Assembly: GCA_016190935.1 (NCBI GenBank) | Contig: JACPPP010000046.1 | Location: 20,317-84,316 of the forward strand | Reading direction: 5' to 3' | DNA: 64,000 nucleotides | DNA from: Armatimonadota bacterium | Lineage (GTDB): Bacteria; Armatimonadota; UBA5829; DTLH01 | Shown here: positions 1 through 64,000 of the stretch, one piece after another | Numbering within the stretch: position 1 is the first letter of the stretch | Layout of the letters: each line of letters opens with the position of its first letter | Program-made: the position numbers and the translations under genes | Notes under the pieces: generated by a model | Database searches by the model: none | The model's input: the letters and a program-made list of their open reading frames with translations, nothing else | What the model was told of the DNA's origin: nothing

Positions 1-469
1 AGATGTCCCCCAACTCCTCCAGACTAGCGATGTCAGGATTGATCACAAGATTGAGGAGCACTTGCACTGTCACCGGGTTCACGCCAAGGCACTCGCCTAT
101 GTCCACGGTGGAGGGTTGTCGTCCCAATGCTACCAACAGGTCCTCCTCAGTATGCTGGATCAACTGGCAGAGTTTGCGGTGACGCTTCGCCCCCCGGAAA
201 TCAAGATGGGCCGCGATCATATGCCACCGGATCTGCCGTATCGCAAAGGCGCGGAAGGGGATGCCTCTTTGGGGATTGAACAGGCGAATCGCTTCGCGAA
301 CGCCGAAGTGTCCGTCAGCGTAGAATTCCTCCGCCGGGTGCTGCGCAGAGCGAAACCGCCGGGATACTGACTCCACGTCTGCTTTGCACTTGGCCAGGAT
401 GATGTCCCTCGCCTGTTCATCGCCTGCCTTGGCCAGCTCGACCAACTCAGGCGCTATGTCTTGATCCAT
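1..469 (-). CDS. Sigma-70 family RNA polymerase sigma factor; start codon at 469, C-terminus runs off the window edge (partial)
   Basis: Reverse-strand translation from ATG at 467-469 reads MDQDIAPELVELAKAGDEQARDIIL...REAIRLFNPQRGIPFRAFAIRQIRWHMIAAH...LGRQPSTVDIGECLGVNPVTVQ. This has a region 2-like segment and an HTH-like segment typical of sigma-70 factors. It is absent from the ORF track because no stop lies inside the window. Confidence 0.5.
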   Translation of the reverse strand, partial: MDQDIAPELVELAKAGDEQARDIILAKCKADVESVSRRFRSAQHPAEEFYADGHFGVREAIRLFNPQRGIPFRAFAIRQIRWHMIAAHLDFRGAKRHRKLCQLIQHTEEDLLVALGRQPSTVDIGECLGVNPVTVQVLLNLVINPDIASLEELGDI

Positions 470-506
470 CTACCTTTCCGCCTTAGCCATATCAAGGACG
501 CACAAT

Positions 507-529
507 AGCCCTATTATGATAATAGGGCT
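507..529. promoter_or_regulatory. Perfect 11-bp inverted repeat (agccctattat g ataatagggct), putative operator about 40 nt upstream of the sigma gene start
   Basis: Read directly from sequence: agccctattat-g-ataatagggct is a perfect palindrome. It sits between the RuvC-like gene end (740) and the sigma start (469). Confidence 0.3.
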
Positions 530-739
530 GCCGAGGACCTGTTGTCACGACTTTTTTTGCGGCCTCTGCCAAATTCTTGCGAATACATGCGGCGCGCAGC
601 TCCAAGTTTGGGACGGAGTGCCAGACGTCCCTAACGTGCCTACTGTGCATCCTTCGAGCAACCGGTATTTGCGCTACGTCCAGGGATCTTGGAATGTGCC
701 GAATCGTGTGCGCCGTGGCCAGCAAGGTGCTGCACACAA

Positions 740-1300
740 TCAGCCCCGCCCGATCTCTCGTCTCGATGTAACGAGCATTCCAAGAGCCACGGCGTCGAAC
801 ATGTGTCCGTGAAGCCTTTGTCGCCACTTGCGATCCTGCGCGGAGTAGGCTCTGAGCTCGGGGTATCGCCTGACCACGGCTGCGGCAACGGCCCCTTTAT
901 CCGACCATCCATTGCCCGTCACGGCCTTCCGGATCGTGCTGGGGGCATAGCTCACGAACTCCGCCCTCTCCTCCCTCGCCACAGCCCGGATCTCATCCCC
1001 CAGCACGTTGAGCAGACAGACACTGCGATTGTTGCCCACGAACGTCTTCTCAAGGGCAAGAACATCAGGCCTGAAATCCCGCACCAGCCCGACGACGGCC
1101 TGTCGCGCTTGCCTCAGTCTCTCGAAGGGCGACTTTCCTTTTTTGAACACCTTCACTCCGTGGTAGGCGAGGGCGGCACCGTCCAGGACGGCGATGCCCA
1201 TCTCCTTCGTGCCAGGGTCGATGGCCAAGACTCTGGGCTTAGACCTGCGCCACCAGCCGGTATCGGGGTTTCTGACTTCGCTTCCCGTTGCTGAAATCAT
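740..1300 (-). CDS. RuvC-like Holliday junction resolvase (RNase H fold), copy 1
   Basis: N-terminal LAIDPGTKEMGIAVLDG plus downstream acidic residues (LALEKT, RKAVTGNGWSDKGAV) resemble RuvC family. 4-nt ATGA-type overlap with the upstream paralog. Confidence 0.55.
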   Translation of the reverse strand: MISATGSEVRNPDTGWWRRSKPRVLAIDPGTKEMGIAVLDGAALAYHGVKVFKKGKSPFERLRQARQAVVGLVRDFRPDVLALEKTFVGNNRSVCLLNVLGDEIRAVAREERAEFVSYAPSTIRKAVTGNGWSDKGAVAAAVVRRYPELRAYSAQDRKWRQRLHGHMFDAVALGMLVTSRREIGRG

Positions 1301-1797
1301 CTTCTCCTCTCGATCTCATCGCGGCAGACTGTGGCAAGCGCAATAGCATCGAACATTCTGATGTAGTATGGCTTGCCTGTCGCCCTGTCTCTCTGGAGCT
1401 CCTGGGATAGAAATGGATATCTCGTGCATAGTATGTCGGCCATCTCATATCGGCCGATCCGCTGGCCCTGGCCGTAGGAGGCTTCAAGCTGCTCAAGGCG
1501 ATACTCCCGAAGCTTCATCTGGCTTCGCCTAGCCAGATCCTCTACATCCAGACGGAGCCGGTCAAGGCACGGAGACGTACGGGAGGGATGAGGCTTCTTT
1601 ACCGCCAGAACATCGGGCCGGTATCTCTCGATAAGATGAGACACGGCGGCCCTGATTCTCTCCTGCTTCGTATCCGACCATCTGCCTTTGACGGTCTTCA
1701 CTCCCCAATCTACAAGCTCAGGTCCCGCGAGGACCGCCATGCCGAAGTACCTCGTTCCTGGGCTAATTGCCATTATTATCGTTCGATTCTCTCGCAT
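1297..1797 (-). CDS. RuvC-like Holliday junction resolvase, copy 2 (tandem paralog)
   Basis: MAISPGTRYFGMAVLAG...DVLAVKKP motif pattern parallels copy 1. True start may be the internal Met (about 1773). Confidence 0.5.
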   Translation of the reverse strand: MRENRTIIMAISPGTRYFGMAVLAGPELVDWGVKTVKGRWSDTKQERIRAAVSHLIERYRPDVLAVKKPHPSRTSPCLDRLRLDVEDLARRSQMKLREYRLEQLEASYGQGQRIGRYEMADILCTRYPFLSQELQRDRATGKPYYIRMFDAIALATVCRDEIERRR

Positions 1798-2530
1798 ATA
1801 CTTTCACCAGATGCTTGAACAGAGCCGCCCGGCTCGTTCTGATCCTGCTCCTGGGTAACTCCTTGGCCTCACCCACGGCTCTTCTCAGCAACCGCTCCGG
1901 GTATGCGTTGGCGTAGAGGCGGTAGATTGACAGGTTGCCTTTGTCATTCAGAGCTTCTGACAGGTCTACTGCAAGAAGATCCTCCCTCGTCCGGGGTCTG
2001 AAGACAGGTTGTGCTACGGCATTCCCAGTCATATGCATCTCGGCCTCCTCGGTGCTCTTGGTAGTAACTATTGATCTATGGTTATTGTTTGTGTCCGCTG
2101 GTGTTACAGATGGATCCCGCTGATGCGACAGTGAGGTTCCTCCACTGATGCAGCGCAGACGAAGGAGTCGATAGACGTGTGGATGACCGGCACCACGCCT
2201 GTCCACACTTATCAGCTTATGGTCTTTCAGCGCCTTGATCGCCCGGTTGACTGTTGCCCTGGAGCATCCGAACACCGTGGCTATGCGCTTCTGCGAGGGG
2301 AAACACGACTGAGCAGGACCTGTGAGCGATGCCAGGTAGTTGTAGACCGCCACCCCGATGGCCCCTATCTTCGGAACGTAGTGCTGGATGAGGGCCCGGT
2401 CTATCCAGTACCAGTTGCCGTCCCTCAAGTTCCTGACTGCGTGCTCGTCTGATTGTGTTTGACTCCCGCAAACAGTTCGCCACTCGGTGTCACCCTTGGC
2501 TTCGCCGTTGTTTGGTCGACCAATGATCAT
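1763..2530 (-). CDS. Winged-helix DNA-binding protein, replication-initiator/DnaD-N-terminal-like (phage/plasmid replication organiser-like)
   Basis: Segment GVAVYNYLASLTGPAQSCFPSQKRIATVFGCSRATVNRAIKALKDHKLISV is a typical wHTH of replication initiator/replisome organiser proteins. The ORF-track start at 2761 gives an Arg-rich N-terminal extension that looks non-coding; internal Met at 2530 preferred. Confidence 0.4.
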   Translation of the reverse strand: MIIGRPNNGEAKGDTEWRTVCGSQTQSDEHAVRNLRDGNWYWIDRALIQHYVPKIGAIGVAVYNYLASLTGPAQSCFPSQKRIATVFGCSRATVNRAIKALKDHKLISVDRRGAGHPHVYRLLRLRCISGGTSLSHQRDPSVTPADTNNNHRSIVTTKSTEEAEMHMTGNAVAQPVFRPRTREDLLAVDLSEALNDKGNLSIYRLYANAYPERLLRRAVGEAKELPRSRIRTSRAALFKHLVKVYARESNDNNGN

Positions 2531-2627
2531 CCCTTTACTCCTAACCGCCTTAACGCCCCGGTCGAAACGCGAAAGGCACCTCGGTTTGCTCGTGGATAAG
2601 GCCCTCCCTCGGACTTGCGGCGCGCAT

Positions 2628-2915
2628 CTATGCGTCTCGCGCCGTATCGGTTCCGCAGATCGCCGTCTCGCAGCCAACGATCTCATCCGCCAGGTCGGAC
2701 CGCAGCTCGTCGTAGATGACATCGACACAACTGCGGTACAGCGCGGCCAGTCTGAGCGCATTGGTGGTGTCCGGCAGACAGGTTCCGTTCTCCCATCGGG
2801 AGACTATGCTGCTGCTGCTCAACCCCAGGGCTCGGGCCACATCCTTCTGGCTGAGACCCCTCTCCCTCCTATACCGCTTGAGGCGATTGCACACAAGTGG
2901 TGGTTTCATCGGCAT
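2628..2915 (-). CDS. XRE-family (Cro/CI-type) HTH transcriptional regulator
   Basis: MPMKPPLVCNRLKRYRRERGLSQKDVARALGLSSSSIVSRWENG is a classic HTH_3 motif. The upstream part of the track ORF (to 3377) is judged non-coding. Confidence 0.6.
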   Translation of the reverse strand: MPMKPPLVCNRLKRYRRERGLSQKDVARALGLSSSSIVSRWENGTCLPDTTNALRLAALYRSCVDVIYDELRSDLADEIVGCETAICGTDTARDA

Positions 2916-3576
2916 TCCTCGGTGCGGTTCACAAGGAACCAGCTTTGGCCATAAGCTACCAGAGAACCCGAGCCTGTACAAGGGGGTAAGAATTGCGCTA
3001 GACGGCAAGACGCTCTTGCCGTCTAGCACCGCTTTCCCTGCAAGTCGCCTGGGGCAGCTTCTCGTGTAGCCCGGCCCCCGCGAACTCTGGACGTCGGGCA
3101 GATAAGGAAGAAGCCAAGATCGGGCAATCGTCGGACTTAGGGACTCAGATCTAGCGACCACCCGCTCGCCGCAGTGAGACATATACGTAGAACACGTCGT
3201 CGAGGTCCGCGTTGCGCCGGACTGCACGGCCTTCTGCGTTTCGCTGACGGCCTGCTCAGGGCCATCGGAGAGCACTGCGGGATCTGGGACATAAGGCGAT
3301 TTCCATCCGGACCAATGGTGCACGCGGAAGCCCGTTTTCGCGACAGGGGATACCGCCAGAATGAGTCTCATTGGCATCAGTGCCCGGCTTGCGGGGCAGA
3401 AGGCAGCACGGACGTGTCGTTAGCGGCGAAGCAGCGTTCTGCCGTTCTGCCAGGCCGAATTCCGGCCGCCGGGAACAAGCCCAAGGGTTTGTCGCGATGC
3501 TTCCGCTCTGATGCGCCAGCTCGGACTCATCGCACTAACCAGTCTAGCACCCACATCCGCGTAACCAAACACATTT

Positions 3577-4362
3577 TCACGTGCATTCCTCAAAGCTGAT
3601 TCCCGCGAACCTGAATACGCGCAGTGAGTTTGACCGGACAATCTCCCACATCGAAGTTGGCTTTTCGGATAGCAGAACCGCCAACTCCGCCACCATGCGA
3701 GCTGTCTCTAGTGGAATCGAGCAGTTGTGGCCTGCCTTCATTAACGGGGAATCGGTTTCTGTTAGTATTCGATCTCTCGGTAGACTTTCTATCAGTGTTC
3801 GCCCGCGATCGGCAGTCAGCATTGCTGGATTGATTGAGAAGTAACAGCCAGTATCCCCTGCTCGTACAGCTTCCGCGACCGAGCCTGAAAACCAGTGCAA
3901 AATGCAGATCACATCTTCAGGAGCGGTATGTCCCTTTATCAATGATACAGTATCACGCGCCGCGCGCCGGCTGTGGACACTGACGACGCGACCGCCATAC
4001 CGTTGGGAGGCCGCGAGTGCACGCGCGAAGACGTCTTTCTGCCGCTCGTAGCTGCTGCGGTGTTGCGGGCTCCCGTCCAGTCCAACTTCGCCGACCAGAC
4101 GAGATTCGCCAATGTATTTCTCGAGCATGTCAATCTCTGCATAGCCCTCCGCGACGAGCTCTGGATGCAATCCAACTGCCGCATGCACATAGCGGCTGTC
4201 TTGCATCCAGAGTCTGTTCTGAGGCCAAGCGCGCGCCGTCGTCGTCACGGCAAGCACGGCGATCCGTTCCTGATCACAGCGCGCTATAAGTGCGGCCGGG
4301 TCGGGATGCAGATCGATGTGGCAGTGGAAATCAAAGCCCTTGACGGTCTCATCTCTGGTCAC
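3577..4362 (-). CDS. qatD: QatD, TatD-family metal-dependent hydrolase/DNase of a Qat anti-phage system
   Basis: N-terminal FDFHCHIDLH TatD motif and downstream conserved His/Asp/Glu pattern. ATGA overlap with the upstream QueC-like gene. Confidence 0.8.
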   Translation of the reverse strand: MTRDETVKGFDFHCHIDLHPDPAALIARCDQERIAVLAVTTTARAWPQNRLWMQDSRYVHAAVGLHPELVAEGYAEIDMLEKYIGESRLVGEVGLDGSPQHRSSYERQKDVFARALAASQRYGGRVVSVHSRRAARDTVSLIKGHTAPEDVICILHWFSGSVAEAVRAGDTGCYFSINPAMLTADRGRTLIESLPRDRILTETDSPLMKAGHNCSIPLETARMVAELAVLLSEKPTSMWEIVRSNSLRVFRFAGISFEECT

Positions 4363-5720
4363 GCTGTCTCTATCACCACATGCTCAACTATTGCGCCCAC
4401 TTCGGCGATGCCCCTGCGAAAGACTGCCGCGTACTCCGCGATTTCCGTCGCTGAATAGTCGGAGAGCGGCCCTGTCTTGTGCACCAGGATTTCTGCGAGA
4501 GCAGGAGCCTGTGCAAGGCGACGGCTCATCATCTGTAACGACCTCACGTCGGCTGATTCAGCCTGCCTGGCATCAAGGGCACGCTCCTTCAGGTCAGGGA
4601 TGAGGTATCTGGTCGGGTCATTGCCAAACGCCGCATGGATCGAAGCGCGGCGGATGAGGCACGGCACACAGTATCCGCAGTGACGTGGGGAAAGTCCCTT
4701 CCACCGCCCCTTCACGATGGACGAGCATGAGACCGTGATATCCATCGCTTCCCGCAGAAGAGCCTCATTGCGGCACTCGGCAAGCATTTCCCCCTTTGTT
4801 CTGAACCGATAGGGGTTCAGTAGCCGCGCGCCCAACCCAAGGTTATTGATAAGCTCCTGCCAGCGCGTCATGTAGAACGGGTGTGTAGTCCGCGTGCTCC
4901 ACGCTCCTAGCCGCAACGGATCGAGCGGAACATTCAGCGAGATGAGTCCGTTCTCCGGGACAAAGATCGGTGTCACGCCTTCCAGTGCACTTGCGGCCAG
5001 GCTAGCGAGTGCAAAGAAGATAAATGAGCGTCCCCGTGTAGTCGTCTCGGTCCCCATGTCCGCCATGTCATTCCTGTCAAAGCTCACATTCGCACGGACA
5101 CGCCGCGGACCCATATCCCCATAAACTTTGCCGAGCCTTGCCGCACAAGTCTCTTGGCTCTTGGTGCTCGCATCTCGGTAGTGACTGACGAACAGGGGAT
5201 TCCTTCCGGCTTCGAGAAGATCGATCGCGCCAACAAAGCTATCGAGCCCTCCCGAGAACAAGGAGACGCTATCAAATGTTGGACTTACCGGCTCAGACGG
5301 CCTGTCGATTAGCGTATCTATTTCCTTCTGTCTTGCGCGAAAAGAGACCCGCCAGATATCACCCGTGAGGAATTGCAGAATCCGCTCAATGAGATCGTCG
5401 TCCGCAGACCATCTTTCCGGTTCGGTCACGGGAACATAGAGATCGATCTCTCGCGTCCAACTGTCCTGCGCATCATCTGCCCGCGAAATCCGCGTGTCCG
5501 CTGCCGTGACAGTCGCGGCCAGGATTGCAAGATCGATAGCAGCCTCGGGCGGATACATACCGCGGTGGGCGAGCTGACCAAGCATCTGGCCGATCCCGTG
5601 ACCCACGCGGCGTTGTCCGTCGACGAAACGCAGCTCTGTGATCTGCGAGGATCTATCGCTGACGCGAACATTGTTCGTGTCGGCTGGGTTCAGCCGGACG
5701 ACTATGCTGTGACGTTTCAT
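4359..5720 (-). CDS. qatC: QatC, QueC-like PP-loop ATPase (7-cyano-7-deazaguanine synthase-like) of the Qat system
   Basis: SLFSGGLDSFVGAIDLLEAG PP-loop (SGGxDS) and C-terminal Cys cluster CGYCVPC typical of QueC. Start taken at internal Met 5720, which forms an ATGA overlap with the upstream gene stop. Confidence 0.8.
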   Translation of the reverse strand: MKRHSIVVRLNPADTNNVRVSDRSSQITELRFVDGQRRVGHGIGQMLGQLAHRGMYPPEAAIDLAILAATVTAADTRISRADDAQDSWTREIDLYVPVTEPERWSADDDLIERILQFLTGDIWRVSFRARQKEIDTLIDRPSEPVSPTFDSVSLFSGGLDSFVGAIDLLEAGRNPLFVSHYRDASTKSQETCAARLGKVYGDMGPRRVRANVSFDRNDMADMGTETTTRGRSFIFFALASLAASALEGVTPIFVPENGLISLNVPLDPLRLGAWSTRTTHPFYMTRWQELINNLGLGARLLNPYRFRTKGEMLAECRNEALLREAMDITVSCSSIVKGRWKGLSPRHCGYCVPCLIRRASIHAAFGNDPTRYLIPDLKERALDARQAESADVRSLQMMSRRLAQAPALAEILVHKTGPLSDYSATEIAEYAAVFRRGIAEVGAIVEHVVIETA

Positions 5721-6594
5721 GTTTCCCGGTCTCCCAGCACTTGCAGAAGGTTCCATGCGTCCAGATAGGTTCTGTCTACGACCTCACGGACTCCTTGATC
5801 CGACATGTTCGATAGCTGCGTCAGGTCTCCCCCAAAGGAGTCCCGCACGCTCCTCTCAATGTAACCCCTGAACTGCTCATCGAACCCTTGGATATCACCG
5901 AGGTCTTCGGCCAGGCTGAATCCGTTCACGCCAATCTCCTGATAGAGCCGCGCCTCGACGGTGTGTGCGACAAAGCTCAGGAAGATTTCCTGTACCTGTT
6001 CCGTTGACAGCGTCCCGAGATTGTCAATCCCAAACTGGTCCAATGCTGCAATCGTCTCCAGCCACGCATCCCGCGCGATTGCCTCATCGACGAGGCCACC
6101 GTCACGGCAGACGACCTCCGTCAAGCCGATGAATACGTCCTGCACACCTTGGCCCGACAGGCTTTCGAGGTTGAGTTGGCGCAGAGTCTCCTGCACTCCA
6201 TCGCGCTGAAAGCCCCGGAAAACGCCCAGTACATTGCTTGCCGCCGCACGCGATGGTCCCATGCGTCGAACCGCATTTCCGCTTCCGCCCGTGCCGCTGC
6301 GGACGTAGTCACGTACTGCTCTTCGAAGGCCCCTCCGTCGCTGCCGCCGGAGCCAGCGAACCGCGAGAAGTTCGACCGTGCGCTCCTGAAGCGCTCCGGC
6401 TCGGCAGGCGGCGGTAACAGCGGCCGCTTGTCGCTATCCCGGTCGCCGGGCGGGGGGACTTGACCGTCTGAACCGTCATCCGGTGTTTGCGAGTCATCAC
6501 CGCCGGGCAGCGGATCCGTGTCCATCCCGTCGAGCCAACTCGGCACGAGCGGTGTGTTTGATCCGGAGCCGGACGAAGAACCAGACGTCCCCAT
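5717..6594 (-). CDS. qatB: QatB-like protein, apparently split by a frameshift (track ORFs 6121-6594 and 5717-6262 in different frames)
   Basis: Start ATG at 6594 overlaps the QatA stop (ATGA). The N-terminal part is a Gly/Ser/Pro/Asp-rich low-complexity region; the C-terminal part (MGPSRAAASNVLGVF...helical) continues in another frame. The canonical Qat system has four genes, so two ORFs here suggest a frameshift (real or sequencing error). Confidence 0.45.
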
Positions 6595-8528
6595 CAGCCT
6601 GTCCCCTTCCCAAGTGCGGGCAATGCTGCGGATGCCGCTTGCTTAAGGAGCTTGTTGTCCTCCTGGTTTGCCCATCCCTGCACCACGTCCTGGAGTTCAC
6701 GCTTCGCCTTCTCTTCCGTGACAGATCCGCTCCAGCCCTTCACAACCCAAAGTCCCAGCCCCCTGGGATCAAGGCTGCCCAGCAGTTTCACGACTTCGCC
6801 CTGAAGCCTTGGATGATGTTTCGCGACGATCGACAGACCACCGATCCCCTGCGGTTCCTGCGTAAAGCTGCCGGCACCGAGAACCCGCTCACGAAGCGCC
6901 GCAAAGACGTTTTCAGCATCTCCCGGTGTGAGCGCTTTGACCTCAGCTTCGGCGGTTCGGACTTCCAACTGTGAGCCGCAGAGCTTTGCAATCAAGGCAT
7001 CCAGTCCGCTCGGTCCGCCAGCACTGGTCAGCAAGCGCTTGTCGCGCGCGACGAAAATGTAAGGACGCAAATCAGTGTCGCCGACCTGAGGCTGAATCGT
7101 GAGCCAGCGTTTGAGCCAATCACGCTCAAGCCATTTCTCTATCCCCGGTTCCACGGAGACCTTGTCAGTGGCAGTGTCTTTACCAGGCATCTCGTGCTCC
7201 GTGCCGTCGCGAGGCTCTTCTGCGAACCTTTCGAGGGCAACGATATCCCCCGCTTTGCCGTCGCCAGACGACATCGCCTGTGCCGCGACATGTTCGTAGA
7301 AATCGGGTTGGAAGCGTTCCGCCAGCATCAGCTTGGCCAGCACGGGCCGGCTCACCAGTTCATCGAATCCCCGGGCGCGCGCAATCAACTGCCGGAGCAA
7401 CAGCGCATTCAGGAATCGTTTGACCTGCCGCGGATTCCCCTTGGTCCCTTCCGCCAGGATGGGTGCTATCTGGTGCGCTAGGACGAACGCCGCGTTCAGC
7501 TCTTCGACTCTGGCGGGGTCCGTGGCCTGGACATCGCTTTGCGGAAGGTCCGTCCCGAGCCAAGGCTTTCTTAGACCCTCCTTCGCCTTTTCGAGCAAAA
7601 TGCCGAAGCCAGGATGATCTTCGCCGACAAGACTCTGCAGGAGCAGCAGCAGCACGTAGACACGTGTTTCCTGCGCGCCCAATGACGGGATTCGAAACGG
7701 TACTTGGATCAGCTTCTCAAGGTAGTTTCGTGCATACGGTAGTGGTCCGGACGCTGCGGGCAGATCAGGAAAGTGCTGCCGCACGGCGTATTCGATCATC
7801 GCCTCATCGGCGCCGATAACGAATGCGGTCTTTGGAACGAACAGAAACAGCCGAATGGCCTCCAGCGTTTGGATAGCAGTTGCCGGAAGACAGCGGTCGA
7901 GATCGTCGATCAAAACCACGAGCTGACCGATCTTTGCTTGGTCGAGCAGTTCCTGAAACTCCTGACGGAACGCGTGGATCGTTTCCGGCAGGTTGTCACC
8001 GTCCTCCGCTGGTTTCAGGAAGCCACCAATCGCCTCTAGCTGCGTCCGCACATCGGCAGGGTCGATATCCGCGACATTCTGAACCACGTTCTGTAGAGCA
8101 GCGACTGCACTGCCGATCTGATCCGGGGAAGGTAGACCCGTGAGGACATTGAACGCGCCGCCGCCGCATCGTTTCGCAACTTTCAGCCAGTCGACCCGCC
8201 TCAGCAGTCGGCCCGCCACCTCCCTAACCTTCCCTATGGTTGAGCGCTGTCGACACAGCTCCGTGATTGTGGACTCAATGAGAATGGTCTTCGCATCATC
8301 GAATCCTTCGAACGTCCAACCATTGAACCAGAGGACCGCAACATCCCCATCTTCCGCCAGCTCGCTTTCAATCATTTTGAGGACGCTTGATTTGCCTGCT
8401 CCCCAGTCGCCATGGATTCCGATAGTCACCGGACCGCTGCGGTTGACCTTTAGAATCTCGACAACAGTCTGCGAGATTGCCTCACAATTCAGGTAATCAA
8501 CTTCCGTCTCGTAATCTGGAATCAACAT
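6594..8528 (-). CDS. qatA: QatA, KAP-family P-loop NTPase of the Qat system
   Basis: Walker A in VTIGIHGDWGAGKSSVLKMIE and Walker B VVLIDDLDRC. The long helical C-terminal region is typical of KAP NTPases. Start chosen at Met 8528 (MLIPDYETE). Confidence 0.8.
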   Translation of the reverse strand: MLIPDYETEVDYLNCEAISQTVVEILKVNRSGPVTIGIHGDWGAGKSSVLKMIESELAEDGDVAVLWFNGWTFEGFDDAKTILIESTITELCRQRSTIGKVREVAGRLLRRVDWLKVAKRCGGGAFNVLTGLPSPDQIGSAVAALQNVVQNVADIDPADVRTQLEAIGGFLKPAEDGDNLPETIHAFRQEFQELLDQAKIGQLVVLIDDLDRCLPATAIQTLEAIRLFLFVPKTAFVIGADEAMIEYAVRQHFPDLPAASGPLPYARNYLEKLIQVPFRIPSLGAQETRVYVLLLLLQSLVGEDHPGFGILLEKAKEGLRKPWLGTDLPQSDVQATDPARVEELNAAFVLAHQIAPILAEGTKGNPRQVKRFLNALLLRQLIARARGFDELVSRPVLAKLMLAERFQPDFYEHVAAQAMSSGDGKAGDIVALERFAEEPRDGTEHEMPGKDTATDKVSVEPGIEKWLERDWLKRWLTIQPQVGDTDLRPYIFVARDKRLLTSAGGPSGLDALIAKLCGSQLEVRTAEAEVKALTPGDAENVFAALRERVLGAGSFTQEPQGIGGLSIVAKHHPRLQGEVVKLLGSLDPRGLGLWVVKGWSGSVTEEKAKRELQDVVQGWANQEDNKLLKQAASAALPALGKGTG

Positions 8529-8970
8529 GGAGACCTCACCGCCAACACGTACCTCGTGCTCACTGCCCTCTGCATCCAAACTAGGCCTGTCATCAAGTCT
8601 TCTCAAGCGACGGTTCGCTCTACACCCATTGTAGGATAAGCGGTGAAGCTGCTCGCCATCAACGCCAGCGCGACACTCCATCCGCTCTGAGCCGTACTCT
8701 AGAGCCTATGCATACGAGCGCTACTATCAGACCACCAATTGTATCATTCGCAGTCACATTCTTCCAATCCGAGCGAACCCAAGGATGTGTCAGCCGGGTA
8801 ACGGGCTCGATCGTTGCTGATTCGTCGTCGCTGGAGCTACATCGAGCCTGGGGAGAGGAGCAACCTCGGTCCACGCCCCGCTTGCACGCCAGCCTGCGTT
8901 TCTGCTATACTTTACCGACCCACAAAGGACGTTATGATGCACTATCCGATACAGCAGGAGGCCAGCAGTC

Positions 8971-9955
8971 TTGGCTACCGAAATCACTCCTTTCACCGGC
9001 AACGCCCTTGCCGGAAGGCACACTTTCATATTGCCTCGGGTCATCCAGGATGCCGGCGAGGACGCGTCCAGGCGGTTCCTGGAGTTCTTCACCGCAGATA
9101 TCAGGAATCCCAATACCCGCCCGCCAGGCATATGCCCGTGCCACAAGGGACTTCTTCCTCTGGTGCGAAAGGCACAGGTTGTCTCTGCATCAACTTGAGC
9201 CTATGCTCGTAGCGGCGTATATCGAGGAACTTCAGAGGTCTCAGTCCGCACCGACAGTGAAGCAGCACCTTGCCGCTATCCGGATGCTCTTTGATTACCT
9301 GGTGGTCCGCCAGGTAATCCCAATGAACCCGGCTGCATCAGTCAGAGGACCGAAGTATGTCATCAAGCGTGGAAAGACTCCTGTCCTATCGGCTACCGAC
9401 GCCAGGCGGCTCCTCGACAGCATCGATGTGTCCCAGGTGGTCGGGCTCCGCGATCGCGCGCTTATAGCTCTCATGGTCTACTCCTTTGCCCGGGTCAGTG
9501 CAGCAGTGAATATGCGCGTGGAGGACTACTACGCCAACGGAAAGCGCTGGTGGATCCGGCTTCACGAGAAGGGGGGCAAGTTTCACGAAGTCCCCGTGCA
9601 TCACAATGCTGAGGCCTATCTGGACGCTTATATAGCTGCTGCCGGCATCAGCGATGACCGCAGGGGTCCGCTTTTCCGAACTGCTGAAGGAAAGACCAAA
9701 GTGCTAACGACCCGCGCGATGACCAGGAACGATGCCCTGAGGATGATAAAGAGGAGGGCTGCAGACGCAGGACTCGCTGTTAACATCTCCTGCCACACAT
9801 CCCGGGCCACCGGGATCACTGCCTACCTGGAGAACGGCGGGACTATAGAAAACGCACAGGCAATTGCTGCGCATGAGTCTCCACGGACAACCAAGCTCTA
9901 CGACAGGACAACTGACCAGATAACGCTTGATGAGATCGAGAGAATAACCATATAG
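8971..9955 (+). pseudogene. Tyrosine recombinase/phage integrase (XerC/D-like) with an apparent +1 frameshift near 9118-9124 (extra C in a cccgcccgcc run); TTG start at 8971 preceded by aggagg
   Basis: Frame 1 from 8971 gives LATEITPF...RRFLEFFTADIRNPNTR, then stops at 9198. Frame 2 from 9122 continues RQAYARATRDFFLWCERHRL... through the catalytic region (R...HxxR...Y: HTSRATGITAYLENGGTIENAQAIAAHESPRTTKLYD). Joining the two after deleting one C gives the canonical ...NPNTRRQAYARATRDFF... motif. Confidence 0.6.
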
Positions 9956-10000
9956 CCAAGACCGCCGAACGGGAAAGGGGCAGGAATGACGTCCAACCTT

Positions 10001-11506
10001 TCACCGCAACATGAAAGACGGGGAGTAGCTTGGCTGTTGGTCTTCCATCAACTGTATCTCCTGACACACCGCATTGAACCGGTGGCCTAGAAAGCATGCG
10101 CCACTCAGCGGACCGAAGTAGTAGAGCAGCAGCTTCGTGGCACGCCATCTGCGCACAAACGCCCTTACCATATCCTTAGCCTCATCCGCAAGCGCAACCA
10201 GGTCTCCTGTGCTACGGATGCAGTCTCTACCCAGCTCGCGCTCAGGCCGAAGCAGCAACAGCGCTGCTATCTCCTCACTGCGTTCATGAAGATGCTCCCG
10301 CACTGCGTCGTCGATGGTGCCAGTCACACTTATACCAACGGCCACTGTCGTTCCGCTTCCATCAATGATCTCACCGTCGAAGTTACTCCCCTGATCGCTG
10401 ACTATCACCCTAAAACCATCGGCCTTTCGATCACTCGTGCGCCAAAGAACTCCGTTCTGGTCCACCTCAAGCGTGTATCCGGCTGCATCTCTGAACATAT
10501 GGCCAAACGCAAACCACGCGGAGAGCCTCGCCTTCCCTCGCACCCTGATCAGCCTCATGGAGGTAGACGCGCCCAGCTCGCACTTCAGCCTCTCCAACTC
10601 TGGCAGAAGGTGCTCATTCCAATCATACTGGGGCTGAAGTTGCCGACCCTTGGCGGCTGCACTACCTTCGAAGTAGTCGCACCAGTCGATCACGTAGTCG
10701 GGCTCAAGCTCATACTTCTCACGTACAATCGTGTTCAGGTGCACCGTGATGCATGGTTCCTGGCCTTGGGGCAGCAGGAGATCGTGCTTTCTCACAAGTT
10801 CATCCAGGTCATGCAAATACATGTCCTTCTTACTGGCCTTGATCCATTCCCTTACGATGCTCACGGCCAGCAGCAGTGCATCCTCATCTGGCCTCAGCCC
10901 AAGGCTGCACATCCGCTCGGCCACCAAATCGCGTAGGTCGTCGGCACCTGTTGAGCCGATCTTGAAGCGGATGCAGCCGGCAAACTCCCTCAGCTCGTCG
11001 GGACCGGCATCCAAATGAGAAAGCCAGTTCCCGTGTACCTCAGAATGCTCTTTGTGCTCAAAGAAGCTGGCTTTGATGCCTCCGTTTTCGTCCACGCAGG
11101 CGGTGAAGAACATATCATGTCGATCCCATGTCCAGTTGCTAACCAGATATAGTTCAATCGGGCCGGGCTTCGAGTCGCGTAGTAGCTTCCACGACCGCCA
11201 AAACTTCTGCAGTAGGCTCGATCTTTCTCTGGTGCGAGCCATCAGGACATCGCTGGAATACTGATTCCTTTGGTCCACGTGATACTTGATCTGGTAGAAC
11301 CGACTCGGTTTCAAGGTCTCAGGCTCGTACTCAATGGTAACGTCGTCCATTGATCCGGCTTCGGCATCCTCGATGCAGACTCGTCGGACCATCCTCTGCG
11401 GCATCTTCAGCTCGAGAGCCAACCACCAAGCGTAAAGGTGCTGATAATCATCGCCCTTTAGCCGCGCGATGACTTGATTCGCCATGTTATCCTCCATTCG
11501 GCGCAC
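10001..11506 (-). CDS. cap4: Cap4-like CBASS effector: N-terminal DUF4297-type restriction-endonuclease-like nuclease domain fused to a C-terminal SAVED domain
   Basis: C-terminal LLLYYFGPLSGACFLGHRFN resembles the SAVED/CHAT-like terminal motif. N-terminus has GDDYQHLYAWWLALEL...IEDAEAGSMDDVTIEY...QIKYH, consistent with DUF4297-like nuclease. Sits immediately downstream of a CD-NTase. Confidence 0.65.
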   Translation of the reverse strand: MRRMEDNMANQVIARLKGDDYQHLYAWWLALELKMPQRMVRRVCIEDAEAGSMDDVTIEYEPETLKPSRFYQIKYHVDQRNQYSSDVLMARTRERSSLLQKFWRSWKLLRDSKPGPIELYLVSNWTWDRHDMFFTACVDENGGIKASFFEHKEHSEVHGNWLSHLDAGPDELREFAGCIRFKIGSTGADDLRDLVAERMCSLGLRPDEDALLLAVSIVREWIKASKKDMYLHDLDELVRKHDLLLPQGQEPCITVHLNTIVREKYELEPDYVIDWCDYFEGSAAAKGRQLQPQYDWNEHLLPELERLKCELGASTSMRLIRVRGKARLSAWFAFGHMFRDAAGYTLEVDQNGVLWRTSDRKADGFRVIVSDQGSNFDGEIIDGSGTTVAVGISVTGTIDDAVREHLHERSEEIAALLLLRPERELGRDCIRSTGDLVALADEAKDMVRAFVRRWRATKLLLYYFGPLSGACFLGHRFNAVCQEIQLMEDQQPSYSPSFMLR

Positions 11507-11518
11507 ATTTTGGGCGCC

Positions 11519-12424
11519 TCACGATAGCGGGAACAACGGGCCAAACAGGTCTCGCCACGCCCTTAGCGCCTCTCCGTTCTTCCCGCTCTTTTCCAACTGA
11601 ATGGCCTGCGCAGCCGCGTATTGTGCATTGAGAAGCGCGGCTTTTGCCTTCTCGCGCTGCGAGTAGTCCATGCTATCACTTACCGCTGGCCCCAGCCCGG
11701 CAGGATCCGGCCATTCATCATGGATGCGGTCAGCAAGGGATGCGAAGAAGGACTTCATCTCATAGCGGAAATCGCCCTGGAAGCCGCCGTAGAGAACCTC
11801 CAGAGCCATAACCTCAATGAGGAAAGACGGTTTGATCGGCTTGCCCTGCTGGCTGTTCCACTTCTTCATCATACGGACGAGCCCTTTCCATTCTCCGGAA
11901 TACGCCCGCTGTGCCTCCACAGCCTTGTCGTAGTGGACCCTGGGGTTTGTCTTCACCCAGTCTGCCGTGATGGTGTCAGGGATATCGTAGTAGTCCTCCA
12001 GAGAAAAAGCCGGCACAACATCGAAGCTCATGACCTTACCATCTGTCTCATCGTCTACTGCCTGTACGCCGAAATCCACCGTTACTGACCGGCGCTGGCA
12101 GCTCACCCGGTTCGCGCCGTACTTGTCCGCGAGCACGTCACGAACCGCGCCGAGCACCTCAGACGGCAGGCTATCGCGGTAATGCCGTTCTTTCTCCCCG
12201 AGCACACAGAAGATGTCGACATCCTTCAGAGGCTTTGTTTTCGTCCACCTTGCATAGGAGCCTGTGAGGAAATCGTGCTCGATGTCAAAACAGCAGTCCA
12301 GGTAGCTGCGGATCTCCTTCTGGCGCCGCGAAGCATCTTGCTGCTCGCGGTCGCTCAGCTCAAGGCGGCTTCGGAGTGTTCGGAGAGCATCCGCTATGGT
12401 TATCATTGTTACACCCTCCTCCAA
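11519..12424 (-). CDS. cGAS/DncV-like nucleotidyltransferase (CD-NTase) of a CBASS system
   Basis: Nucleotidyltransferase signature GSYARWTKTKPLKDVDIFCVL (GS...DhD), about 300 aa. Operon context with TRIP13-like and SAVED proteins. Confidence 0.8.
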   Translation of the reverse strand: MEEGVTMITIADALRTLRSRLELSDREQQDASRRQKEIRSYLDCCFDIEHDFLTGSYARWTKTKPLKDVDIFCVLGEKERHYRDSLPSEVLGAVRDVLADKYGANRVSCQRRSVTVDFGVQAVDDETDGKVMSFDVVPAFSLEDYYDIPDTITADWVKTNPRVHYDKAVEAQRAYSGEWKGLVRMMKKWNSQQGKPIKPSFLIEVMALEVLYGGFQGDFRYEMKSFFASLADRIHDEWPDPAGLGPAVSDSMDYSQREKAKAALLNAQYAAAQAIQLEKSGKNGEALRAWRDLFGPLFPLS

Positions 12425-12909
12425 TAACCGGCTGACGCACTCAACCCGCTTCCGTCCACGGTCGTGCCTATGCTCTGCCGGACCAGTCCATCAGTAGATC
12501 GCAGTGTGGTGCTGCTCCAGCCGGATACGTCAGCGCGACCTGGCTTCGTGCTCGCGACGATCCGGTAGTCGCGGCTGCTGGGCCAGCATCCGGCTTTGAG
12601 AATGTGGTATTTCAGATCATCGGTATCGACCCAGAATGCGCCGTCACCGGTAAAGCTGTAGCAGATCGTGAAGTCCCATCTGCAGACGAGCCTGTCCGTT
12701 GACGGATTGAACACCTCAAGTACCAACTCAGTCAGGTCCCTGGTCTCAAGCCACCGCCTGAGGCCCCGTTCCAGCACAACCCACTCACCTGCCATCTTCT
12801 CCGGGCTGAGTCCGCTGGCGACGATGATGTCTTTCAGAGACATCAGCAGCTTGTCCGCGACATACGTCACGGAATGTGTGTATGTGTTTACCATAACTAC
12901 TGTGCTCAT
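12409..12909 (-). CDS. Small protein, putative bacterial HORMA-domain protein (Cap7/Cap8-like) of type III CBASS
   Basis: 166 aa, beta-rich. Assignment is by size and position between CD-NTase and TRIP13-like ATPase; no diagnostic motif recognised. Confidence 0.35.
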   Translation of the reverse strand: MSTVVMVNTYTHSVTYVADKLLMSLKDIIVASGLSPEKMAGEWVVLERGLRRWLETRDLTELVLEVFNPSTDRLVCRWDFTICYSFTGDGAFWVDTDDLKYHILKAGCWPSSRDYRIVASTKPGRADVSGWSSTTLRSTDGLVRQSIGTTVDGSGLSASAGYWRRV

Positions 12910-13373
12910 CGTCTGAAGAACGCCTCCTTACTGGCCACCGTATTCGCTTGGGTGGCATCCCGGCCTTTATCCGGTACGGCCTCCGCCAAATCGCGTGCGC
13001 TGACCCTGACCGAGCGCCGCGTGAGAGCAGCCTGAACCCATTGGAGATCCTCCGTTGGGCAGGGCAAGGACATGTGCCAATCCCCATCTGTTGGGCAAAA
13101 CGGAAGCGCCGACTCGCTGGCATCTTCGCCGGACACGGCGTCTTCGCCATAAAGGCAGTAGATCCGCACGCGGGGCCCGCTGCCCCATAGCACGATGGGC
13201 GCTTCCTTCATAGCTTCAGAAGCGATCAATGAGCTCGCTATTCCCGCGACGCCACTCAGTTCATCCCTGGCGTTGTTCGCGGACGCTGGTGCGAGCAGAT
13301 CGGCTATCGCAGCCCACGTATCTGCCGCAGACCGAACTGGCGACGAGATCACCCGCCTTGCTATTACTGTCAT
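12906..13373 (-). CDS. Small protein, putative second HORMA-domain protein of type III CBASS
   Basis: 155 aa, immediately downstream of the TRIP13-like gene with a 4-nt overlap. Assignment by context only. Confidence 0.35.
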   Translation of the reverse strand: MTVIARRVISSPVRSAADTWAAIADLLAPASANNARDELSGVAGIASSLIASEAMKEAPIVLWGSGPRVRIYCLYGEDAVSGEDASESALPFCPTDGDWHMSLPCPTEDLQWVQAALTRRSVRVSARDLAEAVPDKGRDATQANTVASKEAFFRR

Positions 13374-14350
13374 CTTGTCTCCTCCTGGATACCAGCAGAG
13401 ACACCCTTCTCGTGCTGCACAGCTCGCAGTAGGAGCTCCGCTGTCAGTCTGTTGGGGTCCAGAGCCGTCTCTTTGTCAAATGTGCACGCCGCTGGAACAA
13501 TCTTCCTTATGCGGCGACCATCAAGCCCCACGCACAATTCCGCCGCCGTCCTAAAGCGGGAGTCCGACAGGATCTTGCCTGCCCCTGTATAATGCTTGGC
13601 CAGCGCCTGTACCGCATCCGTTAGGATCTGCGTGCAAGCCTGAGCGTTAGGCATTCCGATGTTCAGGACTAGGTCCGCCCGCGATACGAAAGCAGCATCG
13701 ATAGCCCGGGGGAAGTTGCTAGTAGCGACGAACAGCAACCGAGGGTACCGCGCAGCCAGTTGGTCTAACTGAGCCAAGACGGCGTCGGTAGCACGATGCA
13801 CGTCAATGGGGTTTGCCTCTAGGCTCAGTTTGCTTCTATCGGCGGCAAGCGTCTCCACCTCGTCCAAGAGCACCACCAGCGGACCGCGTAGTGCCGGCTC
13901 CGCTATCGTGGTGCCCAGCAACTCGGTTACGGCTCTCTGGCTCTTGCCCAAGGCGGCGCTCGCTAGGGCGTGTGGTTCCACCTCAAGATAGGTGAAGTTC
14001 GAGTTCTTGCCGAAGACCTCAGCCGTCCTGGCGGCAAGTCCGCGCGCAAGCGATGTTTTGCCGGTTCCGGGCTCGCCTACCAACAAGATAACCCCGTGCA
14101 ACGGGATTGCAGCTTTGTCCACGGTAGGACGCAGCGTAAAACTCAAGATAGCCTGGCTGAGTAGCCGGTCCTTGAGCTGTTGATCCACTATGATCGAGTC
14201 CCAAAGCTTAAGGAACTCGCTATCGGGGAGCAGGCGGCTATCCAGAATCCCCTGGGCCTCTACACCCCCTGACATTGCTCCTGATTGCGCACCAGGTCGG
14301 GTGCGCCCCGTGCCAGGCGCCACGCCTGGCCGAAACCCGTTACTATTCAT
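13370..14350 (-). CDS. TRIP13/Pch2-like AAA+ ATPase (Cap6-like) of type III CBASS
   Basis: Walker A HGVILLVGEPGTGKTSLARGLA, Walker B VVLLDEVETL, sensor region FVATSNFPRAIDAAF. Start chosen at Met 14350, preceded by a ggaagga RBS on the coding strand. Confidence 0.75.
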   Translation of the reverse strand: MNSNGFRPGVAPGTGRTRPGAQSGAMSGGVEAQGILDSRLLPDSEFLKLWDSIIVDQQLKDRLLSQAILSFTLRPTVDKAAIPLHGVILLVGEPGTGKTSLARGLAARTAEVFGKNSNFTYLEVEPHALASAALGKSQRAVTELLGTTIAEPALRGPLVVLLDEVETLAADRSKLSLEANPIDVHRATDAVLAQLDQLAARYPRLLFVATSNFPRAIDAAFVSRADLVLNIGMPNAQACTQILTDAVQALAKHYTGAGKILSDSRFRTAAELCVGLDGRRIRKIVPAACTFDKETALDPNRLTAELLLRAVQHEKGVSAGIQEETR

Positions 14351-14466
14351 AAGTGTCTCCTTCCCGGAGCAGATGCTTGCGGTGTGGCCGTCACCCCACA
14401 CCGCTTGTCTACTCGCGGCCATTTGCGTTGCTACTCAACGCAAGCGTTTATTCATAAGAAAACCGC

Positions 14467-15051
14467 TCACCATGCATGCTGGACCGCCATGTCGCCCAAG
14501 CGGTAGTGTAACGCGGTGAAGCTCACGCCGATGGATTCGGCGAGCCGTCGGAACCCGGAAGAAGTCTGGACATTGTAGCACGGAATTGCCTCCTGCAGCA
14601 GGTCCTTAGGCATCAGAAGCCTTGCCGCATAGCGATCTGCCGCAGACTCCTTCATGTCGCGGTCTCCGTCCCTGCATATGATCCTCGTGTCTGAGTCTCC
14701 GAACAGGAGACCTTGACTCAGGACGGCCTGGTTCACGTGCATCTGCCAGTGTCCGATCTCGTGGGCGATGGTGAACCTCTGCATACCTGGACAGTCATCA
14801 AAGCTCTGAAGGTAGTTCTCGTTCAGATATACAGTCCTCTCCACTGGGAAGAGCGACCCCAGAACCGACTCTCCCAGAGGGGACAGGTCTTCGTACACAA
14901 GCGCCAGATCAAGAGTCCGTTCCAGTATTGCCTCCACGGGAATGGGCAGAGCAGGAGTCCAGTCATCCTTGCGCGCATGAAACCTTATCAGCTCGTAGGC
15001 TTTCTGCTCTAAGACATTGTTGCTGAACGGAACGTCAAGATTCTTGAGCAT
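14467..15051 (-). CDS. capP: CapP-like ImmA/IrrE-family zinc metallopeptidase (CBASS regulator)
   Basis: HEIGH zincin motif in FTIAHEIGHWQMH. Paired with an upstream XRE HTH gene in front of the CBASS operon. Start at internal Met (MLKNLDVPF). Confidence 0.7.
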   Translation of the reverse strand: MLKNLDVPFSNNVLEQKAYELIRFHARKDDWTPALPIPVEAILERTLDLALVYEDLSPLGESVLGSLFPVERTVYLNENYLQSFDDCPGMQRFTIAHEIGHWQMHVNQAVLSQGLLFGDSDTRIICRDGDRDMKESAADRYAARLLMPKDLLQEAIPCYNVQTSSGFRRLAESIGVSFTALHYRLGDMAVQHAW

Positions 15052-15400
15052 CGTCCTTCGTCTTCTCCATCTCTTCGTCGAGTATCTCCTTTGCTTTGGA
15101 TGGCCCGTGATCTTTCCATGCCCGTAGCAGTCTGGTGGCCTCGGGGTTGCTGACAATGAACTCATGTATCGCAGCATCTACCTTGTTCGCCAGCGCCAGA
15201 AGCTCATCAGCATCCAGTTCCAGGGTCTTGGAGAGCTTGAGTATCACTTCCTCCGATGGTGGTGGAAATCTCCCTGTCTCGACTTTGCTGAGATAGGTGA
15301 AATCAATGCGAGCGGCATCCGCCACTTCCCGCAAACTCAGCCGCAACTCCTTCCGGCGGTCTCTTATTGTTGAACCAAAAGTCGGCTCCATCAGCTTCAC
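15035..15400 (-). CDS. capH: CapH-like XRE-family HTH regulator (CBASS regulator)
   Basis: TFGSTIRDRRKELRLSLREVADAARIDFTYLSKVETGR is a classic HTH_3 motif. Immediately upstream of, and slightly overlapping, the ImmA-like peptidase gene. Confidence 0.7.
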   Translation of the reverse strand: MKLMEPTFGSTIRDRRKELRLSLREVADAARIDFTYLSKVETGRFPPPSEEVILKLSKTLELDADELLALANKVDAAIHEFIVSNPEATRLLRAWKDHGPSKAKEILDEEMEKTKDDAQES

Positions 15401-15450
15401 CGATTTATTCTACCATATTGTTGAGTATGTATGCAACATGCAACCCCGCC
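15401..15450 (-). promoter_or_regulatory. Candidate sigma-70 promoter for capH: TTGCAT-(18 nt)-TAGAAT on the minus strand
   Basis: Reverse complement of 15401-15450 reads atgTTGCATacatactcaacaatatggTAGAATaaatcggtgaagctg, directly upstream of the capH start. Confidence 0.3.
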
Positions 15451-15464
15451 GGGGGATATCGCTG

Positions 15465-16484
15465 TCAGGTGAGTCTGCGAAGGCATGAGGCCAGTAGCGA
15501 GAGCAGTTCAGCCAGCCTCAGCACTGCCTTTTCTCGGATCACCAGCCGCTCGCCCACTCTGTAGGCCCTATCGCCGGTCTTGTCGATGTATTCCTGATCA
15601 ATGATCCCGTCCTTATGCGCCAGTAGATGTCGCTGCTGAAAGTATCTTACCAGTTCCTCAAGATCCGGCCTGGGGACGAGCTCGTCATAACCTTTACCAG
15701 CAGCCTTCCGCCACAGATCGCTCGATTCCGCAATACTCTGGAACACATTCTTGCGGCGCTTGAAATGGCTGGCAGTGGGAAGCAAGTCGAAAGTAGCCTC
15801 GGCGAATCGCTGAAAGGCCGCAACGAGTTTCGTGAAGGACTCCTCCAACATCAGCCGCTGCACGTTCTCAGCGGTATCGCGGTCCGGCATTGACTGTCGG
15901 ATATCTGGGATGTGCGCCACAGTCTTTCTGACGGCATCTACGGCCACCTCGAACATAGTCGCAGCGGAATTGTGGCCACAAGCTGGACAGAAGAAAGCTG
16001 CGCCAAAGGCCGAGTAGCGGCAGTGGCAGCCCTCGCATTCGAATCTCTGCCGCATCATCTCCGCAACTTCGTAAGGCACTACGACTTGCCTTGGGCCCGG
16101 TTTGTAGGACATAGACATTGTGATGAACCCACCGCGCGGCTGCGACCGGTTGAATGACTGTGTATCACGCCGCAGGGCCTCTCCGAGTTGGTCGCTGATG
16201 TAGCGGAAAGCGTAGTCCCGGATGTACTTGTTCTGCTGCTTGGTGTTGAAGGCGCTCGGGTCCGATTTGCGTCCGCAGATAGGACAGTAGGCTTCCTCTT
16301 CGGGCACCTTCTCCTTCCAGTCGTCCATCATCACCTTGAACTCACTCTTGCACCGTGAAGACGGGCACTTCCGGTCCAGATAGCCGTCATCGTCGAGTGG
16401 CATTGGGATGGGAGCGCTCACACTGTCACCCCATTGGCGGAGCAGACGCTGCGTCTGATCGAACATAGCTGCCTCCTGAGCCAT
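15465..16484 (-). CDS. Double zinc-ribbon protein with C-terminal alpha-helical domain carrying an HEPN-like Rx4H motif (QRHLLAH); function unknown
   Basis: Two CxxC...CxxC clusters (CPSSRC...CPICG; CEGCHC...CPACGH), then a helical C-terminal half with RHLLAH. Overlaps the upstream GHKL gene by about 40-59 nt, suggesting translational coupling. Confidence 0.35.
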   Translation of the reverse strand: MAQEAAMFDQTQRLLRQWGDSVSAPIPMPLDDDGYLDRKCPSSRCKSEFKVMMDDWKEKVPEEEAYCPICGRKSDPSAFNTKQQNKYIRDYAFRYISDQLGEALRRDTQSFNRSQPRGGFITMSMSYKPGPRQVVVPYEVAEMMRQRFECEGCHCRYSAFGAAFFCPACGHNSAATMFEVAVDAVRKTVAHIPDIRQSMPDRDTAENVQRLMLEESFTKLVAAFQRFAEATFDLLPTASHFKRRKNVFQSIAESSDLWRKAAGKGYDELVPRPDLEELVRYFQQRHLLAHKDGIIDQEYIDKTGDRAYRVGERLVIREKAVLRLAELLSLLASCLRRLT

Positions 16485-18459
16485 TCTTCTCGTCAGTAAT
16501 CAAGCACTCTGGTATATGGTCAGAGTGCCGTCTGCGAAGGTACTGCAGTGCCGTCTCGCAGTCCGGTTGGTACTGGAGATGGTCCTCGTAGAACTTGAGT
16601 CGTGCTTTGCAGTCCTCAATGACCTGGCCCCATGTCTTCACCCAGATTCTGGTCTTGCCATCGTCGCTCTCGTATAGCAGTCCCAGCGGCTTGTCCTTCT
16701 GCCGCGCCATCCGTTGCACCGGATCTGCGATCTCGTTCGAAAGCAACCAGAACACCCAGCGCGTGCCAGTATCTTTGAAGCGCTCGTCGGCTTCCACGGC
16801 AAATGCGTAGTCCTGAATCTGGGTCATGGCCTTCTGATCGATCTTCTTCCTCGGTGCCTTGAGCTCTATGACCAGGTGCTCCCGCTCCTCCACCCGAGGC
16901 TGAGGCACACGCCGCGAGAGCATTAGGTCCACTATCCCCTTGCTGCCGTCGGCACGCAGCACCGGTGCCGCGACCTCATCCTTACGCCCCAGCAGTTTCA
17001 GGTGCTTCCTCAGCACTTCATCGAGAGACTGGTCGTCAACGCTGAGGTGGAACTCCTCGCCGAAGATCCAAGTGTGGTCCGCAAGCACTCGGTGCAGCTG
17101 GCTTCGCTCCCGTAGAGCCTCTTTCGACGCGGGATCGAAGACGAGGATCTCAAGCCCCCGCAGGAAGTTCAGCCTGTCGGCGACCGTCTTTGCAGCGTTG
17201 ATAACGGCGGCAAGGCTGGTCTTCCTAAGCAGTTCGGCCAACTCGGCCACCTTCGCCTGGGGGAGGTCCAAGAGTTCTTGGACGACTTTCAACGTCTCCT
17301 CGGGCCTCTCTTCGAGGGTCTCCCGCAGCAACCGCAATTGGAACTTCCTGGTCTTCTGTTCGGAGCTGTCGAATTCCGGGAGGTAGTTGCTTATACTCGC
17401 AGCGCAGATATCAAAGACATCGCGTCTCGCCTGATCCAGTGGGCCGGTCGGTTCGTCTGGATAAGGATAGATGCCCTCCTGCTTCCACTGCTCGATGATA
17501 TCTGCTGACTTCTCGGCCTCTTTCGACCGCAGATAGCTTCGAAGGGTCTTCCTCGCGGATTCGACGAGAACCCGGATACGCGGGTCGAGCTCCAGAAGCT
17601 GCAGCGCATTCTCATCTACGCTGTCCTGTATAAGCTGGCTCTTCAGGTAGGCTGTGAAGTTGGCAGTCGAGGAGACGCCAGCGGGTATCTCATCCCTGGC
17701 GACGCCATTGGTATCGCAAAGCAGAATTCTCTTCTCCGTCTTGAACGCCCACTCGATAACGGTTAGCATCGGATTCTCCCCTACCAGTTCCGCCAGCTCC
17801 GGGATGGCAACCTCCAAGTTGCACTCGCTGACAATGGCGTGGAAATAGTCAACGGGACGGCCATCGTAGACTATGGAGACTCCAGGGTAGTTGCGCAGGT
17901 AGAGCGCGAAGGTCTCCGTTATCTCGGCGATCGCGTCCGGCTGTGTAAGCGACTCGAACTCCCTTCGCAGATTGGTAATCCGCACGGCAGTGCCCGTCTT
18001 ACGGTGGCCGTCGCGCTGAGGGTCCTCAAGCCTGAACTCCGCCAGCCTATCGAAGTTGCCATGGATGCGATAACTAGATAGCGCACCGTTGTCTGAGTAG
18101 TTCGTTTCCCATATCACGCTATGTCCCAGCGTGAACGCCCGGAACCTGCCTTTGCCCGCTTTGCCGTGCAGTATCCGCTTGTGCCGTCTCGACTTCCGGC
18201 CCGGCCGCTTCCATGAGCCGCCCAGATTGCCGAAGGCATCGTCCGCCTCAGCATAGGATATGCCGTGTCCGTCATCTGTGACAACTATCTCGTCAATAGC
18301 GCCCAAGGGAGAGCGGGCAAATTCCACAGTCACTAGCTCAGCATCGGCATCAAGCCCATTCCAGATCAGCTCAGCGATAGCGTGGATGGGTTTGGCACCC
18401 CCGACCACTCTCTGAAGGTAATCATCCTTGACCTGCACCTGTAACGTCTTCATCCACAA
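16426..18459 (-). CDS. MORC/paraMORC-like GHKL (Bergerat-fold) ATPase fused to a C-terminal PD-(D/E)xK restriction-endonuclease-like domain
   Basis: N-terminus IHAIAELIWNGLDADA...IVVTDDGHGISYAE matches HATPase_c (N-box and G1 DxGxG). C-terminus GIVDLMLSRR...EHLVIELKAPRKKID fits a D...ExK nuclease motif. Confidence 0.6.
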   Translation of the reverse strand: MWMKTLQVQVKDDYLQRVVGGAKPIHAIAELIWNGLDADAELVTVEFARSPLGAIDEIVVTDDGHGISYAEADDAFGNLGGSWKRPGRKSRRHKRILHGKAGKGRFRAFTLGHSVIWETNYSDNGALSSYRIHGNFDRLAEFRLEDPQRDGHRKTGTAVRITNLRREFESLTQPDAIAEITETFALYLRNYPGVSIVYDGRPVDYFHAIVSECNLEVAIPELAELVGENPMLTVIEWAFKTEKRILLCDTNGVARDEIPAGVSSTANFTAYLKSQLIQDSVDENALQLLELDPRIRVLVESARKTLRSYLRSKEAEKSADIIEQWKQEGIYPYPDEPTGPLDQARRDVFDICAASISNYLPEFDSSEQKTRKFQLRLLRETLEERPEETLKVVQELLDLPQAKVAELAELLRKTSLAAVINAAKTVADRLNFLRGLEILVFDPASKEALRERSQLHRVLADHTWIFGEEFHLSVDDQSLDEVLRKHLKLLGRKDEVAAPVLRADGSKGIVDLMLSRRVPQPRVEEREHLVIELKAPRKKIDQKAMTQIQDYAFAVEADERFKDTGTRWVFWLLSNEIADPVQRMARQKDKPLGLLYESDDGKTRIWVKTWGQVIEDCKARLKFYEDHLQYQPDCETALQYLRRRHSDHIPECLITDEKNGSGGSYVRSDAASAPPMG

Positions 18460-18709
18460 TCACCTCCACCCGCCACCGGACGTGCTCTTGCGCTAGTGCT
18501 GCCCTAAGCCTACAGCTCCCCCCGAAACGTCTTTTCTAGCAGTGCCGGCAAAGACGCGGTGCATAGCGCCGAGGCCTGTTCTCGAATCTTCGCTATCTTC
18601 CTCCTGCGCAAAGGGCAGTGTTGCTGGCTCGCAATACTTCATATTTGTGTTGCCAGCGGTAGCCAAAACCGCACACCGTGCTCCCGTTTCCGCTAACAGG
18701 GATGGGATG

Positions 18710-19909
18710 TCAGGCGCTGCCCCCACCATGCAGGCTTTGACGTGGGCGAACCTGGACCGGCACTACGCTTTCACGCTCGTCGTCGATCACTAGGGTCTGG
18801 CCGGGACCACTCAACTGCTTTATCCGGGAAGGGAGTCCGTCCGATATGTAGTCTTGGCTCAACGCGTCTATGGCCCTGTAATCATCCCGGGACGTTATCC
18901 TGTGAACAATGCGAATACCACACTGCGTCAGGATCTCAGCATCTATTGCTGCTGGTTGCTGGCTCGCCACCAACAGAGAAAGCCCGGGTTGCCGCCCTTC
19001 TTTGGCCCATCGAATGAGTATCTCCTTCGACAACGTGCTTCGACCGCTTGGACAGAAGTTGTGAGCCTCGTCTATGGCCAGCCACACCTTTCTCATGTCC
19101 GACGCCAGTCCCAGGGCCTCACGACGGCGGGCAATCGTGCGCATGCGGAATATGAAAGTAGCCAATACTGCCAGTACAAGATTGCGGAGGCCGTAGCGGC
19201 CCTGGGCGATGACGCTCAGGTCAAGAATGTTTATCGCCTCCGGCTGGAGTATCTCCCAGATCTCACGATAGCGGTGTTCCTCGAAGATTTGCCAGTCGTG
19301 TGCCATATCTAACTTCCTTTGTATGGCTTCCTTCGTCTGGTCGAGGCCGTGCATCTTTATGACCTCCGCCGCTATATCGTCTATCAAGAACTCTCTACCG
19401 TGTCTCTGACCACATTGGCGGACAGCCTTAAATAGCATGATGCCCATAAGCCCGTTGATGTCCAAATCAAAGAGATCGCACCACATTTCGGGTGTCAGGT
19501 CAGACGGGTTGAGCCTCAGCCCCTGAATGTTGATGCCGCGCTTGCGCATCTCATCAACAATATCTGCGCCGCCGTAGCGTTCCACTGGATCGCCAGGAAC
19601 CAAAACGTTCACGTTAAAGCCCCGGGCATCTCGGCTGTATTCCCACAGCTTGTCCGTCTCCGTGAATGAAGGATTCTGTTCAGCCATGCTCCAGAATATG
19701 CCCTGCGGGTCCACGACCAACACGATATCATTGTTGAGCCGAGACAACTCTTCAATGAGGACGCCGAGAGTGTAAGACTTGCCTGTTCCGGTCTTGCCGC
19801 AAACAAGTATCCTCTGGGACGTGCAGCATGGGATACTAACCAGGCTGCCGTCGTCCATCTCTTTGCCAAGGACCAGATTATTGTCTAACATTTCTAGCCT
19901 CCACGCCAA
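18710..19909 (-). CDS. HerA/FtsK-superfamily (DUF87-like) P-loop ATPase
   Basis: Walker A RILVCGKTGTGKSYTLGVLIEEL, Walker B VWLAIDEAHNF, about 400 aa. Confidence 0.6.
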   Translation of the reverse strand: MAWRLEMLDNNLVLGKEMDDGSLVSIPCCTSQRILVCGKTGTGKSYTLGVLIEELSRLNNDIVLVVDPQGIFWSMAEQNPSFTETDKLWEYSRDARGFNVNVLVPGDPVERYGGADIVDEMRKRGINIQGLRLNPSDLTPEMWCDLFDLDINGLMGIMLFKAVRQCGQRHGREFLIDDIAAEVIKMHGLDQTKEAIQRKLDMAHDWQIFEEHRYREIWEILQPEAINILDLSVIAQGRYGLRNLVLAVLATFIFRMRTIARRREALGLASDMRKVWLAIDEAHNFCPSGRSTLSKEILIRWAKEGRQPGLSLLVASQQPAAIDAEILTQCGIRIVHRITSRDDYRAIDALSQDYISDGLPSRIKQLSGPGQTLVIDDERESVVPVQVRPRQSLHGGGSA

Positions 19910-19918
19910 CGAGCACTG

Positions 19919-21046
19919 TTACGCCGTTCTGATAATCAACGGGACTACCGACTCCCACGCCGAGATTCCTCCGTGCACGCCCCACTCGTTGCTTTTCAGT
20001 TCCCTCGTGGTAAACGGTAGCTTCAGCAAAGAATAGGCATTGCCCATGCAAGTTCTAACGCAAGCATAGTGACGGAGACGGCTGCCGCGAATGTAGCGGA
20101 CGTGACGAGAATCGTCAGGATGCAGATCAGCGACCGCAGTCCACTTTCCGTCTAGCTGCTCGCGCCAAAGAATCCCATGATCTGCAGTCAGACAAGCCAA
20201 CACACTGCGATTCCCTCTACAGAGAAACTCAACCAAGGAGTCATACCGAGCCAACAACTCGGACAGATAATGCTTAACAGGAGGTTGGTCCTGGTGGCGA
20301 TGGCAAAGGCCATCTAAGCCTGGTGCTACGATCTGGATGTATCCCCGACTCATCTCTTCCGCCTGAATCATCCGAACACACTCATCGAACCTTCGAATCT
20401 TACACACTTGGCTGGAGCCGAAGACGCCATAGAGGTCGCTGGCCAAGGTGTTGCTGTCAGTGTCGAAATACGTGAATCCAAGTTGATGGCGGTACCCTAT
20501 CGAGAACAGCCTCTCGGATATCGAGGGCTTGCCTATCACTTCCCGGTAGCCGACCTCAGTAGTAGTTGCCCCATCTACGAAACAGGGATGATTTTCCGGA
20601 TCATCCGGCAGGTCGTAATAAGATAGTCCATCCACAACCATCAGGGCTACAACGTCCGGTTCCAGCAGTTTGGCCTTCTCTGCCAGTATGCGCCCTACGT
20701 CCCGTTGGGTGGTCATCACGTCCTTTACCGAGTCGAAGCGATCATAGAGCCTTTCAGATAGCAGGAACGGATCTGGACGCCGGCTGATGTTGTACGCCGG
20801 AAAAGGCCAGTTGGCGGGATCGTCCAACAGGTACTCACGGCGCTCGTCGCATAGCGCCGGATGGTCAAGAAGGTTGAGAAAGGCCGACGCCTCTCGGATA
20901 GGTCGAGCATCATCCAGAAAGAGCAGGTTCAGCGGATTGCCTCGGAACGCCGGCGGATAGGAGTTCAGAGTGGCCGATAGTCCCGACACGAGGGCGTCAG
21001 TGTCGCCACCCGGCTCTCTCGACTCGTGACTCAGACGGCGGCTCAT
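19919..21046 (-). CDS. PglZ-domain (alkaline-phosphatase superfamily) protein, short form
   Basis: C-terminal GVHGGISAWESVVPLII matches the conserved terminal HGGxSxxExxVP motif of PglZ/BrxZ domains. Sits in a cluster with BrxC-like ATPases. Confidence 0.55.
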   Translation of the reverse strand: MSRRLSHESREPGGDTDALVSGLSATLNSYPPAFRGNPLNLLFLDDARPIREASAFLNLLDHPALCDERREYLLDDPANWPFPAYNISRRPDPFLLSERLYDRFDSVKDVMTTQRDVGRILAEKAKLLEPDVVALMVVDGLSYYDLPDDPENHPCFVDGATTTEVGYREVIGKPSISERLFSIGYRHQLGFTYFDTDSNTLASDLYGVFGSSQVCKIRRFDECVRMIQAEEMSRGYIQIVAPGLDGLCHRHQDQPPVKHYLSELLARYDSLVEFLCRGNRSVLACLTADHGILWREQLDGKWTAVADLHPDDSRHVRYIRGSRLRHYACVRTCMGNAYSLLKLPFTTRELKSNEWGVHGGISAWESVVPLIIRTA

Positions 21047-24000
21047 TTCTTCGGACGCTCCACAGTTATCTGGATTTTGCTCTTGCGGAATAGCTCGACG
21101 AGACCGTCCAAGGAAATGTTAAGCACATCCCCGGAGCTGCGGCCGCCTTGCATCATCCTGAGAATGATCTGCTTGAGGTTCACGCCCGGACCGTCCGAGA
21201 TCATGTCCAACATTACCTTCGCGTCCGAAGTTAACTGGTCGTCTTGATCGTCCAGCGGCTTCCTTATCGCAAGCCTTATGGAACGGACCGCGTCTCGGGT
21301 GCCCTTAAGTGCTTCCTTGATTGCGGCCTTGTCTTCGTTGCCATCAGACACAAGCTCCTTGAACCACCCGGGCTTCGCTCTGTCCAGTATTGAGTCAAGA
21401 GACTGAGAATAGGCGCCCAACTGAGCAAGCATTGGATCAGCTTCGTCGGCGGGTATCTGTCCCAAGATGTCACGAGTGTACAGCAACTCTTGATGCTGGG
21501 AGTCAGCCTCTTGCCTTTCTACGCCTATGGCCTCCTGAACATGCTTCGTAGCTTCACTGTAGAGCCGCGCGTAACATCCCTGGATATCATCTGAGTTGAA
21601 CACTTCTCTGCAACGGTAGTCGCTACCGAGATCCAGTTCTTGGAGAAGCTCATTTGCGACCTTCTTCTGCTCCTCGAAGGCAGACCGGAGCTCTTGGATG
21701 TACTTTCTGCGTTCCTCGTCCAGCGTGTCCAGTTGCTGGAAGTACTGCTTATAACTCCCCAGCCCGGTGACGTTTCGGGTCTGAAGATGGCCGGAGATGT
21801 CCGCCCATATTGTATCCAGCTTCCCGATCAGCTCGCTGGCTTTCCCGACATGGGCAGTCTCTTTCTTTAGCTCGATGACTTCCCGGTAGACTTCATCGGA
21901 CCGGGCCAACAAACGTAGCCATTGGTCATAGTCCCGTAAGTAATTCATTACGGCAGACGCTTTACTCTGAGCATCCTTCATCTGCTGTCGCATTTCACCA
22001 ACATCCACCCAGCCGTGAAGCAACAGCGCAACCTTCTCGAGCGGCCTCCCGAGTTTCGTAACGCTGTGCTCTATCAGTGCCTTGCTAGCTGCTGCCTGGA
22101 TTCTCTGAAGCTCTTCGGCAGCGTCCTTGACCGCTGCTTTGAGGCTGACGAGGATATAAGTGTTCAAGTCTGAAGCCCACTTCGATGAGCCCTTGGGCGG
22201 GTTCTGTATTCTGGCGACTTCGGGCGAAGTCCTGAGCGTCTGCGACGCGTTGTTTGCGCTGGTCTGTACGCCCTCGATGTCGCCCTTCAGGCGCTCAAAG
22301 TAGTTCGGAAGCCGGCTGTGCATAAGCTCGAACTCCCTGTTCATTCGGGTCTGAAGGCTGTCATACTGGGCTTCATCCTTCAGTCCGTCGATGGCCTTTT
22401 TGGTGGCAGCTGAATCGAACGACGATGGGAACTCCGGCAGCTTCTTGAACTCGTCTATCTCCGCTTGAAGATCAGTCAGCTTCTCACTTAGCTGAGTCTT
22501 CATCTGATCGAGGTCCAATGGCCGGCAGAACAGGACTGGTTTGCCGCCGGACTCAGCCGTCTCAAAGCTGCCCCGGCTCTTTCCGATCTCCACAATCTGC
22601 AGTAGTTCGTCTAAGCTGTAACCGGAGCAGAGCATGACGGACTTAACATCCTCGAAGGGCACACACCAGCACTCCACGCCGCCGAACTTCTTCTTAGGAA
22701 GCGGGTTGTCCGTGGTTATCTTCTCGATGATTGCCTCTTCCAGAGGATGTAGCTTGAAATCCACCTGAAGGTCGTTCCTGTCAGCGGGTTTGATGGTTAT
22801 TAAGTTCTCAAAGCCCGCGAATGCTCCGCCTGTGAGATTCATCCGGCTGGTGTTGAACACTCTGGCTACGGCGTCCCCCGATTCGATCCACGGCTCTCGG
22901 CCGCGCTTGCAGCTAAGGGGAATGTCGGCGTTCTTAAGCGCGACGACGTACTGATTGACCTTCTGTTCCCACTGGGGCTGCCGAATCAACGTCGAGTAAC
23001 CGTGGTACCGGCTGAGAAGTATGAACCGACAGACGCTGCCTATGAGAGCCAGCGCGTCTCCCGGTATGTGTTGCCCCACTTGCTCTGACGCTTGCTGACG
23101 GACCTGTGGGTCGCCCAATAGCTTTGTCAGGAGTTCGCGAAGAAGCTGCTCCTGAAGTGCGCTCCACTGGGCCTCATAGTCTCTGGAGAGGGTACGCTTG
23201 TGCTTCTCGCTGATCAGATAGAGGGCTCCCAACGGGTTGAGCAGCACTTTTCCGACAACTTCCTCCAACCCCGGATGGTCGATCGCATTGTCCGCAAAGT
23301 CCAGTATCAAACGGATGACTCCTGGCCTACCTTCCTCAGGATCCCCTGGACTGACCTCGATCCGTTGCTCCGGCATCGGATCATCTTTGCTCCACCGAAT
23401 TCGGAAGTGCACGACAATGTCTATCGGCGAATCAGGTGCCCAGACCTCCGTGAAGACTCTGCCAGGGTCTGCATCGTATGGTCCGACCGCGACAGCAACA
23501 GTGCGCTTGGGAAAGTCACGGGTGGTCTGCATAAAAGCGCCCACAAGCTCAGCGGCTCTCGTGTCCGATTCGACCTTGTTCCACTTCTCTGGGATTTCCC
23601 AGCCCTGTAACTGCTGACCCTGACGTGGTTCGAAGATTCGAGGGATAACTCGCCTGATGAAAGCGTCCCGCGCTGAGGCAAACGTGGCAGGATTCGGCGC
23701 GAATTCGCTGGCGATGTCAACCAGGGTGTCCCGCAACTCATCTTGATCTGCACCAGCAGCCTGTCTCTGCAATCTAACCAGCCCGAAGAGGTTGCCTCGC
23801 TTGTAGACCAGATTTGGCCGCCTGATTAGGAAGTCCTTGGTCGCTGTATCTATGCCGAGGCGATCAGCCAAGTCCAGTGTAACGCCGTTTGGGAAGGCGG
23901 CGAGAGTGGTGACCAGTGCCTTGTCAATCCCCTCCGCTTCCGGAGAATCCAGGATCTCGCGCACCCGCGTTGGGTAATCGGAGACAAGTATCTCGCCATC

Positions 24001-25077
24001 GAGGCAGTCCCTAACGAAATCTGAGGGCAAATAAGCAGTACCGCGGTCCTTGTAGCAGAAAACCATGCGTCTGAAGGCAGATACAACCGTTCTGGGGCCA
24101 TACGATAGATCGTTTCTCTCCGATGACGCCACCTGGCCGATTGCCTGCAGAGCTTCCTCCGAGATCGCCTGTGTTCCTATCTCTCCTAAGCTGAACTCCT
24201 CGACGTAGCGTTGCCACAATGTTCGGGCGAAGTCAGAACCGTAGATATCCCGCAGTCTGGGGAAGCAGTTTCTGCCCTGAAGTCTGGCAGGCAGCGCCGC
24301 AAAAGCAGCTTGCGCTTGAGCCAGGAAATTCTCGGGCATCGAGACGAAAACACCGTAGTCTCCTTGGCGACTCATAAGGCCGTTAGCTATGTCGAAGAGT
24401 ATCTGAGAGACTTTGGCCGTGCCAAGGGTCTTAGCCGCCACCTCCGGTTCGTCCAGCATTACGAGAAGACCGGAGTATCCAGCGCGGCCCAGCACTTCGG
24501 TGACCTCTGTGCAGTAGTCCAGAAAGCGTTCGGGGCTTGTCTGGATGCCGATGGTGCCGCCTGCGTTCACGGTGTCAGTGTAGGTCTTGAGGACATCGTC
24601 TACATTCCTGCCGCTGTGCCGAGCGGTCTCCTCCGCCAGTTCCTGCAAGGACTTCTCTCGATAAGACTCATACGACTTCTTGGCCGCAAGGGCAAGCTCG
24701 GCGTGTGTCTTGGCAAGTATGTGCTGGACCCACGCAGAAACTCCATCTACAAGGTCAGTCACTCTCTCCCATTCGAAAGGAGGTACGGCGAATACCTTGC
24801 GCTCCTCACACTGATCCCAGATGTGCACTTGGAAGCTTGTCTTTCCGTGCCCGTAGCCTCCTGCCACCCCGCCTATGAAGCCGCCCAGGTTGGATCCGCC
24901 GACCCACTTGAAGACGGCGTCTACGTATCTGGCAGTGTCTCCCAGTGAGATATGCGTGCGGGCGTGTGCCCGGTATATCTGTTCCACCTGCTCCGGATTG
25001 GAGGATAGAAACGACACTGGAAACGTGGCTATGATCGCTTCCTTGTTAAGAATCAGATCCAGATCCTCAAGTGGCAT
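21043..25077 (-). CDS. Giant P-loop ATPase (1344 aa), BrxC/PglY-like, with long C-terminal coiled-coil region
   Basis: N-terminal Walker A GGVAGGYGHGKTSFQVHIW and Walker B LLVMLDEPE. Large helical/coiled-coil C-terminus. Size and context (PglZ downstream) resemble BREX BrxC/PglY. Confidence 0.5.
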   Translation of the reverse strand: MPLEDLDLILNKEAIIATFPVSFLSSNPEQVEQIYRAHARTHISLGDTARYVDAVFKWVGGSNLGGFIGGVAGGYGHGKTSFQVHIWDQCEERKVFAVPPFEWERVTDLVDGVSAWVQHILAKTHAELALAAKKSYESYREKSLQELAEETARHSGRNVDDVLKTYTDTVNAGGTIGIQTSPERFLDYCTEVTEVLGRAGYSGLLVMLDEPEVAAKTLGTAKVSQILFDIANGLMSRQGDYGVFVSMPENFLAQAQAAFAALPARLQGRNCFPRLRDIYGSDFARTLWQRYVEEFSLGEIGTQAISEEALQAIGQVASSERNDLSYGPRTVVSAFRRMVFCYKDRGTAYLPSDFVRDCLDGEILVSDYPTRVREILDSPEAEGIDKALVTTLAAFPNGVTLDLADRLGIDTATKDFLIRRPNLVYKRGNLFGLVRLQRQAAGADQDELRDTLVDIASEFAPNPATFASARDAFIRRVIPRIFEPRQGQQLQGWEIPEKWNKVESDTRAAELVGAFMQTTRDFPKRTVAVAVGPYDADPGRVFTEVWAPDSPIDIVVHFRIRWSKDDPMPEQRIEVSPGDPEEGRPGVIRLILDFADNAIDHPGLEEVVGKVLLNPLGALYLISEKHKRTLSRDYEAQWSALQEQLLRELLTKLLGDPQVRQQASEQVGQHIPGDALALIGSVCRFILLSRYHGYSTLIRQPQWEQKVNQYVVALKNADIPLSCKRGREPWIESGDAVARVFNTSRMNLTGGAFAGFENLITIKPADRNDLQVDFKLHPLEEAIIEKITTDNPLPKKKFGGVECWCVPFEDVKSVMLCSGYSLDELLQIVEIGKSRGSFETAESGGKPVLFCRPLDLDQMKTQLSEKLTDLQAEIDEFKKLPEFPSSFDSAATKKAIDGLKDEAQYDSLQTRMNREFELMHSRLPNYFERLKGDIEGVQTSANNASQTLRTSPEVARIQNPPKGSSKWASDLNTYILVSLKAAVKDAAEELQRIQAAASKALIEHSVTKLGRPLEKVALLLHGWVDVGEMRQQMKDAQSKASAVMNYLRDYDQWLRLLARSDEVYREVIELKKETAHVGKASELIGKLDTIWADISGHLQTRNVTGLGSYKQYFQQLDTLDEERRKYIQELRSAFEEQKKVANELLQELDLGSDYRCREVFNSDDIQGCYARLYSEATKHVQEAIGVERQEADSQHQELLYTRDILGQIPADEADPMLAQLGAYSQSLDSILDRAKPGWFKELVSDGNEDKAAIKEALKGTRDAVRSIRLAIRKPLDDQDDQLTSDAKVMLDMISDGPGVNLKQIILRMMQGGRSSGDVLNISLDGLVELFRKSKIQITVERPKK

Positions 25078-25576
25078 TCGCTTTCCCTCTTTCTATAGCT
25101 TCGGTACGAAGTATCAGGCCCAAGTCGGTCCCGTCCGCAGTGGTCTTGAAAGACTGCAGCACTCCGTGCTTCGTGAGATTGTGTTGGAACTGCTTGACAT
25201 CGCGCTCTTCCAGAACGAGATCGGCTCTTGGCATTGGGTCCTGCGGCGGTTGTCGCATCAGCACTACGACCCGCTTCAATCCCAGCAACTGGGCAGCCGG
25301 TCTCATCAACCGAGAGTACTCTTCACCGTCCACCACGACACTCTCTGTGCCAGCAGGCACATCCCTGAGATTGGGAAGGTATGTATAACCCCGTTCCTTT
25401 GCGAGTAGCCTGGCGATGAATGACTTCCCGCTGCCTGAAGGTCCGCAAAGGCAGACGAAAGTCTCGGCTTGCCACCGCTCCACTATGTCGTTGAACGCGC
25501 GTTTCTGAGTAGCCGTCAGCCACTCGTATTCTGCTTTGAGCTTTATCTGATTCAGCCACTCGACATACAGGCTCAT
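25067..25576 (-). CDS. Small P-loop NTPase/kinase-like protein (169 aa), function unknown
   Basis: Walker A FVCLCGPSGSGKSFIARLL. Overlaps the start of the giant ATPase gene by 11 nt. Confidence 0.4.
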   Translation of the reverse strand: MSLYVEWLNQIKLKAEYEWLTATQKRAFNDIVERWQAETFVCLCGPSGSGKSFIARLLAKERGYTYLPNLRDVPAGTESVVVDGEEYSRLMRPAAQLLGLKRVVVLMRQPPQDPMPRADLVLEERDVKQFQHNLTKHGVLQSFKTTADGTDLGLILRTEAIERGKANAT

Positions 25577-25585
25577 TACGAAGCC

Positions 25586-26422
25586 TCACAAATCCTCAAT
25601 GGTAAATCCGCGGGTCAGGTTGACGGAGGGCCCTGCCAACGTGTCCGAGAGCTTTATACTCGGCGTGATGCTAGCTGCCAGGCGCAGTAGATTCGCGCAA
25701 CAGCCGCGGTCAAGGAAGAAGACACCGGCTACCTGATTCAGTAGTGAATCATCCATCACAACTGCATCCCCGTACCTGTACCTCCGGGAACGATAGACAT
25801 CATCCAATGCCAACGCCGCCAGTTCGTATCGATCAACTATCCGCGGTTGAACGTGTCTGCCACGGGGATCGAATGCAGGGGGAGTGAGACAACCGAGCCA
25901 ACTCGAGACGCAGGATGCCGCCTTGTGGTTGAAGCGTCCACCTGCCTTTCCCATGGAGTCGATATGCGGAAAGGCCGAAACCATCTCAGCCTGGATTAGC
26001 GCCGCCAGTTCCACCGCTGGGATCATCTTCCCGTTGGCCCACATAAGTTCGCAGCAACGCCGGTAGCTCCAGAGATACTTGCGATCGGTCGGTGAACCGC
26101 CGTAGCCTGAGAAATGCAGGTAATGCAACAAGTCCCTGGCAAATGCTGCGTCAGAGGCCTGCACGGTTTGGACCCTCAGTCCTCGGGAGGTGAGGCAGTA
26201 TTTCAGACCTCCGTCCCTCATTTGCTCTGCCAGTCCGAGGTCGAACAGCCTGCGGGGGGTATACGTGTGATCTCTCTGCATCGGCTCGCCGTACTGGCTA
26301 TCAAGCGTATCTGCTATCTCGTCGGGTGACAAACAGACGTCTGCTGCCAACACTCGAAGCACGCGGGTAACTTCGTCTGGCGGAGCACTATCTATATAGA
26401 AATGAGTATCCTCTTCCATTCT
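25586..26422 (-). CDS. Hypothetical protein (about 279 aa), no recognisable domain
   Basis: ORF in operon context. Start taken at internal Met (MRMEEDTHFY) because the N-terminal extension overlaps the next gene. Confidence 0.3.
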   Translation of the reverse strand, partial: RMEEDTHFYIDSAPPDEVTRVLRVLAADVCLSPDEIADTLDSQYGEPMQRDHTYTPRRLFDLGLAEQMRDGGLKYCLTSRGLRVQTVQASDAAFARDLLHYLHFSGYGGSPTDRKYLWSYRRCCELMWANGKMIPAVELAALIQAEMVSAFPHIDSMGKAGGRFNHKAASCVSSWLGCLTPPAFDPRGRHVQPRIVDRYELAALALDDVYRSRRYRYGDAVVMDDSLLNQVAGVFFLDRGCCANLLRLAASITPSIKLSDTLAGPSVNLTRGFTIEDL

Positions 26423-26426
26423 CATG

Positions 26427-26966
26427 TCACCGCACCCCAAGAATGTCCTGCACATCGGCCGCCCCGAAAACGGATAGCATCGGTGCGAGGCTCTCCCTCT
26501 CACGGATCTCGAAGAACTCGGACAGGATGAACTGAGATAGGTCGCGGCGGATATCGGAGTACATCATCAGGGAGTAGGAATCGGGGTCAAGGAAGACGTA
26601 ATCGATGTTCTCCAGTATTCCCGCGCTTCCTCCGCCGGAGGTGTCTAGCTCCGAACAGGCGCGCTCTTTACCTCTCAGAGGCTTGTGGTACCAAAAGCCG
26701 GAGGTGCGCAAGTGGAAGAATGGCTCCGACGGGTGACACCAGTCGCCTTCCTGCTGCACCAGAGCAAACAGTCGGCTGAACGTGTTCTTGAGCCGTTCAT
26801 CGAAACGGATCCTGTTTTCGGATATCTCCCGCCTGTCCAGCAACTCGATGACAGCGAGCAGCAACAACGGCTTATGGGGCTTCATTCGGCCCTTGTGGAC
26901 ACCACGCCGCATGCCAAGTATCTCGGCTCTCAGACGTGCAACCTTCTCCTCCAACGCAGTGTCCAA
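26427..26966 (-). CDS. Hypothetical protein (179 aa) with conserved-looking HKPLLLLAVIELLD...FxxLF...W..P..PFFHLRTSGFWYH segment; function unknown
   Basis: ORF in operon context immediately downstream of the PAPS-reductase-like gene. Motif pattern recalls DNA-modification-associated small domains but could not be assigned. Confidence 0.3.
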   Translation of the reverse strand: MDTALEEKVARLRAEILGMRRGVHKGRMKPHKPLLLLAVIELLDRREISENRIRFDERLKNTFSRLFALVQQEGDWCHPSEPFFHLRTSGFWYHKPLRGKERACSELDTSGGGSAGILENIDYVFLDPDSYSLMMYSDIRRDLSQFILSEFFEIRERESLAPMLSVFGAADVQDILGVR

Positions 26967-26984
26967 CCTAACCTCCTCAACTGT

Positions 26985-27779
26985 TCACAGCGTGCAGACT
27001 AGACAAGGGGACGACTCCTCTTGGTCTTGCAGCAGATCGCATAGACGGGAACCCGTGCCGACACTGCGGGCTGTTCGCGCTCCGTATTCGGCCTTGATCG
27101 CAGCGACCCGCTCCGGTCGCGATAGTTCCTCAAGACTCTCATTGTCGCACCACGTGAACCGCCGACCCGTGGCTTGGTCCGTCTTCTCGTAGCCGCTCGC
27201 CAGTCTGAACAGTTCTGGGTGATGCTCCAAGAGCCCGACCCACTCAATCTTCTGTTGGAAGAAACAAAAGTAGCAGCCGGATCTCGACCGCCATTTTCGG
27301 TACCCGGGCATGCCGATTCCCGTTTCCTCCAATATCCGCTCAATATCGTGGTAGCACAATCCATCCTCTTTGAAAGGGTATACGGCTTTGATATTGGGCT
27401 TCTTCGAAATGTAACCTTCACGGTCTTCGTCAGCCCTTATGCCTACATAGCTGATAACAGGTGCTTCGCCAACATACTTCTCAAAAGGTTTCAGTTTAAG
27501 GTACTTGGTGCACCAACGCATGTTAGATGCTGGCAGATAGCCGCCGAACACGTTGAGCCAGTGATCAAAGCCGCGACCATCGTGCTTCAGCACCGTGATG
27601 GACTTACCAAGGAAGGCTTCTATGCGTGCGAGGTATTCATAAGTTTCGGACAGCTCCTTCTCGGTATCGCAGAACACGTACTCCATCTCTGGGACCTTGT
27701 CCCGCATGTAGATCGCCAGTGCGGCGCTGTCCTTGCCGCCGGAGATGGAAAGTATGTGTCGCAGCCTTCCTTCAGACAT
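26985..27779 (-). CDS. PAPS-reductase-family PP-loop ATP pyrophosphatase (SspD/DndC/BrxP-like)
   Basis: PP-loop ILSISGGKDSAALAIY (SGGxDS) near the N-terminus, about 264 aa, cysteine-rich C-terminus. Confidence 0.75.
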   Translation of the reverse strand: MSEGRLRHILSISGGKDSAALAIYMRDKVPEMEYVFCDTEKELSETYEYLARIEAFLGKSITVLKHDGRGFDHWLNVFGGYLPASNMRWCTKYLKLKPFEKYVGEAPVISYVGIRADEDREGYISKKPNIKAVYPFKEDGLCYHDIERILEETGIGMPGYRKWRSRSGCYFCFFQQKIEWVGLLEHHPELFRLASGYEKTDQATGRRFTWCDNESLEELSRPERVAAIKAEYGARTARSVGTGSRLCDLLQDQEESSPCLVCTL

Positions 27780-27782
27780 CCG

Positions 27783-30700
27783 TTACTTCTCCTCCTCGAT
27801 ACATTCGCTGCCATCAGCTGTAGCCAGACGCTTGGTAGCCTCGGTTAGAGCAGCGAGAGCAATCCGTCGATCCACGTTTACGACTGCCCCCTGAGCGATC
27901 AAATCAACAAGACTCGCGATCTCATCCCGATCACTATCCGAGAAACGCACCAAGTGGCGAATAGCCTCCCCTTGACGACCGCTGATCGTCAACAGATAGC
28001 CGTCCTCGCCGTCCTCCAACGCCAAACCCAGCGACTGAGCTGCCTCGATTCCGCGCACCTGAGCTGCGATCTGTGGGACAAGCCGACCGAAGCTATCGGC
28101 GTCGGCCTTGCTCCACCGGCTTGGCGGTTGGCCGACGATGCCCGCTCCGAGCGACTCCAGGTACTCCGTATCTCCAAGCTGAGCTTCGCGAGCACGCACT
28201 GTCAACGCCCGTAACTTGGAGTCCGTAGCCAGATCATATAGCTTCGAGGCCCGCTTCTCCACCTTGCGTCTCCAGTCGTCTCCGGCGGGAACATCGAATA
28301 TGTCGAGGATTCCGCGGAGCACACGCTCCAATAGCTGCGGGTAGCAGACGATCAGAGCATCGAACGCCTTGTTCAGGCGGTCGAAGAACGTCCCGACATT
28401 GCTGTCCTCCAAGGACTCCTTGTCCGATGGCTGGAACGGGTGGCAGCCCAGCGCAACAGGCAGGTCAACGAAGATGAGCCGTTCGGGGCTCTTCGCTCTT
28501 AGGATCGCCTCTCGCACCGCTATGGCTTCAGGCGGCAAATCTCTTGTCATCTCGACGTATCTGGGCAAGGATCCCATTCTCTGATACAGCGATCTCGCTA
28601 CCGGCAGCAATCCACTCTCGACGCGAAATCCCCGCGCGAACCGCTCGATGACCTGCTCGCGCTCTCCATCGATCCCGAAACGCAAGACAGAGAAATTCTC
28701 AGGTCGGCGCATCAGTCGTTCCATTACTGGCGGCGTCAGGTCGGGGACAAACACCCCGTCTTCATACATGGCCATCGTGCCGCAGTAGCTGATCATGCAG
28801 GCGCACAACAGCACCGGCACAAAACCATCGGCGACGCCGTAAGGAGGGCCGCTGAGTTCTCGGAAGAGTTGGCTCACGGAGATGGGCTTCAGCGATTCCG
28901 AGTAAGCTCGTTCAAGCAGGCAATCCCAGGCTTTCTGCAGCCCGGTATCTTCATCATTCGGTCGGCCGAACTCCCACTGTTCCTTGTCGTTCAGCCGGTG
29001 CACGCCGCTCCTCAGCAAGAGCGACTCGTATATGCTCCTCTCGGGGGGATAGCCATTGAAACCTAACCCGGGCTGGTCTTCCACCGTCAGCATCGCCTTG
29101 ACGAGATTACCTCGCGCGGCGGCCGCTGCCGACGAGAGTCTCCGGCGGTTGATTAGCTCATTCTGGACGACTGGCGCGAACTCGAAGGTGGCGTCGCAGG
29201 CATCGGAGAGCAGGGACGCGAGGTCTCTGGTGGATGCCGTCTTCCTTTGCTCCCCTCGCCAGAGACATAAAGTCTCGCCGGTACCAGGAGTGAATATCCG
29301 GTTCCATTCGGTTCTGAATGCAATCTCGGCTTCAAGTCTCCGCTCGTTGAGTTCCTGCCGAGCTACCCTATCGCCGGCGAGAGCCGGGGTGTTATGCTTG
29401 ACCCACTCCAGCGCTGCGACATCACGTGCGGCCTCCAGAAGCTCGTCGTTCTCTGTCCCGACGAGAACAAGGACAGAAGGGTCCACCAGACCGCTGAGGG
29501 CCGATATCACGGATTCCCTTTGCTCGTAATCCTGCACGAGACAGTGAATCAACCGTCCGTCAACGTCCTCTCTCGGCTCAAGAGCCGTGGAGAGATCCTC
29601 CTCTGAACTGGGTGTGACTGCAAACGATCTCAGCATGCCGGTGCGGAACGAATGTCTCCTGGCAACAACGGGCGGCGACGGACACAGGTCTCTAGCCACA
29701 GAAACTGCAACAGACTGAGATGGTAGCGCTTGGTACGCCGCCGCCAGCCGTTCCCCGACGTCTACGTCGCTGCCCTCCCACAATCGAAAAGCGTTGCGGA
29801 ACCTCCGGAATACGATTAGCCGCTTCTCTTCGAGCAGATCAAGGGCGGCCTGAATCCGCTCCGGCGAGCAAATCGGTGAAGACAAGGCAAGCATCAGAGC
29901 TTCGCGGGAAGCATGGAAACGTGATGTTTCCCCAACCAGGCTCAGCAGACCGACGCTCTTGAGGACGTCGACTTCCTCAAGCGTGGCGTCACCGAGCCTC
30001 GCAATCGCCTCTTCGACTTCCGCCCATGCGCGTGCTACATGAGGCGCTGGGGCTCCGCCAACAAGCGTGTGGCACGCATAGTCGTAGAGTTGAGGCAGGC
30101 GCATGAAAGGCGGAGCATCAGCATCAAATTCAGAATCTCGCACCCAATCGGTCAAGGAAAATGGCTCGTTCGCCGACAGAAATGAGAACAACGATCTTTC
30201 GCTCTGCCCGTATTTCCTGAACAAACCTGGAAGCAGCACAAGCGAAGTGGGGTGGAGCGGATAGCACGATACGCACAGATCCTCGAAGTCGCTTTCCGAT
30301 CCACGTGGCGCAAGTCCGGCACAGGCTTGAGCAGACTGCCGTATCGCCTGATTCGCGCACACGGCTTCGCTATCAGTGCTGTTCAATGCTCTTGCGACGA
30401 GCTGGAACGCATCAAGCCCATCCAGGACGCAGGGAACGTCAAAGAACCGTTGCTGGACGCGCTCCCACTCCCGCTGATGCCGTCGGCCCAAACGGGAGGC
30501 ATACTGGGAGAACTGCTGATGCAGGATGGTAACGAACCAAAGAGGGTAGTCGTGGCTGCGTGACGCAGCTTCGGCCATTTCCTGGAGGATCTGTACATCG
30601 CTGTCTTCGGAGCGCAGTGCCGCGTATTCCAATAGCTTTCCGAGTTCGTCGACGATCACAACTACGCCTAACGCCTGCTCTCCTTCAGCAGCAATTCTGG

Positions 30701-31247
30701 CGAGATCCTCGAATATCCTGACGACGGCCTTGGTGCCTGGATTCCTCGACTGGATTTCCTTTCGATGCTTCGTGAGCAGTGCGCGAAGTAGCGTCTGCCG
30801 CCCAGACAGTTCAAGCGAGCGTTTCAGGTTGCGCATGAGTGATACAGCGATGTTCTCCCTGGTACCTGTTGCCAGGATCGTTATGTAGCCCTGTTCCGGC
30901 GGCGGCAGGAGCTGATTGGCGACGCCATCGATGTCACCGCGCGCTCTGTCCTTGAAGCCGTTGTTCTGTGCTTTGTCGAGCAGTCTGGCGAAGTACAGCG
31001 CCAACGCTGATTTGCCAGAGCCGTACGGACCTGAAATGCACTGAGCGCGATATGAAGGGTCGGACGTTCCGCGCGCAAGGAGAGACAGGGCGGACAACGA
31101 GCCTCGAGTTAAGAGATAACCCTCGGCAGCATCGTCCGTATAGAAATCGCGCTCCAGATGCACTGATCTCAGGAACCGTGGGCTCAGGGAGATCAACTCG
31201 GACATAGCGGCCTTACCGGCTGGCATAGTAAGCCTCCAGAAAAGCAA
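27783..31247 (-). CDS. DUF499-type large P-loop ATPase (SspC/BrxC-like)
   Basis: Walker A CISGPYGSGKSALALYFARLL, Walker B VVVIVDELGKLLEYAA, followed by an ILHQQF motif, as in BrxC/SspC family ATPases. The true start may be the internal Met about 31205. Confidence 0.65.
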   Translation of the reverse strand: MLFWRLTMPAGKAAMSELISLSPRFLRSVHLERDFYTDDAAEGYLLTRGSLSALSLLARGTSDPSYRAQCISGPYGSGKSALALYFARLLDKAQNNGFKDRARGDIDGVANQLLPPPEQGYITILATGTRENIAVSLMRNLKRSLELSGRQTLLRALLTKHRKEIQSRNPGTKAVVRIFEDLARIAAEGEQALGVVVIVDELGKLLEYAALRSEDSDVQILQEMAEAASRSHDYPLWFVTILHQQFSQYASRLGRRHQREWERVQQRFFDVPCVLDGLDAFQLVARALNSTDSEAVCANQAIRQSAQACAGLAPRGSESDFEDLCVSCYPLHPTSLVLLPGLFRKYGQSERSLFSFLSANEPFSLTDWVRDSEFDADAPPFMRLPQLYDYACHTLVGGAPAPHVARAWAEVEEAIARLGDATLEEVDVLKSVGLLSLVGETSRFHASREALMLALSSPICSPERIQAALDLLEEKRLIVFRRFRNAFRLWEGSDVDVGERLAAAYQALPSQSVAVSVARDLCPSPPVVARRHSFRTGMLRSFAVTPSSEEDLSTALEPREDVDGRLIHCLVQDYEQRESVISALSGLVDPSVLVLVGTENDELLEAARDVAALEWVKHNTPALAGDRVARQELNERRLEAEIAFRTEWNRIFTPGTGETLCLWRGEQRKTASTRDLASLLSDACDATFEFAPVVQNELINRRRLSSAAAAARGNLVKAMLTVEDQPGLGFNGYPPERSIYESLLLRSGVHRLNDKEQWEFGRPNDEDTGLQKAWDCLLERAYSESLKPISVSQLFRELSGPPYGVADGFVPVLLCACMISYCGTMAMYEDGVFVPDLTPPVMERLMRRPENFSVLRFGIDGEREQVIERFARGFRVESGLLPVARSLYQRMGSLPRYVEMTRDLPPEAIAVREAILRAKSPERLIFVDLPVALGCHPFQPSDKESLEDSNVGTFFDRLNKAFDALIVCYPQLLERVLRGILDIFDVPAGDDWRRKVEKRASKLYDLATDSKLRALTVRAREAQLGDTEYLESLGAGIVGQPPSRWSKADADSFGRLVPQIAAQVRGIEAAQSLGLALEDGEDGYLLTISGRQGEAIRHLVRFSDSDRDEIASLVDLIAQGAVVNVDRRIALAALTEATKRLATADGSECIEEEK

Positions 31248-32154
31248 TCGAAGCCAAGGGTTGCTCGTCCCGTTTCACGACGCGCCTTACCTGCGTAGTA
31301 TCCTCAAAAACCATTGCTCCACCACTTGTATCAGAGACGCTGTCCAGGTAAGAAAGAACGGAATCCTCATCCAGCCTGAAGACCTGCGCCGGACTTCCTT
31401 CGGAACCTATGATCTGACGCAACTCCAGAGTCTGTCGCTCACAGCACTTCATATTCCAGAACTCAGACAGCGCATAGGTGAACACTCCTGAGGGTAGGGT
31501 CGGTTTCGGGCCAGTCCTAAGTCGCAGCCGATCTCCATCCGGCTCTTGAACCAGCAGATCCAGTCCAGTGAGCGGACACTCGATGGGGTCCTCACCATTC
31601 GTGACGTCATCTCTGCGAGACAAGTAAGTGTGTATAAGGCAGTCAACGTCGCGCTTCACGGTCGACTCAGACACGTCTTGCCATCCGATGGTCTGGATGA
31701 ACCTAGTCAGAGCGTCCAGCATGGCGGGTCTGGTGAATGCATACTCGTGGAACCTATTGAACGTCCAGTACCAGGTAGCCGCGCGCGTTCCTGCGCTGGT
31801 GAGATTCCAGTGAAGCAGCCAAAGAGTTCCCTCGTCCTCCAAGTAAGGATCCCAGCCAGCATCTTTCAGGAGGCGGTTGCCCAGGTCTGTAGGACGCAGA
31901 CGCCTCGCCCGTGTCCCGGGTTCCTCCTCGGCCACTCTGGTCGCGAGGCACCAGTGGCGGATAGACCGAACCATATTTTTGCCCACCCCAAGAGTAACAA
32001 TAGCGTCCTCACGCTGAAAGGACTCGCGGTCCCGGCTCAGGCTATCTACGCCCTTCTTCAGCCAGGCGTGCCGAAACGCGAAAGTCTCATGTCCGGCAAA
32101 GGACTTCGCAAAAGGCACCTGCACTTCGTTTTCCGCCAGTTGAACTGATACCAT
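31213..32154 (-). CDS. DUF4007-like protein (SspB-like candidate)
   Basis: N-terminal FAGHETFAFRHAWLKKG segment as recalled for DUF4007 family proteins that partner PAPS-reductase-family genes. Position is directly upstream of the DUF499 ATPase and PAPS-reductase genes. Confidence 0.4.
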   Translation of the reverse strand: MVSVQLAENEVQVPFAKSFAGHETFAFRHAWLKKGVDSLSRDRESFQREDAIVTLGVGKNMVRSIRHWCLATRVAEEEPGTRARRLRPTDLGNRLLKDAGWDPYLEDEGTLWLLHWNLTSAGTRAATWYWTFNRFHEYAFTRPAMLDALTRFIQTIGWQDVSESTVKRDVDCLIHTYLSRRDDVTNGEDPIECPLTGLDLLVQEPDGDRLRLRTGPKPTLPSGVFTYALSEFWNMKCCERQTLELRQIIGSEGSPAQVFRLDEDSVLSYLDSVSDTSGGAMVFEDTTQVRRVVKRDEQPLASIAFLEAYYASR

Positions 32155-32245
32155 GACCCGTGTCTCCGTCTCTCAGCGTTCTGGTTCTGCAGGGCTCAGG
32201 GCAATGGCAACCGCAGTCAAAGCCGCGTGGTACAGAAGGTTTTTC

Positions 32246-32461
32246 TCAGGCGTCTTGTTCGACGCCGCCACTTACACGCGCGTTAGCCAGTACCCACGAA
32301 TCCACCTCGGCCTTGCGAAACTTCCAGAGGCGGCCCAGCTTTATGGCTGGCATGCTCCTCCGATCAATCCACTTGTAGATCGTGTCCCGCTTGACACCTA
32401 AGTAGGCCGCGATCTCTCCTACAGAAAGCCAGCGATCATCGATACTGGAATCTACAGACAC
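32246..32461 (-). CDS. Excisionase/AlpA-family (MerR-like) HTH DNA-binding protein
   Basis: WLSVGEIAAYLGVKRDTIYKWIDRRSMPAIKLGRLWKFRKAEVDSW is a typical excisionase/AlpA HTH. Homologous (about 55 percent identity) to 50429-50653. Confidence 0.6.
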   Translation of the reverse strand: MSVDSSIDDRWLSVGEIAAYLGVKRDTIYKWIDRRSMPAIKLGRLWKFRKAEVDSWVLANARVSGGVEQDA

Positions 32462-33018
32462 TGTTACACACCTGCGCTAAGCTATCTACGGATGCGTTGC
32501 CGATTCCCAGATCGGCCCGCTTCCTTGGCCTGCAAAATGGTATAGCAAAGCACCTGCCGATGTCAAGTGTTATCGTGGGAAGAAGTGTGGTTTACTAGGA
32601 CCAATTGGACACATTCATGCCTCGCCGGTTCGAGGTGAACCTGCACCCCCGACAATCGGGTGCCGCAATGCCTTTGCGTAAATCGGCAAATCATCCCATC
32701 TTGCAGAACTATTCTCCGTTTCCTAAGATGTGGTTACATCAACGGGGAAGCAAGGAGTTTAGGCATGACGGAAACTCTCGGTAGGACCGCGGACTCGATC
32801 ACAGGAGCTTGTTCCGATAGAGGGGGAGTACAGCAGCGTGAGAAGGATTCTCACGTAGTCGAAAAGGCCGCTTCCCGCTTTGCGAGACTCTTCTGGCAGC
32901 AGCACATTTCGGAGCTACGATCCCGTGTCAAGCAGGGTAGCCCGCGACGACACCTGGGGCAAACTTGACGCCTCAGGATTACGGTGACATTGCAGCCGCA
33001 GTGCAATGCAGCCGTCCG

Positions 33019-34614
33019 TTAAGCGGTCACGCCCGACGCCGCGATGTCCCCAAGTCGAGCCCTCAGCCTCTTAAGGTAATCCACGTTCCGAAAGGTTATA
33101 ATAAGAGTCGGGCTGGGGAGCCAATCCGACTTCGCTATAACCTGCTTCTCCCTCTGGAGAACGCGGATGAGTTCCGTCGGGATGGCCTTAACGATCTTCC
33201 TATCCTGCACCATGAACCTATCCCAGAATAGGCCCAAGTAGTGGTGTTTGAGCTCGGGTGGAGCTGCCCTGTAAGCTCGGTAGATGCTCCTCGACAATCT
33301 GAGCACATCTTGCACAACATCCAGATCCGACTCCTTAACCTCATCGAGTTCATCCATCTGGGTGCGAAGACCGGCAAGAGCATCATTGAACTTTGCTCTC
33401 AGTCGCACGAACTCGTCGTCGCCAATGACGCCGTCGAGCAGTTTCTCTTCAGCTCTGTCTCTCTTCGCTTCCAAAGCGTTGATCTGATTCTGCAGGATCT
33501 GCTTTTCCGAGGCGATGCTCTGCCTTTGATCGAGGTACATGACCCGGAGTCGCTTGAGTATCAGCGTTACGAACCCGTCACTGAATTGTATACTCTTGAA
33601 TCGCTCCTCCACGGCCCGCTCGAGTCGTGGGACCTCGATGTTCTGGCCGCGGTTGCTATGGGCCCGCATAGCGGCACAGTGATAATACTGCTTCTGCTTC
33701 GCGGGATGCACCTCTGCCGTGTACCTCTGTCCGCAGATGTTGCAGAAAACAAATCCGCGCAACAGGAAATCGTGCCGCCGCCGTCGGCACGCGTAGCGGT
33801 TGTTGCGATCCATGATTTCGAGGACGCGTTTATGTTCTTCAGGGGTAATCATTGCCTTATGCCTTCCTGGCCGCTCCTGACCGTTCCATCGCATTATCCC
33901 GGCGTAGAACGGATTGCGGAACGTGCCGTACATCACACTATGTGGGACTTTCCTGCCGGTCTTCGATCGCAGACCCCGTTGATAGAGGATGTCGGCCACA
34001 TCATCAACGGAGTGCTTACCAGTAAGGTACAGTTCGAACCCTTGCCGCAGCAGCTCATACCGGTCCGAGTCTTTGGCAATGACGGCCACGGGCCTTCCCC
34101 CGCCGGTCGCCGCGCCTTTCTTCACATTCAGATAACCGAAAGGAGCAGGCGCTGGCCACCAGCCTTGTTCGAACTTCTCCCGCATGCCTCTCTTCGTCTT
34201 CCGGCTATTGATGTCCGACTGGAACTGGTTTACGCTCGCGAGAATTGTGTCGATCAGGTTCCCCTCGGGGCTGTCGTCCAGCATTGGCTGAGCAACTGAG
34301 ATCAGATTGACCTCGGCTTTTTGCAGTATCGCCCTGATTGTTAGATGGTCCTTCGTGTTTCTGGCCAGTCTGTCAGTCTCCTGGACTACGACCGCCTTGA
34401 TGTCTCCGTCCTTCGTACAACGCGACAGTAGCTCTGTAAGAGCGGGCCTTTCGAGCGTCGTTCCGCTCTTCCCTTCGTCGCGGAAGACATCAGCTACGCG
34501 AAGACCACTGCGGGCGGCGAAGTCCCGGCAGAGCTTTTCCTGGGCGTCAAGGGAGTATCCTTTGTCTGCCTGCTCCTCGGTGGAGACGCGGCAGTATATG
34601 AAGCAGTTAGCCAT
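33019..34614 (-). CDS. Large serine recombinase (resolvase/invertase catalytic domain + recombinase domain + zinc ribbon)
   Basis: Start at Met 34614 (MANCFIYCRVSTEEQADKGYSLDAQE...) with catalytic YCRVST. Downstream recombinase domain and CxxC...CxxC zinc ribbon. The ORF-track N-terminal extension to 34884 is judged non-coding. Confidence 0.8.
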   Translation of the reverse strand: MANCFIYCRVSTEEQADKGYSLDAQEKLCRDFAARSGLRVADVFRDEGKSGTTLERPALTELLSRCTKDGDIKAVVVQETDRLARNTKDHLTIRAILQKAEVNLISVAQPMLDDSPEGNLIDTILASVNQFQSDINSRKTKRGMREKFEQGWWPAPAPFGYLNVKKGAATGGGRPVAVIAKDSDRYELLRQGFELYLTGKHSVDDVADILYQRGLRSKTGRKVPHSVMYGTFRNPFYAGIMRWNGQERPGRHKAMITPEEHKRVLEIMDRNNRYACRRRRHDFLLRGFVFCNICGQRYTAEVHPAKQKQYYHCAAMRAHSNRGQNIEVPRLERAVEERFKSIQFSDGFVTLILKRLRVMYLDQRQSIASEKQILQNQINALEAKRDRAEEKLLDGVIGDDEFVRLRAKFNDALAGLRTQMDELDEVKESDLDVVQDVLRLSRSIYRAYRAAPPELKHHYLGLFWDRFMVQDRKIVKAIPTELIRVLQREKQVIAKSDWLPSPTLIITFRNVDYLKRLRARLGDIAASGVTA

Positions 34615-34682
34615 AGCAGTGGTTCCTTCCCGCAATTCACAGACTTCCGCCCGAATGCGAGGCTGATCATCTGGAGGCAAGG

Positions 34683-35042
34683 CTAAGCGGGGTCGTGGCG
34701 AGGATTGCTGTGGCGCGGCGAAAGCAGAATGGTCAGTTGTATCCCTTCCGTATCCAGGATCGTCTTCAGCGCGGCGTATTCGGAGAAGCTCAGGATGCCG
34801 GTTGTCGACACCACGACCATATCGATGCTTGGATTGCTCGCCAGAGCGCGGCGCAGGTTCCTGAGCTTGGCATCGTTGGCGCACTTGACAGGTTCGGCTG
34901 CATCGCTAACCTCATCGAGGATGTTCCAGCTGCGCTTCTTTGCATAATCCCTCAACGGGGCAAGATGATCCGCGATCGTTTCCGACGGTGATTGGCGCGC
35001 TTCCTTACGCAGAGGAATCTGGGCGTACAAGAGGCAGTTCAT
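34683..35042 (-). CDS. Degenerate resolvase-like N-terminal domain protein (catalytic Ser replaced: YAQIP instead of YARVS)
   Basis: MNCLLYAQIPLRKEARQ...DMVVVSTTGILSFSEYAALKTILDTEGIQLTIL aligns to the resolvase catalytic domain pattern but lacks the nucleophilic serine. Confidence 0.45.
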   Translation of the reverse strand: MNCLLYAQIPLRKEARQSPSETIADHLAPLRDYAKKRSWNILDEVSDAAEPVKCANDAKLRNLRRALASNPSIDMVVVSTTGILSFSEYAALKTILDTEGIQLTILLSPRHSNPRHDPA

Positions 35043-35299
35043 AGGGGCCTCCGTCTGGTTAAGCGTCCTCTCCGGGCTCAAAGAGGACGCGAGGCTGATA
35101 GCAGGGGACGAGCCTAGTGAGTACATGATGTATATCATTGGTCGGAGTCATTGTCAATAGCGGTGCAGTTACCCCCTTGGGCCCCTGGGCAAGCAAGTTG
35201 ATTTCGTTTCCGGCGGTGTGCTACTATCGATAGGCTTGGGAAGCTGGCGAAGGACGATCTGACTTCGTGATAGAGGGGAGTCGTCGGGAGGAACCAACA

Positions 35300-37912
35300 A
35301 TGCTGTACCGCTGCTTGTCAGTCTGCTTCATACTACTATTCACGGCCGTTCCGCCCGCCCCCGCGGGACAGTGGTACTCTGGTATCATTCACGTTCACAC
35401 GACGTTTTCCGACGGATCGGACAACGTTCCCCAGCGTGTGGAACTGGCAAAGAAGCTCGGGTACAAGTTCGTCATCATCACTGACCACTACGAGCAAATC
35501 GGCTCGCCTGAAAAGGTTTCTCTCAGGTATGTTGCCGCCAATCCGCGCGGAGTTGACGTCGGCTTTCCGGACTATGTGCGCAATTGCGGCGAGCAGACCC
35601 GCGACGGCTCATTTGTAGCCATTCCTGGAGCGGAGATTCAGACGATTTGGCACGCTGAACCTGACACGACTGATGCGTCTCACACAGTTGCCCTCGGAAG
35701 CGTCGGCACATCTGGTGATGACAAGCTCATCAAGATGTTTTCGGAGGCGGATCGCCAGGAGGATGTGATCAAGTGGGTCGACAAGCACCATCTGCTTTCC
35801 GTGGCTGCTCATCCGACGCTGATCTCGACGAAATCAGCGACCATCACGCCCTGGGAGTGGCAGCGCAACCGCTACGATCTGCGCAAGCCGGATAGGTACG
35901 TGGGTATCAGGGGGGTGGAATTCTTCAACTCTCAGACCGATCAGCAGAACCACGATGTGCTGGCCTGGTACCTGTCTCTACTCAGAGAGGAGATGAAGAA
36001 ACCCAAGGATAAGCGCAAACCCATATTCGTAACGGCTGGCTGCGACAGCCACGGCTGGAAAGACCCCAACGACCTCGAACGCTGGCTGCGTGGCACATAC
36101 GTGTGGGCTAACGGCCTCAGTACCAGTGGGATTCTTGATGCCCTCGCAAGTGGACGTTCTTACGCATCGACAGGCGGCGTTTACCTCAAAGAAATGAATT
36201 ATCTCCCCGGGGAGCCGGTCCAGAATGTTGATACGCCAACCTTTCGCTTCACGGTAGCCTTTCCAAGCCGTTCCACATCATTTCTCCTCACCTTATCAAA
36301 AAGCTACGGCATCCCTCTGAAGCTGGTGGCGGACTTGATTGGTGAGAGTAACGTGACTACCACCATAATGACGTACCGGGACGGCGAATTAGTGCCGGAG
36401 TCCCGCGCAACGTTCAAGGGTATGCCGACCAGCGTCAAGTACACCTGGACGGACAAGACGGCGGCTCCCGGCGAGCACTGGTACGTGCTGTGGGTGGATG
36501 GAAGGCTGGTCACATCCCCAATCAGGCTAGAGACTACAGGGCGAGCCGAAGACATGCAGAGCTTTCGCCAGGGAACTATGCTCTTTGTGCGAGGTGGAAA
36601 CATCTGGCGGGCTGATCTCACTGCTGGCAAAGCTACCTTAGTCGCGAGAAACGGAAGGCATCCGGCTTGGAACCCTGACAACAGAATTGTGCTGTTCACA
36701 CGGTTGCTGTCGGGCGCATGGGACAAGAGCCTAAGCGTGCGCATAGATTCCTGGGGCCTGTTCAGCCATGATCTCGCGGAGGGCAAGACGGCCAGGATTG
36801 GCAAGCTATCCTCCGAACAGCCGATAACAGCCGCTCGATCAGCGAGAGACGGAGAACTGATCTACCAGTATGCCAATTTCAAAGGCCAGCCGGAACTGTA
36901 TCGATTCCCAGGGATTGCGGGCCGCGATGTCAGGTTCCAGTCGGCTCTCTCTACTGCACAGTACCATTGGGGTGCCTCAATTTCAGGCGACGGGAAATGG
37001 CTGGCTTACCAAGGAGGAGGGGTTGACAGCCGCTATAATACGATAGCCATCTCTGATCTGGCGGAGCTTCAGGTTCGAATTGCCAAGCCGCTCAATCCTA
37101 CGGTCATTTACGGAGCAGGCGGGACGGCGTGGTCTCCGGATAACAGGTGGATCGCAATCGCCGACTCGGATGGCAATCTCTTGAAGATGAGCTTGGAGGG
37201 CTCAGTCACGACACTGGTTCATGGCAATCGGTCGTTCCGAGTGCTACGCCCTACGATCTCGCCCGACGGTCGAGCGGTTGCGTTTGAAGCCCAAGGGCAG
37301 ATATGGGTCTGCGCGGTGTCAGGTGGAGACGCGCAAGTGCTCGTTGCACATGCTACAGAGCCATGCTGGCAACATCAGGCGGTCGCAGTGAGAAGGAAAC
37401 CACAGCGGCAGCACGCCCCGATCACAAAAACCCTTCCGCGCACGGCCCAGTTCCCGGACAGTACGTACCTTGGTACAGTTAGAGTACGAGAGACGTGGAC
37501 GGCTGTGAGGCACCGCTTAGGCGATCATTACAGGGTTCTGCGCGGCACTGGCGACGATATCACGGTAAAGGTTGCATATTCGGACCCGCGGCAAGATGCC
37601 GCTTTGATAATCGGCATGGACGGGACAAAGCTCTCGGACAGCAGCGTGGTGTCTCTCATCAAGCTTGAGAGGACGCAGGGCCGCCGCTTTCCAAAGGCAC
37701 GGGTCGCCTTTGCTGCAGCGGGCAACGCACGCGGTGTGAGGCTGGGCGATTCCCTATCAGATATCCACGCGGCTCACCCGGGCGAACCCCGTTCCGAATG
37801 GCATGGGGACTACCAATATGCGGTCCAATCCCCACATGACTGGCCGTGTTACGTGCATTACCGGGTCAGCGGCGGGAAGGTGACCGCGATGAGTAGCGGC
37901 TATACCCCATGA
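35300..37912 (+). CDS. Secreted PHP-domain phosphoesterase fused to TolB-like beta-propeller (PD40/WD40-like repeats)
   Basis: Signal peptide MLYRCLSVCFILLFTAVPPAPAG. PHP motif IIHVHTTFSDGSD...ITDH. C-terminal repeats of WSPDNRWIAIADSDG / ISPDGRAVAFEAQGQIW type. RBS gggagg before ATG 35300. Confidence 0.65.
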   Translation: MLYRCLSVCFILLFTAVPPAPAGQWYSGIIHVHTTFSDGSDNVPQRVELAKKLGYKFVIITDHYEQIGSPEKVSLRYVAANPRGVDVGFPDYVRNCGEQTRDGSFVAIPGAEIQTIWHAEPDTTDASHTVALGSVGTSGDDKLIKMFSEADRQEDVIKWVDKHHLLSVAAHPTLISTKSATITPWEWQRNRYDLRKPDRYVGIRGVEFFNSQTDQQNHDVLAWYLSLLREEMKKPKDKRKPIFVTAGCDSHGWKDPNDLERWLRGTYVWANGLSTSGILDALASGRSYASTGGVYLKEMNYLPGEPVQNVDTPTFRFTVAFPSRSTSFLLTLSKSYGIPLKLVADLIGESNVTTTIMTYRDGELVPESRATFKGMPTSVKYTWTDKTAAPGEHWYVLWVDGRLVTSPIRLETTGRAEDMQSFRQGTMLFVRGGNIWRADLTAGKATLVARNGRHPAWNPDNRIVLFTRLLSGAWDKSLSVRIDSWGLFSHDLAEGKTARIGKLSSEQPITAARSARDGELIYQYANFKGQPELYRFPGIAGRDVRFQSALSTAQYHWGASISGDGKWLAYQGGGVDSRYNTIAISDLAELQVRIAKPLNPTVIYGAGGTAWSPDNRWIAIADSDGNLLKMSLEGSVTTLVHGNRSFRVLRPTISPDGRAVAFEAQGQIWVCAVSGGDAQVLVAHATEPCWQHQAVAVRRKPQRQHAPITKTLPRTAQFPDSTYLGTVRVRETWTAVRHRLGDHYRVLRGTGDDITVKVAYSDPRQDAALIIGMDGTKLSDSSVVSLIKLERTQGRRFPKARVAFAAAGNARGVRLGDSLSDIHAAHPGEPRSEWHGDYQYAVQSPHDWPCYVHYRVSGGKVTAMSSGYTP

Positions 37913-38208
37913 CTTCGGTCCCCCGGCTGAGCCTAAACTTGGACGTCTCACATGTGGGGCCGGGACAAGAAGGGAGTTGGTGGGTCATAATGCTGGACGT
38001 GATCGGTCTGGCCACTGCTGTTTCCCGTCTTACAGGCTATAACATTGGGGACGTCATCGGTTGGCTTCGCAAGCGCCAGTTCTCGACGGCGCCCATGACC
38101 GTGACCACAGCCAGGCTGCTGGAGACCCTGACAAGACCAGACGACGAACTCACCGGTTGTTGGTACGTCTCGCAGTGGCGTTATCTATGGAGAAGTGCTC
38201 CCGCCTGA
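37909..38208 (+). CDS. Small hypothetical protein, ATGA-coupled to the PHP/TolB gene
   Basis: Start ATG overlaps the preceding stop (ATGA). No recognisable domain. Confidence 0.2.
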   Translation: MTSVPRLSLNLDVSHVGPGQEGSWWVIMLDVIGLATAVSRLTGYNIGDVIGWLRKRQFSTAPMTVTTARLLETLTRPDDELTGCWYVSQWRYLWRSAPA

Positions 38209-38495
38209 CAGTGGACAGAAGCGCCCTTCCATGTCGACGGGTACCTGTATGGGCCTTATAGGTTCCCCGACGAAAGATAGATAGAAATGTACGCTCGTCC
38301 TCAACTATTCACCTCGCCGAACGAGAAGGAGATGGGTGCCAAGACGCCTGAGAGACTTCTACAGCCGACGCCGGGCAATCGTTGACGGGCGGTGTACAAT
38401 GTTGAGCTTCACAGAGGTGCTCTCGGTGTTGCGTCTGCCCGCTGCCTTGTGCTTATGAACTCCGGTCACCGTCCACATACGGGACGCACGTCGGG

Positions 38496-38551
38496 TATCT
38501 GGAGTAACAAGAAGAATGAAAAGAGGAGGGACTCCTTGGCGGACATCCCTC
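38496..38551 (-). terminator. Candidate intrinsic terminator for the VWA-MoxR-nuclease operon (7-bp stem ggaggga/tccctcc followed by a U-rich tract on the minus strand)
   Basis: Plus strand 38524-38551 ggagggactccttggcggacatccctcc. On the minus strand the stem-loop is followed by tcttttcattcttctt. Confidence 0.3.
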
Positions 38552-38643
38552 CTTGACTCCCTGAACTCCGCGTTCTCTTTCCGCGTGGACATATGGCGCC
38601 TCCAGCCCCACGGGTACCTACGCGCCTTAGCCAGGGATTGGGA

Positions 38644-40194
38644 CTACGCACCCCGAATTGCTCTCAGGATGTTGCCAAGCTTCCAGGGGAGCTCGTCGGA
38701 GTTGCAGCAGACGATCCGGTCTTCGCCGAACATGTCCGTGACGTACCCTTCTGTGGTCTCATCCGGGTCCAGAAGGACTCCGATGACTTCCACCTTTCCA
38801 CGCAACTCCCGACAGACTCTCTTCCCGAGTTCGGCGTCGTTACACGCCCCGTCCGTAAGGCAGAGAACAAGCCTGATGCTCTCGGAACGGAGAGTCATAG
38901 GCACGGCGTGCGTTTGTATAGCCCGGCCCATGTCCTCGTAGCCGCAGCGCGCGGGAACAAGCCCGGCGACCAGTGCTTTGCCCCTCTCGCCTACCGCCGA
39001 GTCGGCGATCCTGAGGTTCTGAGGTGTGACCATGATCTCGTGGGGTATCCGAAGCTCCGTGCATACCAGATGCAGTGCCATGACAGCCCCGGCGACGGAC
39101 TCGATTCTGCTCGTGCCTGCGGAGTTGTGATTGAGCGAGGTCGAATGGTCAACGATCACCTTGAGCACCAGCGTGGGAGGAGCTTTGGGGCCGGCCTCCT
39201 CGGTCAGAAACGGTCGGTTCATATCCTTCAGATAGTCTCTCATCGAAAACCTGCCACCCCTTTCGGCCGGTTCCAGCCGGCAGGGCGACTCCTCCCACGA
39301 CAGTTCGTCGATCAGCTCCTGGACGAGCGGCGTCACCTTCTCCTCAAGCTGGATGTACGGCTTCGGTTCGATCGCTTCGTAGCCGCTTCCTTCTCTCCTG
39401 TCGTTGGGCAGAACTTCGCCGTCGAAAGGCTCCGGTTCGACCGGGCTATCGGACGTCGCGGTGCTCGAACCAAGTGGTCTGCCACACACTTTCTCGGCCT
39501 CGTCACCCGCGATCCTCTCGCCCTCGATGTGCCCGAGCCTGTCCATCAGGTCCGTAACCCACGGCGCGATATCTAGTTCGTGGATCCCGAGCAGTTCCAC
39601 AATCTTCTCCGAGTTGCGATAGACGACCTCAGCAGTGTCCGCCTCCCAGGACTCATAGACAAGCGGTTCGACCTTCTTCCAGATGGCCTGGTTTCTGGCG
39701 GAGAGACCGCCTTTCACCGGCTGGCCTGCCCTTCTCGCCCAGCGAAGTTGCAGGAAGTAGGCGACGACCTCGCCCGGACAGTCGGAAGTCTCGTCTATCG
39801 GCTTGGAATCCAGGTAGAACCTGTCGGAGAGCTTCTGGACGAGCCATCTGACTCCCGCAAACTCCTCGCTCATCCGCCGCTCAACCCTTTCGTCCTCCAG
39901 GATGTTTGCCACTCGCTTCACCAGCTCCGGAACCCTCTCAGGGTCGGTGAACCGGCGGTGTCCCGCCTCGTGCACCAGAAGAGCCTTGGTGAGCTGATAC
40001 TGCTCCGCCGCCGGCGCGGGGAAGATGTCGGGGTTGACGGCAATCCGCCGAGCGGTGAAATTGCAGTAGCCGCTCGGACAGCGGCTGCGGTCCGGCTCGA
40101 TAACAACGCGGTATGGCGCGACGCCCTGCATCGCCCGGCCAAAGACGATCAGCCGGTTTCTGATATTGTCCCATTCGTACCAGGGAACAGCCAT
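38644..40194 (-). CDS. DUF2201-type protein: N-terminal putative metallopeptidase-like domain (HEAGH) + C-terminal von Willebrand factor A (VWA) domain; MoxR partner
   Basis: LLVHEAGHRRFTD HExxH-like motif. C-terminal VWA with MIDAS-like VIVDHSTSLNHNS and LVLCLTDGACND. Start at Met 40194 (MAVPWYEWD) preceded by an aaggagg RBS. Confidence 0.65.
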   Translation of the reverse strand: MAVPWYEWDNIRNRLIVFGRAMQGVAPYRVVIEPDRSRCPSGYCNFTARRIAVNPDIFPAPAAEQYQLTKALLVHEAGHRRFTDPERVPELVKRVANILEDERVERRMSEEFAGVRWLVQKLSDRFYLDSKPIDETSDCPGEVVAYFLQLRWARRAGQPVKGGLSARNQAIWKKVEPLVYESWEADTAEVVYRNSEKIVELLGIHELDIAPWVTDLMDRLGHIEGERIAGDEAEKVCGRPLGSSTATSDSPVEPEPFDGEVLPNDRREGSGYEAIEPKPYIQLEEKVTPLVQELIDELSWEESPCRLEPAERGGRFSMRDYLKDMNRPFLTEEAGPKAPPTLVLKVIVDHSTSLNHNSAGTSRIESVAGAVMALHLVCTELRIPHEIMVTPQNLRIADSAVGERGKALVAGLVPARCGYEDMGRAIQTHAVPMTLRSESIRLVLCLTDGACNDAELGKRVCRELRGKVEVIGVLLDPDETTEGYVTDMFGEDRIVCCNSDELPWKLGNILRAIRGA

Positions 40195-40274
40195 TTCGGT
40201 TTTTCCTCCTTGCATAAAAGAATCGGGCCGCCCGAGTTGAGCGGCCCATAGAGTTACGGTTTTGTTTGCCTTAC

Positions 40275-41783
40275 CTACTTGGGCGTGTGAGCCTCGATCA
40301 GGTCGAGAAGCTGGTTGGCGATATCCTCCCGCAGATAGCCGTCCGCATCGGTTCCCGCCACCTGGTGCATCCAGGTGACCTTCGCCGCAGCTTTCAGCCT
40401 GGAGAGAACGGACTTGCCTTTCCCGCCCTTGCACTTCGTCGCCCAGGCAAAGAGCCCTCTCGGCGTGATCTCGCCGGCTAGCTCGCGGTTTCGCCTGAGC
40501 CTTCTGGTCTCGTTCGCCACTTTGACCATGACCGCCGCTGTATCGCGGTCGATCCCTGTCTCCGTGACAAGAAGATCCTCTTCGTCTTTGGGCGCAAGGT
40601 AACGGAACTCCAGCACGCAGGAGAAACGGTTGAGCAAGGCGGTGTCCAGAGCGTTGATCGCGTAACCTTTGCCCAGGTTCATCGCCATCACCGTCTGGAA
40701 CCCGGTCCTCACCTTCACTTCCTCCGACCCGTGCTCGGTCAGCACGACAGCACCGCGTGATAGGACCCCAAGAAGGATGTTCAGCGTCCTCGTGGGCATT
40801 CGGTTCGCCTCGTCGATGAACAGGTATCCTCCGGCCCTCATAGCCTGGACCAGGACCCCGTCCTTCCAGTGGAACCCGCCCCTGCCGTCGGGCACGAAGC
40901 CGCCCAGCAGATCGAACTCCTTCATGGATTCGTGGCCTTCGATGACGGAGACCGGCTTGCCAGATCTCGCCCTGTCGAAGGCCTCGAATGCGCAGAGCGA
41001 TTTGCCGGTGGCTGTAGGTCCGACCAGCAGGCAGTGCATCCCGAGTTCCAAGCTCTCGACGAGTTCGGCAAGCTGTGGGCCGCGGAAACGGCTTTTGACC
41101 GCTGCTGGCGCGGGCAGTTCCTCGGACAATGGCGCTTCTGCGCCGCTGCGATAACCCCTCAGTTTCGCCGCGTCGGTCAGCACCTGGGGATCGAGTGGTT
41201 CAGCCACTGCGACCTCAGGCGGGTAGGTGGCGTCCCGGATCTCGAAGGAGTCGAGCCTCTCCGGATCGTTTATGGCATCGCCCCCCCGCCACTTGGCCCA
41301 GTAGTAGAGCTCGTCTGCAAGATGCATCAGAAGCTCAAGATGCCAGTCGTCGACGGCGGGCGACGCAGCGCGATACACCAGCATTTCCTCGAGCGCGTCA
41401 AGTAAATCGCCGGCCTCGTCTTTGCAGACCAGGGCCTCGCCCAGAAGCAGCAGTCCGAGATGGTAGGTGACGTGTCCTTTTGGCAGGTAAACCTTGTTCC
41501 CTACCAGATAGCAGTGGTGGAAGTCGCTGCCCGACTGGGAAAGCGACCTCACCATCACGACTCCTTCCGGTTCAAGCCTCGAGACGCCGATGACGTCTCC
41601 TTTCAGTGCGACTACGCAGGCTTTGCAGAGCATGGCCGAAAGATGGCCAACGGCCCTGGTGTTCCGCCTGGCAGGGTAAGTGATCTCCTGGCCGCCACGA
41701 AGCTCGGGGAAGATGTCTACCTCTCGCTTTCGGGAGAACAGTATCTGAGTCACGGTTCTTCTGTCTTCGGCTGCAAAGGCCAT
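40275..41783 (-). CDS. MoxR-family AAA+ ATPase with an about 240-aa uncharacterised N-terminal extension
   Basis: Walker A CLLVGPTATGKSLCAFEA, Walker B GGYLFIDEANRMP, sensor region TVMAMNLGKGYAINALDTALLNRF, typical of MoxR/AAA_5. Confidence 0.7.
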   Translation of the reverse strand: MAFAAEDRRTVTQILFSRKREVDIFPELRGGQEITYPARRNTRAVGHLSAMLCKACVVALKGDVIGVSRLEPEGVVMVRSLSQSGSDFHHCYLVGNKVYLPKGHVTYHLGLLLLGEALVCKDEAGDLLDALEEMLVYRAASPAVDDWHLELLMHLADELYYWAKWRGGDAINDPERLDSFEIRDATYPPEVAVAEPLDPQVLTDAAKLRGYRSGAEAPLSEELPAPAAVKSRFRGPQLAELVESLELGMHCLLVGPTATGKSLCAFEAFDRARSGKPVSVIEGHESMKEFDLLGGFVPDGRGGFHWKDGVLVQAMRAGGYLFIDEANRMPTRTLNILLGVLSRGAVVLTEHGSEEVKVRTGFQTVMAMNLGKGYAINALDTALLNRFSCVLEFRYLAPKDEEDLLVTETGIDRDTAAVMVKVANETRRLRRNRELAGEITPRGLFAWATKCKGGKGKSVLSRLKAAAKVTWMHQVAGTDADGYLREDIANQLLDLIEAHTPK

Positions 41784-41789
41784 GGCTTG

Positions 41790-42587
41790 TCACTTCGGCC
41801 TCCTTCCCATCGCCTTGAGTACTGCGTCGGTTCTTGCCTCTTCTCTTCGCTTCAGTTCGGATGGCTTAGGCACGCCGTTCGGCCAGCAGGTGCCGGTGAA
41901 CGGACAGTAGCCGTCGCACTGCCACAGGCCCTCCAAGGTCACCCTCTCCGGGAGCTTTCCACCGTCAAGGGCGGCCTTCAGGTTCTTGAGCCTGGGTGTG
42001 AGCCAGCCCAGAACCTGCCTCACGCCCATCACCTGGACATCGACGCGTTTGACCTCGCTCATGTCGAAGTAAACGATCTCCAGCCTGTCTACCTCGTAGT
42101 GGGGCATCGCCAGATACCGGTACAGGTTGACCTGAAGAGCATGGTTCGCATACGGCTTGTCGTCCTTGGGGATTCTCTTTGTGCTCTTGTAGTCGACGAG
42201 CTTTCCGTGCTGGGGATAGATGACATCAGGATGGCCCGACAGGACGATCCCTGCCACGCTACGCTCGAACCTCCGCTCGCAGATTGCGCCGTCGGACTGA
42301 GCCTGAGCAATCACGGCGTGGAAGAGCTGGCCCCGGAAGGCGTAGTAGAGCTGGGAGGGGTCGAGGTAGATGTCAATTCGTGCTTCCAGCGCCACTTTCC
42401 GCAGGCAGTTGAGCAGGGAGGATACGGACAACCCCGCCTCCTCTCGGATGTTACGCTGCATGGCCGAGAGGATTGGATAGTCGAACTGGCAGGGATTCTC
42501 GTGCGAGGCGGCACATTCCAGACATTCGTCGAAGAGCAGGTCGCCCTTGCCCTTCGGACAGCGAAATCCTCTAATCACGTTTTTCAC
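41790..42587 (-). CDS. Cas4/RecB-like PD-(D/E)xK nuclease with four-cysteine (Fe-S-type) cluster
   Basis: GHPDVIYPQHGKLVDYKSTK (D...DxK). N-terminal Cys (CPKG...CLEC...C) plus C-terminal CDGYCPFTGTC (C-x3-C-x5-C), as in Cas4/AddB-type nucleases. Confidence 0.55.
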   Translation of the reverse strand: MKNVIRGFRCPKGKGDLLFDECLECAASHENPCQFDYPILSAMQRNIREEAGLSVSSLLNCLRKVALEARIDIYLDPSQLYYAFRGQLFHAVIAQAQSDGAICERRFERSVAGIVLSGHPDVIYPQHGKLVDYKSTKRIPKDDKPYANHALQVNLYRYLAMPHYEVDRLEIVYFDMSEVKRVDVQVMGVRQVLGWLTPRLKNLKAALDGGKLPERVTLEGLWQCDGYCPFTGTCWPNGVPKPSELKRREEARTDAVLKAMGRRPK

Positions 42588-42668
42588 CTCTTTCTGAGTG
42601 TGGAGTAAAGGAGGCCGATCCTCCCTGTGGGGGAAGATCGGCCAGAGTGGTGGTGGCCCCGGCGGGAT

Positions 42669-43046
42669 CTATGCAGCGTGTTCCTTGTAGTTCGGACAGC
42701 TCCAGAATGGGCCGTATTTGCCCTGGCGCTCCGTAACCGGGGAGCCGCAGGTGCGGCCGTTCTTCAGCTTCAGGTTGCAGCGCCTCTCGCCGTCCTCGTC
42801 GAGATAGGTCTTCTCGGGCCTTTCCTCCTCCTCGGAGTTGCCATGGTTCTCCTCCGGGACATAGCTTCTTCGCCTGAGCGGCACGCCCCCGGACTTCAAG
42901 ATACCAACCATGGTCTTCTTTGCCCTCGTCTCCAGCGCGGCTTCATCCTCATCACGAAGCGTGATCTGACACTCGAAGCCCTCTTTCGCATGGTAGACCG
43001 TGTTCCAGCTTGCCTGCGCCTCGTCCAAGTTTCTCACCTCCTTCAT
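42669..43046 (-). CDS. Small protein with topoisomerase-I-type C4 zinc-ribbon (CNLKLKNGRTCG...GKYGPFWSCPNY)
   Basis: C-terminal motif closely matches the Zn-ribbon found at the C-terminus of bacterial topoisomerase I/III (GKYGxFWxCxxYP). Confidence 0.4.
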   Translation of the reverse strand: MKEVRNLDEAQASWNTVYHAKEGFECQITLRDEDEAALETRAKKTMVGILKSGGVPLRRRSYVPEENHGNSEEEERPEKTYLDEDGERRCNLKLKNGRTCGSPVTERQGKYGPFWSCPNYKEHAA

Positions 43047-43368
43047 TTCCAGATGTCTGCTCCCGTCTGCTCGTTTCTTATGGCGAATACCTGGCCAAGA
43101 GTCCAGTCGACGCCTTCCCGCATCCGCAAGTCTTCGTCCCAGACTTCGGTCACAGCAGTCTCTGCTGCTTGCTCCGCCTCGCCTTCCGCGTCGGCTACGA
43201 CGCTCACAGAGACGGTAACGTCAAAGCACACTGTCCAGCGAGTCATTTCCTCGCCTCCATCCAGGCGTTTTCGTTGTAAGGTTCTGAGTTCCAGATTAAC
43301 CCATTGCAGCCTCAAGACAAGGGGGGACGATTTGCCGCTGCCGGCAACAGCGCCCTGCTTTTCCAGAA

Positions 43369-44673
43369 GTGGCCGGGTGCTATAGTGGGTCCATGAGAGC
43401 AGACTGCCATGAAGACAATTCGATCACCCCCTTCGGGGTCACCGACTACCGGGACACGAGGCTCAGGTTCGGCATCAAGCGGAAGGATCGCCGGGGCCAT
43501 ATGTATGTCATCGGCCAGACGGGGACGGGCAAGTCCACGCTGATCGAGAATATGGCCATCTCGGACATCCTGCGGGGGGAGGGACTGGCCCTCATCGACC
43601 CGCACGGCGACCTGGCGGAGAGCCTTCTCGACTCGGTGCCCGAGAAAAGGTTGGAGGATGTCATCTACTTCAACGCGGCCGACTCCGAGTATCCCGTGGG
43701 CATCAACCCTCTGGACAAGGTGAATGCCGATCTCCGGTCCCTTGTCGCCTCCGGCCTCATTTCAGTGTTCAAGAAGATCTGGCCCGATTTCTGGGGTCCA
43801 AGGTTGGAGCACATCCTGAGGTACTCGTTGCTGACACTCCTTGAGCGCCCCGATAGCACGCTTCAAGACGTGCCGCCGCTCCTGACGGACAAGGGATTTC
43901 GGACGAAAGTGCTGAAGAGCGTCACCGACCGGCAGGTGCACAGCTTCTGGCTGCTGGAGTTCGACAAGTACACCGCGTGGCTCAAGTCCGAGGCGGTCTC
44001 GCCGGTCCTGAACAAGATGGGGCAGTTCCTGGCAAGCGTGCCGATCAGGAACATCGTCGGCCAGAGCCGCAGCAGCTTCAAGTTGCGGCAAGTGATGGAT
44101 GAGGGGAAGATCCTGATAGTCAGGCTTGCCAAGGGAAGGATCGGGGAAGACAACTGCGCTCTGCTCGGAGCGTTGATAGTCACCAGAATCATGCTCGCGG
44201 CGCTCAGCCGCTCAGACATACCAGAAGGAGAGCGCAGGCCCTTCTATCTCTACGTCGACGAGGTCCACAACTTCTTCACCGACTCGTTCATAGACATGCT
44301 GTCCGAATCCAGGAAGTATGGGCTGTGCCTGGTGCTGGCGCATCAGTATATCGATCAGCTCGACGAGAAGATGCGCTCGGCCATCTTCGGGAACGTAGGA
44401 ACGATCGTCTCCTTCAGGGTTGGAATGACCGACGCCAGAGTACTGGCCCAGCAGTTCGAGCCTGTCTTCGACGGGGCCGACCTCATCGGCCTGCCGAACC
44501 ATCACATCTACCTGAAGCTGATGATAGACGGGGTCACGTCCCGTCCGTTCAGCGCGAAGACACTACCGCCGGCCGCCGGAGCACACTCCTGGAGGAAGGA
44601 AATCACTGAGTTCTCAAGGGCGAAGTACGGGAGGCCGAGGCAGGAAGTCGAGCGTCAACTCATACGCCGGTAG
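43369..44673 (+). CDS. TraD/VirD4-like or HerA/FtsK-superfamily (DUF87-like) ATPase
   Basis: Walker A HMYVIGQTGTGKSTLIENM, Walker B FYLYVDEVHNFF. About 430 aa, divergent from the upstream operon. Confidence 0.5.
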   Translation: MAGCYSGSMRADCHEDNSITPFGVTDYRDTRLRFGIKRKDRRGHMYVIGQTGTGKSTLIENMAISDILRGEGLALIDPHGDLAESLLDSVPEKRLEDVIYFNAADSEYPVGINPLDKVNADLRSLVASGLISVFKKIWPDFWGPRLEHILRYSLLTLLERPDSTLQDVPPLLTDKGFRTKVLKSVTDRQVHSFWLLEFDKYTAWLKSEAVSPVLNKMGQFLASVPIRNIVGQSRSSFKLRQVMDEGKILIVRLAKGRIGEDNCALLGALIVTRIMLAALSRSDIPEGERRPFYLYVDEVHNFFTDSFIDMLSESRKYGLCLVLAHQYIDQLDEKMRSAIFGNVGTIVSFRVGMTDARVLAQQFEPVFDGADLIGLPNHHIYLKLMIDGVTSRPFSAKTLPPAAGAHSWRKEITEFSRAKYGRPRQEVERQLIRR

Positions 44674-44810
44674 CCGCTTCGAGCCGGATGTGCGTCCTGA
44701 CCAATGCCTTGACACATACCCTGACGTCATGGTGTTCTCCGTGAACCCCCGAAGCTCATACCCCAGTTGTCAGCCGGTGCTGGTCGTTCGGACTGCGGGG
44801 CGCTGGAACT

Positions 44811-46370
44811 CTAGCCAGCGCTCATGGCCAGCGGCATGCACCTCTCAGGCTTCAGCACAGTCATCCTGCTTCCGAACGTCTGCTCGAACCACTCCGGCGT
44901 CTGTGTATGCACGGGGATGATGTGCTTCGGCTGCATCGTGTCGATCAGCTCAGCCAGCGCCACGCCTGTGATATGGCCGGAGGCGTGGTAGCGGACCTCG
45001 GACTCCTTGTCTTCGGGATCTCCGACAAGAGTCATCCCGAATCTCGACACCCAGTTCCGCAGCCGACGGAAATCATACTCCTGCTCTTCCGAGTACAGTT
45101 CGCTGGATGAGTAGAGGTAGATGCCCCCAGGAGGAGGATTGATGTCCACGAGGTGGCTCAGGTCGAAGAAGCTGAAGCACAGAATGTACCGGCCGGGCTC
45201 ACAGCCTATGTCCTCGGGCTCCAGCGATTTTCCGCCACACATGCTATGAACATGCTGCTCCCATCCGTCCATCCGGGCCTTCGCCTTCTCGTAGAGCATT
45301 ATCCTGTCATCAGCGGCGGGTTCCGGAACGGCAGCATCGACCAGGTGCATAGCCTCCAGAAGCAACACATCCTTCGCCGTCAGGACCAGCCGCCGATCAG
45401 TCTCCTCCGCTATCCGCAGGAAAGAGAGCAGCCGCTCCACGTTTCTCGGTCCGAAGTCAGCTATAACGAACTGACCAGCCGCAGCCCTCACCGCTACCAC
45501 CGCGTTGGCATATACGTCGTCCTCGGTGGCGGACGTATCCTTGTGGATATGGGTACCCTCGGTGATGAGGACAAGCGGATGCAGCTTCGCCGCAGCTTCC
45601 GCAAACTGCCGCGTCAGCGCTCCGTTACGTCCGTGGACGCGTAGGTCGCCGGTATAGACGACGTATCCTTCGTCGGTCTTGATCGTGAAGCCTGTTGCGC
45701 CGAAGATCGAATGATCGACAGGGTAGCCGCAGACTTCAAGACTGCCTATGCAGGTGCAGGTACCCGGCATCTGTGCCTGAAGCCCTCTCGATGAGGTGAA
45801 GGCGGTCTCCCAGAAGTCGGATGCGCGGTCGGATAGCTCAGCCGAGTTGAGCAACAGGAATGGCCTTTGCACTGCATCACAGCCTCTCGCCGCGCCGACC
45901 GCCCCCCCGTTGCAGGCCTTCGGGATTGCGTAGCAGACCTCCGTTTCCATCGTACTCCTGCCCGAATCCTGAATAGCTTTGGTAATGAACGTGGTCATGG
46001 CGCCGCATGCTATGGGGATCTCCGGCTTGAGGAATGATATGTAGCCTGAGTGGTCGAGGTGGCCGTGCGATAGCAGCACTCCCTGCACGTCCACATCACG
46101 AATCGAGCATCGAGACTGCACCCGATCCCAGACGCCGTCATCTGGCACGAGATCGTCACGGTAGATACCCTTCAGCGGGGGCAAGAGGTCCATCTCCAAT
46201 GGATCGAGCAACCCCTTCACGCCGCGTGGCTGAAGGAACTCCTGATAGAACTTCTCCTTCGAGGAATAGCATATCCCGAAGTCTAGGAAGACGGCGGTGC
46301 CGCCAGACTCGACCAGGATCTTGTTCCCGCCGATGCAATCGGCTCCGTCATAGCATGTGATGGTGACCAT
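44811..46370 (-). CDS. Metallo-beta-lactamase-fold hydrolase (RNase J/beta-CASP-like nuclease candidate)
   Basis: HxHxDH motif in VLLSHGHLDHSGY and further His/Asp ligands downstream. 519 aa. Confidence 0.65.
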   Translation of the reverse strand: MVTITCYDGADCIGGNKILVESGGTAVFLDFGICYSSKEKFYQEFLQPRGVKGLLDPLEMDLLPPLKGIYRDDLVPDDGVWDRVQSRCSIRDVDVQGVLLSHGHLDHSGYISFLKPEIPIACGAMTTFITKAIQDSGRSTMETEVCYAIPKACNGGAVGAARGCDAVQRPFLLLNSAELSDRASDFWETAFTSSRGLQAQMPGTCTCIGSLEVCGYPVDHSIFGATGFTIKTDEGYVVYTGDLRVHGRNGALTRQFAEAAAKLHPLVLITEGTHIHKDTSATEDDVYANAVVAVRAAAGQFVIADFGPRNVERLLSFLRIAEETDRRLVLTAKDVLLLEAMHLVDAAVPEPAADDRIMLYEKAKARMDGWEQHVHSMCGGKSLEPEDIGCEPGRYILCFSFFDLSHLVDINPPPGGIYLYSSSELYSEEQEYDFRRLRNWVSRFGMTLVGDPEDKESEVRYHASGHITGVALAELIDTMQPKHIIPVHTQTPEWFEQTFGSRMTVLKPERCMPLAMSAG

Positions 46371-46428
46371 CCGCCTTCACCTCCTGTAGTTGCCATCGTG
46401 GCTTGATCAGCCAGGATGGTGGCAGGAC

Positions 46429-49017
46429 TTAGCTCAGGTTGTACTTCGATTTGCGCAGAATATACGGCTCCCTACCGCCCTCCAGAACCTGAAGGGCCGG
46501 CTCCTGCGCGCATTCAATGCCACCCAGGCATCTGACTGTTGCGCTGGTGGAGTCGCTCTCCACGTGAATCATCATGTCCGTATCTGAGGACACGGCGACC
46601 GTGTTGTTGTGCGTGGTCAAGATGAACTGCCGCTGTGTCTTGTTCTGGCGCAGTTTCTGAGCCACGTCCTCCCAGACAGTCTTAATGTCCAGGGCGTCTT
46701 CCGGTTGGTCTATGATGATCGGCCTCTCTCCCCGCGACAGGGCTATGATGAGCAGCGCAGTGCATTTCTGACCAACGGACAATTCGTCCAGCGTCGCATA
46801 GGACCCGCTATCCTTCCTGAACTTGATCGTCGGCTCGTCCTGTGGGTACCAACCGTGCTGGAGGCGGAGCAGCGGCTGAAGGCTCTCGGCGCTCATGAGC
46901 CTGCTGACCATAGTGTCAGCCGTTGTCTCCGGGATGCCGGCCTCTGCCGCAAGGCCGGCGGCGTCCTTGGTAAGGACAAGATCCACGAACCGTCGCGGTG
47001 AGAGCTTCTCGCCGACATCTTCAATATAGTCGCCCTTGACTCTGGAGCCGGTAACAAGCTCCTTGAGCTGCTCCTGAAACTGCCCGGAATCGGTTGAGTG
47101 CTTTACCTCCAGCCGAAGTTTCCGGCCAGACTGCTTAGCCAGGTCTGCATAAACTGTGGCCCGCTCGTTGTACAGGTCATCGTAGAGCCTGTCGAGAGCA
47201 TCGAGAGATTCCGTTCTCTCAGTTTGAAGCTTGCCACACTCGGCAGCACGTGCCTTGCGCTGGCTGATGCGCTTTTCCAGCTTCGACAGCTCCTCCTCAG
47301 CCTTCGCCCGCTCCTCGTTCAACTTCTTCTCGTCGGCAACAAGCGTCTCCGCGTAGGCCTTCTCGGCTGCGTTATACTGCGGCATCCACGATGCTCGCCT
47401 TGCCTCGATCAGCGACTTATGCGACTCCATGATCGCGATGGCGGCATCCAGCTTCTCCCGCACGTCGCTTCGCGCCTTCGCCGCGCTGTCCGTGGCCCAC
47501 TTGAGGTCGGGGTCCTCTTCTGCCGTCTCCTCTGCTGCAGAACCTTTGATGTCGTCCCTGGCGGCAGTGATCAGTTCCTTTACGCCATCGGCGTCCTGCT
47601 CAATGCCGCCGAAGGCGTTCTTTTTCTGCTTCGCAGTCTCGAACGCGGCCCGCAGCTTCGCTCGTTCCTCGCCACCCGCGAGAGCGGTGTCGATGTCTCT
47701 GATCTTGCCCTTGTACGTCTCGGCTTCCTTAATGATCTCCGTGACCTCCGTAGCGGCCGCGAGCGCGTCGCCGAGATCTTTGTCATTCTGATCAAGAGCG
47801 GCCTGGACTTGGGCGATCTTGCGCTGATGTGATGGAACGTCCACGAAGGAGTCCGTCAGCAACAGCTGCGCCCGCGTGTCCTTCGCAATCTCGATGATCT
47901 CCGTCTGACTGTATGCCAGGATCGGGAAAAGCTCCGGGATGTGGCCCTGGTACTGGATGCTTGCCGCCGTGTCAGTGCACGTGACGCTTCCGTCCGTTGC
48001 ACGGCGCAGAGCATACGTCACCCCCGCCGCCGTCAGCAACTGCAGTTCGACATGTCCGCTCGGTCCGAGGCACTTATCGACCTTCTTCCTGTGGTCTGCA
48101 AGGATGGTCGGTTCGTTAGAGGGCTGCCCTAAAGCGAATCTCATGAACTCTATGATGAGTGATTTGCCTGCACCTTTGCCACCGAAGATGCTGTTCAGGC
48201 TATCGTTTAGGTAGAGCTGCTGCCCATCAAGGAAGCCTCCCACCACGTTCATGCTGAGTATCCGGGGGAAGGCGTCCTGTGGTGTCCAGTCCATGGGCAT
48301 TATGCGTACCGACGGGTCGATGAAGCACTGTCTGAGACTTTCGAGCCTCAGGTCGCTGTCCAAGCGCATCCAGCACCTCCGCAGGCCGATGCCATCAAGC
48401 GAGTGCTTCTTCGGATCCGATGCGTCCGGGTTATCCGATATCTGGTAACAGGCCGGTATCCTGGAGAAACCGTGGCCTTTGTCGAAGTCCGCCGGAAGAG
48501 AGGGCCCAGTGGTCTCAACGGCATCGTACCAGGGGGCGTTAAGCGTTGCTATGCGTGTCTGCCCATTCAGCTCCCGGAAGACGCCTTTCGGGCCGTCGCA
48601 GTGCGCAAACACAACAAGCCCGCCCCAGTCGCGGATGGTCTTCGACACCTCCTCCAGAGTCTTCGAACACAGCGTCTCCGGCTTGCCCCGCTCATCAGGC
48701 TTGATGCCAAGCGCCGCGAGCAAACCGTTGACGTATTCGGTATCCCGGTCTATGTCAAACAGGGCCACGACATGTACGCCCGGCGCTACCGTGATCTCCA
48801 CTCCCGGGAACACGGCAAGCGCAGAACCAGCCACAGCCGACCTCACCTTGTCTATCCACTCGCCTGTGTTATGGTCGGTGATGGCTATAGCGGCAAGTCC
48901 TTTGCCAACGGCGGCTTCGACAACCTGTTCCGGCGTAACAGTCTTGTCCGCAAAGCACTTGGACGCCGGTGTATGTATGTGGAGATCAACACTTCGAAAA
49001 GCCAAACCCTTTCCCAT
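46429..49017 (-). CDS. PHP-domain phosphoesterase fused to an SMC/RecF/SbcC-like ABC ATPase with central coiled coil (single-chain SbcCD-like nuclease-ATPase)
   Basis: N-terminal PHP motifs VDLHIHTPAS...ITDHN. Walker A IFGGKGAGKSLIIEF. About 300-aa coiled-coil region. C-terminal signature/Walker B/D-loop LSVGQKCTALL...IIIDQPEDALD and H-loop ILTTHN. Confidence 0.65.
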   Translation of the reverse strand: MGKGLAFRSVDLHIHTPASKCFADKTVTPEQVVEAAVGKGLAAIAITDHNTGEWIDKVRSAVAGSALAVFPGVEITVAPGVHVVALFDIDRDTEYVNGLLAALGIKPDERGKPETLCSKTLEEVSKTIRDWGGLVVFAHCDGPKGVFRELNGQTRIATLNAPWYDAVETTGPSLPADFDKGHGFSRIPACYQISDNPDASDPKKHSLDGIGLRRCWMRLDSDLRLESLRQCFIDPSVRIMPMDWTPQDAFPRILSMNVVGGFLDGQQLYLNDSLNSIFGGKGAGKSLIIEFMRFALGQPSNEPTILADHRKKVDKCLGPSGHVELQLLTAAGVTYALRRATDGSVTCTDTAASIQYQGHIPELFPILAYSQTEIIEIAKDTRAQLLLTDSFVDVPSHQRKIAQVQAALDQNDKDLGDALAAATEVTEIIKEAETYKGKIRDIDTALAGGEERAKLRAAFETAKQKKNAFGGIEQDADGVKELITAARDDIKGSAAEETAEEDPDLKWATDSAAKARSDVREKLDAAIAIMESHKSLIEARRASWMPQYNAAEKAYAETLVADEKKLNEERAKAEEELSKLEKRISQRKARAAECGKLQTERTESLDALDRLYDDLYNERATVYADLAKQSGRKLRLEVKHSTDSGQFQEQLKELVTGSRVKGDYIEDVGEKLSPRRFVDLVLTKDAAGLAAEAGIPETTADTMVSRLMSAESLQPLLRLQHGWYPQDEPTIKFRKDSGSYATLDELSVGQKCTALLIIALSRGERPIIIDQPEDALDIKTVWEDVAQKLRQNKTQRQFILTTHNNTVAVSSDTDMMIHVESDSTSATVRCLGGIECAQEPALQVLEGGREPYILRKSKYNLS

Positions 49018-49204
49018 CGTTACCCTCCGCTGTAAGCCAGATATGCTCGCCTGAAGCGGCTACACAGCCGAACCTGGGGTACCCTTGCCGTACGCCGACA
49101 ACTCTTGAGTAGCGCATATTGGCGAGGACACCCTTCACCGTCTTGGCGATGCCCTGTACGGTCTTCACGATGGCACCTCGTCGCCAGGAGCGTAATGGAA
49201 AGCT

Positions 49205-50293
49205 CTACCAGTAGAGCCGCTTGTAGGCCTCGAAATCAAACTTGTGCGTGCGCTTGACGTGAGCGTCAATCCCGTACCTCATGCATCGCCCGCAGAACTG
49301 ACATTGCCTGCCAGGGCTGGGCGGCGGCCAATCCTCCCGCGGCACTACCTGTACGGCCAGGGCCGGATCTATGGGCAGATCGTCCGGAGGAGGTCGCGGA
49401 TCGCCCCGTCGCGGCGGCGGATCATACGCCTCCTGCGTCGGGACGTAGATTGCGCCTTCCAGTAGCCACGTCTCCTTATAGCGGTCCCTCAGGAATCCTG
49501 TGTGCGTCTTCAGGTTGTCTCCGGTCGCAAGCCAGATGGAGTTGATGCATGCGAGAACGGCGTCGCGGGCATCCTTCCAGTTGCGACCTTCAGGTGTGTA
49601 GTTCTCAACATTCACGCGTACACCTATTCTAAGCGTGGCGACCGCTATATCTTGTGTGGACGGTGCCTCTAGCAGACCGAGAGCTGACCTGACGGCTGCC
49701 GGATATGTTTCGACGACGGTTGGGTGCTCTTCAGTGGGCTCGTCCCACGGGCAGATTGCGCACGAGCCGTGGAGGCGGTGCAAGAGGGCAGTGCCCCTGT
49801 GAACCATCGGGATCATGTCCGGGTTCACAGTATGTATGCAGCTTTGCCCGCCGAGATCGCGGTCGGTTTGCCGAAGAGGTTCGTCTGCCGCTTCCGGTGG
49901 GCGGCGCAAGGCTTCTGCACACCGTAGGAGCTGTATCACGGATTCTGAGACCTGGGTAGTCTCGAAATCTGTTAGCTTCCAGGCAGCCGCGAGCAACCGT
50001 AGGAACACCTGAGGAACTCTATCCAATATCCGCCACACGTTGCGAGACTGACGCACATCCCTGAACCACATATTGCACAACTCTGTCGGGAGCGAGAATG
50101 GGAAATCCAGCGCCCAGATTGACGGTCCCGAGCGACCGACCTCGTCCTGTACTTGATCACGCGACAGGTTCTGCCGTACACGGATTGTCCATTCACCAGC
50201 GTCAAATCTCCCCGATGCTAACGCTATGTTCGCTTGCGGTCTGTCGTCTCTTCCGGCGCCGCTGAAGTCAACCCCGTAACATCTAGTGATCAC
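49205..50293 (-). CDS. DUF429-like (predicted RNase H-fold) protein
   Basis: N-terminal MITRCYGVDFSGAG resembles the DUF429 N-terminal strand-turn motif. Weak assignment. Confidence 0.3.
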   Translation of the reverse strand: MITRCYGVDFSGAGRDDRPQANIALASGRFDAGEWTIRVRQNLSRDQVQDEVGRSGPSIWALDFPFSLPTELCNMWFRDVRQSRNVWRILDRVPQVFLRLLAAAWKLTDFETTQVSESVIQLLRCAEALRRPPEAADEPLRQTDRDLGGQSCIHTVNPDMIPMVHRGTALLHRLHGSCAICPWDEPTEEHPTVVETYPAAVRSALGLLEAPSTQDIAVATLRIGVRVNVENYTPEGRNWKDARDAVLACINSIWLATGDNLKTHTGFLRDRYKETWLLEGAIYVPTQEAYDPPPRRGDPRPPPDDLPIDPALAVQVVPREDWPPPSPGRQCQFCGRCMRYGIDAHVKRTHKFDFEAYKRLYW

Positions 50294-50428
50294 GCCGCCA
50301 CCTCGGTGTCGGCGACGATCTGCCTCAGCAGGCCATCGGCCTCCGCCTCAAGTGCGAGGATACCGTCGGCGATGCCCCAGATGACACTCATGATGCCGTT
50401 ATGTTGAGATTCGTCCATTGACTCCCTC

Positions 50429-50653
50429 TTACATGCTCCTGTCGCGCCTCTTCGCCACGGATTCAGTGGACGCAGTGCCGCCCTTGGCACCGCCTGAACG
50501 CACCCAGGCATCGACTTCCTCTTTTCGAAACTTCCAGTGACGGCCTACCTTGTGCCCGGGCATGTCCCTGTGGACGACCCAACGGTACACGCTCTCCTTC
50601 ACCACGCCGAGATAGGTGGCAATCTCATCTACCGACAGCCATCGGTCTTCCAT
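50429..50653 (-). CDS. Excisionase/AlpA-family HTH DNA-binding protein (paralog of 32246-32461)
   Basis: WLSVDEIATYLGVVKESVYRWVVHRDMPGHKVGRHWKFRKEEVDAW. Confidence 0.6.
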   Translation of the reverse strand: MEDRWLSVDEIATYLGVVKESVYRWVVHRDMPGHKVGRHWKFRKEEVDAWVRSGGAKGGTASTESVAKRRDRSM

Positions 50654-51072
50654 AGTTGGCTGGCTCCACAGAAACTACAATGGCCGTCTGCCGCAACGAC
50701 GCATCGTGACGGACAGTGGACGTTGTATCGCGCCTGCTCGCCCACGGCATTATAGCATCAAAAGCTCTGCAATGGCCAGCCATCCAGCTATACTGGGTAT
50801 GACTACAGATGACTGTTGTTGACCAAGCTCTCATTGTCGGCGGTGATCCAGCAAGAGAGACGATAGCAGAACAGTAGTGATGGATAGGCGCAGGCAGTTC
50901 GGTTTGCCGAGCACACCGTCGAGCGAAGCAAGCGGCAACGCCTGGTGAAGGAGACACGCCTCCGGGCTTGACGGGGGTTGACGATCACCCTGCGGACTCT
51001 TTAGAATTTGGAGTGTCGGTTGACGCATCGTCTGCCGGTATGCAGCGCTGTCTGAATTGCGAGTGCGGGACC

Positions 51073-52554
51073 ATGGGTGAAGCAAAGCAAGTCGGAATCT
51101 GGATCCGAGTATCGACAGAAGACCAGGCTAGAGGCGAGAGCCCGGAGCATCACGAGAAGCGGGCACAGGATTACGCCGGGTTCAAGGAGTGGCAGGTCAG
51201 GGAGGTCTATCATCTGGAGGGTGTAAGCGGCAAGGCTGTCATGAGCCACCCCGAGACCCAGCGGATGTTGTCGGACATCCAGTCGGGACGCATCACCGGA
51301 CTTATCTTCTCCAAACTTGCTCGTCTCGCCCGCAATACGAGGGAGCTGCTTGAGTTCTCCGAGCTATTCAACGCTCACGGCGCAGACCTTATTTCTCTCC
51401 ATGAGTCCATCGACACCTCCACCCCTGCCGGCCGTCTGTTCTACACTATGATTGCGGCAATGGCTCAGTGGGAGCGCGAGGAGATCGCAGAGCGCGTTTT
51501 GGCTTCAGTACCGATACGCGCCAAGCTGGGTAAGCCGCTTGGAGGCAAAGCACCGTTCGGCTACCGCTGGGAAAACAAAGTCCTGGTTCCCGACCCCGCT
51601 GAAGCTCCGATAAGGAACCTGGTATATGAGCTTTTTCTCGAGCATCGCCGGAAGAAGAGGGTGGCCAGGCTCCTGAATGAAGCTGGCTACAGGACCAGGA
51701 GCGGAGTGGAATTCTCCCACTCGACGGTCAGCAAGATGCTGCGCGATCCCACGGCCAAAGGCCTTCACAGGGCGAACTACACCAGGCTCGTCAAGGGCCA
51801 GTGTGTCCTGAAACCAGAAAGCGAGTGGGTCTACACCACCGTCGAGGCTATCGTGCCGGAACAACTCTGGACCGAGTGCAACCAGATCCTTGATGACCAG
51901 GAGAAGCGCAACAAACGGCCAGCTCGCAAGACGGTGCAGCTCTTCAGCGGCGTCGTCCTGTGCAGTTGCGGCGGCAAGATGTATGTGCCTTCCAAGTCCC
52001 ACAAGTACACGTGTCGGAAATGCCTTGCCAAGATAGATGTCGACGACCTCGAAGAGGTATTCCACGAGCAGCTCAAAGCCTTCTTCCTCTCACCAGATGA
52101 GCTCGACAACTATCTGGCCAAAGCCGACCGGGTTATCCAGGAGAAGCAAGACTTGTTGCAGACCCGCTTCGATGAGGAGCGCAAGCTGAAGCAGGAAATG
52201 GACCGAGTCTACAGATTCTATATGGACGCGGAGATAACCCCAGCCGGCTTTGGGGCAAGATACAAGCCTTTGGAAGAAAGGCTGGCCCAAATCGAAGACC
52301 AGATCCCGGAGGTGCAGGCCGAGATAGACTTTCTCAAGATCCAATACCTCTCAAGCGACGAAATCCTGCACGAAGCCAGAGACCTCTATGCCAGATGGCC
52401 AGACCTTACTTACGAACACAAGCGTCAGATCATCGAAAGCATCACCCAGAGCATCATCATCGACAAGGACGAAGTGATCATCAACCTCGCCTACCTACCG
52501 TCGTCCTCGGAACTGATAGCAAAAAGTGCGACTAACCCTCGGGATGGGAGATGA
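51073..52554 (+). CDS. Large serine recombinase
   Basis: Start at ATG 51073 (MGEAKQVGIWIRVSTEDQ) with catalytic RVST. Recombinase domain, zinc ribbon (CSCGGKMY...CRKC) and C-terminal coiled coil. The upstream N-terminal extension in the ORF track is judged non-coding. Confidence 0.8.
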   Translation: MGEAKQVGIWIRVSTEDQARGESPEHHEKRAQDYAGFKEWQVREVYHLEGVSGKAVMSHPETQRMLSDIQSGRITGLIFSKLARLARNTRELLEFSELFNAHGADLISLHESIDTSTPAGRLFYTMIAAMAQWEREEIAERVLASVPIRAKLGKPLGGKAPFGYRWENKVLVPDPAEAPIRNLVYELFLEHRRKKRVARLLNEAGYRTRSGVEFSHSTVSKMLRDPTAKGLHRANYTRLVKGQCVLKPESEWVYTTVEAIVPEQLWTECNQILDDQEKRNKRPARKTVQLFSGVVLCSCGGKMYVPSKSHKYTCRKCLAKIDVDDLEEVFHEQLKAFFLSPDELDNYLAKADRVIQEKQDLLQTRFDEERKLKQEMDRVYRFYMDAEITPAGFGARYKPLEERLAQIEDQIPEVQAEIDFLKIQYLSSDEILHEARDLYARWPDLTYEHKRQIIESITQSIIIDKDEVIINLAYLPSSSELIAKSATNPRDGR

Positions 52555-53015
52555 ACACCAGGGTGAATGCGGACGGAATCGACATCAACCGCCAGTTTGC
52601 GACAAGACGCCCGGCGCCGGAGGCGGCGCTGATAATGCGCGCGCTCGAAGGCAGGTGCTTTGACCTTGTATTTGAGATGCACGAGGATGTGGACTCGAAC
52701 GGCTTCTACCTTTATGAACTTGTGGATGATCCGGCGGATTCGCTCGGAGAGGCAATAGTCGATGCTGTTGCCTCTTGCGGTTTTCCAATCAACTTCGACG
52801 AATGCATTGAGGGATCGGATGCTAAAGGAGGCATCATCAGGCCGAAGAAGTTCCGCTTCCGCAAGACACACCTGCCAAAAGCGGTCTATACTTACAGAGC
52901 ATGCGGCGGCCATGTCATCACATTGGCGCCGCCAGCGTCGACGCTTTCGTTCGAGGATAGGGTGAAGATTGAGCTGGCGGGGCTCAATGTCGCGCTCAAG
53001 TCGCTTCTCAGGTGA
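52551..53015 (+). pseudogene. C-terminal fragment of an M14-family (succinylglutamate desuccinylase/aspartoacylase-like) zinc peptidase gene, apparently 5'-truncated at the recombinase junction
   Basis: NADGIDINRQF (compare the DLNRNF motif of M14) and downstream FEMHED, but no upstream HxxE zinc-ligand segment. ATG overlaps the recombinase stop (ATGA). Confidence 0.4.
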
Positions 53016-53100
53016 CGGCACCAGGTTCATGTTGAAACAATGGACAAGCGGTTGCGAGAGGAGAACGTGGCGGGGAAGCGAGAGCCGGCTAAAGGATCCA

Positions 53101-54246
53101 CTAATAACTGTGATTCCGATATGCAGTGTCCAGAGGTCCGCATTGCGGGTCGCAAAACGCCCTGTTGGCCAGATTTGCAGACAAATCTAAATAATGCTTA
53201 ACCGCTTCGGGCGGCATGTTCCAGGGAATGTGGTTTCCGATAGACATCATATAACCGCCGGTCATGGATGCCGTTTCGATCATGTTCTTGACCATGGCCA
53301 GTATCTCGTCGGCGTTATTTCGCATGAGTATGCGATTATCTCCTTCACCCGCAAGAAAACAGTTCTCATGTTTTCGGGCGATGGCTTTGAAGTCTGTATA
53401 CGGCTCCGAGATAATACCTCTTGCGCCACAGGCGAATATATCGTCCGCGTACGCATCCATACAGCCGTCTACCATAAAGATAACTTCCTTGCCCGCCGCT
53501 TTCAACAGACTCCAAAATTCCTCATAGCGAGGGAAGATATGCCGATACATCCATTCCCTGGAACAAACTGGGCCGCGAGACGTGACAATGTCGTCATGAC
53601 AGACGACGAAGTTTACCGGCAATCGCGAGAATACACGAAAAACCCGTCTGTTGATCTCAGCAAACTCGTCCATAATCCGGGTGAAGCGATCGTCAAGGCA
53701 TGTCTGGAGGAACAGTTCCCAACCGAATGTGAGCAAGGGCCACATGAACATCGTGTTGTAGAATGAGACGCTGACGGCCGTTTCTTTCGGCGCCTCGTCG
53801 CCCCATTCAGCCGGGTACAACTGTCGATACTCCTGATAGAGCTTTTCCTCATCCCGATAATCGTGCGATTCCACCACTGGAATGGTGGTGAAATCTCCCT
53901 GCTCCAGCGGGGAAAAGGCGAAAACTTCTTCTTCGTTCTCGAACTGCCTGCCCCAATCCCAATCCCAGCTCTCGCCCTCACCCCAGCGTACGCTATGGCG
54001 GCCCTCACCATCGGGCTGGCTGCTCTCGTCATCGAAGCTCTCCGGGCGGGGTATGGAGGTATCATCTTCCGGAATCGGCAGATCGAGGATAGGATATAGC
54101 TGCTTCATTCTCTCCCTGCAGAGCTTGGGATGCTCGTAGTAATCGATCCCAGTGATATAGGTCTCCGCGTCCGGGCAGGACCAGAATTCCCAGTGGGGAA
54201 TCCGCTTCGGGCCCAGTCCCATAAAGGCTGCGTACTTGTCATCCAT
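53101..54246 (-). CDS. Uroporphyrinogen decarboxylase (URO-D) family protein
   Basis: Overall length (381 aa) and C-terminal pattern FVVCHDDIV...VIFMVDGCMD...ACGARGIISEPYTD resemble URO-D/methyltransferase-MtaA family. Weak. Confidence 0.4.
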   Translation of the reverse strand: MDDKYAAFMGLGPKRIPHWEFWSCPDAETYITGIDYYEHPKLCRERMKQLYPILDLPIPEDDTSIPRPESFDDESSQPDGEGRHSVRWGEGESWDWDWGRQFENEEEVFAFSPLEQGDFTTIPVVESHDYRDEEKLYQEYRQLYPAEWGDEAPKETAVSVSFYNTMFMWPLLTFGWELFLQTCLDDRFTRIMDEFAEINRRVFRVFSRLPVNFVVCHDDIVTSRGPVCSREWMYRHIFPRYEEFWSLLKAAGKEVIFMVDGCMDAYADDIFACGARGIISEPYTDFKAIARKHENCFLAGEGDNRILMRNNADEILAMVKNMIETASMTGGYMMSIGNHIPWNMPPEAVKHYLDLSANLANRAFCDPQCGPLDTAYRNHSY

Positions 54247-54258
54247 AATATCTATCTT

Positions 54259-55587
54259 CTACGCGTAATCCCGAGCATCACTGCTCATACCGGAAAGGAG
54301 ATGCTTTATCATAGGACACAGCGCAATAGCGACGACCGCCACTACGGCAAACGTGACCCTGAACGACAACACATCGCACAGCCAACCGATCAGAAGCGGC
54401 CCCAGGCTAACGCTCACATAGTTCTGTATCATCTGCACCGTGTAGTGTCCGGATCGATTCTCAGGTTTGGGCAGGCCGTAAATCAAGGCCAGGAATGCGG
54501 CGCTTTGGCCGATAACAAACACAGCGCCAATTGCCGTGCTCATATAAACCCCAATCTGGTTATGCAATACAAGCACCGGCACTATGGATAGAACTGCCAC
54601 CAAGGGCCAGAATGGAAGCATACGCTTTGGATGCAATTTATCGGTTATCTTGCCGATAGGCCCGGACGTAACTATCCGCGCGATACTTGTTATCATCATC
54701 AAGACGGCTGCGAGCGCAGGCGCCATCTTGAGTTCCTTGTATCCGTAGTTTGCTATATACACATTGACAACCGGCCAAAGGAAGATCAATATACTCGAGT
54801 TGATCACCATCAGCTTGATGAAAGGTTTGTCTTGCCAAACAGCCTTCAGCATATTCTTTGACCACGGTCTTGGCGCATGCTCGATCGGTGTAGGCCGTTC
54901 TCGTCCGAAGAGCGCCATCACATAACCCAACTGACAGAAGAACCACGCCATCAAATACAGGTATCCAAATGCCATGGGTTTTACGAACTGCAGCAAAACC
55001 CATCCTCCCACCGCCGTCGAACCCATTGACGTAACAGATCCAACGCCTTGTGAGTACGCCGAATAACGACCTCGGTGGCTCATCGGTATGCAAGCAGCAA
55101 CATATTCCTGATGCGGCAGGCTGACAAATCCTCCAAAAAACCAGTTAACACCAGTCATAAGCGTGAGAAAGCCCAGCAGCCAGGAATCTGACAGATTAAA
55201 ATGCGTGGAAAGCCCCAGCGCCAAACCCATCACTCCCCAAGCTCCTATATATGGGATGTGCGAGACAAAGAGATACCACTTCTTGTATCTGAACCTGACG
55301 CTGATGAACGGTGCGAAAAACACCCCGATCAGCGCAAGTATGGTGAGGGAGTTTATGAACCCTATTCTGGTACTGGACGCTCCGAGCAACACCCAGAGCG
55401 GGGTGCTCGCCATAGTGAGGTCGGCGACACCCGTCGTGAAGATCGCGTCCAGCATTATGATGACCTTCATGTTGTGCCGGATGTCGGCGTCAGAAATAAC
55501 ATGGCGCTCACCAACGCCCAAATTGCTTATCGTGTCAACCTGGGTTTCGACCACAGTTTCGATAACGCTATCTTTGCTGTTAGCCAT
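54259..55587 (-). CDS. MFS-type transporter (likely sugar/glycoside)
   Basis: 442 aa with about 12 hydrophobic segments; adjacent to a GH38 mannosidase. Confidence 0.55.
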   Translation of the reverse strand: MANSKDSVIETVVETQVDTISNLGVGERHVISDADIRHNMKVIIMLDAIFTTGVADLTMASTPLWVLLGASSTRIGFINSLTILALIGVFFAPFISVRFRYKKWYLFVSHIPYIGAWGVMGLALGLSTHFNLSDSWLLGFLTLMTGVNWFFGGFVSLPHQEYVAACIPMSHRGRYSAYSQGVGSVTSMGSTAVGGWVLLQFVKPMAFGYLYLMAWFFCQLGYVMALFGRERPTPIEHAPRPWSKNMLKAVWQDKPFIKLMVINSSILIFLWPVVNVYIANYGYKELKMAPALAAVLMMITSIARIVTSGPIGKITDKLHPKRMLPFWPLVAVLSIVPVLVLHNQIGVYMSTAIGAVFVIGQSAAFLALIYGLPKPENRSGHYTVQMIQNYVSVSLGPLLIGWLCDVLSFRVTFAVVAVVAIALCPMIKHLLSGMSSDARDYA

Positions 55588-55590
55588 GGA

Positions 55591-58353
55591 TTAATCTCCA
55601 CAATTGAAGGCCGGTCTCACTCCGAGCGTCCTTACAGCTTTCGGGGGCAGCTCTGCAGCGACAGTTCTTCCATCTACCCCTACGGCCGAGCGCTCCCACG
55701 GTCGCTCATCCAAATCTAATAGGTCGGCGCTCTCGATGTTTTGATCCAGCATCAGTTTGAGTTCTGCAGCATCCGCCGACAGGTTCACCATGCGCGCGAT
55801 AAGCATATCATCTTGCTCCGCCACCTTGAGCGCGCTCGGAATTAACGGATCAGAGACTGTAGCACGGATGAACGCCCCGGACTTATCAACAGTTGGCGCA
55901 AGTTTCCTTTGATGGACAACCATATCCACCTTGTGGTTGTAGGCTTGCCTTATCGATTTGGCGGCAATTATGTCTCCCGCACATGGAATCACGGAATAGT
56001 GAAACTGATGTATCCCTTGACACTGGGCATCTGGAGTAAACATATAGTTGCGTCCTTTGCTGCCGTCTTCCCTGTGACCCCGCCTCGTGTTCGATAGGTC
56101 TCCTCTTGAACCCCATTCAACACATCGGAGGAGCGTCAAGGCGAATGTGCGACGGTCGTCCGCGCAAAGCTCATATTCTGTCAGCCCTCGATTTGCAATA
56201 ACAAGGCTCTTGCCAGGAGATGATGCGCCTGCAAATGTGAGCTGCGGGCGCGTTGGAAGAGGATCTTCCATCCATCCACCAACATAGCCGACAGCCATAT
56301 CTCGCTCGACGATGTCAAATACAGTCTCTGAGAATGAGACATCGGCAATTATGTCTGTTGGAAAGAGAACTCGCATACGATGATCCCGAACATTGTTCTC
56401 AACCACTGTCGTGATGTCTACTCTTGGAACGCCGGCAGCCAAAGCAACAAAGGACACTATCTTGAGGGCACATTGCCGATCTGATCGCCTGCTTTTCGCT
56501 TCACGGATGAGACATTCGGGAGTGTCAATCTCGTACTCAACCCGGTAAACTCTAAAGGCCTCGCCTTTGGATTCCAGCGACACGGCCGCCTCGTATTGCG
56601 AGCTTGTAACGATTTGATCATCGTCCGGCGGACAGTAGTTGTACTCATCCCCGCGGTCACCGCTGTCTTCGAAATAGTGCAGCCCGGTGTAAGAAAGGCC
56701 GGACCGAAGATCGAGAACGTCAAAGGTCCCATTTCGATTGAATGAAAGTCGCACGCAATCGGTCTCTGCCCCAGGCAGTCCATCATTCGTTGTGAAATTG
56801 GTTATGAGTTTTCCTTTCGCCGCGGCTCCTCGCCCCGGTCGCACCTCGAGAGCTTTATAGCCCCAACCAGGGACGTTTTCCACGAGAAGACGCACTGTGT
56901 AACTGTGGCAGTCGTCGAACACAGGGAAATTGTCCAACGACTCGGCTGCATTGAACGATACAAAATCCTTGTTCTCGGCCAGCACTGTATACGGAACGTA
57001 ACGTTCTCCGTCGAAGAGTGAGAATTGCTCCCACGCTTCGTCTCTTGGTACCTGTACCTCGGCCTCGATTAGCTCCGTACGCTCCCAGGGCAGTGTATTG
57101 AAAATCAGAAGATGCGGAGTCCTTGATAGCTCGCTCCGACCGGATAATGCGTCGGCGATATTCTTGCTCGCGTACTCCGAGAGCATTTCCGCTATCTGCC
57201 GGGCTGATGAGAACCTTGTCATCATCTCCCGGTGGACTTCGTCCAGGCTGCAGCCGCAGATGCTATCGTGTGCATGGTTCTTAATCAACTCCTTCCATGC
57301 CGCGTTAAGAAGCGCGCGAGGATACTCTGCTCCCATAAGCCACGCAAACGCACAAAGCGGCTCCGCCTTATACGCAAGCGAGGTCTCTGTCCGTTCGTTC
57401 TCCTGCTTCAGATACATACGGGTCGAAAGAGTGCCTTGCAGCATTTCCATCTCTTGTGATTTTCGCTGCTCACCTCGCACGACCGGTAAGTCCACCATCT
57501 CGTGCCTCACGGCCTCAAAATACCTCGGCAAAGAGCTCTGCACAACGCTTGTTCCATCAACTGTTCCATCCAATGCGTCCATGGTTCGCGGGAGGTTCGG
57601 ATTCGGGAACCTGTGGTCCACGCCATTCATCAGGAGAAACTGGCTCGTCAAGGCTGTCCGTCCGATTCGCTCCGTTGCTTCCACAACCTGGACTCGCGCC
57701 TCCTCCGGGGACTCGACCTTTAGTTCCGCTGCGTTCAGATATCCGAATTTGCCCTCCAGCTTGTGTATGAGGACCCTCGACCCATCGGGCGACTCCCACC
57801 AAGCTTCGGTCGGCACTTTGCTGTCAAACCCCCGCCAGACCACCGCGTTTCTGATTCCAAAACCCGCCAATATTTGCGGCATCTGACTTGGGAAACCGAA
57901 CTGATCGGGCATGTATCCGACAGGCATAGCCTCGCCAAAGTCCTCAGCCAGCCGACGGCCTATTTGAAGATTGCGGATGATCGACTCGCCGGACACAAGA
58001 AACAAATCCGGCAGCACGTACCAGGGGCCGACCGAAATCCGCCCGTTCCGCACCAGGTCAGCCAATTCCGCTTTCCTCTCAGGGTGGACCTCCAGATAAT
58101 CCTCCATGATGATAGCCTGTCCGTCCAGCAGGAAATACTTGTATTCCTCATCTTGCATAATAGCGATCAGCCGGTCTATCAGTCTCACCAGATTTATGCG
58201 AAACTGTTGGAATGTGAGGTACCATTCGCGGTCCCAGTGCGTATGGGCGACCACATGAACCGTCCTGGCGCTGGTTGATCCCGTTCTTGCGTGGTTATCT
58301 CCGTCCTGCCATTCAACGGCAATCCGCTCATCCGTGATTATCTCAGATGCCAT
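55591..58353 (-). CDS. Glycoside hydrolase family 38 alpha-mannosidase
   Basis: N-terminal VHVVAHTHWDREWY and downstream DQFGFPSQMPQIL motifs typical of GH38. Confidence 0.8.
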   Translation of the reverse strand: MASEIITDERIAVEWQDGDNHARTGSTSARTVHVVAHTHWDREWYLTFQQFRINLVRLIDRLIAIMQDEEYKYFLLDGQAIIMEDYLEVHPERKAELADLVRNGRISVGPWYVLPDLFLVSGESIIRNLQIGRRLAEDFGEAMPVGYMPDQFGFPSQMPQILAGFGIRNAVVWRGFDSKVPTEAWWESPDGSRVLIHKLEGKFGYLNAAELKVESPEEARVQVVEATERIGRTALTSQFLLMNGVDHRFPNPNLPRTMDALDGTVDGTSVVQSSLPRYFEAVRHEMVDLPVVRGEQRKSQEMEMLQGTLSTRMYLKQENERTETSLAYKAEPLCAFAWLMGAEYPRALLNAAWKELIKNHAHDSICGCSLDEVHREMMTRFSSARQIAEMLSEYASKNIADALSGRSELSRTPHLLIFNTLPWERTELIEAEVQVPRDEAWEQFSLFDGERYVPYTVLAENKDFVSFNAAESLDNFPVFDDCHSYTVRLLVENVPGWGYKALEVRPGRGAAAKGKLITNFTTNDGLPGAETDCVRLSFNRNGTFDVLDLRSGLSYTGLHYFEDSGDRGDEYNYCPPDDDQIVTSSQYEAAVSLESKGEAFRVYRVEYEIDTPECLIREAKSRRSDRQCALKIVSFVALAAGVPRVDITTVVENNVRDHRMRVLFPTDIIADVSFSETVFDIVERDMAVGYVGGWMEDPLPTRPQLTFAGASSPGKSLVIANRGLTEYELCADDRRTFALTLLRCVEWGSRGDLSNTRRGHREDGSKGRNYMFTPDAQCQGIHQFHYSVIPCAGDIIAAKSIRQAYNHKVDMVVHQRKLAPTVDKSGAFIRATVSDPLIPSALKVAEQDDMLIARMVNLSADAAELKLMLDQNIESADLLDLDERPWERSAVGVDGRTVAAELPPKAVRTLGVRPAFNCGD

Positions 58354-58356
58354 AAA

Positions 58357-59136
58357 CTACCCCATCTCTACTCCGCCGGTGACGTTGATGGCCTGTCCGG
58401 TCATGTAGCTCGATTCATCAGAGACCAGGAATGCAACAACATTTGCCACATCTTCGACTATCGCCAAACGGCCAAGCGGAATACGCTGTGTCAGGTAATT
58501 CTGAACATTATCCGGATTAATCCCCCGCTTTGCGGCGTAATCTGCCTGCATGTCTTCCCACATCTTCGTGAACACAACACCTGGGCAGACGGCGTTGATG
58601 TTTATGCCAAAGGGGGCATATTCCACTGCGATGCTTTGTGTCAATCCAATGACTCCAAACTTAGATGCGCAGTAGGCCGCATACCAGGAGTTGCCTTTCT
58701 TGCCGGACTGAGAACTGATGTTGACGATCTTCCCATAGCCCCGTGCCGCCATACCCGGAAGAACCTCTCTGCAGCATAGAAACGTGCCGCGAAGGTTGAT
58801 GTCGAGCACCGCGTCCCAAATTTCCACGGTTGTTTTTTCCAAAGGGAGAATAGGCGAGATACCGGCGCAGTTGATCAGGATGTCTACCCGCCCAAGTCTG
58901 CTTTCGACGGCCTCGACCATGCTTTTAACCTGGTCCTCGTCGCGCACATCGACACATACCGCCATTGCGTCGTCTATCTGTGAGGCAGTTGCTTCAGCCG
59001 CTTCGAGTGTGACATCGCCTACCGCAACCCGGCTTCCTTCAGCCGCCAGCCTGATTGCGACTCCGGCGCCTATGTCGCCCCCGCCGCCGGTCACGAGCGC
59101 CACCTTTCTTGAACATCTTGGACCGCTCACTGGCAT
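58357..59136 (-). CDS. Short-chain dehydrogenase/reductase (SDR)
   Basis: Rossmann motif VALVTGGGGDIGAG, catalytic YAASKFGV (YxxxK), NISS region. Confidence 0.8.
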   Translation of the reverse strand: MPVSGPRCSRKVALVTGGGGDIGAGVAIRLAAEGSRVAVGDVTLEAAEATASQIDDAMAVCVDVRDEDQVKSMVEAVESRLGRVDILINCAGISPILPLEKTTVEIWDAVLDINLRGTFLCCREVLPGMAARGYGKIVNISSQSGKKGNSWYAAYCASKFGVIGLTQSIAVEYAPFGININAVCPGVVFTKMWEDMQADYAAKRGINPDNVQNYLTQRIPLGRLAIVEDVANVVAFLVSDESSYMTGQAINVTGGVEMG

Positions 59137-60182
59137 TTCTCGTCCTCAAACGTTACGCATATCTTCAGAGCGCGGCGCTCCTTCATCAATTCTATGCCTT
59201 CGAGAACTCTATCGAGCGGCAACCTGTGGCTGATCAGCTTATCGACCGGGACCATTTGACTATCTAGCACATCGAGTGCCTCCCTGACGTGCTCCGGCCT
59301 TGAATCCGAAGCGCCGACGATTCGGATTTCCCGATAGTGAACAGTCCGGCTGTCGATCGAAATCAAGGAGTCGCACATGGGCAAGCTTGCGAACAGGCAT
59401 ACTCTTCCACCCTTTGCAGTAAGCCCAACCGCGCGCTCCATGGCCGAGCGGTCCGGGGCGGCTACGACCACCACGTCAGCGCCCCGTCCGTCCGTGGCAT
59501 TCATTATCTTCGACTCCAGATCGGCGTCCGATGCCGAAAGCGACAGGTCCGGTCCGAATTCTTCGGACGTCTTTCGCCTGGCTTCGCTGCGTTGAATGAT
59601 CGCTACTTTTGCAGCGTCATACCATCTGGCAACAAACAGGTGCAGGAGACCCAGAGGGCCTGCACCTATAATAACTACAAAATCATGAGATCCGACACCC
59701 GCGATTTTTTGAGAGTTTATAACGCACGAGAGAGGCTCCGCCAGGGCTGCCGCATCATCCGTCACTGAGTCAGGCACCTTCACAATGTTCCTTTGCTTGA
59801 GCGCCTGAGCGGGAATAGGCACATATTCGGCAAGCGCGCCGGGATAGTCATAGCTTATGCACTTCAGGTTCTGGCAGAGGTTTCCCAGGCCACGACGGCA
59901 CAGCCGGCACTCTCCACAGGAGATGCTCGTTGCCATAGTTATTCTGTCTCCGATCTCGAAATCGGTCACGGTCGGATCTTTTCCACAGACAACACCGGCA
60001 AACTCGTGGCCGATGATCTGAGGCGGTTTGCACCTGGGGTTGCCGGAGTAATAGAGCTTCAGGTCCGTGCCGCACAAAAGGCAGCGCTTCACCTTTACAA
60101 GAAGCCCGCCCTCCGGCACGGTTGGTTCCGCCACTTCTCTTACCGTAAGATTACCGACGCCTCCGTACACGGCTGCTTTCAT
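59127..60182 (-). CDS. Zinc-dependent alcohol dehydrogenase (MDR family; sorbitol/threonine dehydrogenase-like)
   Basis: GHEFAGVV catalytic zinc motif, structural zinc CGECRLC, Rossmann IIGAGPLGL. Confidence 0.8.
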   Translation of the reverse strand: MKAAVYGGVGNLTVREVAEPTVPEGGLLVKVKRCLLCGTDLKLYYSGNPRCKPPQIIGHEFAGVVCGKDPTVTDFEIGDRITMATSISCGECRLCRRGLGNLCQNLKCISYDYPGALAEYVPIPAQALKQRNIVKVPDSVTDDAAALAEPLSCVINSQKIAGVGSHDFVVIIGAGPLGLLHLFVARWYDAAKVAIIQRSEARRKTSEEFGPDLSLSASDADLESKIMNATDGRGADVVVVAAPDRSAMERAVGLTAKGGRVCLFASLPMCDSLISIDSRTVHYREIRIVGASDSRPEHVREALDVLDSQMVPVDKLISHRLPLDRVLEGIELMKERRALKICVTFEDEKCQ

Positions 60183-60413
60183 ACACCTGTACCTTCACGC
60201 TCCAATGAACCAAACAATCGTGTATAGCCGAACAGCCGGAAGTAGTCCTTTATCTGTTCGACTACGCAGGTATCCAGACACCGTCTCTTCTGTAGGTGAC
60301 CGTAAAGGGGCATTTCGTCTCCACAAAATTATGTCGGGGCCTGCAACAGACCCCGACACTCCGGACAAACACGGCTCTGTCTCTAACGGACATACCGCTT
60401 TTGGGGACAGTAA

Positions 60414-63400
60414 CTACGGAGTAATCTCCTCAACAGTAATCGCCCGGATAACCCTCTTCACTTCGCCCGCATCAAGCTCACACGAACTGATCCCGGTCAC
60501 CCGGACATATATTCCTTCAAGCGGGTACGCCTCCGACAGAACCTTAAGGCTTACACCTGAACCGTCGTCCAAGAAGAACCTGCTGGCATCGGGCAGGCTG
60601 ACGGTTCCCGTGGTTGTCACCAATAGCCCGATGTTGTTCAGACCCGATGCGCCCGTTATTCCCTGCTGCAGCCCTGCAGGACCGCCGCCCAGCGCCCTGT
60701 TGTTCAGCGCCAGCGGATCTACGGAGCCGCTGCCCACATCGACAGCTATCACACCCTCTATGTAGCGCTCCGCATTGGTCGGATCCGTCTTGATCTTTCC
60801 GCCGACTACAACCTTTCTGCCGACTGAGACGCCGCTGCCGGCTAGATCGACGCGGATACCAGCCTGCCGGTTCAGTTCCTCGACATAGAAGCTGCCACCA
60901 AATACGGCAGTTACCGCAACCTCACCGGTCCATACATCCGTGTTATCGGCCAGGGCCTTGATGTCCGATATGTCCGTGGGTGTACCCGGTGTAATATATC
61001 CTATCACATCTATTGTCGCCATAACACCCGTCAGGTCGCCGGTAGTACCATCCTCGGTTGGTCCCACGGCGAAATCAATCGTATCTCCTTGAGCGACAAC
61101 TATTTCGCCGGTGTAGGTCTGGGTCGGAGCATCGCCGAATGCGGCAGGGAAACCTTCGCCCCCGCCCGCGTAACCGGAAACCACGCCATCGAACAATGAG
61201 GCGCCGTTCTTATAGACGTGAACATCGGCCGTCGTGCCCTTGGAACCACCGTAATATCGACCGCTGAACGTGACGTCGATGCTCACCCTTGCGTTCACCG
61301 GGGAGACGAACCGGTATGTGCCCATGTTGTCACCCGGAGGTCCAGGATGTGTGGTGGTCATCAGCGCATCTGCATCGCTGTAGCCATCATTCCAGCGGCC
61401 GGCATTTGTGTTCTTGAACACCGGAGGCCAAATCCAGCCCTTCATGCCGCCGCCATAGAAGTCGGATGAGGAAGCCGCAAGCGAGAAGTTCGTTATGTCT
61501 CCTTTTCCTCCGTATCGCCAGACGCCGTTAGGATTGACCTCCGTTGAGAACTCATCCGAGGCATTCCAGGGCAGAGACAGGTCAAGCGAGAAGTTCCTCT
61601 CGGTCGTGGCTCCGGCAGACACAACCAGGCCCGATGCCACGCCGTCGGCATAACCGCCCACGGACACGTTAACAGTGTAAGTGCCCTCATAGACGGTCAT
61701 AGAATAATCGCCGTTCGCGTCTGTGAAATCCCAAACCGAACCATCCGATATCTGAACCTTTGCTCCCTGGATGGGCAGATTGCCCGGCACATTCGCGGTA
61801 ACACGTCCGGAGATAGTTCCGGTCAGTTCCTCCAGGATGACATTCAGAGGCGTCGTGCCACCCGTGCTGACACTTACATTTGCCTCCTGCTTGCTGGTAA
61901 AACCCGCAGCGCTGAAATCGAGCGTGTAGGCGCCGCTCGGCAAGAACAGCGAGTAACCGCCGTTTTCGTTCGACAACGTCGAAACACCGGCCCCTAGAGC
62001 TTCCACCCGGGCTCCGGCCACCGGCGGATTGCCCGCTCTGTTGGAGCTTACAGTGCCCGTTACCGCTCCAAGAGTATCATCGAGGACGGTGATCGTTCCC
62101 TCAACGCCCGTAAGGTCGGCGCTCGATCCCTCGTCGAATCCAACACTGAAGTCGACCGTATCGCTTTGTGAAATAGTCGTGTGAATCGAAGCGTTCTGTT
62201 CAGGAGAGCTGCCGAAGGGCGGGCGGGCATCGAGACCTGCGTAGCCCGATACCAAACCATCGAACAGCGACACGCCATTCTTGTAGATGTGGACATCGGC
62301 TGTTGTGCCCTTCGCGCCGCCGTAGTATCTGCCGCTGAACCTGGCGTCGATCCTGACTTTTGCGCTGACGGGAGAGGTAAACCGATAGGTTGCCATTGGG
62401 TCGCCGGGCGGTCCTGGGTGTGCGGTGGTCATCTGGGCCGCGGCGTCACTGTATCCATCGCTCCACGAATAGTCATTAGTGTTAAACATTATTGTGGGCC
62501 AGATCCAGCCCTTCATGCCTCCGCCGTAGTAGTCTGAAGCTTCTGCGGAAAGGCTGAAATTCGTTGGGAGTGACTTCCCCCCGTATTTCCAAACGCCGTA
62601 AGGATTGACTTCGTATGAGTAGTCAGTAGCCGTATTCCACACCTGGTTCGCATCCAGTGAGATATTCTGAGTTGTGGTTCCTCCCGCGGTAATGACCACT
62701 CCCATCACCTCCTGGTAGGCGTAGCCTCCAGCGGATACAGCGAGTGTATGCGTGTCTTCAACCACCCACAAGGAGTAATCACCGTTCTCGTCCGTGAAAT
62801 CCGACACTGAGCCACCGAGAATAGAGACTTTTGCTCCCTCCACCGGCGGGTTGCCCGGCGCATTCGCGGTGACTTTGCCGCTCACGGTCCCGTGCTTGTC
62901 AACCAGTGTGGCGTTCACGGTTGTCGCGCCTCCGGTAGTGATAACCACGCCAGCTTGCTGAGCAGTGACATACCCATCCGCACTGAACTCAAGCGTGTAT
63001 GTGCCTTGAGGCAGTATCAAGCTATAGGCGCCGTTGGAAGCAGTGCGCGTCCATAATCCCGTGCCGAGGGCTTCCACTTTCGCTCCTGATACCGTGCCTC
63101 CTAAATTCGAAGATACAGTCCCGGAAACAGTGCCAACATTGGTGTCGACCACCGATATGGTGACCTCGACACCCGTCATATCACCCGTATTGCTGCCGTT
63201 GTACGCGCCGACAACAAAGTCGATTGTGCCGTTGGATGCAACTGTCACGTCAGAGGAGAATATCTGCTCGAAATCACCCCAGGCGCCGACTCCTCCCCAA
63301 CCGGCAAAGCCGTTGATAACGGCGTCGAATAGCGACACACCTGATCTCACAACGTGAACATCGGTAGTTGTGCCGCTTGCGCCGCCGTAGTATCTTCCAG

Positions 63401-63854
63401 TGAATCTTGCGTAAACATTGAGTTTTGCTGTAACCGGCGAAGTGAAACGGGTAGCAGCCATTGGAAGGAGCAACGTGTTGACCCCTGGAGCCTCTGTTAC
63501 CATTCCCGGCTCCACATAGCTGTATCCATCGTCCCAACCCGCCCCTGAGGTGTCTTTCATTACAAGAGGGTAAGCCCAACCCATGTAACCGTTGCCCCAG
63601 TCGGGTTTCGATGTGGCCGTGGAGAAGGAAGACGCGGTCACGCTCATCTTTCCCCCGTATCTCCACACACCATTGGGATTGGACGTCGTTGAGAAATCAG
63701 TTGCAAGATCCCAAGGACCCTGTGCCATGACACTTGCTGAAATAGACAGCACAAATCCGACCATTACGCCCAGCATCAGAATCCCCATCCCCACTCTCGC
63801 CGAGAGTGACCGCTGAAATCCGGACTTTGTCAGTGCTTTGCACCTAACCATTGC
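60414..63854 (-). CDS. Large secreted repeat protein: signal peptide, 3 x about 356-aa repeats (unassigned about 150-aa domain + carboxypeptidase-regulatory-like domains), C-terminal domain
   Basis: Start chosen at MVRCK (63854) preceded by an aaggagag RBS. Signal peptide MGILMLGVMVGFVLSISASVMA. Repeats begin W(D/N)xAxDxSxxxNPxGVW(R/K)YGGK. CarbopepD_reg-like units GTVSGTVSSN...YTLEFSADGY. Confidence 0.6.
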   Translation of the reverse strand, partial: AMVRCKALTKSGFQRSLSARVGMGILMLGVMVGFVLSISASVMAQGPWDLATDFSTTSNPNGVWRYGGKMSVTASSFSTATSKPDWGNGYMGWAYPLVMKDTSGAGWDDGYSYVEPGMVTEAPGVNTLLLPMAATRFTSPVTAKLNVYARFTGRYYGGASGTTTDVHVVRSGVSLFDAVINGFAGWGGVGAWGDFEQIFSSDVTVASNGTIDFVVGAYNGSNTGDMTGVEVTISVVDTNVGTVSGTVSSNLGGTVSGAKVEALGTGLWTRTASNGAYSLILPQGTYTLEFSADGYVTAQQAGVVITTGGATTVNATLVDKHGTVSGKVTANAPGNPPVEGAKVSILGGSVSDFTDENGDYSLWVVEDTHTLAVSAGGYAYQEVMGVVITAGGTTTQNISLDANQVWNTATDYSYEVNPYGVWKYGGKSLPTNFSLSAEASDYYGGGMKGWIWPTIMFNTNDYSWSDGYSDAAAQMTTAHPGPPGDPMATYRFTSPVSAKVRIDARFSGRYYGGAKGTTADVHIYKNGVSLFDGLVSGYAGLDARPPFGSSPEQNASIHTTISQSDTVDFSVGFDEGSSADLTGVEGTITVLDDTLGAVTGTVSSNRAGNPPVAGARVEALGAGVSTLSNENGGYSLFLPSGAYTLDFSAAGFTSKQEANVSVSTGGTTPLNVILEELTGTISGRVTANVPGNLPIQGAKVQISDGSVWDFTDANGDYSMTVYEGTYTVNVSVGGYADGVASGLVVSAGATTERNFSLDLSLPWNASDEFSTEVNPNGVWRYGGKGDITNFSLAASSSDFYGGGMKGWIWPPVFKNTNAGRWNDGYSDADALMTTTHPGPPGDNMGTYRFVSPVNARVSIDVTFSGRYYGGSKGTTADVHVYKNGASLFDGVVSGYAGGGEGFPAAFGDAPTQTYTGEIVVAQGDTIDFAVGPTEDGTTGDLTGVMATIDVIGYITPGTPTDISDIKALADNTDVWTGEVAVTAVFGGSFYVEELNRQAGIRVDLAGSGVSVGRKVVVGGKIKTDPTNAERYIEGVIAVDVGSGSVDPLALNNRALGGGPAGLQQGITGASGLNNIGLLVTTTGTVSLPDASRFFLDDGSGVSLKVLSEAYPLEGIYVRVTGISSCELDAGEVKRVIRAITVEEITP
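61000..63720. repeat. Three in-frame tandem repeats of about 1.07 kb within the surface-protein gene
   Basis: Protein-level repeats at about aa 91, 447 and 803 of the track ORF, corresponding to about nt 63719, 62651 and 61583. Confidence 0.5.
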
Positions 63855-64000
63855 TTCTCTCCTTTCTTTTCCATCTTCTGCGATAAAATCCTTAGTCACT
63901 TGTTTGCCACCTAGCCATTGATTCTCTTGCCTGCAAAAAATTCCTGAGGTTTTATTACTTGTCTGTTTTTTGCGCTTGGCCTTTCTCATAGATTGGCCTT

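Follow-up and report, generated by a model that had tools for sequence, protein, structure and literature searches.

The AICEs of actinomycetes have an integrase, a Rep protein and an FtsK-like translocase. In staphylococci, anti-phage defence arrays are reported to be mobilised alongside SCCmec by the Ccr large serine recombinases (LSRs) (PMC11470126). Other mobile carriers of defence systems include Tn7-like transposons, which bring them as cargo (PMC8649781), and pipolins (PMC11551731). The locus described here resembles the latter two in having a conserved mobility backbone and variable slots enriched in defence systems. Its likeness to SCCmec lies in LSRs, including tandem or paired ones, at the cassette edge and in cassettes that accumulate side by side and carry defence systems (PMC11470126). 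Among the defence systems themselves, BREX-related capture (BRC) was proposed recently (Rakesh and Krishnan 2026, PMC12839542), and an earlier survey recorded 40 genomes with sspBCD near brxCZL (bioRxiv 10.1101/2024.06.03.597175).

The stretch analysed (the window) comprises 64 kb of an 85-kb contig in a metagenome-assembled genome (MAG) from an uncultured member of the Armatimonadetes. Anti-phage systems do cluster in the 50 kb from 2.6 to 52.5 kb, where at least five are present: QatABCD, a CBASS of type III that includes CapH/CapP, a GHKL/Shedu-like pair, a nine-gene SspBCD-linked system and a Ppl-like gene. The same stretch carries a frameshifted tyrosine integrase, two intact LSRs (LSR-A and LSR-B) and what is left of a fourth recombinase (LSR-X). 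An earlier interpretation made from the letters alone (the sequence-only reading) had seen nearly every gene here as defence-related and on the minus strand, with three recombinases between them. All the defence blocks that it named were found in place by PADLOC or Pfam profile matches, but between 2.6 and 53.1 kb recognisable defence systems account for only about 23 of the 39 genes, or about 29 of the 50 kb, and mobility or backbone functions for about 12. The three recombinases are present, to which LSR-X must be added. In our own tally of the ORF list, 34 of these 39 genes are on the minus strand, but so are all 10 genes of the flank and the GC skew is negative throughout the window; the strand bias is real but not island-specific.

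The right end of the cluster does lie at the second LSR, where it had been placed. LSR-B (51073–52554, plus strand) is an intact 493-aa protein with Resolvase and Recombinase domains. Its gene crosses a junction at about 52521–52527 and runs on into an M14-type peptidase gene of which only the 3′ half follows, so that the last approximately 10 codons of LSR-B lie past the junction. The C-termini of LSR-B-family proteins are conserved through ...SSE(L/M)(I/M) and are target-dependent beyond that point, with one type of tail in elements that target the M14 gene and another in those that target a comM-like gene. The junction is defined by these tails and by the start of M14 homology at 52527. The metallocarboxypeptidase-like fragment (52527–53015, plus strand, about 160 codons) has a premature stop at its third codon, and the ORF at 52551–53015 corresponds to the C-terminal 60 % of M14-like proteins of 250–290 aa. 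It was matched by 464 representative proteins, aligned over residues 100–260 approximately, a full-length homologue matches M14 peptidase structures, and an HMM of the C-terminal half gave an E value of 1e-51 on the fragment. An HMM of the N-terminal half found no match in the six frames of the window, and no left junction was seen within the 64 kb. With LSR-B joined to the 3′ half of the target and the 5′ half absent from the window, the insert is at least 52.5 kb long or its far end has been lost.

The same LSR/M14-fragment junction was found, at about 80 % DNA identity, in an independent assembly (locus L096) from a separate sequencing run, where genes for XRE, HTH_36 and RuvC-like proteins, an LSR-B homologue (79 % identical) and the M14 fragment (68 % identical) lie in a row. 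This makes it very unlikely that the window is an assembly or binning artefact, a chimera of mobile-element and chromosomal reads with a non-biological junction and frameshifts, as might be suspected from the MAG source, from two single-base frameshifts in G+C-rich runs and from the frequent occurrence of LSR homologues on short contigs, typical of repeats that break assemblies.

The right flank (53101–64000, minus strand) looks chromosomal and encodes a URO-D-like protein, an MFS transporter, a GH38 alpha-mannosidase, an SDR, a zinc ADH and a 1191-aa CarboxypepD_reg repeat protein. Neither a GH38 search of 185,579 species genomes, in which the best relative was 38 % identical, nor the 473 metagenome relatives of the URO-D gene, which share no synteny, provided an empty site from any close relative. 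Serine recombinases would not be expected to leave direct repeats, and a search for the flanking repeats envisaged in the sequence-only reading found none. The compositional distinction that it also envisaged was found in modest form, as a small contrast (GC of 0.576 in the insert and 0.544 in a flank sample of 11.5 kb) with a shift in tetranucleotide distances.

LSR-A (33019–34614, minus strand) is an intact protein of 531 aa with a Zn_ribbon_recom domain in addition to Resolvase and Recombinase. The families of both LSRs are large, with members 55–79 % identical across phyla; the best 120 relatives listed were 55–67 % identical for LSR-A and 65–79 % identical, across phyla, for LSR-B. LSR-B had no relative above about 28 % identity in the PLSDB plasmids. 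Among the matches listed, the longest contigs with A-type and with B-type homologues coincide (202,380 and 77,178 bp), which suggests that the two types share contigs. LSR-X (34683–35138, minus strand) is the N-terminal remnant of a further LSR, with a weak Resolvase match (E 0.015), and is 33 % identical (E 1.6e-16) to the 516-aa LSR found ahead of the LSR-A homologue in locus L102. Its catalytic serine motif has a degenerate look by eye. One gene for an HTH_17 (excisionase-family) protein (32246–32461, minus strand, E 4e-16) lies between LSR-A and sspB, 558 bp downstream of the former and 92 bp upstream of the latter, and a second gene matching the HTH_17 profile (50429–50653, minus strand) is near LSR-B; the two proteins are 54 % identical. 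The proposed pairing of HTH and LSR genes holds, with LSR-B on the plus and not the minus strand, but the regions at 32.2–35.1 and 50.4–52.6 kb are the integrase modules of larger units rather than small nested elements.

Other backbone genes are found at the left end of the window, all on the minus strand. They encode a sigma-70-like factor cut by the window edge (1–469; Sigma70_r2 E 2e-6, PHROG sigma factor E 4e-17), a RuvC resolvase (740–1300; Pfam RuvC E 1e-14), a RuvC-like paralogue (1297–1797; Pfam RuvC E 0.008), an HTH_36 replication-initiator-like protein (1763–2530, ORF to 2761; HTH_36 E 1e-10, PHROG replication initiation E 6e-13) and an XRE-type regulator (2628–2912) of about 94 aa, whose ORF runs to 3377 with HTH_31/HTH_3 at ORF residues 164–215. 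The XRE, HTH_36 and RuvC-like proteins are 59, 51 and 46 % identical, respectively, to counterparts directly beside the LSR-B homologue in L096, with the RuvC-like gene directly upstream of the LSR, and 48, 49 and 30 % identical to those in locus L101. The suggestion that the left 2.9 kb is mobile backbone is supported by these matches.

A second group of genes lies further right in the window, encoding a HEAGH metallopeptidase-like protein that may include a VWA region (38644–40434), an AAA_5/MoxR ATPase (40275–41783), a Cas4-like PD-(D/E)XK nuclease (41790–42587) and a 125-aa Top1-type zinc-ribbon protein (42669–43046), all on the minus strand, followed on the plus strand by a T4CP/TraD-like, HerA-related ATPase (43369–44673; TrwB_AAD_bind E 1e-10, TIGR03743 E 4e-16). 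The ATPase, for which no transmembrane N-terminus was apparent by eye, is 66, 68, 65 and 51 % identical to those of L097, L098, L101 and L099 (a copy that runs off the locus edge), and an LSR is always near. The metallopeptidase part is 62 % (L098) and 56 % (L101) identical to the products of genes divergent from the T4CP gene, and L097 has a Cas4-like gene in the matching position. Because this block and the ATPase recur with LSRs in other phyla, they were assigned to the backbone. The block at 38644–42587 had been listed as a VWA-MoxR-nuclease defence locus, but it corresponds to no recognised defence system and the VWA label has no profile support. In L097, L098 and L099, the T4CP-like gene is 3–10 kb upstream of the LSR-B homologue with variable cargo between them, and in L097 and L099 the LSR adjoins a truncated ComM-like gene.

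The sigma factor, RuvC, replication-initiator-like protein, Cas4-like nuclease and T4CP-like ATPase all match PHROG families, and LSRs are common phage integrases. A defective prophage carrying the defence genes as morons is nonetheless very improbable, as capsid, portal, terminase and tail genes are absent across 52 kb, scans of IMG/VR for LSR-A, for LSR-B and, by gene or alignment, for the T4CP-like ATPase found nothing closer than 34 % identity, and phage relatives of the T4CP-like ATPase are at most 30 % identical.

Locus L101 contains, within about 10 kb, the metallopeptidase gene (on the opposite strand), the T4CP-like gene, an adjoining LSR-A homologue (59 % identical), a PHP/SMC-like gene and the XRE, HTH_36 and RuvC-like genes, in the order and orientation of LSR-A...XRE–HTH_36–RuvC-like in the window. 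On sequence comparison, the backbone recurs with these LSRs in other metagenomes and other phyla and is colinear with this compact (approximately 10 kb) relative; in the window, by comparison, LSR-A and XRE are separated by about 30 kb of defence genes. Relative to LSR-A, the T4CP block has opposite orientations in the window and in L101, which a simple single-element model does not accommodate. The window from 1 to 52,524 probably consists of integrated mobile DNA, covered from its interior to its right end, that belongs to a widespread LSR-element superfamily and is either one rearranged element or two fused. LSR-B would have inserted this DNA into the M14-type peptidase gene of an Armatimonadetes chromosome, leaving the recombinase gene at the extreme right end, with backbone genes (sigma factor, RuvC, RuvC-like, Rep-like HTH_36, XRE, LSR-A, metallopeptidase/MoxR/Cas4-like, T4CP-like ATPase and LSR-B) apparently scattered across the region. 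The gene identities in the window and the right junction are established; that a single insert accounts for all the sequence left of 52.5 kb is our inference, as is the order in which the modules were acquired.

The sequence-only reading had instead proposed serial acquisition at a chromosomal hotspot, where small elements and cassettes were inserted one after another at a single permissive locus and the recombinases are scars of separate events. The four recombinase genes of three unrelated types, with LSR-A and LSR-B only 24 % identical, could be explained in this way, as could a tyrosine integrase that lies exactly between Qat and CBASS and has plasmid integrases as its closest relatives, an Ssp-BRC unit that adjoins a tyrosine integrase elsewhere and the range of GC (0.56 to 0.605) among blocks. 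We consider this unlikely, as the two ends and the middle of the region all carry homologues of a single backbone, whose genes lie together in L096 and L101, and the sole mapped junction implies that the 3′ half of the target gene is at least 52.5 kb away from the missing 5′ half. The region also includes no host-type housekeeping gene, with the possible exception of a PHP-PD40 gene (35267–37912, plus strand; Pfam PHP and PD40 beta-propeller) that had no PADLOC match and is not defence-annotated. Its product has an N-terminal hydrophobic stretch, a signal peptide by eye. What stands of the earlier proposal is a composite, horizontally acquired, defence-rich region with more than one recombinase module; the evidence favours cargo in one or more LSR backbones inside an M14-like peptidase gene.

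In an LSR element of this kind, the approximately 30 kb between LSR-A and XRE would form the first cargo slot, holding Ssp-BRC, the GHKL pair, the type III CBASS, Qat and the decayed tyrosine integrase. QatD-QatC-QatB-QatA (3577–8681, minus strand; PADLOC E 2.8e-250 for QatA, 1.7e-178 for QatC and 1.6e-84 for QatD) includes a QatB frameshifted near 6262–6270 into two overlapping ORFs, with profile positions 1–112 on ORF 6121–6594 and 112–291 on ORF 5717–6262. The tyrosine integrase (9002–9955, plus strand; Phage_integrase E 3e-19) is 56–68 % identical to intact plasmid integrases of 321–326 aa. It is frameshifted, as had been recognised, at about 9118–9127 in a C-rich run, and the conserved N-terminal motif is encoded at 9031–9120 in a different frame from the rest (70 % identical, E 8e-10). 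These two frameshifts, the truncated LSR-X and the stop in the M14 remnant suggest decay or could be MAG assembly errors. Profile matches identified the CBASS genes (10001–15400, minus strand) as encoding a Cap4-like SAVED endonuclease, CD-NTase, HORMA2, HORMA3, TRIP13, CapP and CapH. A PDC-M14A-like protein (E 5e-18) and a GHKL ATPase (HATPase_c_3 E 4e-16) with a Shedu/DUF4263-like nuclease region (SduA E 9e-7) are encoded at 15465–18459 (minus strand) and are a candidate defence pair.

The remainder of this slot, described earlier as an Ssp/PglZ locus, does contain SspB (31213–32154; PADLOC E 4e-93), SspC (27783–31247; E 6e-299) and SspD (26985–27779; E 4e-110), but these form part of one conserved nine-gene system that also includes a sulfur-binding-domain (SBD) reader of phosphorothioate DNA (26427–26966; NF045808 N-terminal domain E 3e-9) and a BRC-type core (18710–26503), all on the minus strand. 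The core encodes a HerA-like ATPase (18710–19909), a PglZ-like protein (19919–21046), a 1344-aa BrxC-like ATPase (21043–25077), a 169-aa P-loop NTPase (25067–25576) and a 305-aa protein (25586–26503). Conservation as a unit is evident at the sequence level, as the nine genes (18710–32154) are colinear and 57–84 % identical in a Dehalococcoidia contig with a different context, all nine also occur in that order in L095, and in L094 so do all except those for the SBD reader and the 305-aa protein.

The BRC locus of a Haloplanus plasmid has the same core genes in the same order (an approximately 300-aa protein, a small STAND-type NTPase, a BrxC-like protein of about 1350 aa, a PglZ-like protein of about 375 aa and a HerA-like protein), with identities of 49 % for HerA, 32 % for PglZ-like and 22.5 % for BrxC-like. 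By eye, the 169-aa NTPase agrees with the published BRC STAND-NTPase alignment, and DGL, DHG and HGG..S..E..VP motifs are readable in the core. In contrast to BRC, the window locus has no TGT, GNAT or preQ0 genes and the core is joined instead to SspB-SspC-SspD and the SBD protein, which implies phosphorothioate rather than 7-deazaguanine marking; the list in the BRC section of PMC12839542 includes no PAPS-reductase component. SspB (DUF4007), SspC (BrxC-like) and SspD (PAPS reductase) are shared with SspABCD-SspE/SspFGH, and the PglZ-like partner with type 4 BREX (brxPCZL), but PADLOC found no SspA, SspE, SspF, SspG, SspH or BrxL at the locus. SspB and SspD are separate, unlike the BrxP fusion of type 4 BREX, and a second BrxC-like ATPase, the HerA ATPase and a stand-alone SBD reader are additional to both systems.

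The second slot would lie between the T4CP-like gene and LSR-B, with genes for an MBL/beta-CASP hydrolase (44811–46370), a Ppl-like PHP-SMC protein (46429–49017; PADLOC Ppl E 2e-46) and a 362-aa protein of no assigned identity (49205–50293), all on the minus strand. The same slot in L097, L098 and L099 contains different genes, often for defence or restriction-modification.

The element and its relatives differ from SCCmec in their LSR families, in their targets (an M14-like peptidase gene or a comM-like gene rather than orfX), in a backbone that includes the T4CP-like ATPase, Cas4-like nuclease, MoxR/metallopeptidase, Rep-like HTH_36 and RuvC, and in their hosts, which belong to uncultured phyla. 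Tn7-like elements use TnsABC-type transposases and pipolins a pPolB with a tyrosine recombinase in place of an LSR. An integrase, a replication-initiator-like protein, a single FtsK/T4CP-family ATPase and a variable cargo region are shared with integrative mobilisable and conjugative elements and AICEs, but the window contains no relaxase, T4SS or capsid genes and no recognisable oriT, and the ATPase seemingly lacks a membrane anchor, so that any transfer is putative.

The LSRs would integrate the cargo and presumably excise it, and the T4CP-like ATPase, which may have a role in transfer, and the Rep-like protein could plausibly move or replicate the element. It may still be mobile, though QatB, the integrase and LSR-X show decay. 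Mobility of the cargo is indicated by the colinear Ssp-BRC genes in the Dehalococcoidia contig and by L102, where the LSR-A homologue is surrounded by CBASS, HEPN and KAP-NTPase genes. With its backbone spread across the region and its defence systems in two variable slots, the island would act as portable, multi-layer immune cargo.

The window encodes two intact large serine recombinases (LSRs), LSR-A (33019–34614, minus strand) and LSR-B (51073–52554, plus strand). LSR-A has Resolvase, Recombinase and zinc-ribbon domains and LSR-B has Resolvase and Recombinase domains, the catalytic-serine motif R-V-S-T-E-(E/D)-Q can be read in each, and their mutual identity is only 24%. Another LSR survives only as an N-terminal remnant, in the ORF at 34683–35138 (LSR-X); its place upstream of the LSR-A homologue is taken in one comparison contig (L102) by an intact LSR of 516 aa. 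The relatives of LSR-B were 65–79% identical among the best 120 listed and were named from Armatimonadetes, Aerophobetes, Planctomycetes, Chloroflexi, Deltaproteobacteria, Aminicenantes and Scalinduaceae. Those of LSR-A (55–67% identical, best 120 listed) covered a similar taxonomic range. No close relatives of either family were found in PLSDB plasmids or IMG/VR. The families (P0262–P0501) are very large with unusually high identity across phyla, many members are on short contigs, and the LSR-B family includes variants of about 650 aa with extra XRE-type HTH domains.

Of the two intact LSRs, LSR-B is the one that the evidence places at the edge of an insertion. A plus-strand ORF (52551–53015) overlapping the LSR-B stop codon was matched by 464 representative proteins of 250–290 aa, aligned to their residues ~100–260, and a full-length homologue could be matched to known structures of M14 metallocarboxypeptidase-like proteins. 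LSR-B is therefore directly followed by the 3′ half of an M14-like gene. Homology begins at nt 52,527, and an HMM for the C-terminal half matched 52536–53012 (E 1e-51). Conservation among the LSR-B homologues extends to SSE(L/M)(I/M), beyond which the tail varies with the neighbouring gene, one tail being common to the two elements adjoining M14 fragments and another to two beside truncated ComM-like genes. These target-dependent tails place the crossover at 52,521–52,527. An independent assembly (L096) contains the same junction, with an LSR 79% identical to LSR-B and an M14 fragment 68% identical to that in the window. Three lines of evidence back the junction, and the DNA to its left is an insert into the M14-like gene, of at least 52.5 kb unless the far junction has been deleted.

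The 5′ half of the M14-like gene was not found in window positions 1–52,500 by tblastn, and no second junction was located. An HMM for the N-terminal half, run on all six frames of the window, produced only a chance match to the Walker-A sequence of QatA. The missing half may be in the 21 kb of the contig outside the window. A possible degraded 5′ remnant at 38437–38526 (minus strand), represented by two weak tblastn matches, was rejected, as the N-half HMM does not detect it. Truncated ComM-like (ChlI/Mg_chelatase) genes encoding 349–351 aa adjoin LSR-B homologues at 11475–12524 in L097 and 11472–12527 in L099, and such ComM-abutting homologues come from Aminicenantes-type and other contigs. 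As LSR-B homologues abut either ComM-like or M14 genes, closely related LSRs use at least two conserved target genes.

Several genes of the window recur beside LSR homologues in other contigs. Directly upstream of the LSR in L096 are XRE, HTH_36 and RuvC-like genes whose products are 59, 51 and 46% identical, respectively, to those of the far-left window genes. In L097, L098 and L099, a T4CP-like ATPase gene (66, 68 and 51% identical, respectively, the L099 gene running off the locus edge) is found 3–10 kb upstream of the LSR-B homologue and is divergent from a Cas4-like or metallopeptidase-like gene, and the cargo between the ATPase and the LSR-B homologue differs in each contig. The window has the same layout at 41.8–52.5 kb, from the Cas4-like and T4CP-like genes to LSR-B. 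In L101, a stretch of about 10 kb includes metallopeptidase-like (56%), T4CP-like (65%), XRE (48%), HTH_36 (49%) and RuvC-like (30%) genes together with an LSR-A homologue (59%) and a PHP/SMC-like gene. Read on the minus strand, the window follows the L101 order from LSR-A to XRE, HTH_36 and RuvC-like, and the slot that holds one SMC-like gene in L101 is occupied by 30 kb of defence genes in the window. Since the two backbone sets are oppositely oriented, the region would be either a fusion of two related elements or a single element with two LSRs that has undergone rearrangement. The longest contigs in the A-type and B-type LSR homologue listings were the same size in both (202,380 and 77,178 bp), so the two types probably share two other contigs; both genes together were present in no fetched locus.

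An AAA_5/MoxR ATPase and a PD-(D/E)XK Cas4-like nuclease are encoded at 40275–42587. These genes had been read from the sequence as part of a VWA-MoxR-nuclease defence block. The 596-aa neighbour of MoxR had no match to a VWA profile and instead contains an HEAGH motif and has weak matches to peptidase PHROGs, and PADLOC matched only the Cas4-like protein. Because Cas4-like, metallopeptidase-like and T4CP-like genes recur with the LSRs, the block belongs to the backbone and does not count as a recognised defence system. Between the Cas4-like and T4CP-like genes, a 125-aa ORF (42669–43046, minus strand) includes a topoisomerase-type C4 zinc ribbon; a 124-aa gene product with no detected sequence similarity is encoded in this position in L097. 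A plus-strand gene located between the two backbone sets (35267–37912) encodes PHP and PD40 beta-propeller regions and, by eye, an apparent signal peptide. Its annotations do not point to defence and related elements lack a counterpart, so that it may be unrelated cargo or a host gene left stranded.

The sequence-only reading had proposed a composite island of about 50 kb assembled by serial acquisition of modules at a chromosomal hotspot. The defence blocks that it named are all present by profile or PADLOC annotation, and Qat, CBASS III, SspBCD and Ppl, all strong PADLOC matches, form a cluster of independent systems. By our tally from the ORF list and annotations, recognisable defence systems account for about 23 of 39 genes and 29 of 50 kb. 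Of the 39 genes, 34 of those at 2.6–53.1 kb are on the minus strand, but this bias is not specific to the island as all ten flank genes are also on that strand. The GC skew is below zero over the entire window. The insert differs in composition from the flank, with a GC content of 0.576 versus 0.544 and a mean tetranucleotide distance from insert 3-kb windows to the flank of 0.26, versus 0.223 from flank windows to the rest of the flank (flank windows to insert, 0.248; insert windows to the rest of the insert, 0.185), though this signal is modest because overlapping windows were used and the flank measures only 11.5 kb. A search for long repeats around the recombinases and at the window edges gave only 18–40-nt matches at chance level, and a 19-nt inverted pair (1302/9929) was also dismissed as chance.

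No tRNA genes were found in the window and no Rfam family reached the gathering score, the one lncRNA match (E 0.019) being spurious. Searches with flank genes found no close relative that might show an empty site, the best match to the GH38 gene in GTDB species genomes being only 38% identical, and 473 relatives of the URO-D gene in JGI metagenomes, 70–76% identical, sharing no neighbours or synteny. Megablast of positions 1–25 kb against plasmids gave no match. None of the scanned ORFs of the window contains a relaxase or T4SS domain, which an ICE or IME would have besides a coupling protein; only the T4CP-like ATPase is present. Capsid, portal, terminase and tail genes are likewise absent from the window, IMG/VR scans were negative, and the prophage reading was rejected. 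The region is genuine, defence-rich and horizontally acquired, and the best explanation, with the right junction mapped, is probably that LSR-type mobile DNA carried it as cargo. The chromosomal hotspot is unlikely.

Non-coding stretches of 560–730 bp at 2913–3576, 32462–33018 and 37913–38643 lie where backbone meets cargo. No Rfam family matches them, promoter-like and terminator-like sites are not enriched there, and a promoter and terminator scan of 32–39 kb gave counts at background. These stretches could hold att-like or regulatory sites. In the flank, a minus-strand gene (60414–63989) encodes a 1191-aa protein containing three copies of a unit of about 357 aa with CarboxypepD_reg domains. 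The corresponding direct DNA repeats have a spacing of 1065–1071 nt and are 71–73% identical, and the product looks like an ordinary repetitive surface protein.

All four Qat genes (QatA, QatB, QatC and QatD) are found at 3577–8681 (PADLOC, E down to 2.8e-250). The CBASS type III system is complete, consisting of a CD-NTase (cyclase, E 3e-132), two HORMA proteins (5e-73 and 6e-56), TRIP13 (7e-131) and, as the nucleotide-sensing effector, a SAVED-endonuclease (7e-77), and is preceded by CapP and an XRE-type CapH. PADLOC and profile matches also identified a PDC-M14A-like gene, a candidate defence system, and after it a gene for a GHKL ATPase containing a Shedu/DUF4263-like region. The product of the Ppl-like gene (46429–49017) combines a PHP domain at its N terminus and an SMC/ABC-type ATPase in one polypeptide (PADLOC Ppl, E 2e-46; Pfam PHP, SMC_N and AAA_23). 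Related PHP-SMC or SMC-like genes are present in L097 (1–1009), L099 (3595–6333) and L101 (11905–15063), and their occurrence in four elements of the LSR superfamily suggests a near-backbone role or a favoured cargo.

The Ssp/PglZ locus of the sequence-only reading proved to be one conserved nine-gene system (18710–32154). In order, it encodes SspB, SspC, SspD, a sulfur-binding domain (SBD) reader, a protein of about 300 aa, a small NTPase, a BrxC-like protein of about 1345 aa, a PglZ-like protein and HerA. The same order was found in a Dehalococcoidia contig (L092, 3042–16383), where the products are 57–84% identical, and in two further unrelated contexts, L095 with all nine genes and L094 with seven, the SBD-reader and 305-aa genes not being called there. 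The 179-aa SBD protein has a phosphorothioate-DNA domain (NF045808, E 3e-9; PF26340 matched an orthologue weakly). The 1344-aa BrxC-like protein (encoded at 21043–25077) is 100% identical to the Armatimonadetes MAG protein HYX78_01885, from an 85,079-bp contig. Its family gave 111 matches, from Chloroflexi, Deltaproteobacteria, Bacilli and other groups.

Five of these genes (18710–26503) are colinear with a locus in the Haloplanus sp. HW8-1 plasmid (accession number NZ_CP098519.1, 108453–117791) that encodes TGT, a 282-aa protein, a small NTPase, a 1363-aa BrxC-like protein, a 380-aa protein, HerA and GNAT, and is adjoined by queC, queE and queD. Identities to the Haloplanus proteins are 49% for HerA, 32% for the PglZ counterpart and 22.5% for the BrxC-like protein. 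Judged by sequence and gene order, the five-gene core is a BREX-related capture (BRC) system as described by Rakesh and Krishnan 2026 (PMC12839542). In that family the HerA/FtsK translocase is universal, and TGT and/or GNAT modification genes are found in only a subset of loci (PMC12839542). The window HerA (18710–19909) matched DUF87 (E 1e-13), the PglZ-like, BrxC-like and small NTPase genes are in the Haloplanus order, and the 169-aa NTPase fits, by eye, the published BRC STAND-NTPase alignment. The PglZ-like protein did not match the Pfam PglZ model; PglZ-type motifs were legible by eye, and a single-sequence AlphaFold model (mean pLDDT 32.7) was unusable. BRC has a DUF4007 (BrxA-like) component. 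SspB belongs to DUF4007 (E 3e-84); the 305-aa protein, which occupies the BRC position, was considered as a DUF4007 relative and rejected, as hhalign of four-sequence profiles revealed no similarity to SspB.

While the haloarchaeal core is paired with TGT, GNAT and preQ0 genes, TGT and GNAT genes are absent from the window unit and from L092, L094 and L095, which have SspBCD and the SBD protein instead. The colinearity together with these genes therefore indicates that the window combines a BRC core with SspBCD and a protein that reads phosphorothioate. Among the neighbouring genes there were no matches to SspA, SspE, SspF, SspG or SspH, only to SspB, SspC and SspD, and the unit differs from an SspABCD-SspE/FGH system in having neither SspA nor its restriction partner. 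It also differs from BREX type 4, as there is no BrxL and SspB and SspD are separate genes rather than a BrxP fusion, with SspD matching BrxP weakly (E 1e-9). This combination is not described in the literature searched; one preprint noted sspBCD near brxCZL genes (bioRxiv 10.1101/2024.06.03.597175). SspBCD, with a host cysteine desulfurase, would mark self DNA, the SBD protein would read the phosphorothioate mark, and the BrxC-like, PglZ-like and HerA proteins would act on unmarked DNA.

An HTH_17 gene lies near each intact LSR, and the two proteins are 54% identical. The gene was ruled out as a conserved component of the nine-gene unit because it is absent 5′ of sspB in L092, L094 and L095. 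The two HTH_17 genes (32246–32461 and 50429–50653) and one in L102 (18633–18818) each open a minus-strand defence operon, before sspB, before a pair encoding a 362-aa protein and the Ppl-like protein, and before a giant KAP NTPase gene, respectively. These proteins may be operon regulators rather than excisionases paired with the LSRs.

The frameshift proposed in the tyrosine integrase gene was borne out. Intact plasmid integrases (321–326 aa, 56–68% identical) begin to align with the main frame only at about nt 9122, and their conserved N-terminal motif is found in another frame at 9031–9120 (70% identical, E 8e-10). An extra C lies inside a C-rich run (9118–9127). QatB is also split, over two overlapping ORFs, by a frameshift near 6262–6270. 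Both frameshifts are single-base events within G+C-rich runs and may represent real decay or assembly errors, the contig being metagenome-assembled, and that in QatB could be a sequencing error. Together with the truncation of LSR-X and a stop codon within what is left of the target gene, these frameshifts suggest that the array may have lost some of its mobility or function, or assembly errors may account for the apparent decay.

We tentatively propose that the region belongs to a cross-phylum family of LSR elements, for which no description was found, and that its largest cargo is a phosphorothioate-coupled BRC unit. Such elements would have LSRs 55–79% identical across Armatimonadetes, Chloroflexi, Planctomycetes, Aminicenantes, Deltaproteobacteria and others and a backbone of T4CP-like ATPase, Cas4-like nuclease, MoxR/metallopeptidase, Rep-like HTH_36 and RuvC genes. 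They would insert into conserved genes, either comM or one for an M14-like peptidase, and would transport large sets of anti-phage systems among uncultured bacteria. In the cargo unit, SspBCD would be the writer, the SBD protein the reader and the BrxC-like/PglZ-like/HerA machine the part directed at unmarked DNA. Both the family and the unit seem to be novel variants. That mobile elements carry defence islands is already well established, and current ideas are not overturned. The region offers a concrete, testable example of how many defence systems can travel together in uncultured phyla, on a serine-recombinase element whose cargo slots can be recognised and whose insertion junction has been mapped. 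LSR families so unusually conserved across phyla, with defined conserved-gene targets, could interest those seeking site-specific integrases. The nine-gene unit joins phosphorothioate epigenetics with BREX-related systems. If its proposed role is correct, the modification module would have been swapped relative to the BRC loci of haloarchaea, a natural experiment with phosphorothioate here and 7-deazaguanine there.

Follow-up and report, generated by a model that had tools for sequence, protein, structure and literature searches.

The locus occupies positions 3577–8528, on the minus strand, of the 64,000-nucleotide stretch of DNA analysed here (the window), and by descent it is, judged by its sequence, a QatABCD anti-phage operon. 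It lies within a defence island, and its host is an uncultured member of the Armatimonadota. Five minus-strand open reading frames (ORFs) cover the locus, at 6594–8681/8528, 6121–6594 (157 aa, the N-ORF), 5717–6262 (181 aa, the C-ORF), 4359–5720 and 3577–4362, and its features are the following.

8738–8767, minus strand: sigma-70-like site TTGGAA-18-TACAAT with TG, upstream of qatA and the sole such site in the region.
6594–8528, minus strand: qatA, KAP-family P-loop NTPase, 644 aa from ATG 8528, Walker A GDWGAGKSS.
5717–6594, minus strand: whole qatB, interrupted by a 1-nt deletion; one added base gives 292 aa.
6331–6594, minus strand: 5' part of qatB in the original frame, residues 1–88, with MGTS, the conserved PLVPSW, a G/S/P/D-rich tail and the start of the helical domain.
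6325–6336, minus strand: frameshift site GGA GGG GC- CTT C, with one base absent from the Ala89 codon, adjoining a G4 run.
6121–6327, minus strand: out-of-frame extension of the N-ORF, residues 90–157 (68 aa, FEEQYVTT...RTYSSA), stop at 6123–6121.
5717–6328, minus strand: 3' part of qatB in the shifted frame, residues 90–292, the remainder of the helical domain that docks on QatC.
4359–5720, minus strand: qatC, QueC-like PP-loop enzyme, 453 aa, with SGGLDS (SxGxDS), CGYCVPC (CxxCxxC) and an upstream Cys.
3577–4362, minus strand: qatD, TatD-family nuclease, 261 aa, GTG start, HxH motif FHCH.

QatABCD was reportedly described as an anti-phage system by Gao and colleagues in 2020. QatA, QatC and QatD match curated Qat models nearly end to end and above cut-off: QatA with a PADLOC E-value of 2.8e-250 (profile 1–640/646), an NCBIfam NF041923 score of 802.7 bits versus a cut-off of 600 (aligned over 1–628/628 from ATG 8528) and a Pfam KAP_NTPase match at 1.1e-44; QatC with a PADLOC E-value of 1.5e-178 (profile 1–450/453) and an NF041925 score of 515 versus 280; and QatD with a PADLOC E-value of 1.6e-84, an NF041926 score of 281 versus 230 and a Pfam TatD_DNase match over 1–253/253. 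The QatC and QatD products are identical to MBI2842114.1 and MBI2842113.1, respectively. With all genes co-directional in the order A-B-C-D and stop/start overlaps at their junctions, the presence of four families above curated cut-offs in canonical order indicates both the identity and the architecture of the operon. An earlier note made from the sequence had proposed QatABCD in this order, encoded by five ORFs rather than four; the PADLOC and NCBIfam equivalog cut-offs bear out the assignment, the five ORFs are present, and the motifs it quoted (GDWGAGKSS, SGGLDS, CGYCVPC and FDFHCHIDL) are all found. The QatC motifs were read from the translation and then set against a published account of the enzyme (PMC13639016).

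The same note had described every junction as an ATGA overlap, which holds for qatB/qatC (5720–5717) but not for qatC/qatD, where the sequence is GTGA (4362–4359) and its GTG is the qatD start, nor for qatA/qatB, where TGATG lets the qatA stop TGA (6596–6594) share a single base (6594) with the qatB ATG. Overlaps of 1, 4 and 4 nt also occur in three relatives (L002, L003 and L007). GGTGAGG lies 7 nt 5' of the qatA ATG. By position alone, the sigma-70-like site at 8738–8767 is a weak promoter candidate: one such site was found in the scanned region versus 1.8 expected by chance, and the promoter and terminator scan gave no signal exceeding chance expectation.

QatB is the exception to this intact arrangement. 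As written, the window does not encode it as a single polypeptide with an MGTS/Gly2 tail and a helical QatC-docking domain; both parts are conserved and lie in different frames. The N-ORF matches the PADLOC QatB model over profile positions 1–112/294 (E 1.4e-20), the match stopping at residue 109, and the C-ORF matches it over 112–291/294 (E 2.3e-55), with further matches to PDLC02211 (E 7.4e-56) and NCBIfam NF041924 (155 versus a cut-off of 100). QatB homologues, by comparison, are more than 100 single proteins of 285–297 aa, and adding one base to the window gene yields a product of 292 aa, the length of its nearest relatives. In the homologue alignment the invariant columns are M1 G2 T3 S4, L16–W20, R68 F69, F79 A80, S82–G84 and D86, and the 5' part of the gene extends ~22 residues into the helical domain (RFRSARSNFSRFAGSGGSDGG). 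The Gly/Ser/Pro/Asp low-complexity segment seen earlier is present, but it covers approximately residues 1–66 of 292, about a quarter of the protein and not its N-terminal half; these four amino acids make up 67% of it versus 29% of the remainder. The tail length was taken from PMC13279940, and the window QatB was mapped onto the P. aeruginosa QatB chain.

The suggestion that a frameshift splits qatB is upheld by homologue lengths, alignment and tblastn frames. Translated searches give two high-scoring pairs, in frames -2 and -1 with boundaries at 6328 and 6334, and the frame -1 pairs place homologue residues 88–291 at 6334–5723 with 69–85% identity. When the DNA is aligned with that of L002, L003 and L008, only the window has a gap, one column wide. 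The switch thus maps to a 1-nt deletion at 6328–6334 (GAC GGA GGG GC- CTT), ~67 nt upstream of ATG 6262, where an in-frame version of 6325–6336 would read GGGGCCCTT and the two alleles can be told apart as GGAGGGGCCTTCG versus in-frame GGAGGGGCCCTTCG. Within it, alignment places the missing base probably at 6328–6330 in GGGGC(C)CTT, an original GCC CTT having become GCCTT. This lies just within the 6120–6340 range suggested in the earlier note, but not in the 142-nt ORF overlap (6121–6262). A GC3 frame plot intended to place the switch was uninformative at 57% GC.

On either side of the switch the two frames behave very differently. N-ORF residues 90–157 align to no QatB homologue, and the same DNA read in the other frame encodes a conserved QatB block, ALRRAVRDYVRSGTGGSGNAVRRMGPSRAAAS, present in every homologue. 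Between its upstream stop and 6262 the 3' frame contains no ATG, GTG or TTG; its first start codon is ATG 6262, the conserved internal Met112, from which the 181-aa ORF begins. The sequence upstream of this ATG is cggaaatgcggttcgacgcATG, with no Shine-Dalgarno motif at -5 to -10. The deposited GenBank record contains the frameshift as well: the 157-aa ORF is MBI2842116.1, and a 142-aa C-terminal fragment is MBI2842115.1.

What does the interrupted gene represent? With moderate confidence, we infer a Qat operon carrying a very recent qatB null allele, in which one base has been lost from the organism's DNA and not merely from its assembly. Judged by alignment, the repaired QatB is without signs of decay: at 80 sites that are at least 95% conserved it deviates once, by a conservative I to V change (homologue median, 2), and over the helical domain it matches the QatB chains of known structures (9zee_A, E 1.3e-43; 9vll_A, E 2.1e-47). 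Together with the lack of any other broken gene seen in 64 kb, this implies that the lesion is either very recent or an assembly error. The absence of further degeneration is equally what an assembly error would give.

An error of assembly or consensus, by which the organism's qatB would be intact (292 aa), the QatABCD system fully functional and the base missing in the deposited contig only, is possible, and we hold it to be the less probable explanation. The repaired protein equals functional homologues at conserved sites, the other qat genes and the coupling junctions are all intact, the site falls within a G4/C2-3 run, and the source is a metagenome-assembled genome, for which mixed strains can yield consensus indels. 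Against this, qatB is the sole broken gene seen: some 48 other ORFs in the window are intact, several of them 860–1344 aa long, and nearby defence genes show near full-length profile coverage. Nineteen homopolymers of 6–7 nt, longer than that of the site, occur elsewhere in the window, several within the spans of intact long ORFs, which gives no indication of systematic indel error. Moreover, no intact copy above 87% identity was found among 5.8 billion clustered proteins, nor did a second homology search centred on the frameshift site return a match above that identity; the closest public QatB proteins are 84–87% identical. When the repaired QatB was used to scan genome, metagenome and viral collections, these yielded one relative, two relatives and none, respectively, never the same strain, and no plasmid matched the operon by megablast. 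The deposited MBI28... proteins presumably belong to PRJNA640378, a set of Illumina groundwater metagenome-assembled genomes; neither SRR12113390 nor the locus-tag prefix HYX78 turned up in the texts searched, and the supplements of He et al. 2021 do not list SRR12113390.

A 3.5-kb contig in an independent Logan assembly of SRR12113390 is 100% identical to window positions 2381–5866, and exact look-ups with QatC and QatD return this contig only. As it breaks off ~460 nt from the site, it speaks neither for nor against the deletion. Exact look-ups with the 157-aa ORF, the 181-aa ORF, QatA and the neighbouring HORMA gene returned no contigs; neither qatB fragment has a Logan record, and this failure to recover the same two ORFs independently may count towards an assembly error.

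It is highly improbable that the interruption serves the organism, whether as a functional split, through -1 ribosomal frameshifting, or as a reversible ON/OFF switch at the G/C run of a costly defence. The two frames do overlap, and slipping by -1 at GGG GCC would yield a QatB of normal appearance; in L006/L007 qatB is also cut, five codons downstream at the Val94-equivalent codon, which hints at a recurrent target of inactivation. However, an X_XXY_YYZ slippery heptamer is absent from the overlap (scan of 6440–6115) and the two-frame layout is not conserved, the relatives examined having a single frame, on which grounds we rejected programmed -1 frameshifting; phase variation was rejected because the run length is just 4, the G4/C2 run being much shorter than known phase-variable tracts. 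The N-ORF includes 68 nonsense residues that are not conserved, and published structures require the tail to be tethered to the docking domain. The earlier note had also allowed for a genuine split, which is seen in no relative examined: L002, L003, L005 and L008 are in frame at the site, and the short entries are start-site miscalls or contig edges. We give very little credence to a gap that is both real and used, be it a reversible or population-level OFF switch or a two-piece QatB whose free MGTS tail is still modified by QatC. If it were true, the cut of L006/L007 at the Val94 codon would mark qatB as a preferred silencing point of Qat systems.

Three database entries came up as candidates for a second split qatB, and each was rejected: in P0118/L002 the 292-aa ORF is intact and a GTG was miscalled as its start, P0129/L008 is in frame at a contig edge, and P0126/L007, the same sequence as L006, is cut by unrelated DNA and not by a frameshift. 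That two native genes are present, with the QatB of this clade ending near residue 157 and the 181-aa ORF an independent conserved gene, the case that the earlier note had named as fatal to its reading, we regard as refuted by homologue lengths, alignment, the P0118/L002 start miscall and the tblastn frames: although GenBank annotates two separate hypothetical proteins, and PADLOC and NCBIfam hold QatB models restricted to the C-terminal ~180 residues, homologues have a single ORF (116 of the 120 best matches are single proteins of 280–300 aa), the downstream ORF encodes the C-terminal domain of QatB itself, N-ORF residues 90–157 align with nothing while the other frame of their DNA gives conserved QatB, and short QatB entries are mostly due to start-site misannotation (PMC13279940), as verified here for P0118/L002.

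If qatB has indeed lost a base, as we favour, published work suggests what would follow. In the characterised systems QatBC alone is enough for defence against some phages, and qatB deletion, G2D or deletion of tail residues 16–22 each abolishes defence (PMC13279940); an N-terminal tag cripples it, as do G2D and the removal of residues 14–20, an NDG-modified GTSKAY peptide has been detected, and QatB contacts QatC through residues 138–218 (PMC13639016), while the QatB tail occupies the QatC active site (PMC13376578). Intact QatB is a single chain that carries Gly2 (MGTS) on a long disordered tail tethered to the all-helical QatC-docking domain; the tail enters the QatC active site for a deazaguanylation-like modification, and the QatBC pair forms the minimal defence unit. 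The deletion would uncouple these halves. The first ORF would yield the tail, ~22 domain residues and the 68 nonsense residues, whereas the docking domain could be produced only from internal Met112, which lacks a usable ribosome-binding site and falls within the stretch that is translated in the other frame. Because the break parts the essential MGTS tail, the QatC substrate, from the docking domain, the QatBC core as written should be dead. Translation would in addition end ~400 nt before qatC; with ribosomes stopping that far short, the ATGA/GTGA coupling to qatC and qatD should also be lost, and a polar effect on both genes may be expected. Taken as analogues, the published G2D, tail-deletion and qatB-deletion mutants predict no activity of the split allele, a loss of function that we infer from E. 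coli and P. aeruginosa. Provided that the missing base is not an assembly error, the system is therefore probably switched off.

The Qat system is already known, the locus adds no new mechanism, and its significance is mostly a matter of annotation. In the public record both pieces of QatB, as well as QatC, are hypothetical proteins, and QatA is a generic AAA ATPase; defence-system callers would conversely count the locus as a complete QatABCD. The C-terminal domain is all that the QatB model of NCBIfam and one of those in PADLOC cover, and the 181-aa fragment passes both, so that functional Qat systems can be overcounted in surveys. Should the deletion be real, it constitutes a natural allele in which the tail that serves as QatC substrate is parted from the docking domain, which fits QatBC as the essential core.

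Comparison with relatives and known systems places the locus within this framework. The closest metagenomic relatives, L003 (JGI 3300037483, P0001) and L002 (Logan SRR28430723), share ~80% nucleotide identity with the window from qatA to qatD and encode a QatB of 292 aa, as in the repaired window, but with qatB in frame; their flanks differ, L003 having a type I/IIG methylase upstream and L002 a PIN protein downstream. The short QatB entries (181–231 aa; P0118, P0126 and P0129) begin at or near Val94 or Met112, as does the C-ORF, but, unlike the window gene, they are gene-calling or contig-end artefacts or, in L006/L007, truncations by foreign DNA, and not frameshifts. An analogy for the action of QatC on QatB is offered by the Cap9-CdnD pair of type IV CBASS, in which a QueC-like enzyme acts on Gly2 of a docked, long-tailed partner (PMC13376578, PMC13279940), although the qat operon, unlike type IV CBASS, is without a CD-NTase or TGT-like partner; the CBASS adjoining it at 10001–14422 is of type III with HORMA/TRIP13, a separate system unrelated to Cap9. 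The P. aeruginosa and E. coli QatBC systems (PDB 9zee/9zef and 9vll; PMC13279940, PMC13376578, PMC13639016) have the same four families in the same order as the window, and share with it the KAP Walker A, the MGTS, conserved P..W and 66-residue disordered tail of QatB, the SxGxDS and CxxCxxC motifs of QatC and the HxH of QatD. The window differs from these characterised systems in its uncultured Armatimonadota host and in a qatB that is broken at codon 89 by a 1-nt deletion.

The minus strand between 3577 and 8681 carries five consecutive ORFs, in which PADLOC profiles recognize all four Qat proteins, with QatB being matched twice:

6594-8606, minus strand: QatA (E 2.8e-250); deposited as MBI2842117.1, AAA family ATPase, 670 aa, TTG 8606 start
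6594-6121, minus strand: QatB, first match (157 aa; "N-ORF"); MBI2842116.1, hypothetical protein, 157 aa, 6121-6594
6262-5717, minus strand: QatB, second match (181 aa; "C-ORF"); MBI2842115.1, hypothetical protein, 142 aa, 5717-6145, GTG 6145 start
minus strand: QatC (E 1.5e-178); MBI2842114.1, hypothetical protein, 453 aa
minus strand: QatD (E 1.6e-84); MBI2842113.1, TatD family hydrolase, 261 aa

The two QatB ORFs align to positions 1-112 and 112-291, respectively, of the same 294-position profile. QatA, QatC, and QatD exceed their curated NCBIfam equivalog cut-offs by a wide margin, Pfam matches KAP_NTPase and TatD_DNase, and all motifs quoted in the earlier note are found in the operon. 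The QatA model aligns end-to-end (1-628/628) from ATG 8528, which supports the qatA start proposed previously, in contrast to the TTG of the public record. Gene coupling is tight and conserved, as the same 1/4/4-nt overlaps are common to the related operons L002, L003, and L007, while the motif varies. The description of every junction as ATGA was wrong in detail: on the minus strand, ATGA occurs at qatB/qatC only (5720-5717), qatA/qatB is TGATG with one base shared at 6594, and qatC/qatD is GTGA (4362-4359), its GTG being the qatD start codon.

A search with repaired QatB, the window gene with one base inserted, returned 650 homologues. The repaired protein has 292 aa, the same length as its nearest relatives (84% identity), and the best 120 of the 650 are nearly all 285-297 aa long rather than ending near residue 157, as two native genes would have it. 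All homologues run on through ...FAGSGGSDGRALRRAVRDYVRSGTGGSGNAVRRMGPSRAAAS... in a single frame, whereas the window matches them in its first frame up to SDGG and picks up in its second at LRRAVRDYV. With ten homologues as queries, tblastn gives two HSPs in the window, one in frame -2 (homologue residues 1 to about 89, ending at 6328) and one in frame -1 (residues 88-291, beginning at 6334). Homologue lengths, alignment, and frame switch together refute two native genes. DNA alignments to L002, L003, and L008 contain one single-column gap, in the window, which reads GAC GGA GGG GC- CTT CGA where L008 has GCC CTC. Alignments, HSPs, and gap all point to a 1-nt deletion at 6328-6330, probably the loss of one C from a CCC run that adjoins a G4 run. 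The core reading of the earlier note, a QatABCD operon with a frameshift splitting qatB, is thus supported by profiles, alignments, and frame switch, with the position of the switch corrected to 6328-6330. The site lies 67 nt upstream of ATG 6262, and N-ORF residues 90-157 are out-of-frame nonsense without homologue.

Is the missing base a real mutation? An independent Logan assembly of SRR12113390 matches the window at 100% identity from 2381 to 5866, ends there ~460 nt short of the site, and yielded neither of the qatB fragments. Its break at 5866 falls inside the 3' part of qatB and could reflect low coverage or strain variation within the gene. Protein look-ups, homology searches, and genome, metagenome, and viral collections yielded no further assembly spanning the site. 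Across 116 homologues, 80 positions show conservation of at least 95%; repaired QatB deviates at 1 of them and the median homologue at 2. QatB hence has not decayed since the lesion, which is compatible both with an error and with a mutation of very recent date. Of the roughly 48 ORFs in the window, qatB alone is broken; several ORFs span 860-1344 aa, and for eleven defence genes nearby the profile coverage is close to full length. The window holds 19 homopolymers of 6-7 nt, several inside spans of intact long ORFs, and there is no sign of a general homopolymer-indel tendency. The single broken gene and the intact homopolymer-bearing ORFs favour a real mutation, towards which we lean, and make an artefact of the sequence the less probable, though still plausible, explanation. 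Neither programmed -1 frameshifting nor phase variation is likely, as the overlap lacks an X_XXY_YYZ heptamer, the runs at the site are G4 and C2 only, and the split arrangement is found in none of the relatives examined.

Several other short QatB entries resemble splits, and none proved to be a frameshift. P0118 (199 aa, beginning MRDYVR) derives from L002, where the gene caller chose an internal GTG in an intact 292-aa ORF with the N-terminal MGTS motif (L002:2645-3523). P0129, from L008, is in frame and cut short by a contig edge. P0126/L007 and L006 are one sequence in two assemblies (L006:1-110, JGI Ga0187893_10035067; L007:1-107, ENA ERZ27251177 k141_1376977), with QatB 85% identical to that of the window. 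Here qatB homology sets in suddenly with the codon for Val94, which lies 5 codons downstream from the frameshift position of the window. It is preceded by ~104 nt of unrelated DNA reaching the contig end, and the independent assemblies stop within 3 nt of each other. This qatB is truncated by foreign DNA, and the junction resembles one end of a mobile or repeated element. The low-complexity QatB tail appears to mislead gene callers. The lack of frameshifts among the short entries agrees with the report that most such entries are start-site misannotations (PMC13279940).

What would the deletion mean for the system? Three 2026 papers define a QatBC core (PMC13279940, PMC13376578, PMC13639016), in which QatB comprises a disordered 30-90-residue tail beginning MGTS and an all-helical domain. 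The 1:1 QatB-QatC complex is enough for defence against some phages (PMC13279940). Removal of Met1 places Gly2 in the QatC active site (PMC13376578, PMC13639016), and detection of an N-terminal QatB peptide bearing the NDG modification is reported (PMC13639016). G2D, conserved-tail deletions, an N-terminal tag, or qatB deletion abolish or severely reduce defence (PMC13279940, PMC13639016). In E. coli QatB, residues 138-218 and tail A6 contact QatC (PMC13639016). Mapped on PDB chains, the ordered domain of window QatB begins near residue 67 and the QatC interface lies wholly within the shifted-frame part. With the tail in the first frame, the deletion would uncouple acceptor tail and docking domain (ALTERNATIVES). 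The tail (residues 1-66) would remain joined to the first 22 domain residues, and the docking domain would be translatable from Met112 only. The Met112 ATG (6262) has no Shine-Dalgarno at a useful distance and lies inside the stretch translated in the other frame by N-ORF ribosomes. These would terminate at 6121, with about 400 nt still to go to qatC, and coupling to qatC, and via GTGA to qatD, should also be lost.

The operon sits within a large defence and mobile island reaching about 52.5 kb, probably its edge, since ordinary metabolic genes follow from about 53 kb. No tRNA genes were found in the whole window.

8708-9955, plus strand: tyrosine recombinase/integrase, located between Qat and CBASS and divergent from qatA
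10001-14422, minus strand: complete type III CBASS
10001-11506, minus strand: CBASS SAVED-PD-(D/E)xK endonuclease effector
11519-12424, minus strand: CBASS CD-NTase (cyclase)
12409-12909 and 12906-13373, minus strand: two CBASS HORMA proteins
13370-14422, minus strand: CBASS TRIP13 ATPase
14467-15177: M78/IrrE-like peptidase gene, next after CBASS
16426-18459, minus strand: HATPase_c_3 protein, weak DUF4263/SduA-like match
18710-19909, minus strand: HerA-like ATPase
19919-21046, minus strand: 375-aa ORF without family assignment
26985-27779, minus strand: SspD, DNA phosphorothioation module
27783-31247, minus strand: SspC, same module
31213-32154, minus strand: SspB, same module
33019-34884, minus strand: large serine recombinase
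35267-37912: PHP/beta-propeller protein
38644-40434: 596-aa partner of the McrB-like ATPase, without family assignment
40275-41783: McrB-like AAA_5 ATPase
43369-44673: TrwB/TraG-like coupling protein
46429-49017: Ppl-like PHP-ATPase
50968-52554, plus strand: large serine recombinase

The first ~130 residues of the integrase ORF match no domain, so its true start may be further downstream. The genes at 16426-21046 are possibly another defence module. Four ORFs downstream of the Ssp genes, including a 1344-aa protein (21043-25077), have no significant family match and may be an Ssp-associated restriction or sensor component. The two large serine recombinases bracket the genes listed between them, from the PHP/beta-propeller protein to the Ppl-like PHP-ATPase.

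Finally, the deposited GenBank sequence itself holds the frameshift, and its record annotates qatB as two hypothetical CDSs and gives the operon no pseudogene flag and no Qat label. The NCBIfam NF041924 and PADLOC PDLC02211 QatB models span the C-terminal ~180 residues only, and the tail-less C-ORF passes as QatB, scoring 155 bits where the cut-off is 100. Since the C-terminal fragment by itself satisfies these models, defence callers that rely on HMMs would report the broken system as complete. The sole practical lesson thus concerns annotation, in that the public record misses a system that automated finders would count as complete. The locus belongs to a known system, of which it is a new yet ordinary member.

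Follow-up and report, generated by a model that had tools for sequence, protein, structure and literature searches.

Judged from its sequence, the locus on the minus strand of the window (the whole 64-kb stretch of DNA analyzed here) is an intact, ordinary two-HORMA type III CBASS anti-phage operon with the usual gene order. The genes cap6 (TRIP13), cap8 (HORMA3), cap7 (HORMA2) and cdnD and a cap4-like effector gene follow, on the same strand, genes for a capH-like repressor and a minimal capP-like peptidase, and we consider this reading, together with the mechanism and regulation proposed below, to be quite probable. The repressor-peptidase pair is the least ordinary part of the locus, and two operator-like sites suggest that it most likely controls the CBASS.

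Organization of the Operon

Seven co-oriented genes forming a complete type III CBASS had been proposed from the letters of the DNA. The ORF list and profile searches bore this out: seven co-oriented minus-strand ORFs lay at, or near, the places proposed, all of them matched the expected families in Pfam, PADLOC and PDB searches, and the cyclase, HORMA2, HORMA3, TRIP13 and effector were each identified by profile matches (Table 1). The catalytic motifs of the cyclase, effector, peptidase and ATPase were intact. The genes were tightly coupled, with overlaps of 4 nt between cap6 and cap8 and 4 nt between cap8 and cap7, and a gap of 2 nt between cap7 and cdnD.

The sequence-only reading had called the gene order unusual, with TRIP13 and the HORMA genes before the cyclase and the effector last, and had regarded cyclase-HORMA-TRIP13-effector as more familiar. 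The first statement did not hold. The order TRIP13-HORMA3-HORMA2-cyclase-effector and the strand were the same in every one of the 75 related genome loci, so this arrangement is canonical for type III CBASS with two HORMA genes; the cyclase-first order belongs to the one-HORMA layout. The way in which Lau et al. 2022 (10.1101/2022.04.27.489752) number the genes in their Table S1 also implies TRIP13-HORMA-HORMA-cyclase-effector. L001, an Acidobacteriaceae MAG, had the entire seven-gene architecture, as did the Logan contigs L086 and L081 taken together. Recombinase genes adjoined Cap4 in the window and in L081.

Table 1. Positions of the genes and regulatory sites of the CBASS locus in the window.
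Feature	Position	Strand	Details
Promoter P1 + operator O1	15407..15443	-	-35 TTGCAT 15431-15436; 18-nt spacer; -10 TAGAAT 15407-15412
capH-like XRE-family HTH repressor	15035..15391	-	118 aa from likely ATG 15391; longest ORF from GTG 15400
Minimal CapP/ImmA-like Zn-metallopeptidase (M78)	14467..15051	-	194 aa from ATG 15051 (ORF 14467-15177)
Operator O2	14423..14443	.	perfect palindrome TTGCGTTG-AGTAG-CAACGCAA
cap6: TRIP13/Pch2-like AAA+ ATPase	13370..14350	-	326 aa from ATG 14350; longest ORF reaches 14422
cap8: HORMA3, predicted scaffold HORMA locked in open state	12906..13373	-	155 aa; PDB 6p8p match
cap7: HORMA2, predicted peptide-binding, cyclase-activating HORMA	12409..12909	-	166 aa; bacHORMA_2 match
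cdnD: CD-NTase	11519..12406	-	295 aa from start 12406 (ORF 11519-12424); P. aeruginosa CdnD (clade D05) type
Cap4-like effector	10001..11485	-	494 aa, likely start ATG 11485 (ORF 10001-11506); nuclease + SAVED

Cyclase, HORMA Proteins and TRIP13

The CD-NTase call was upheld, and the enzyme was of the CdnD type, with 57% identity to P. aeruginosa CdnD (PDB 6p8u/6p82, 5e-107). It matched SMODS (7e-20), the PADLOC cyclase profile (2.9e-132) and NCBIfam CBASS_cyclase_b (323 bits, cut-off 200). The active site reads G49-S50 ... D62-x-D64 ... D129; among 18 homologues, G49, S50, D62 and D129 were invariant and D64 nearly so.

The two small proteins encoded between 12409 and 13373, named earlier as HORMA candidates, are both HORMA proteins according to profile matches and solved P. 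aeruginosa relatives. The cap7 product resembled HORMA2 (PDB 6p8s/6p8r, 1.9e-58, 55% identity), and its match to bacHORMA_2 (PF18173, 8.6e-71) spanned positions 2-165 of 166; it was full length and included the C-terminal safety belt. The cap8 product resembled HORMA3 (PDB 6p8p, 5.8e-42, 52% identity) and matched the PADLOC HORMA profile (5.9e-56). The local Pfam copy gave no match for cap8, and its homologues on related contigs carried PF27322 (Cap8).

The likely start codon of cap6 was located behind an AAGGAG ribosome-binding site. The protein matched PADLOC TRIP13 (6.6e-131) and Pfam AAA (9.1e-18), and Walker A (GEPGTGKT) and Walker B (LLDEVE) could be read in its translation. Its best solved relatives were eukaryotic PCH-2/TRIP13 proteins (4xgu, 5.5e-29; 5vq9, 4.5e-28), and other AAA+ proteins ranked below them.

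Effector

The effector had been named Cap4 (DUF4297-SAVED). The Cap4 architecture was confirmed, with an N-terminal PD-(D/E)xK-type nuclease (E39, D47-D48, Q65-x-K67) joined to a SAVED sensor at the C-terminus, but DUF4297 was not matched in Pfam at E <= 0.01 and the NCBIfam Cap4 equivalog model gave 38 bits, under its cut-off of 160. By these profiles, the effector is thus Cap4-like and not a Cap4 equivalog. The assignment of the C-terminal domain to SAVED was correct (PF18145, 6.9e-23; NCBIfam SAVED, 112 bits, cut-off 33). In PADLOC, the protein matched SAVED_PDDEXK (6.9e-77) and LmuA (Cap4-nuclease; 3.1e-07), and its alignment to the Cap4 structure 7yib (1.3e-11) spanned both domains, including the DDV and YQIK motifs. 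Residues E39, D47, D48, Q65 and K67 were invariant in 26 effector homologues following CdnD.

Repressor-Peptidase Pair

The capH-like gene had a very short 5' leader. Its product matched HTH_31 (4.2e-11), HTH_3 (2.5e-10) and PADLOC capH (4.8e-07), and its PDB matches were ClgR, DdrO, SinR and the CapH HTH domain (7t5u). The homologues were called at 115-118 aa and began with ATGGA(A/G). The start of the peptidase gene overlapped the 3' end of the capH-like gene by 17 nt. The peptidase was identical to the 194-aa NCBI protein P0121, an 'ImmA/IrrE family metallo-endopeptidase', which supports the start given in Table 1. It contained HEIGH at 97-101, E135, and Cys126 in an ICRDGD loop, and this cysteine was invariant in the family alignment. 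The match to Peptidase_M78 had an E-value of 1.5e-10, and that to PADLOC capP (3.9e-22) covered the profile only at positions 8-155 of 242. The best folds for its AF2 model (pLDDT 92) were CapP 7t5t, IrrE 3dti and PprI 8sln (query TM 0.56, target TM 0.41), and the sequence alignment to 7t5t stopped at residue 174 of 291.

The proposal that capH (HTH) and capP (HEIGH peptidase) lead the operon stood as far as the presence of both genes was concerned. However, the label CapP needed qualification, as the peptidase had no GAF domain and the pair was co-oriented, not divergent. By its domain content, the peptidase is related to CapP but minimal and ImmA-like. In CapP, the GAF domain contributes one half of the ssDNA-sensing groove as well as the surface on which the CapH HTH docks (Calloji et al. 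2026, PMC13228613), and with this domain absent the CapP mechanism is not transferable as it stands. Because of the missing domain and the co-orientation, induction by DNA damage cannot simply be assumed, and DNA damage or ssDNA as the signal that would activate the peptidase is only an analogy. The pair was co-oriented with the operon in 5 of the 27 related loci having a nearby peptidase. It is a modest, slightly unusual regulatory variant of an otherwise ordinary operon.

Promoter and Operator-Like Sites

The TTGCAT-18-TAGAAT promoter suggested ahead of capH was readable at 15407-15436. It scored under the threshold of a generic scan, and its position was conserved in five other loci. The operator-like element O1, TTGCATGTTGCATACATACTCAAC, at 15420-15443 overlaps the -35 box and spacer of P1 and has the form GTTG-N10-CAAC after a TTGCAT direct repeat; its exact pattern occurred once in the window. 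The O1 motif kept its spacing to a TAnAAT box and to the capH ATG in L086/87, L088/89, L090/91 and L092.

O2 sits in the 116-nt gap from the capP stop (14467) to the TRIP13 ATG (14350). Its palindrome had 0 mismatches and was the sole match in 64 kb. In L086/87, L088/89, L090/91, L092/93 and L001, an equivalent element, TTG(C/A)GTTG...CAAC, directly followed the peptidase gene and preceded the first cargo gene. An intrinsic terminator of the operon was ruled out for O2, since it had no T-run on the minus strand. Neither the promoter scan nor the comparison of related loci found a consensus sigma-70 promoter at or after O2.

At each locus, the operator motif was almost confined to two sites, one ahead of the HTH gene and one in the peptidase-cargo gap (25 regex matches vs. 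3.6 in shuffles). It had no copy upstream of the neighbouring HATPase gene. The O1 and O2 sequences varied between subfamilies, yet they matched each other within each. Two further subfamilies had their own sequences shared by both positions: GTACGC/GCGTAC in L018/19/22 and GTTCAC[T/C]AAACA in L042.

Probable Control of the CBASS

O1 always matched O2 across subfamilies while the genes after O2 varied, and thus the pair most likely controls the CBASS. In the close peptidase homologues with an identifiable downstream gene (L086/87, L088/89, L090, and L092), the order was HTH, peptidase and cargo, all co-oriented, and the cargo was TRIP13 CBASS, HNH, SAVED+SMODS or E2/E1/JAB. In L088/L089, the pair (67-79% identity) was located after the same HATPase and 334-aa genes as in the window and no CBASS followed, so the pair is not CBASS-specific. 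That four-gene block, kept at this identity where CBASS is absent, is consistent with another explanation, in which the pair either ends the upstream GHKL-ATPase/339-aa module or serves a mobile element as an ImmR/ImmA-type switch for lysogeny or excision, and a self-expressed CBASS was merely inserted alongside. Co-oriented HTH genes accompanied related short peptidases in all 74 of 74 viral contigs, none of which had CBASS genes. Phage terminase and portal genes adjoined capH in L086, and recombinase genes lay beside Cap4 as noted above. Nevertheless, we consider this explanation unlikely: O2 lies between the peptidase and any following cargo, and its sequence changes together with that of O1 across three specificity classes. 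This explanation is also disfavored by the HATPase gene without an upstream operator, and by L086, L090, L092 and L001, where the pair stands straight before CBASS-type cargo without the HATPase module. In addition, the pair in the window is not followed by excision or lysis genes.

O2 is a perfect palindrome that could fold as RNA, a clear promoter after it is absent, and its distance to the start codon of the cargo is 20-30 nt in several relatives. These features would also fit a single P1-driven seven-gene transcript in which O2 is an RNA hairpin (8-bp stem) affecting mRNA stability, processing or cap6 translation. This seems very improbable, however, as O1 shares the sequence of O2, not symmetry alone, and is not the same hairpin; such sharing is repeated with other sequences in two further subfamilies, and L086, L092 and L001 retain the TTGnGTTG / CAAC blocks despite an imperfect O2 palindrome.

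With the pair as the probable controller, the HTH protein would bind O1 across the -35 box and spacer of the promoter that drives its own gene, and would also sit on O2 just upstream of TRIP13, keeping the cargo off by repressing a weak internal promoter or blocking read-through. The activated Zn-peptidase would cleave the repressor and so release both O1 and O2. Here, the sequence features were observed, and from them we infer function. The defence steps can be predicted from the homologous P. aeruginosa and E. coli systems. HORMA2 would capture a phage-derived peptide, close, and then bind and activate CdnD, which would make a cyclic oligonucleotide; a cyclic trinucleotide such as cAAA is the most likely product. 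Binding of this product by the SAVED domain of the Cap4-like effector would lead the PD-(D/E)xK nuclease to degrade DNA, and the infection would be aborted. For silencing, HORMA3 may act as a scaffold while TRIP13 strips HORMA2 from CdnD.

Comparison with Known Systems

The two-HORMA type III CBASS of P. aeruginosa ATCC27853 (CdnD, HORMA2, HORMA3, TRIP13, and NucC), whose mechanism has been published (Ye et al. 2019, preprint, 10.1101/694695), provides the percentages of identity given above for the cyclase and both HORMA proteins, and like the window it has a eukaryote-like TRIP13. The gene order of the window was the same in a Pseudomonas sp. MAG (L029). In contrast to the ATCC27853 system, the window has a Cap4-like nuclease-SAVED effector instead of NucC, an HTH/peptidase leader, and an Armatimonadetes MAG as host. 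The characterised Cap4 proteins are known from type II CBASS. Those of Enterobacter cloacae, Acinetobacter baumannii and Moraxella osloensis (PDB 7yib, 6vm6, 6wan) likewise consist of nuclease and SAVED domains and share the D...QxK nuclease motif with the effector of the window, which is only remotely related to these structures (E 1e-11).

CapH+CapP of E. coli MS115-1 and Thauera sp. K11 resemble the pair in the window in the XRE HTH repressor, the HExxH Zn-peptidase with a CapP/IrrE fold, the operator at the promoter, and the association with type III CBASS. The CapH+CapP listings of Lau et al. (10.1101/2022.04.27.489752) include 16 HORMA2/3 systems, and 'minimal CapP' forms already appear in their Table S1. 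The published pairs lie upstream as well but on the opposite strand, with a single promoter region in common (Lau et al., 10.1101/2022.04.27.489752), whereas the window has a co-oriented pair and two operators. Its peptidase has 194 aa and no GAF domain, against about 290 aa for CapP, and the candidate switch cysteine lies 25 residues past HExxH instead of 13.

ImmR/ImmA of Bacillus ICEBs1 and phage phi105, in which the repressor is inactivated via proteolysis (summarised in Lau et al., 10.1101/2022.04.27.489752), also form a co-oriented, overlapping pair of an HTH gene and then a short M78 peptidase gene, as in the window and in the 74 viral contigs. The peptidase of the window shared only 27-43% identity with its viral relatives. 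The controlled genes differ, being excision or lytic genes for ImmR/ImmA and the CBASS operon in the window.

Composition of the CBASS operon

The operon was located on the minus strand (10001–15400) of an Armatimonadetes MAG contig and comprised seven co-oriented ORFs, all of which were identified by profile searches. The cyclase matched the SMODS/CBASS oligonucleotide cyclase profiles (PADLOC, 2.9e-132) and scored above the cut-off of the NCBIfam equivalog CBASS_cyclase_b (323 bits against 200). It shared 57% identity (E 5e-107) with Pa CdnD (6p8u) from P. aeruginosa ATCC27853. The active site (GS, DxD, D) was intact and invariant in the alignment, with D64 nearly so. Judged from this closest solved homologue, the cyclase is of the CdnD (D05) type, the clade label being that of the Pa enzyme (Ye et al. 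10.1101/694695).

The operon encoded one HORMA protein from each of the two diverged families. Cap7 was a HORMA2 (bacHORMA_2 PF18173, 8.6e-71; PDB 6p8s, 1.9e-58; 55% identity to the solved P. aeruginosa HORMA2), and Cap8 was a HORMA3 (PDB 6p8p, 5.8e-42; PADLOC HORMA, 5.9e-56; 52% identity to the P. aeruginosa HORMA3), with no match to Cap8 in the local Pfam copy. The ATPase matched PADLOC TRIP13 (6.6e-131), and Walker A (GEPGTGKT) and Walker B (LLDEVE) motifs could be read in its sequence. Its best PDB matches were eukaryotic PCH-2/TRIP13, and a eukaryote-like TRIP13 has been described for two-HORMA operons (Ye et al. 10.1101/694695). The regulator pair matched the M78 peptidase capP (3.9e-22) and XRE-type HTH capH (4.8e-07) profiles of PADLOC, and the catalytic HEIGH and E135 of the peptidase were intact in the family alignment.

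The effector carried a C-terminal SAVED domain (PF18145, 6.9e-23; NCBIfam NF033611, 112 bits against a cut-off of 33) and was recognized as a SAVED_PDDEXK endonuclease effector (PADLOC, 6.9e-77). Its residues 8–89 aligned to residues 2–90 of Cap4 (7yib), including DDV and YQIK, and the nuclease residues E39, D47, D48, Q65, and K67 were invariant across 26 homologues. By this alignment, the N-terminus is a Cap4-type PD-(D/E)xK nuclease with the D...QxK pattern. The sequence-only reading had called the protein Cap4 (DUF4297-SAVED). The SAVED domain and the Cap4-type nuclease stood, and the curated models were not passed: Pfam DUF4297 gave no match in the effector at E <= 0.01, and the Cap4 equivalog NF051438 reached 38 bits against a cut-off of 160, matching the SAVED part only. 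Therefore, the effector is best named Cap4-like.

As read from the sequence, the catalytic residues are intact in the cyclase, the ATPase, the peptidase, and the effector nuclease. The earlier candidate identification of both small proteins as HORMA proteins was borne out by profile and solved-structure matches, and every component family of a complete type III CBASS was confirmed. The locus is a genuine, complete two-HORMA type III CBASS that carries a Cap4-like effector and is apparently functional.

Coordinates of the operon genes, the operator-like sites, the neighboring genes and the related features in other loci. Refined starts were set from ribosome-binding sites and the lengths of homologues.
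Feature	Coordinates	Strand	Length	Remarks
capH-like (XRE HTH repressor)	15035–15391	-	118 aa	refined start
capP-like (M78 Zn-peptidase)	14467–15051	-	194 aa	equals NCBI protein P0121
cap6 (TRIP13)	13370–14350	-	326 aa	refined start
cdnD (cyclase)	11519–12406	-	295 aa	100% identical to P0001 (295 aa)
cap4-like (nuclease-SAVED)	10001–11485	-	494 aa	refined start
Promoter P1 with O1	15407–15443
O2	14423–14443
QatABCD defence system	3577–8681	-		complete
QatB ORF	6121–6594			profile positions 1–112
QatB ORF	5717–6262			profile positions 112–291
Tyrosine recombinase/integrase	8708–9955	+		45-nt gap to cap4-like
GHKL ATPase and 339-aa genes	15465–18459	-
HerA/DUF87-like ATPase region	18710–25576	-
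DUF4007, AAA_16 ATPase, PAPS-reductase genes	26985–32154	-
Large serine recombinase	33019–34884	-		about 18 kb upstream of capH
L088, related GHKL ATPase/339-aa genes	4584–7576
L001, homologue of the 339-aa protein	7652–8662
L092, cargo of O1/O2 cassette	7535–12882			61-aa ORF, 371-aa protein (no Pfam match), E2/E1/JAB fusion (744 aa), 249-aa protein
L090 (labelled Thaumarchaeota MAG), cargo of O1/O2 cassette	6628–10423			SAVED protein, DncV-like cyclase, 142-aa protein

Gene order

Placement of the TRIP13 and HORMA genes before the cyclase, with the effector last, had been regarded as unusual. The window proteins were mapped onto a sample of 80 genome loci carrying relatives of the cyclase. 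The order TRIP13, HORMA3, HORMA2, cyclase on one strand was found in every locus having the four core genes (75/75), and thus the apparent oddity disappeared. The effector came directly after the cyclase, and roughly 30 of the 80 loci had a Cap4-like homologue in this place. The same layout was shared by the closest metagenomic relatives (cyclases 71–74% identical) and by loci L081–L085. Table S1 of Lau et al. (10.1101/2022.04.27.489752) also disagrees with an unusual order: by its gene numbers, the CD-NTase is four away from capP in 'Type III (HORMA2/3)' systems and next to capP in 'HORMA1' systems. Across these loci, the order in the window is canonical for the two-HORMA clade, and the cyclase-first order belongs to one-HORMA systems. 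In practice, a cyclase-first layout should be expected in one-HORMA systems only.

Genomic neighborhood

A tyrosine recombinase/integrase lay beyond the cap4-like gene and converged on it, and a large serine recombinase was found on the other side of the operon. Close CBASS relatives adjoined recombinases in L081 and L083, and phage terminase and portal genes in L086. Integrative elements or prophages are the probable vehicles of the CBASS unit.

Several other defence-related genes were found in the window. The QatABCD system was complete (QatA, 2.8e-250; QatC, 1.7e-178; QatD, 1.6e-84), with QatB apparently divided between two overlapping ORFs, which points to a frameshift, a pseudogene or an error in assembly. 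Directly upstream of capH, there were a 677-aa GHKL ATPase (HATPase_c_3) with an SduA/DUF4263-like C-terminal part and a 339-aa protein with Zn-ribbon-like CxxC pairs and a possibly HEPN-like RHLLAH motif (PADLOC PDC-M14A, 4.6e-18). A homologue of the latter (49% identical) was located directly after Cap4 in L001. The HerA/DUF87-like ATPase (PADLOC HerA, 1.1e-25; mad8, 6e-22) was preceded by a small P-loop protein and by 375-aa and 1344-aa proteins, neither of which had a Pfam or PADLOC match. This region, located between the GHKL ATPase and genes that look like an Ssp-type DNA phosphorothioation module, may represent a defence module not yet characterised. These Ssp-like genes, encoding DUF4007 (2.6e-84), a 1154-aa AAA_16 ATPase and a PAPS-reductase-domain protein, are presumably SspB/C/D.

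The regulator pair

The assignment of the regulators to CapH/CapP held in part. An XRE-type HTH protein and a HExxH Zn-metallopeptidase of the CapP/IrrE fold were both present; the GAF domain was missing, and the pair was co-oriented with the operon. CapP is composed of a peptidase, an HTH-like linker and a GAF domain (Lau et al. 10.1101/2022.04.27.489752); ssDNA sits in the groove between peptidase and GAF, and the CapH HTH docks onto the GAF domain (Calloji et al. PMC13228613). The 194-aa peptidase in the window ended after the linker domain. It matched the PADLOC capP profile at positions 8–155 of 242 only, and its alignment to Thauera CapP (7t5t) stopped at residue 174 of 291. Its structural model (pLDDT 92) superposed best on CapP, IrrE and PprI, corresponding to a portion of each (query TM 0.56, target TM 0.41), and its close homologues were all 157–235 aa. 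This indicated that the peptidase is a GAF-less minimal form of CapP; 23 'Minimal CapP' entries have already been flagged (Lau et al. 10.1101/2022.04.27.489752). As it lacks the GAF contribution to the ssDNA site, this peptidase is not able to work by the published ssDNA-groove mechanism. The possibility that a frameshift had shortened a three-domain CapP was ruled out by the short length common to the close homologues and by the 116 nt from the capP-like stop to cap6, which left no room for a displaced GAF ORF.

The vast majority of CapH/CapP pairs are found upstream and on the opposite strand, with a promoter region common with CBASS (Lau et al. 10.1101/2022.04.27.489752). An M78 peptidase was detected within 1.5 kb of TRIP13 in 27 of the 72 related loci having enough upstream sequence, and it was divergent in 22 and co-oriented in five of them. 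In the family alignment, Cys126-Arg127 was invariant in an acidic ICRDGD loop between H101 of HExxH and E135, the third Zn ligand. About a third of CapPs have a cysteine-switch loop. The loop in the window is a candidate for one: like that of CapP it has acidic residues (Calloji et al. PMC13228613), but its spacing is different.

The capH-like and capP-like genes overlapped by 17 nt, and NCBI assigns the peptidase to the ImmA/IrrE family. Short relatives of the peptidase (27–43% identity) were common in the scan of viral contigs; all of them had a co-oriented HTH gene (74/74), and no CBASS genes were found beside them on these contigs. The pair is therefore of the phage ImmR/ImmA type by architecture.

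Operator-like sites

Alignment of the non-coding DNA of the loci with the closest peptidase homologues revealed two conserved elements. O1 (TTGCATGTTGCA-N8-CAAC) overlapped a -35 TTGCAT and the 18-nt spacer ahead of a TAnAAT box, and the TTGCAT-18-TAGAAT promoter proposed from the sequence in front of capH (P1) coincided with it. A shorter form of the motif occupied the O1 position in L001. O2 (TTG(C/A)GTTG-N5-10-CAAC) was located directly 3' of the peptidase gene, ahead of the first cargo gene, and it was a perfect palindrome in the window (TTGCGTTGAGTAGCAACGCAA). Searched with a loose regular expression, 139 kb of these loci gave 25 motif matches, compared with 3.6 in shuffles, and almost all of the 25 were at the O1 or O2 position. 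The exact O1 and O2 patterns each occurred once in the 64-kb window, and pattern searches of the window and the related loci found no more operator copies, including in front of the HATPase gene.

Both positions carried GTACGC/GCGTAC in the co-oriented subfamily L018/L019/L022, and both carried GTTCAC(T/C)AAACA in the co-oriented locus L042. Across three specificity classes, and with different cargo, O1 and O2 co-varied; this sequence comparison provides the main evidence for an action of the HTH protein at both sites and for its gating of the cargo. That O2 works as an RNA hairpin and not as an operator is very improbable, for its sequence was common with O1 in all three classes. A terminator at O2 was ruled out: the coding strand had no T-run, and the terminator-like call was on the opposite strand. 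Nothing convincing was found by eye or by consensus scan for a promoter at or after O2; in five of six loci, A/T-rich -10-like hexamers closely preceded O2, with no consistent -35. O2 may mark the beginning of a weak internal promoter, or it may be a roadblock to read-through from P1.

Changing cargo of the pair

Related pairs were followed by different genes. In L086/L087 (peptidase 69% identical), the HTH and peptidase genes preceded TRIP13, and these loci, with L081 from the same samples, contained the whole seven-gene unit beside phage terminase/portal genes and a serine recombinase. The full unit was also found in L001, where the peptidase was 34% identical (tblastn). The pair was followed by SAVED and SMODS genes in L090 (peptidase 52% identical) and by an E2/E1/JAB operon in L092 (53% identical). 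In L088/L089, the upstream genes for the GHKL ATPase and a 334-aa protein related to the 339-aa one were kept together with the pair (67–79% identical across the block); a small HNH gene came next, and there was no CBASS.

Two further readings of the pair were considered. One is that it belongs to the upstream ATPase module or is a mobile-element switch, and CBASS is not its target. The arrangement in L088/L089 and the viral relatives of the peptidase are in favor of it; however, O2 and its co-variation with O1 argue against it, and we consider it unlikely. The other is that the co-oriented HTH, the GAF-less peptidase and the two co-varying operators form a distinct and portable 'leader cassette' descended from phage ImmR/ImmA. 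Such a cassette would stand before interchangeable defence cargo (two-HORMA CBASS, SAVED plus SMODS CBASS, the E2/E1/JAB operon or the small HNH gene) and sense infection other than by the peptidase/GAF ssDNA groove of CapP. Autoinhibition of the cysteine-switch type may be kept via the invariant Cys126. We propose this leader cassette tentatively, as somewhat more doubtful than probable.

Proposed mechanism and comparison with known systems

Beyond the component identities, motifs, gene order and operators, we infer the mechanism from characterised homologues (Ye et al. 10.1101/694695). The repressor would hold P1 and O2 until it is cleaved by the peptidase. HORMA2 would bind a peptide, close and activate CdnD, with HORMA3 as the scaffold of the complex, and TRIP13 would disassemble it. 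The product of CdnD is probably a cyclic trinucleotide such as cAAA, and its binding by SAVED would switch on the nuclease and lead to abortive infection.

Seen as a CBASS, this Armatimonadetes MAG locus is one more case of an architecture that is well described. Its modest added value lies in the regulator pair, whose peptidase is GAF-less and yet has an invariant cysteine loop, and the paired operators provide a testable handle on the way in which a same-strand repressor/peptidase cassette would gate a toxic operon for abortive infection. With its co-orientation, GAF-less peptidase and paired operators, the leader is a modest variant in regulation and not a new system. Published CapH/CapP pairs are divergent and have a three-domain peptidase, whereas the pair in the window is co-oriented and its peptidase has no GAF domain. 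In these respects it is like the ImmR/ImmA switch of phages and ICEs, which has a co-oriented overlapping HTH gene and a short (about 170–200 aa) M78 peptidase; however, ImmR/ImmA governs the excision or lytic genes of its own element, whereas in the window it is the CBASS operon that follows O2.
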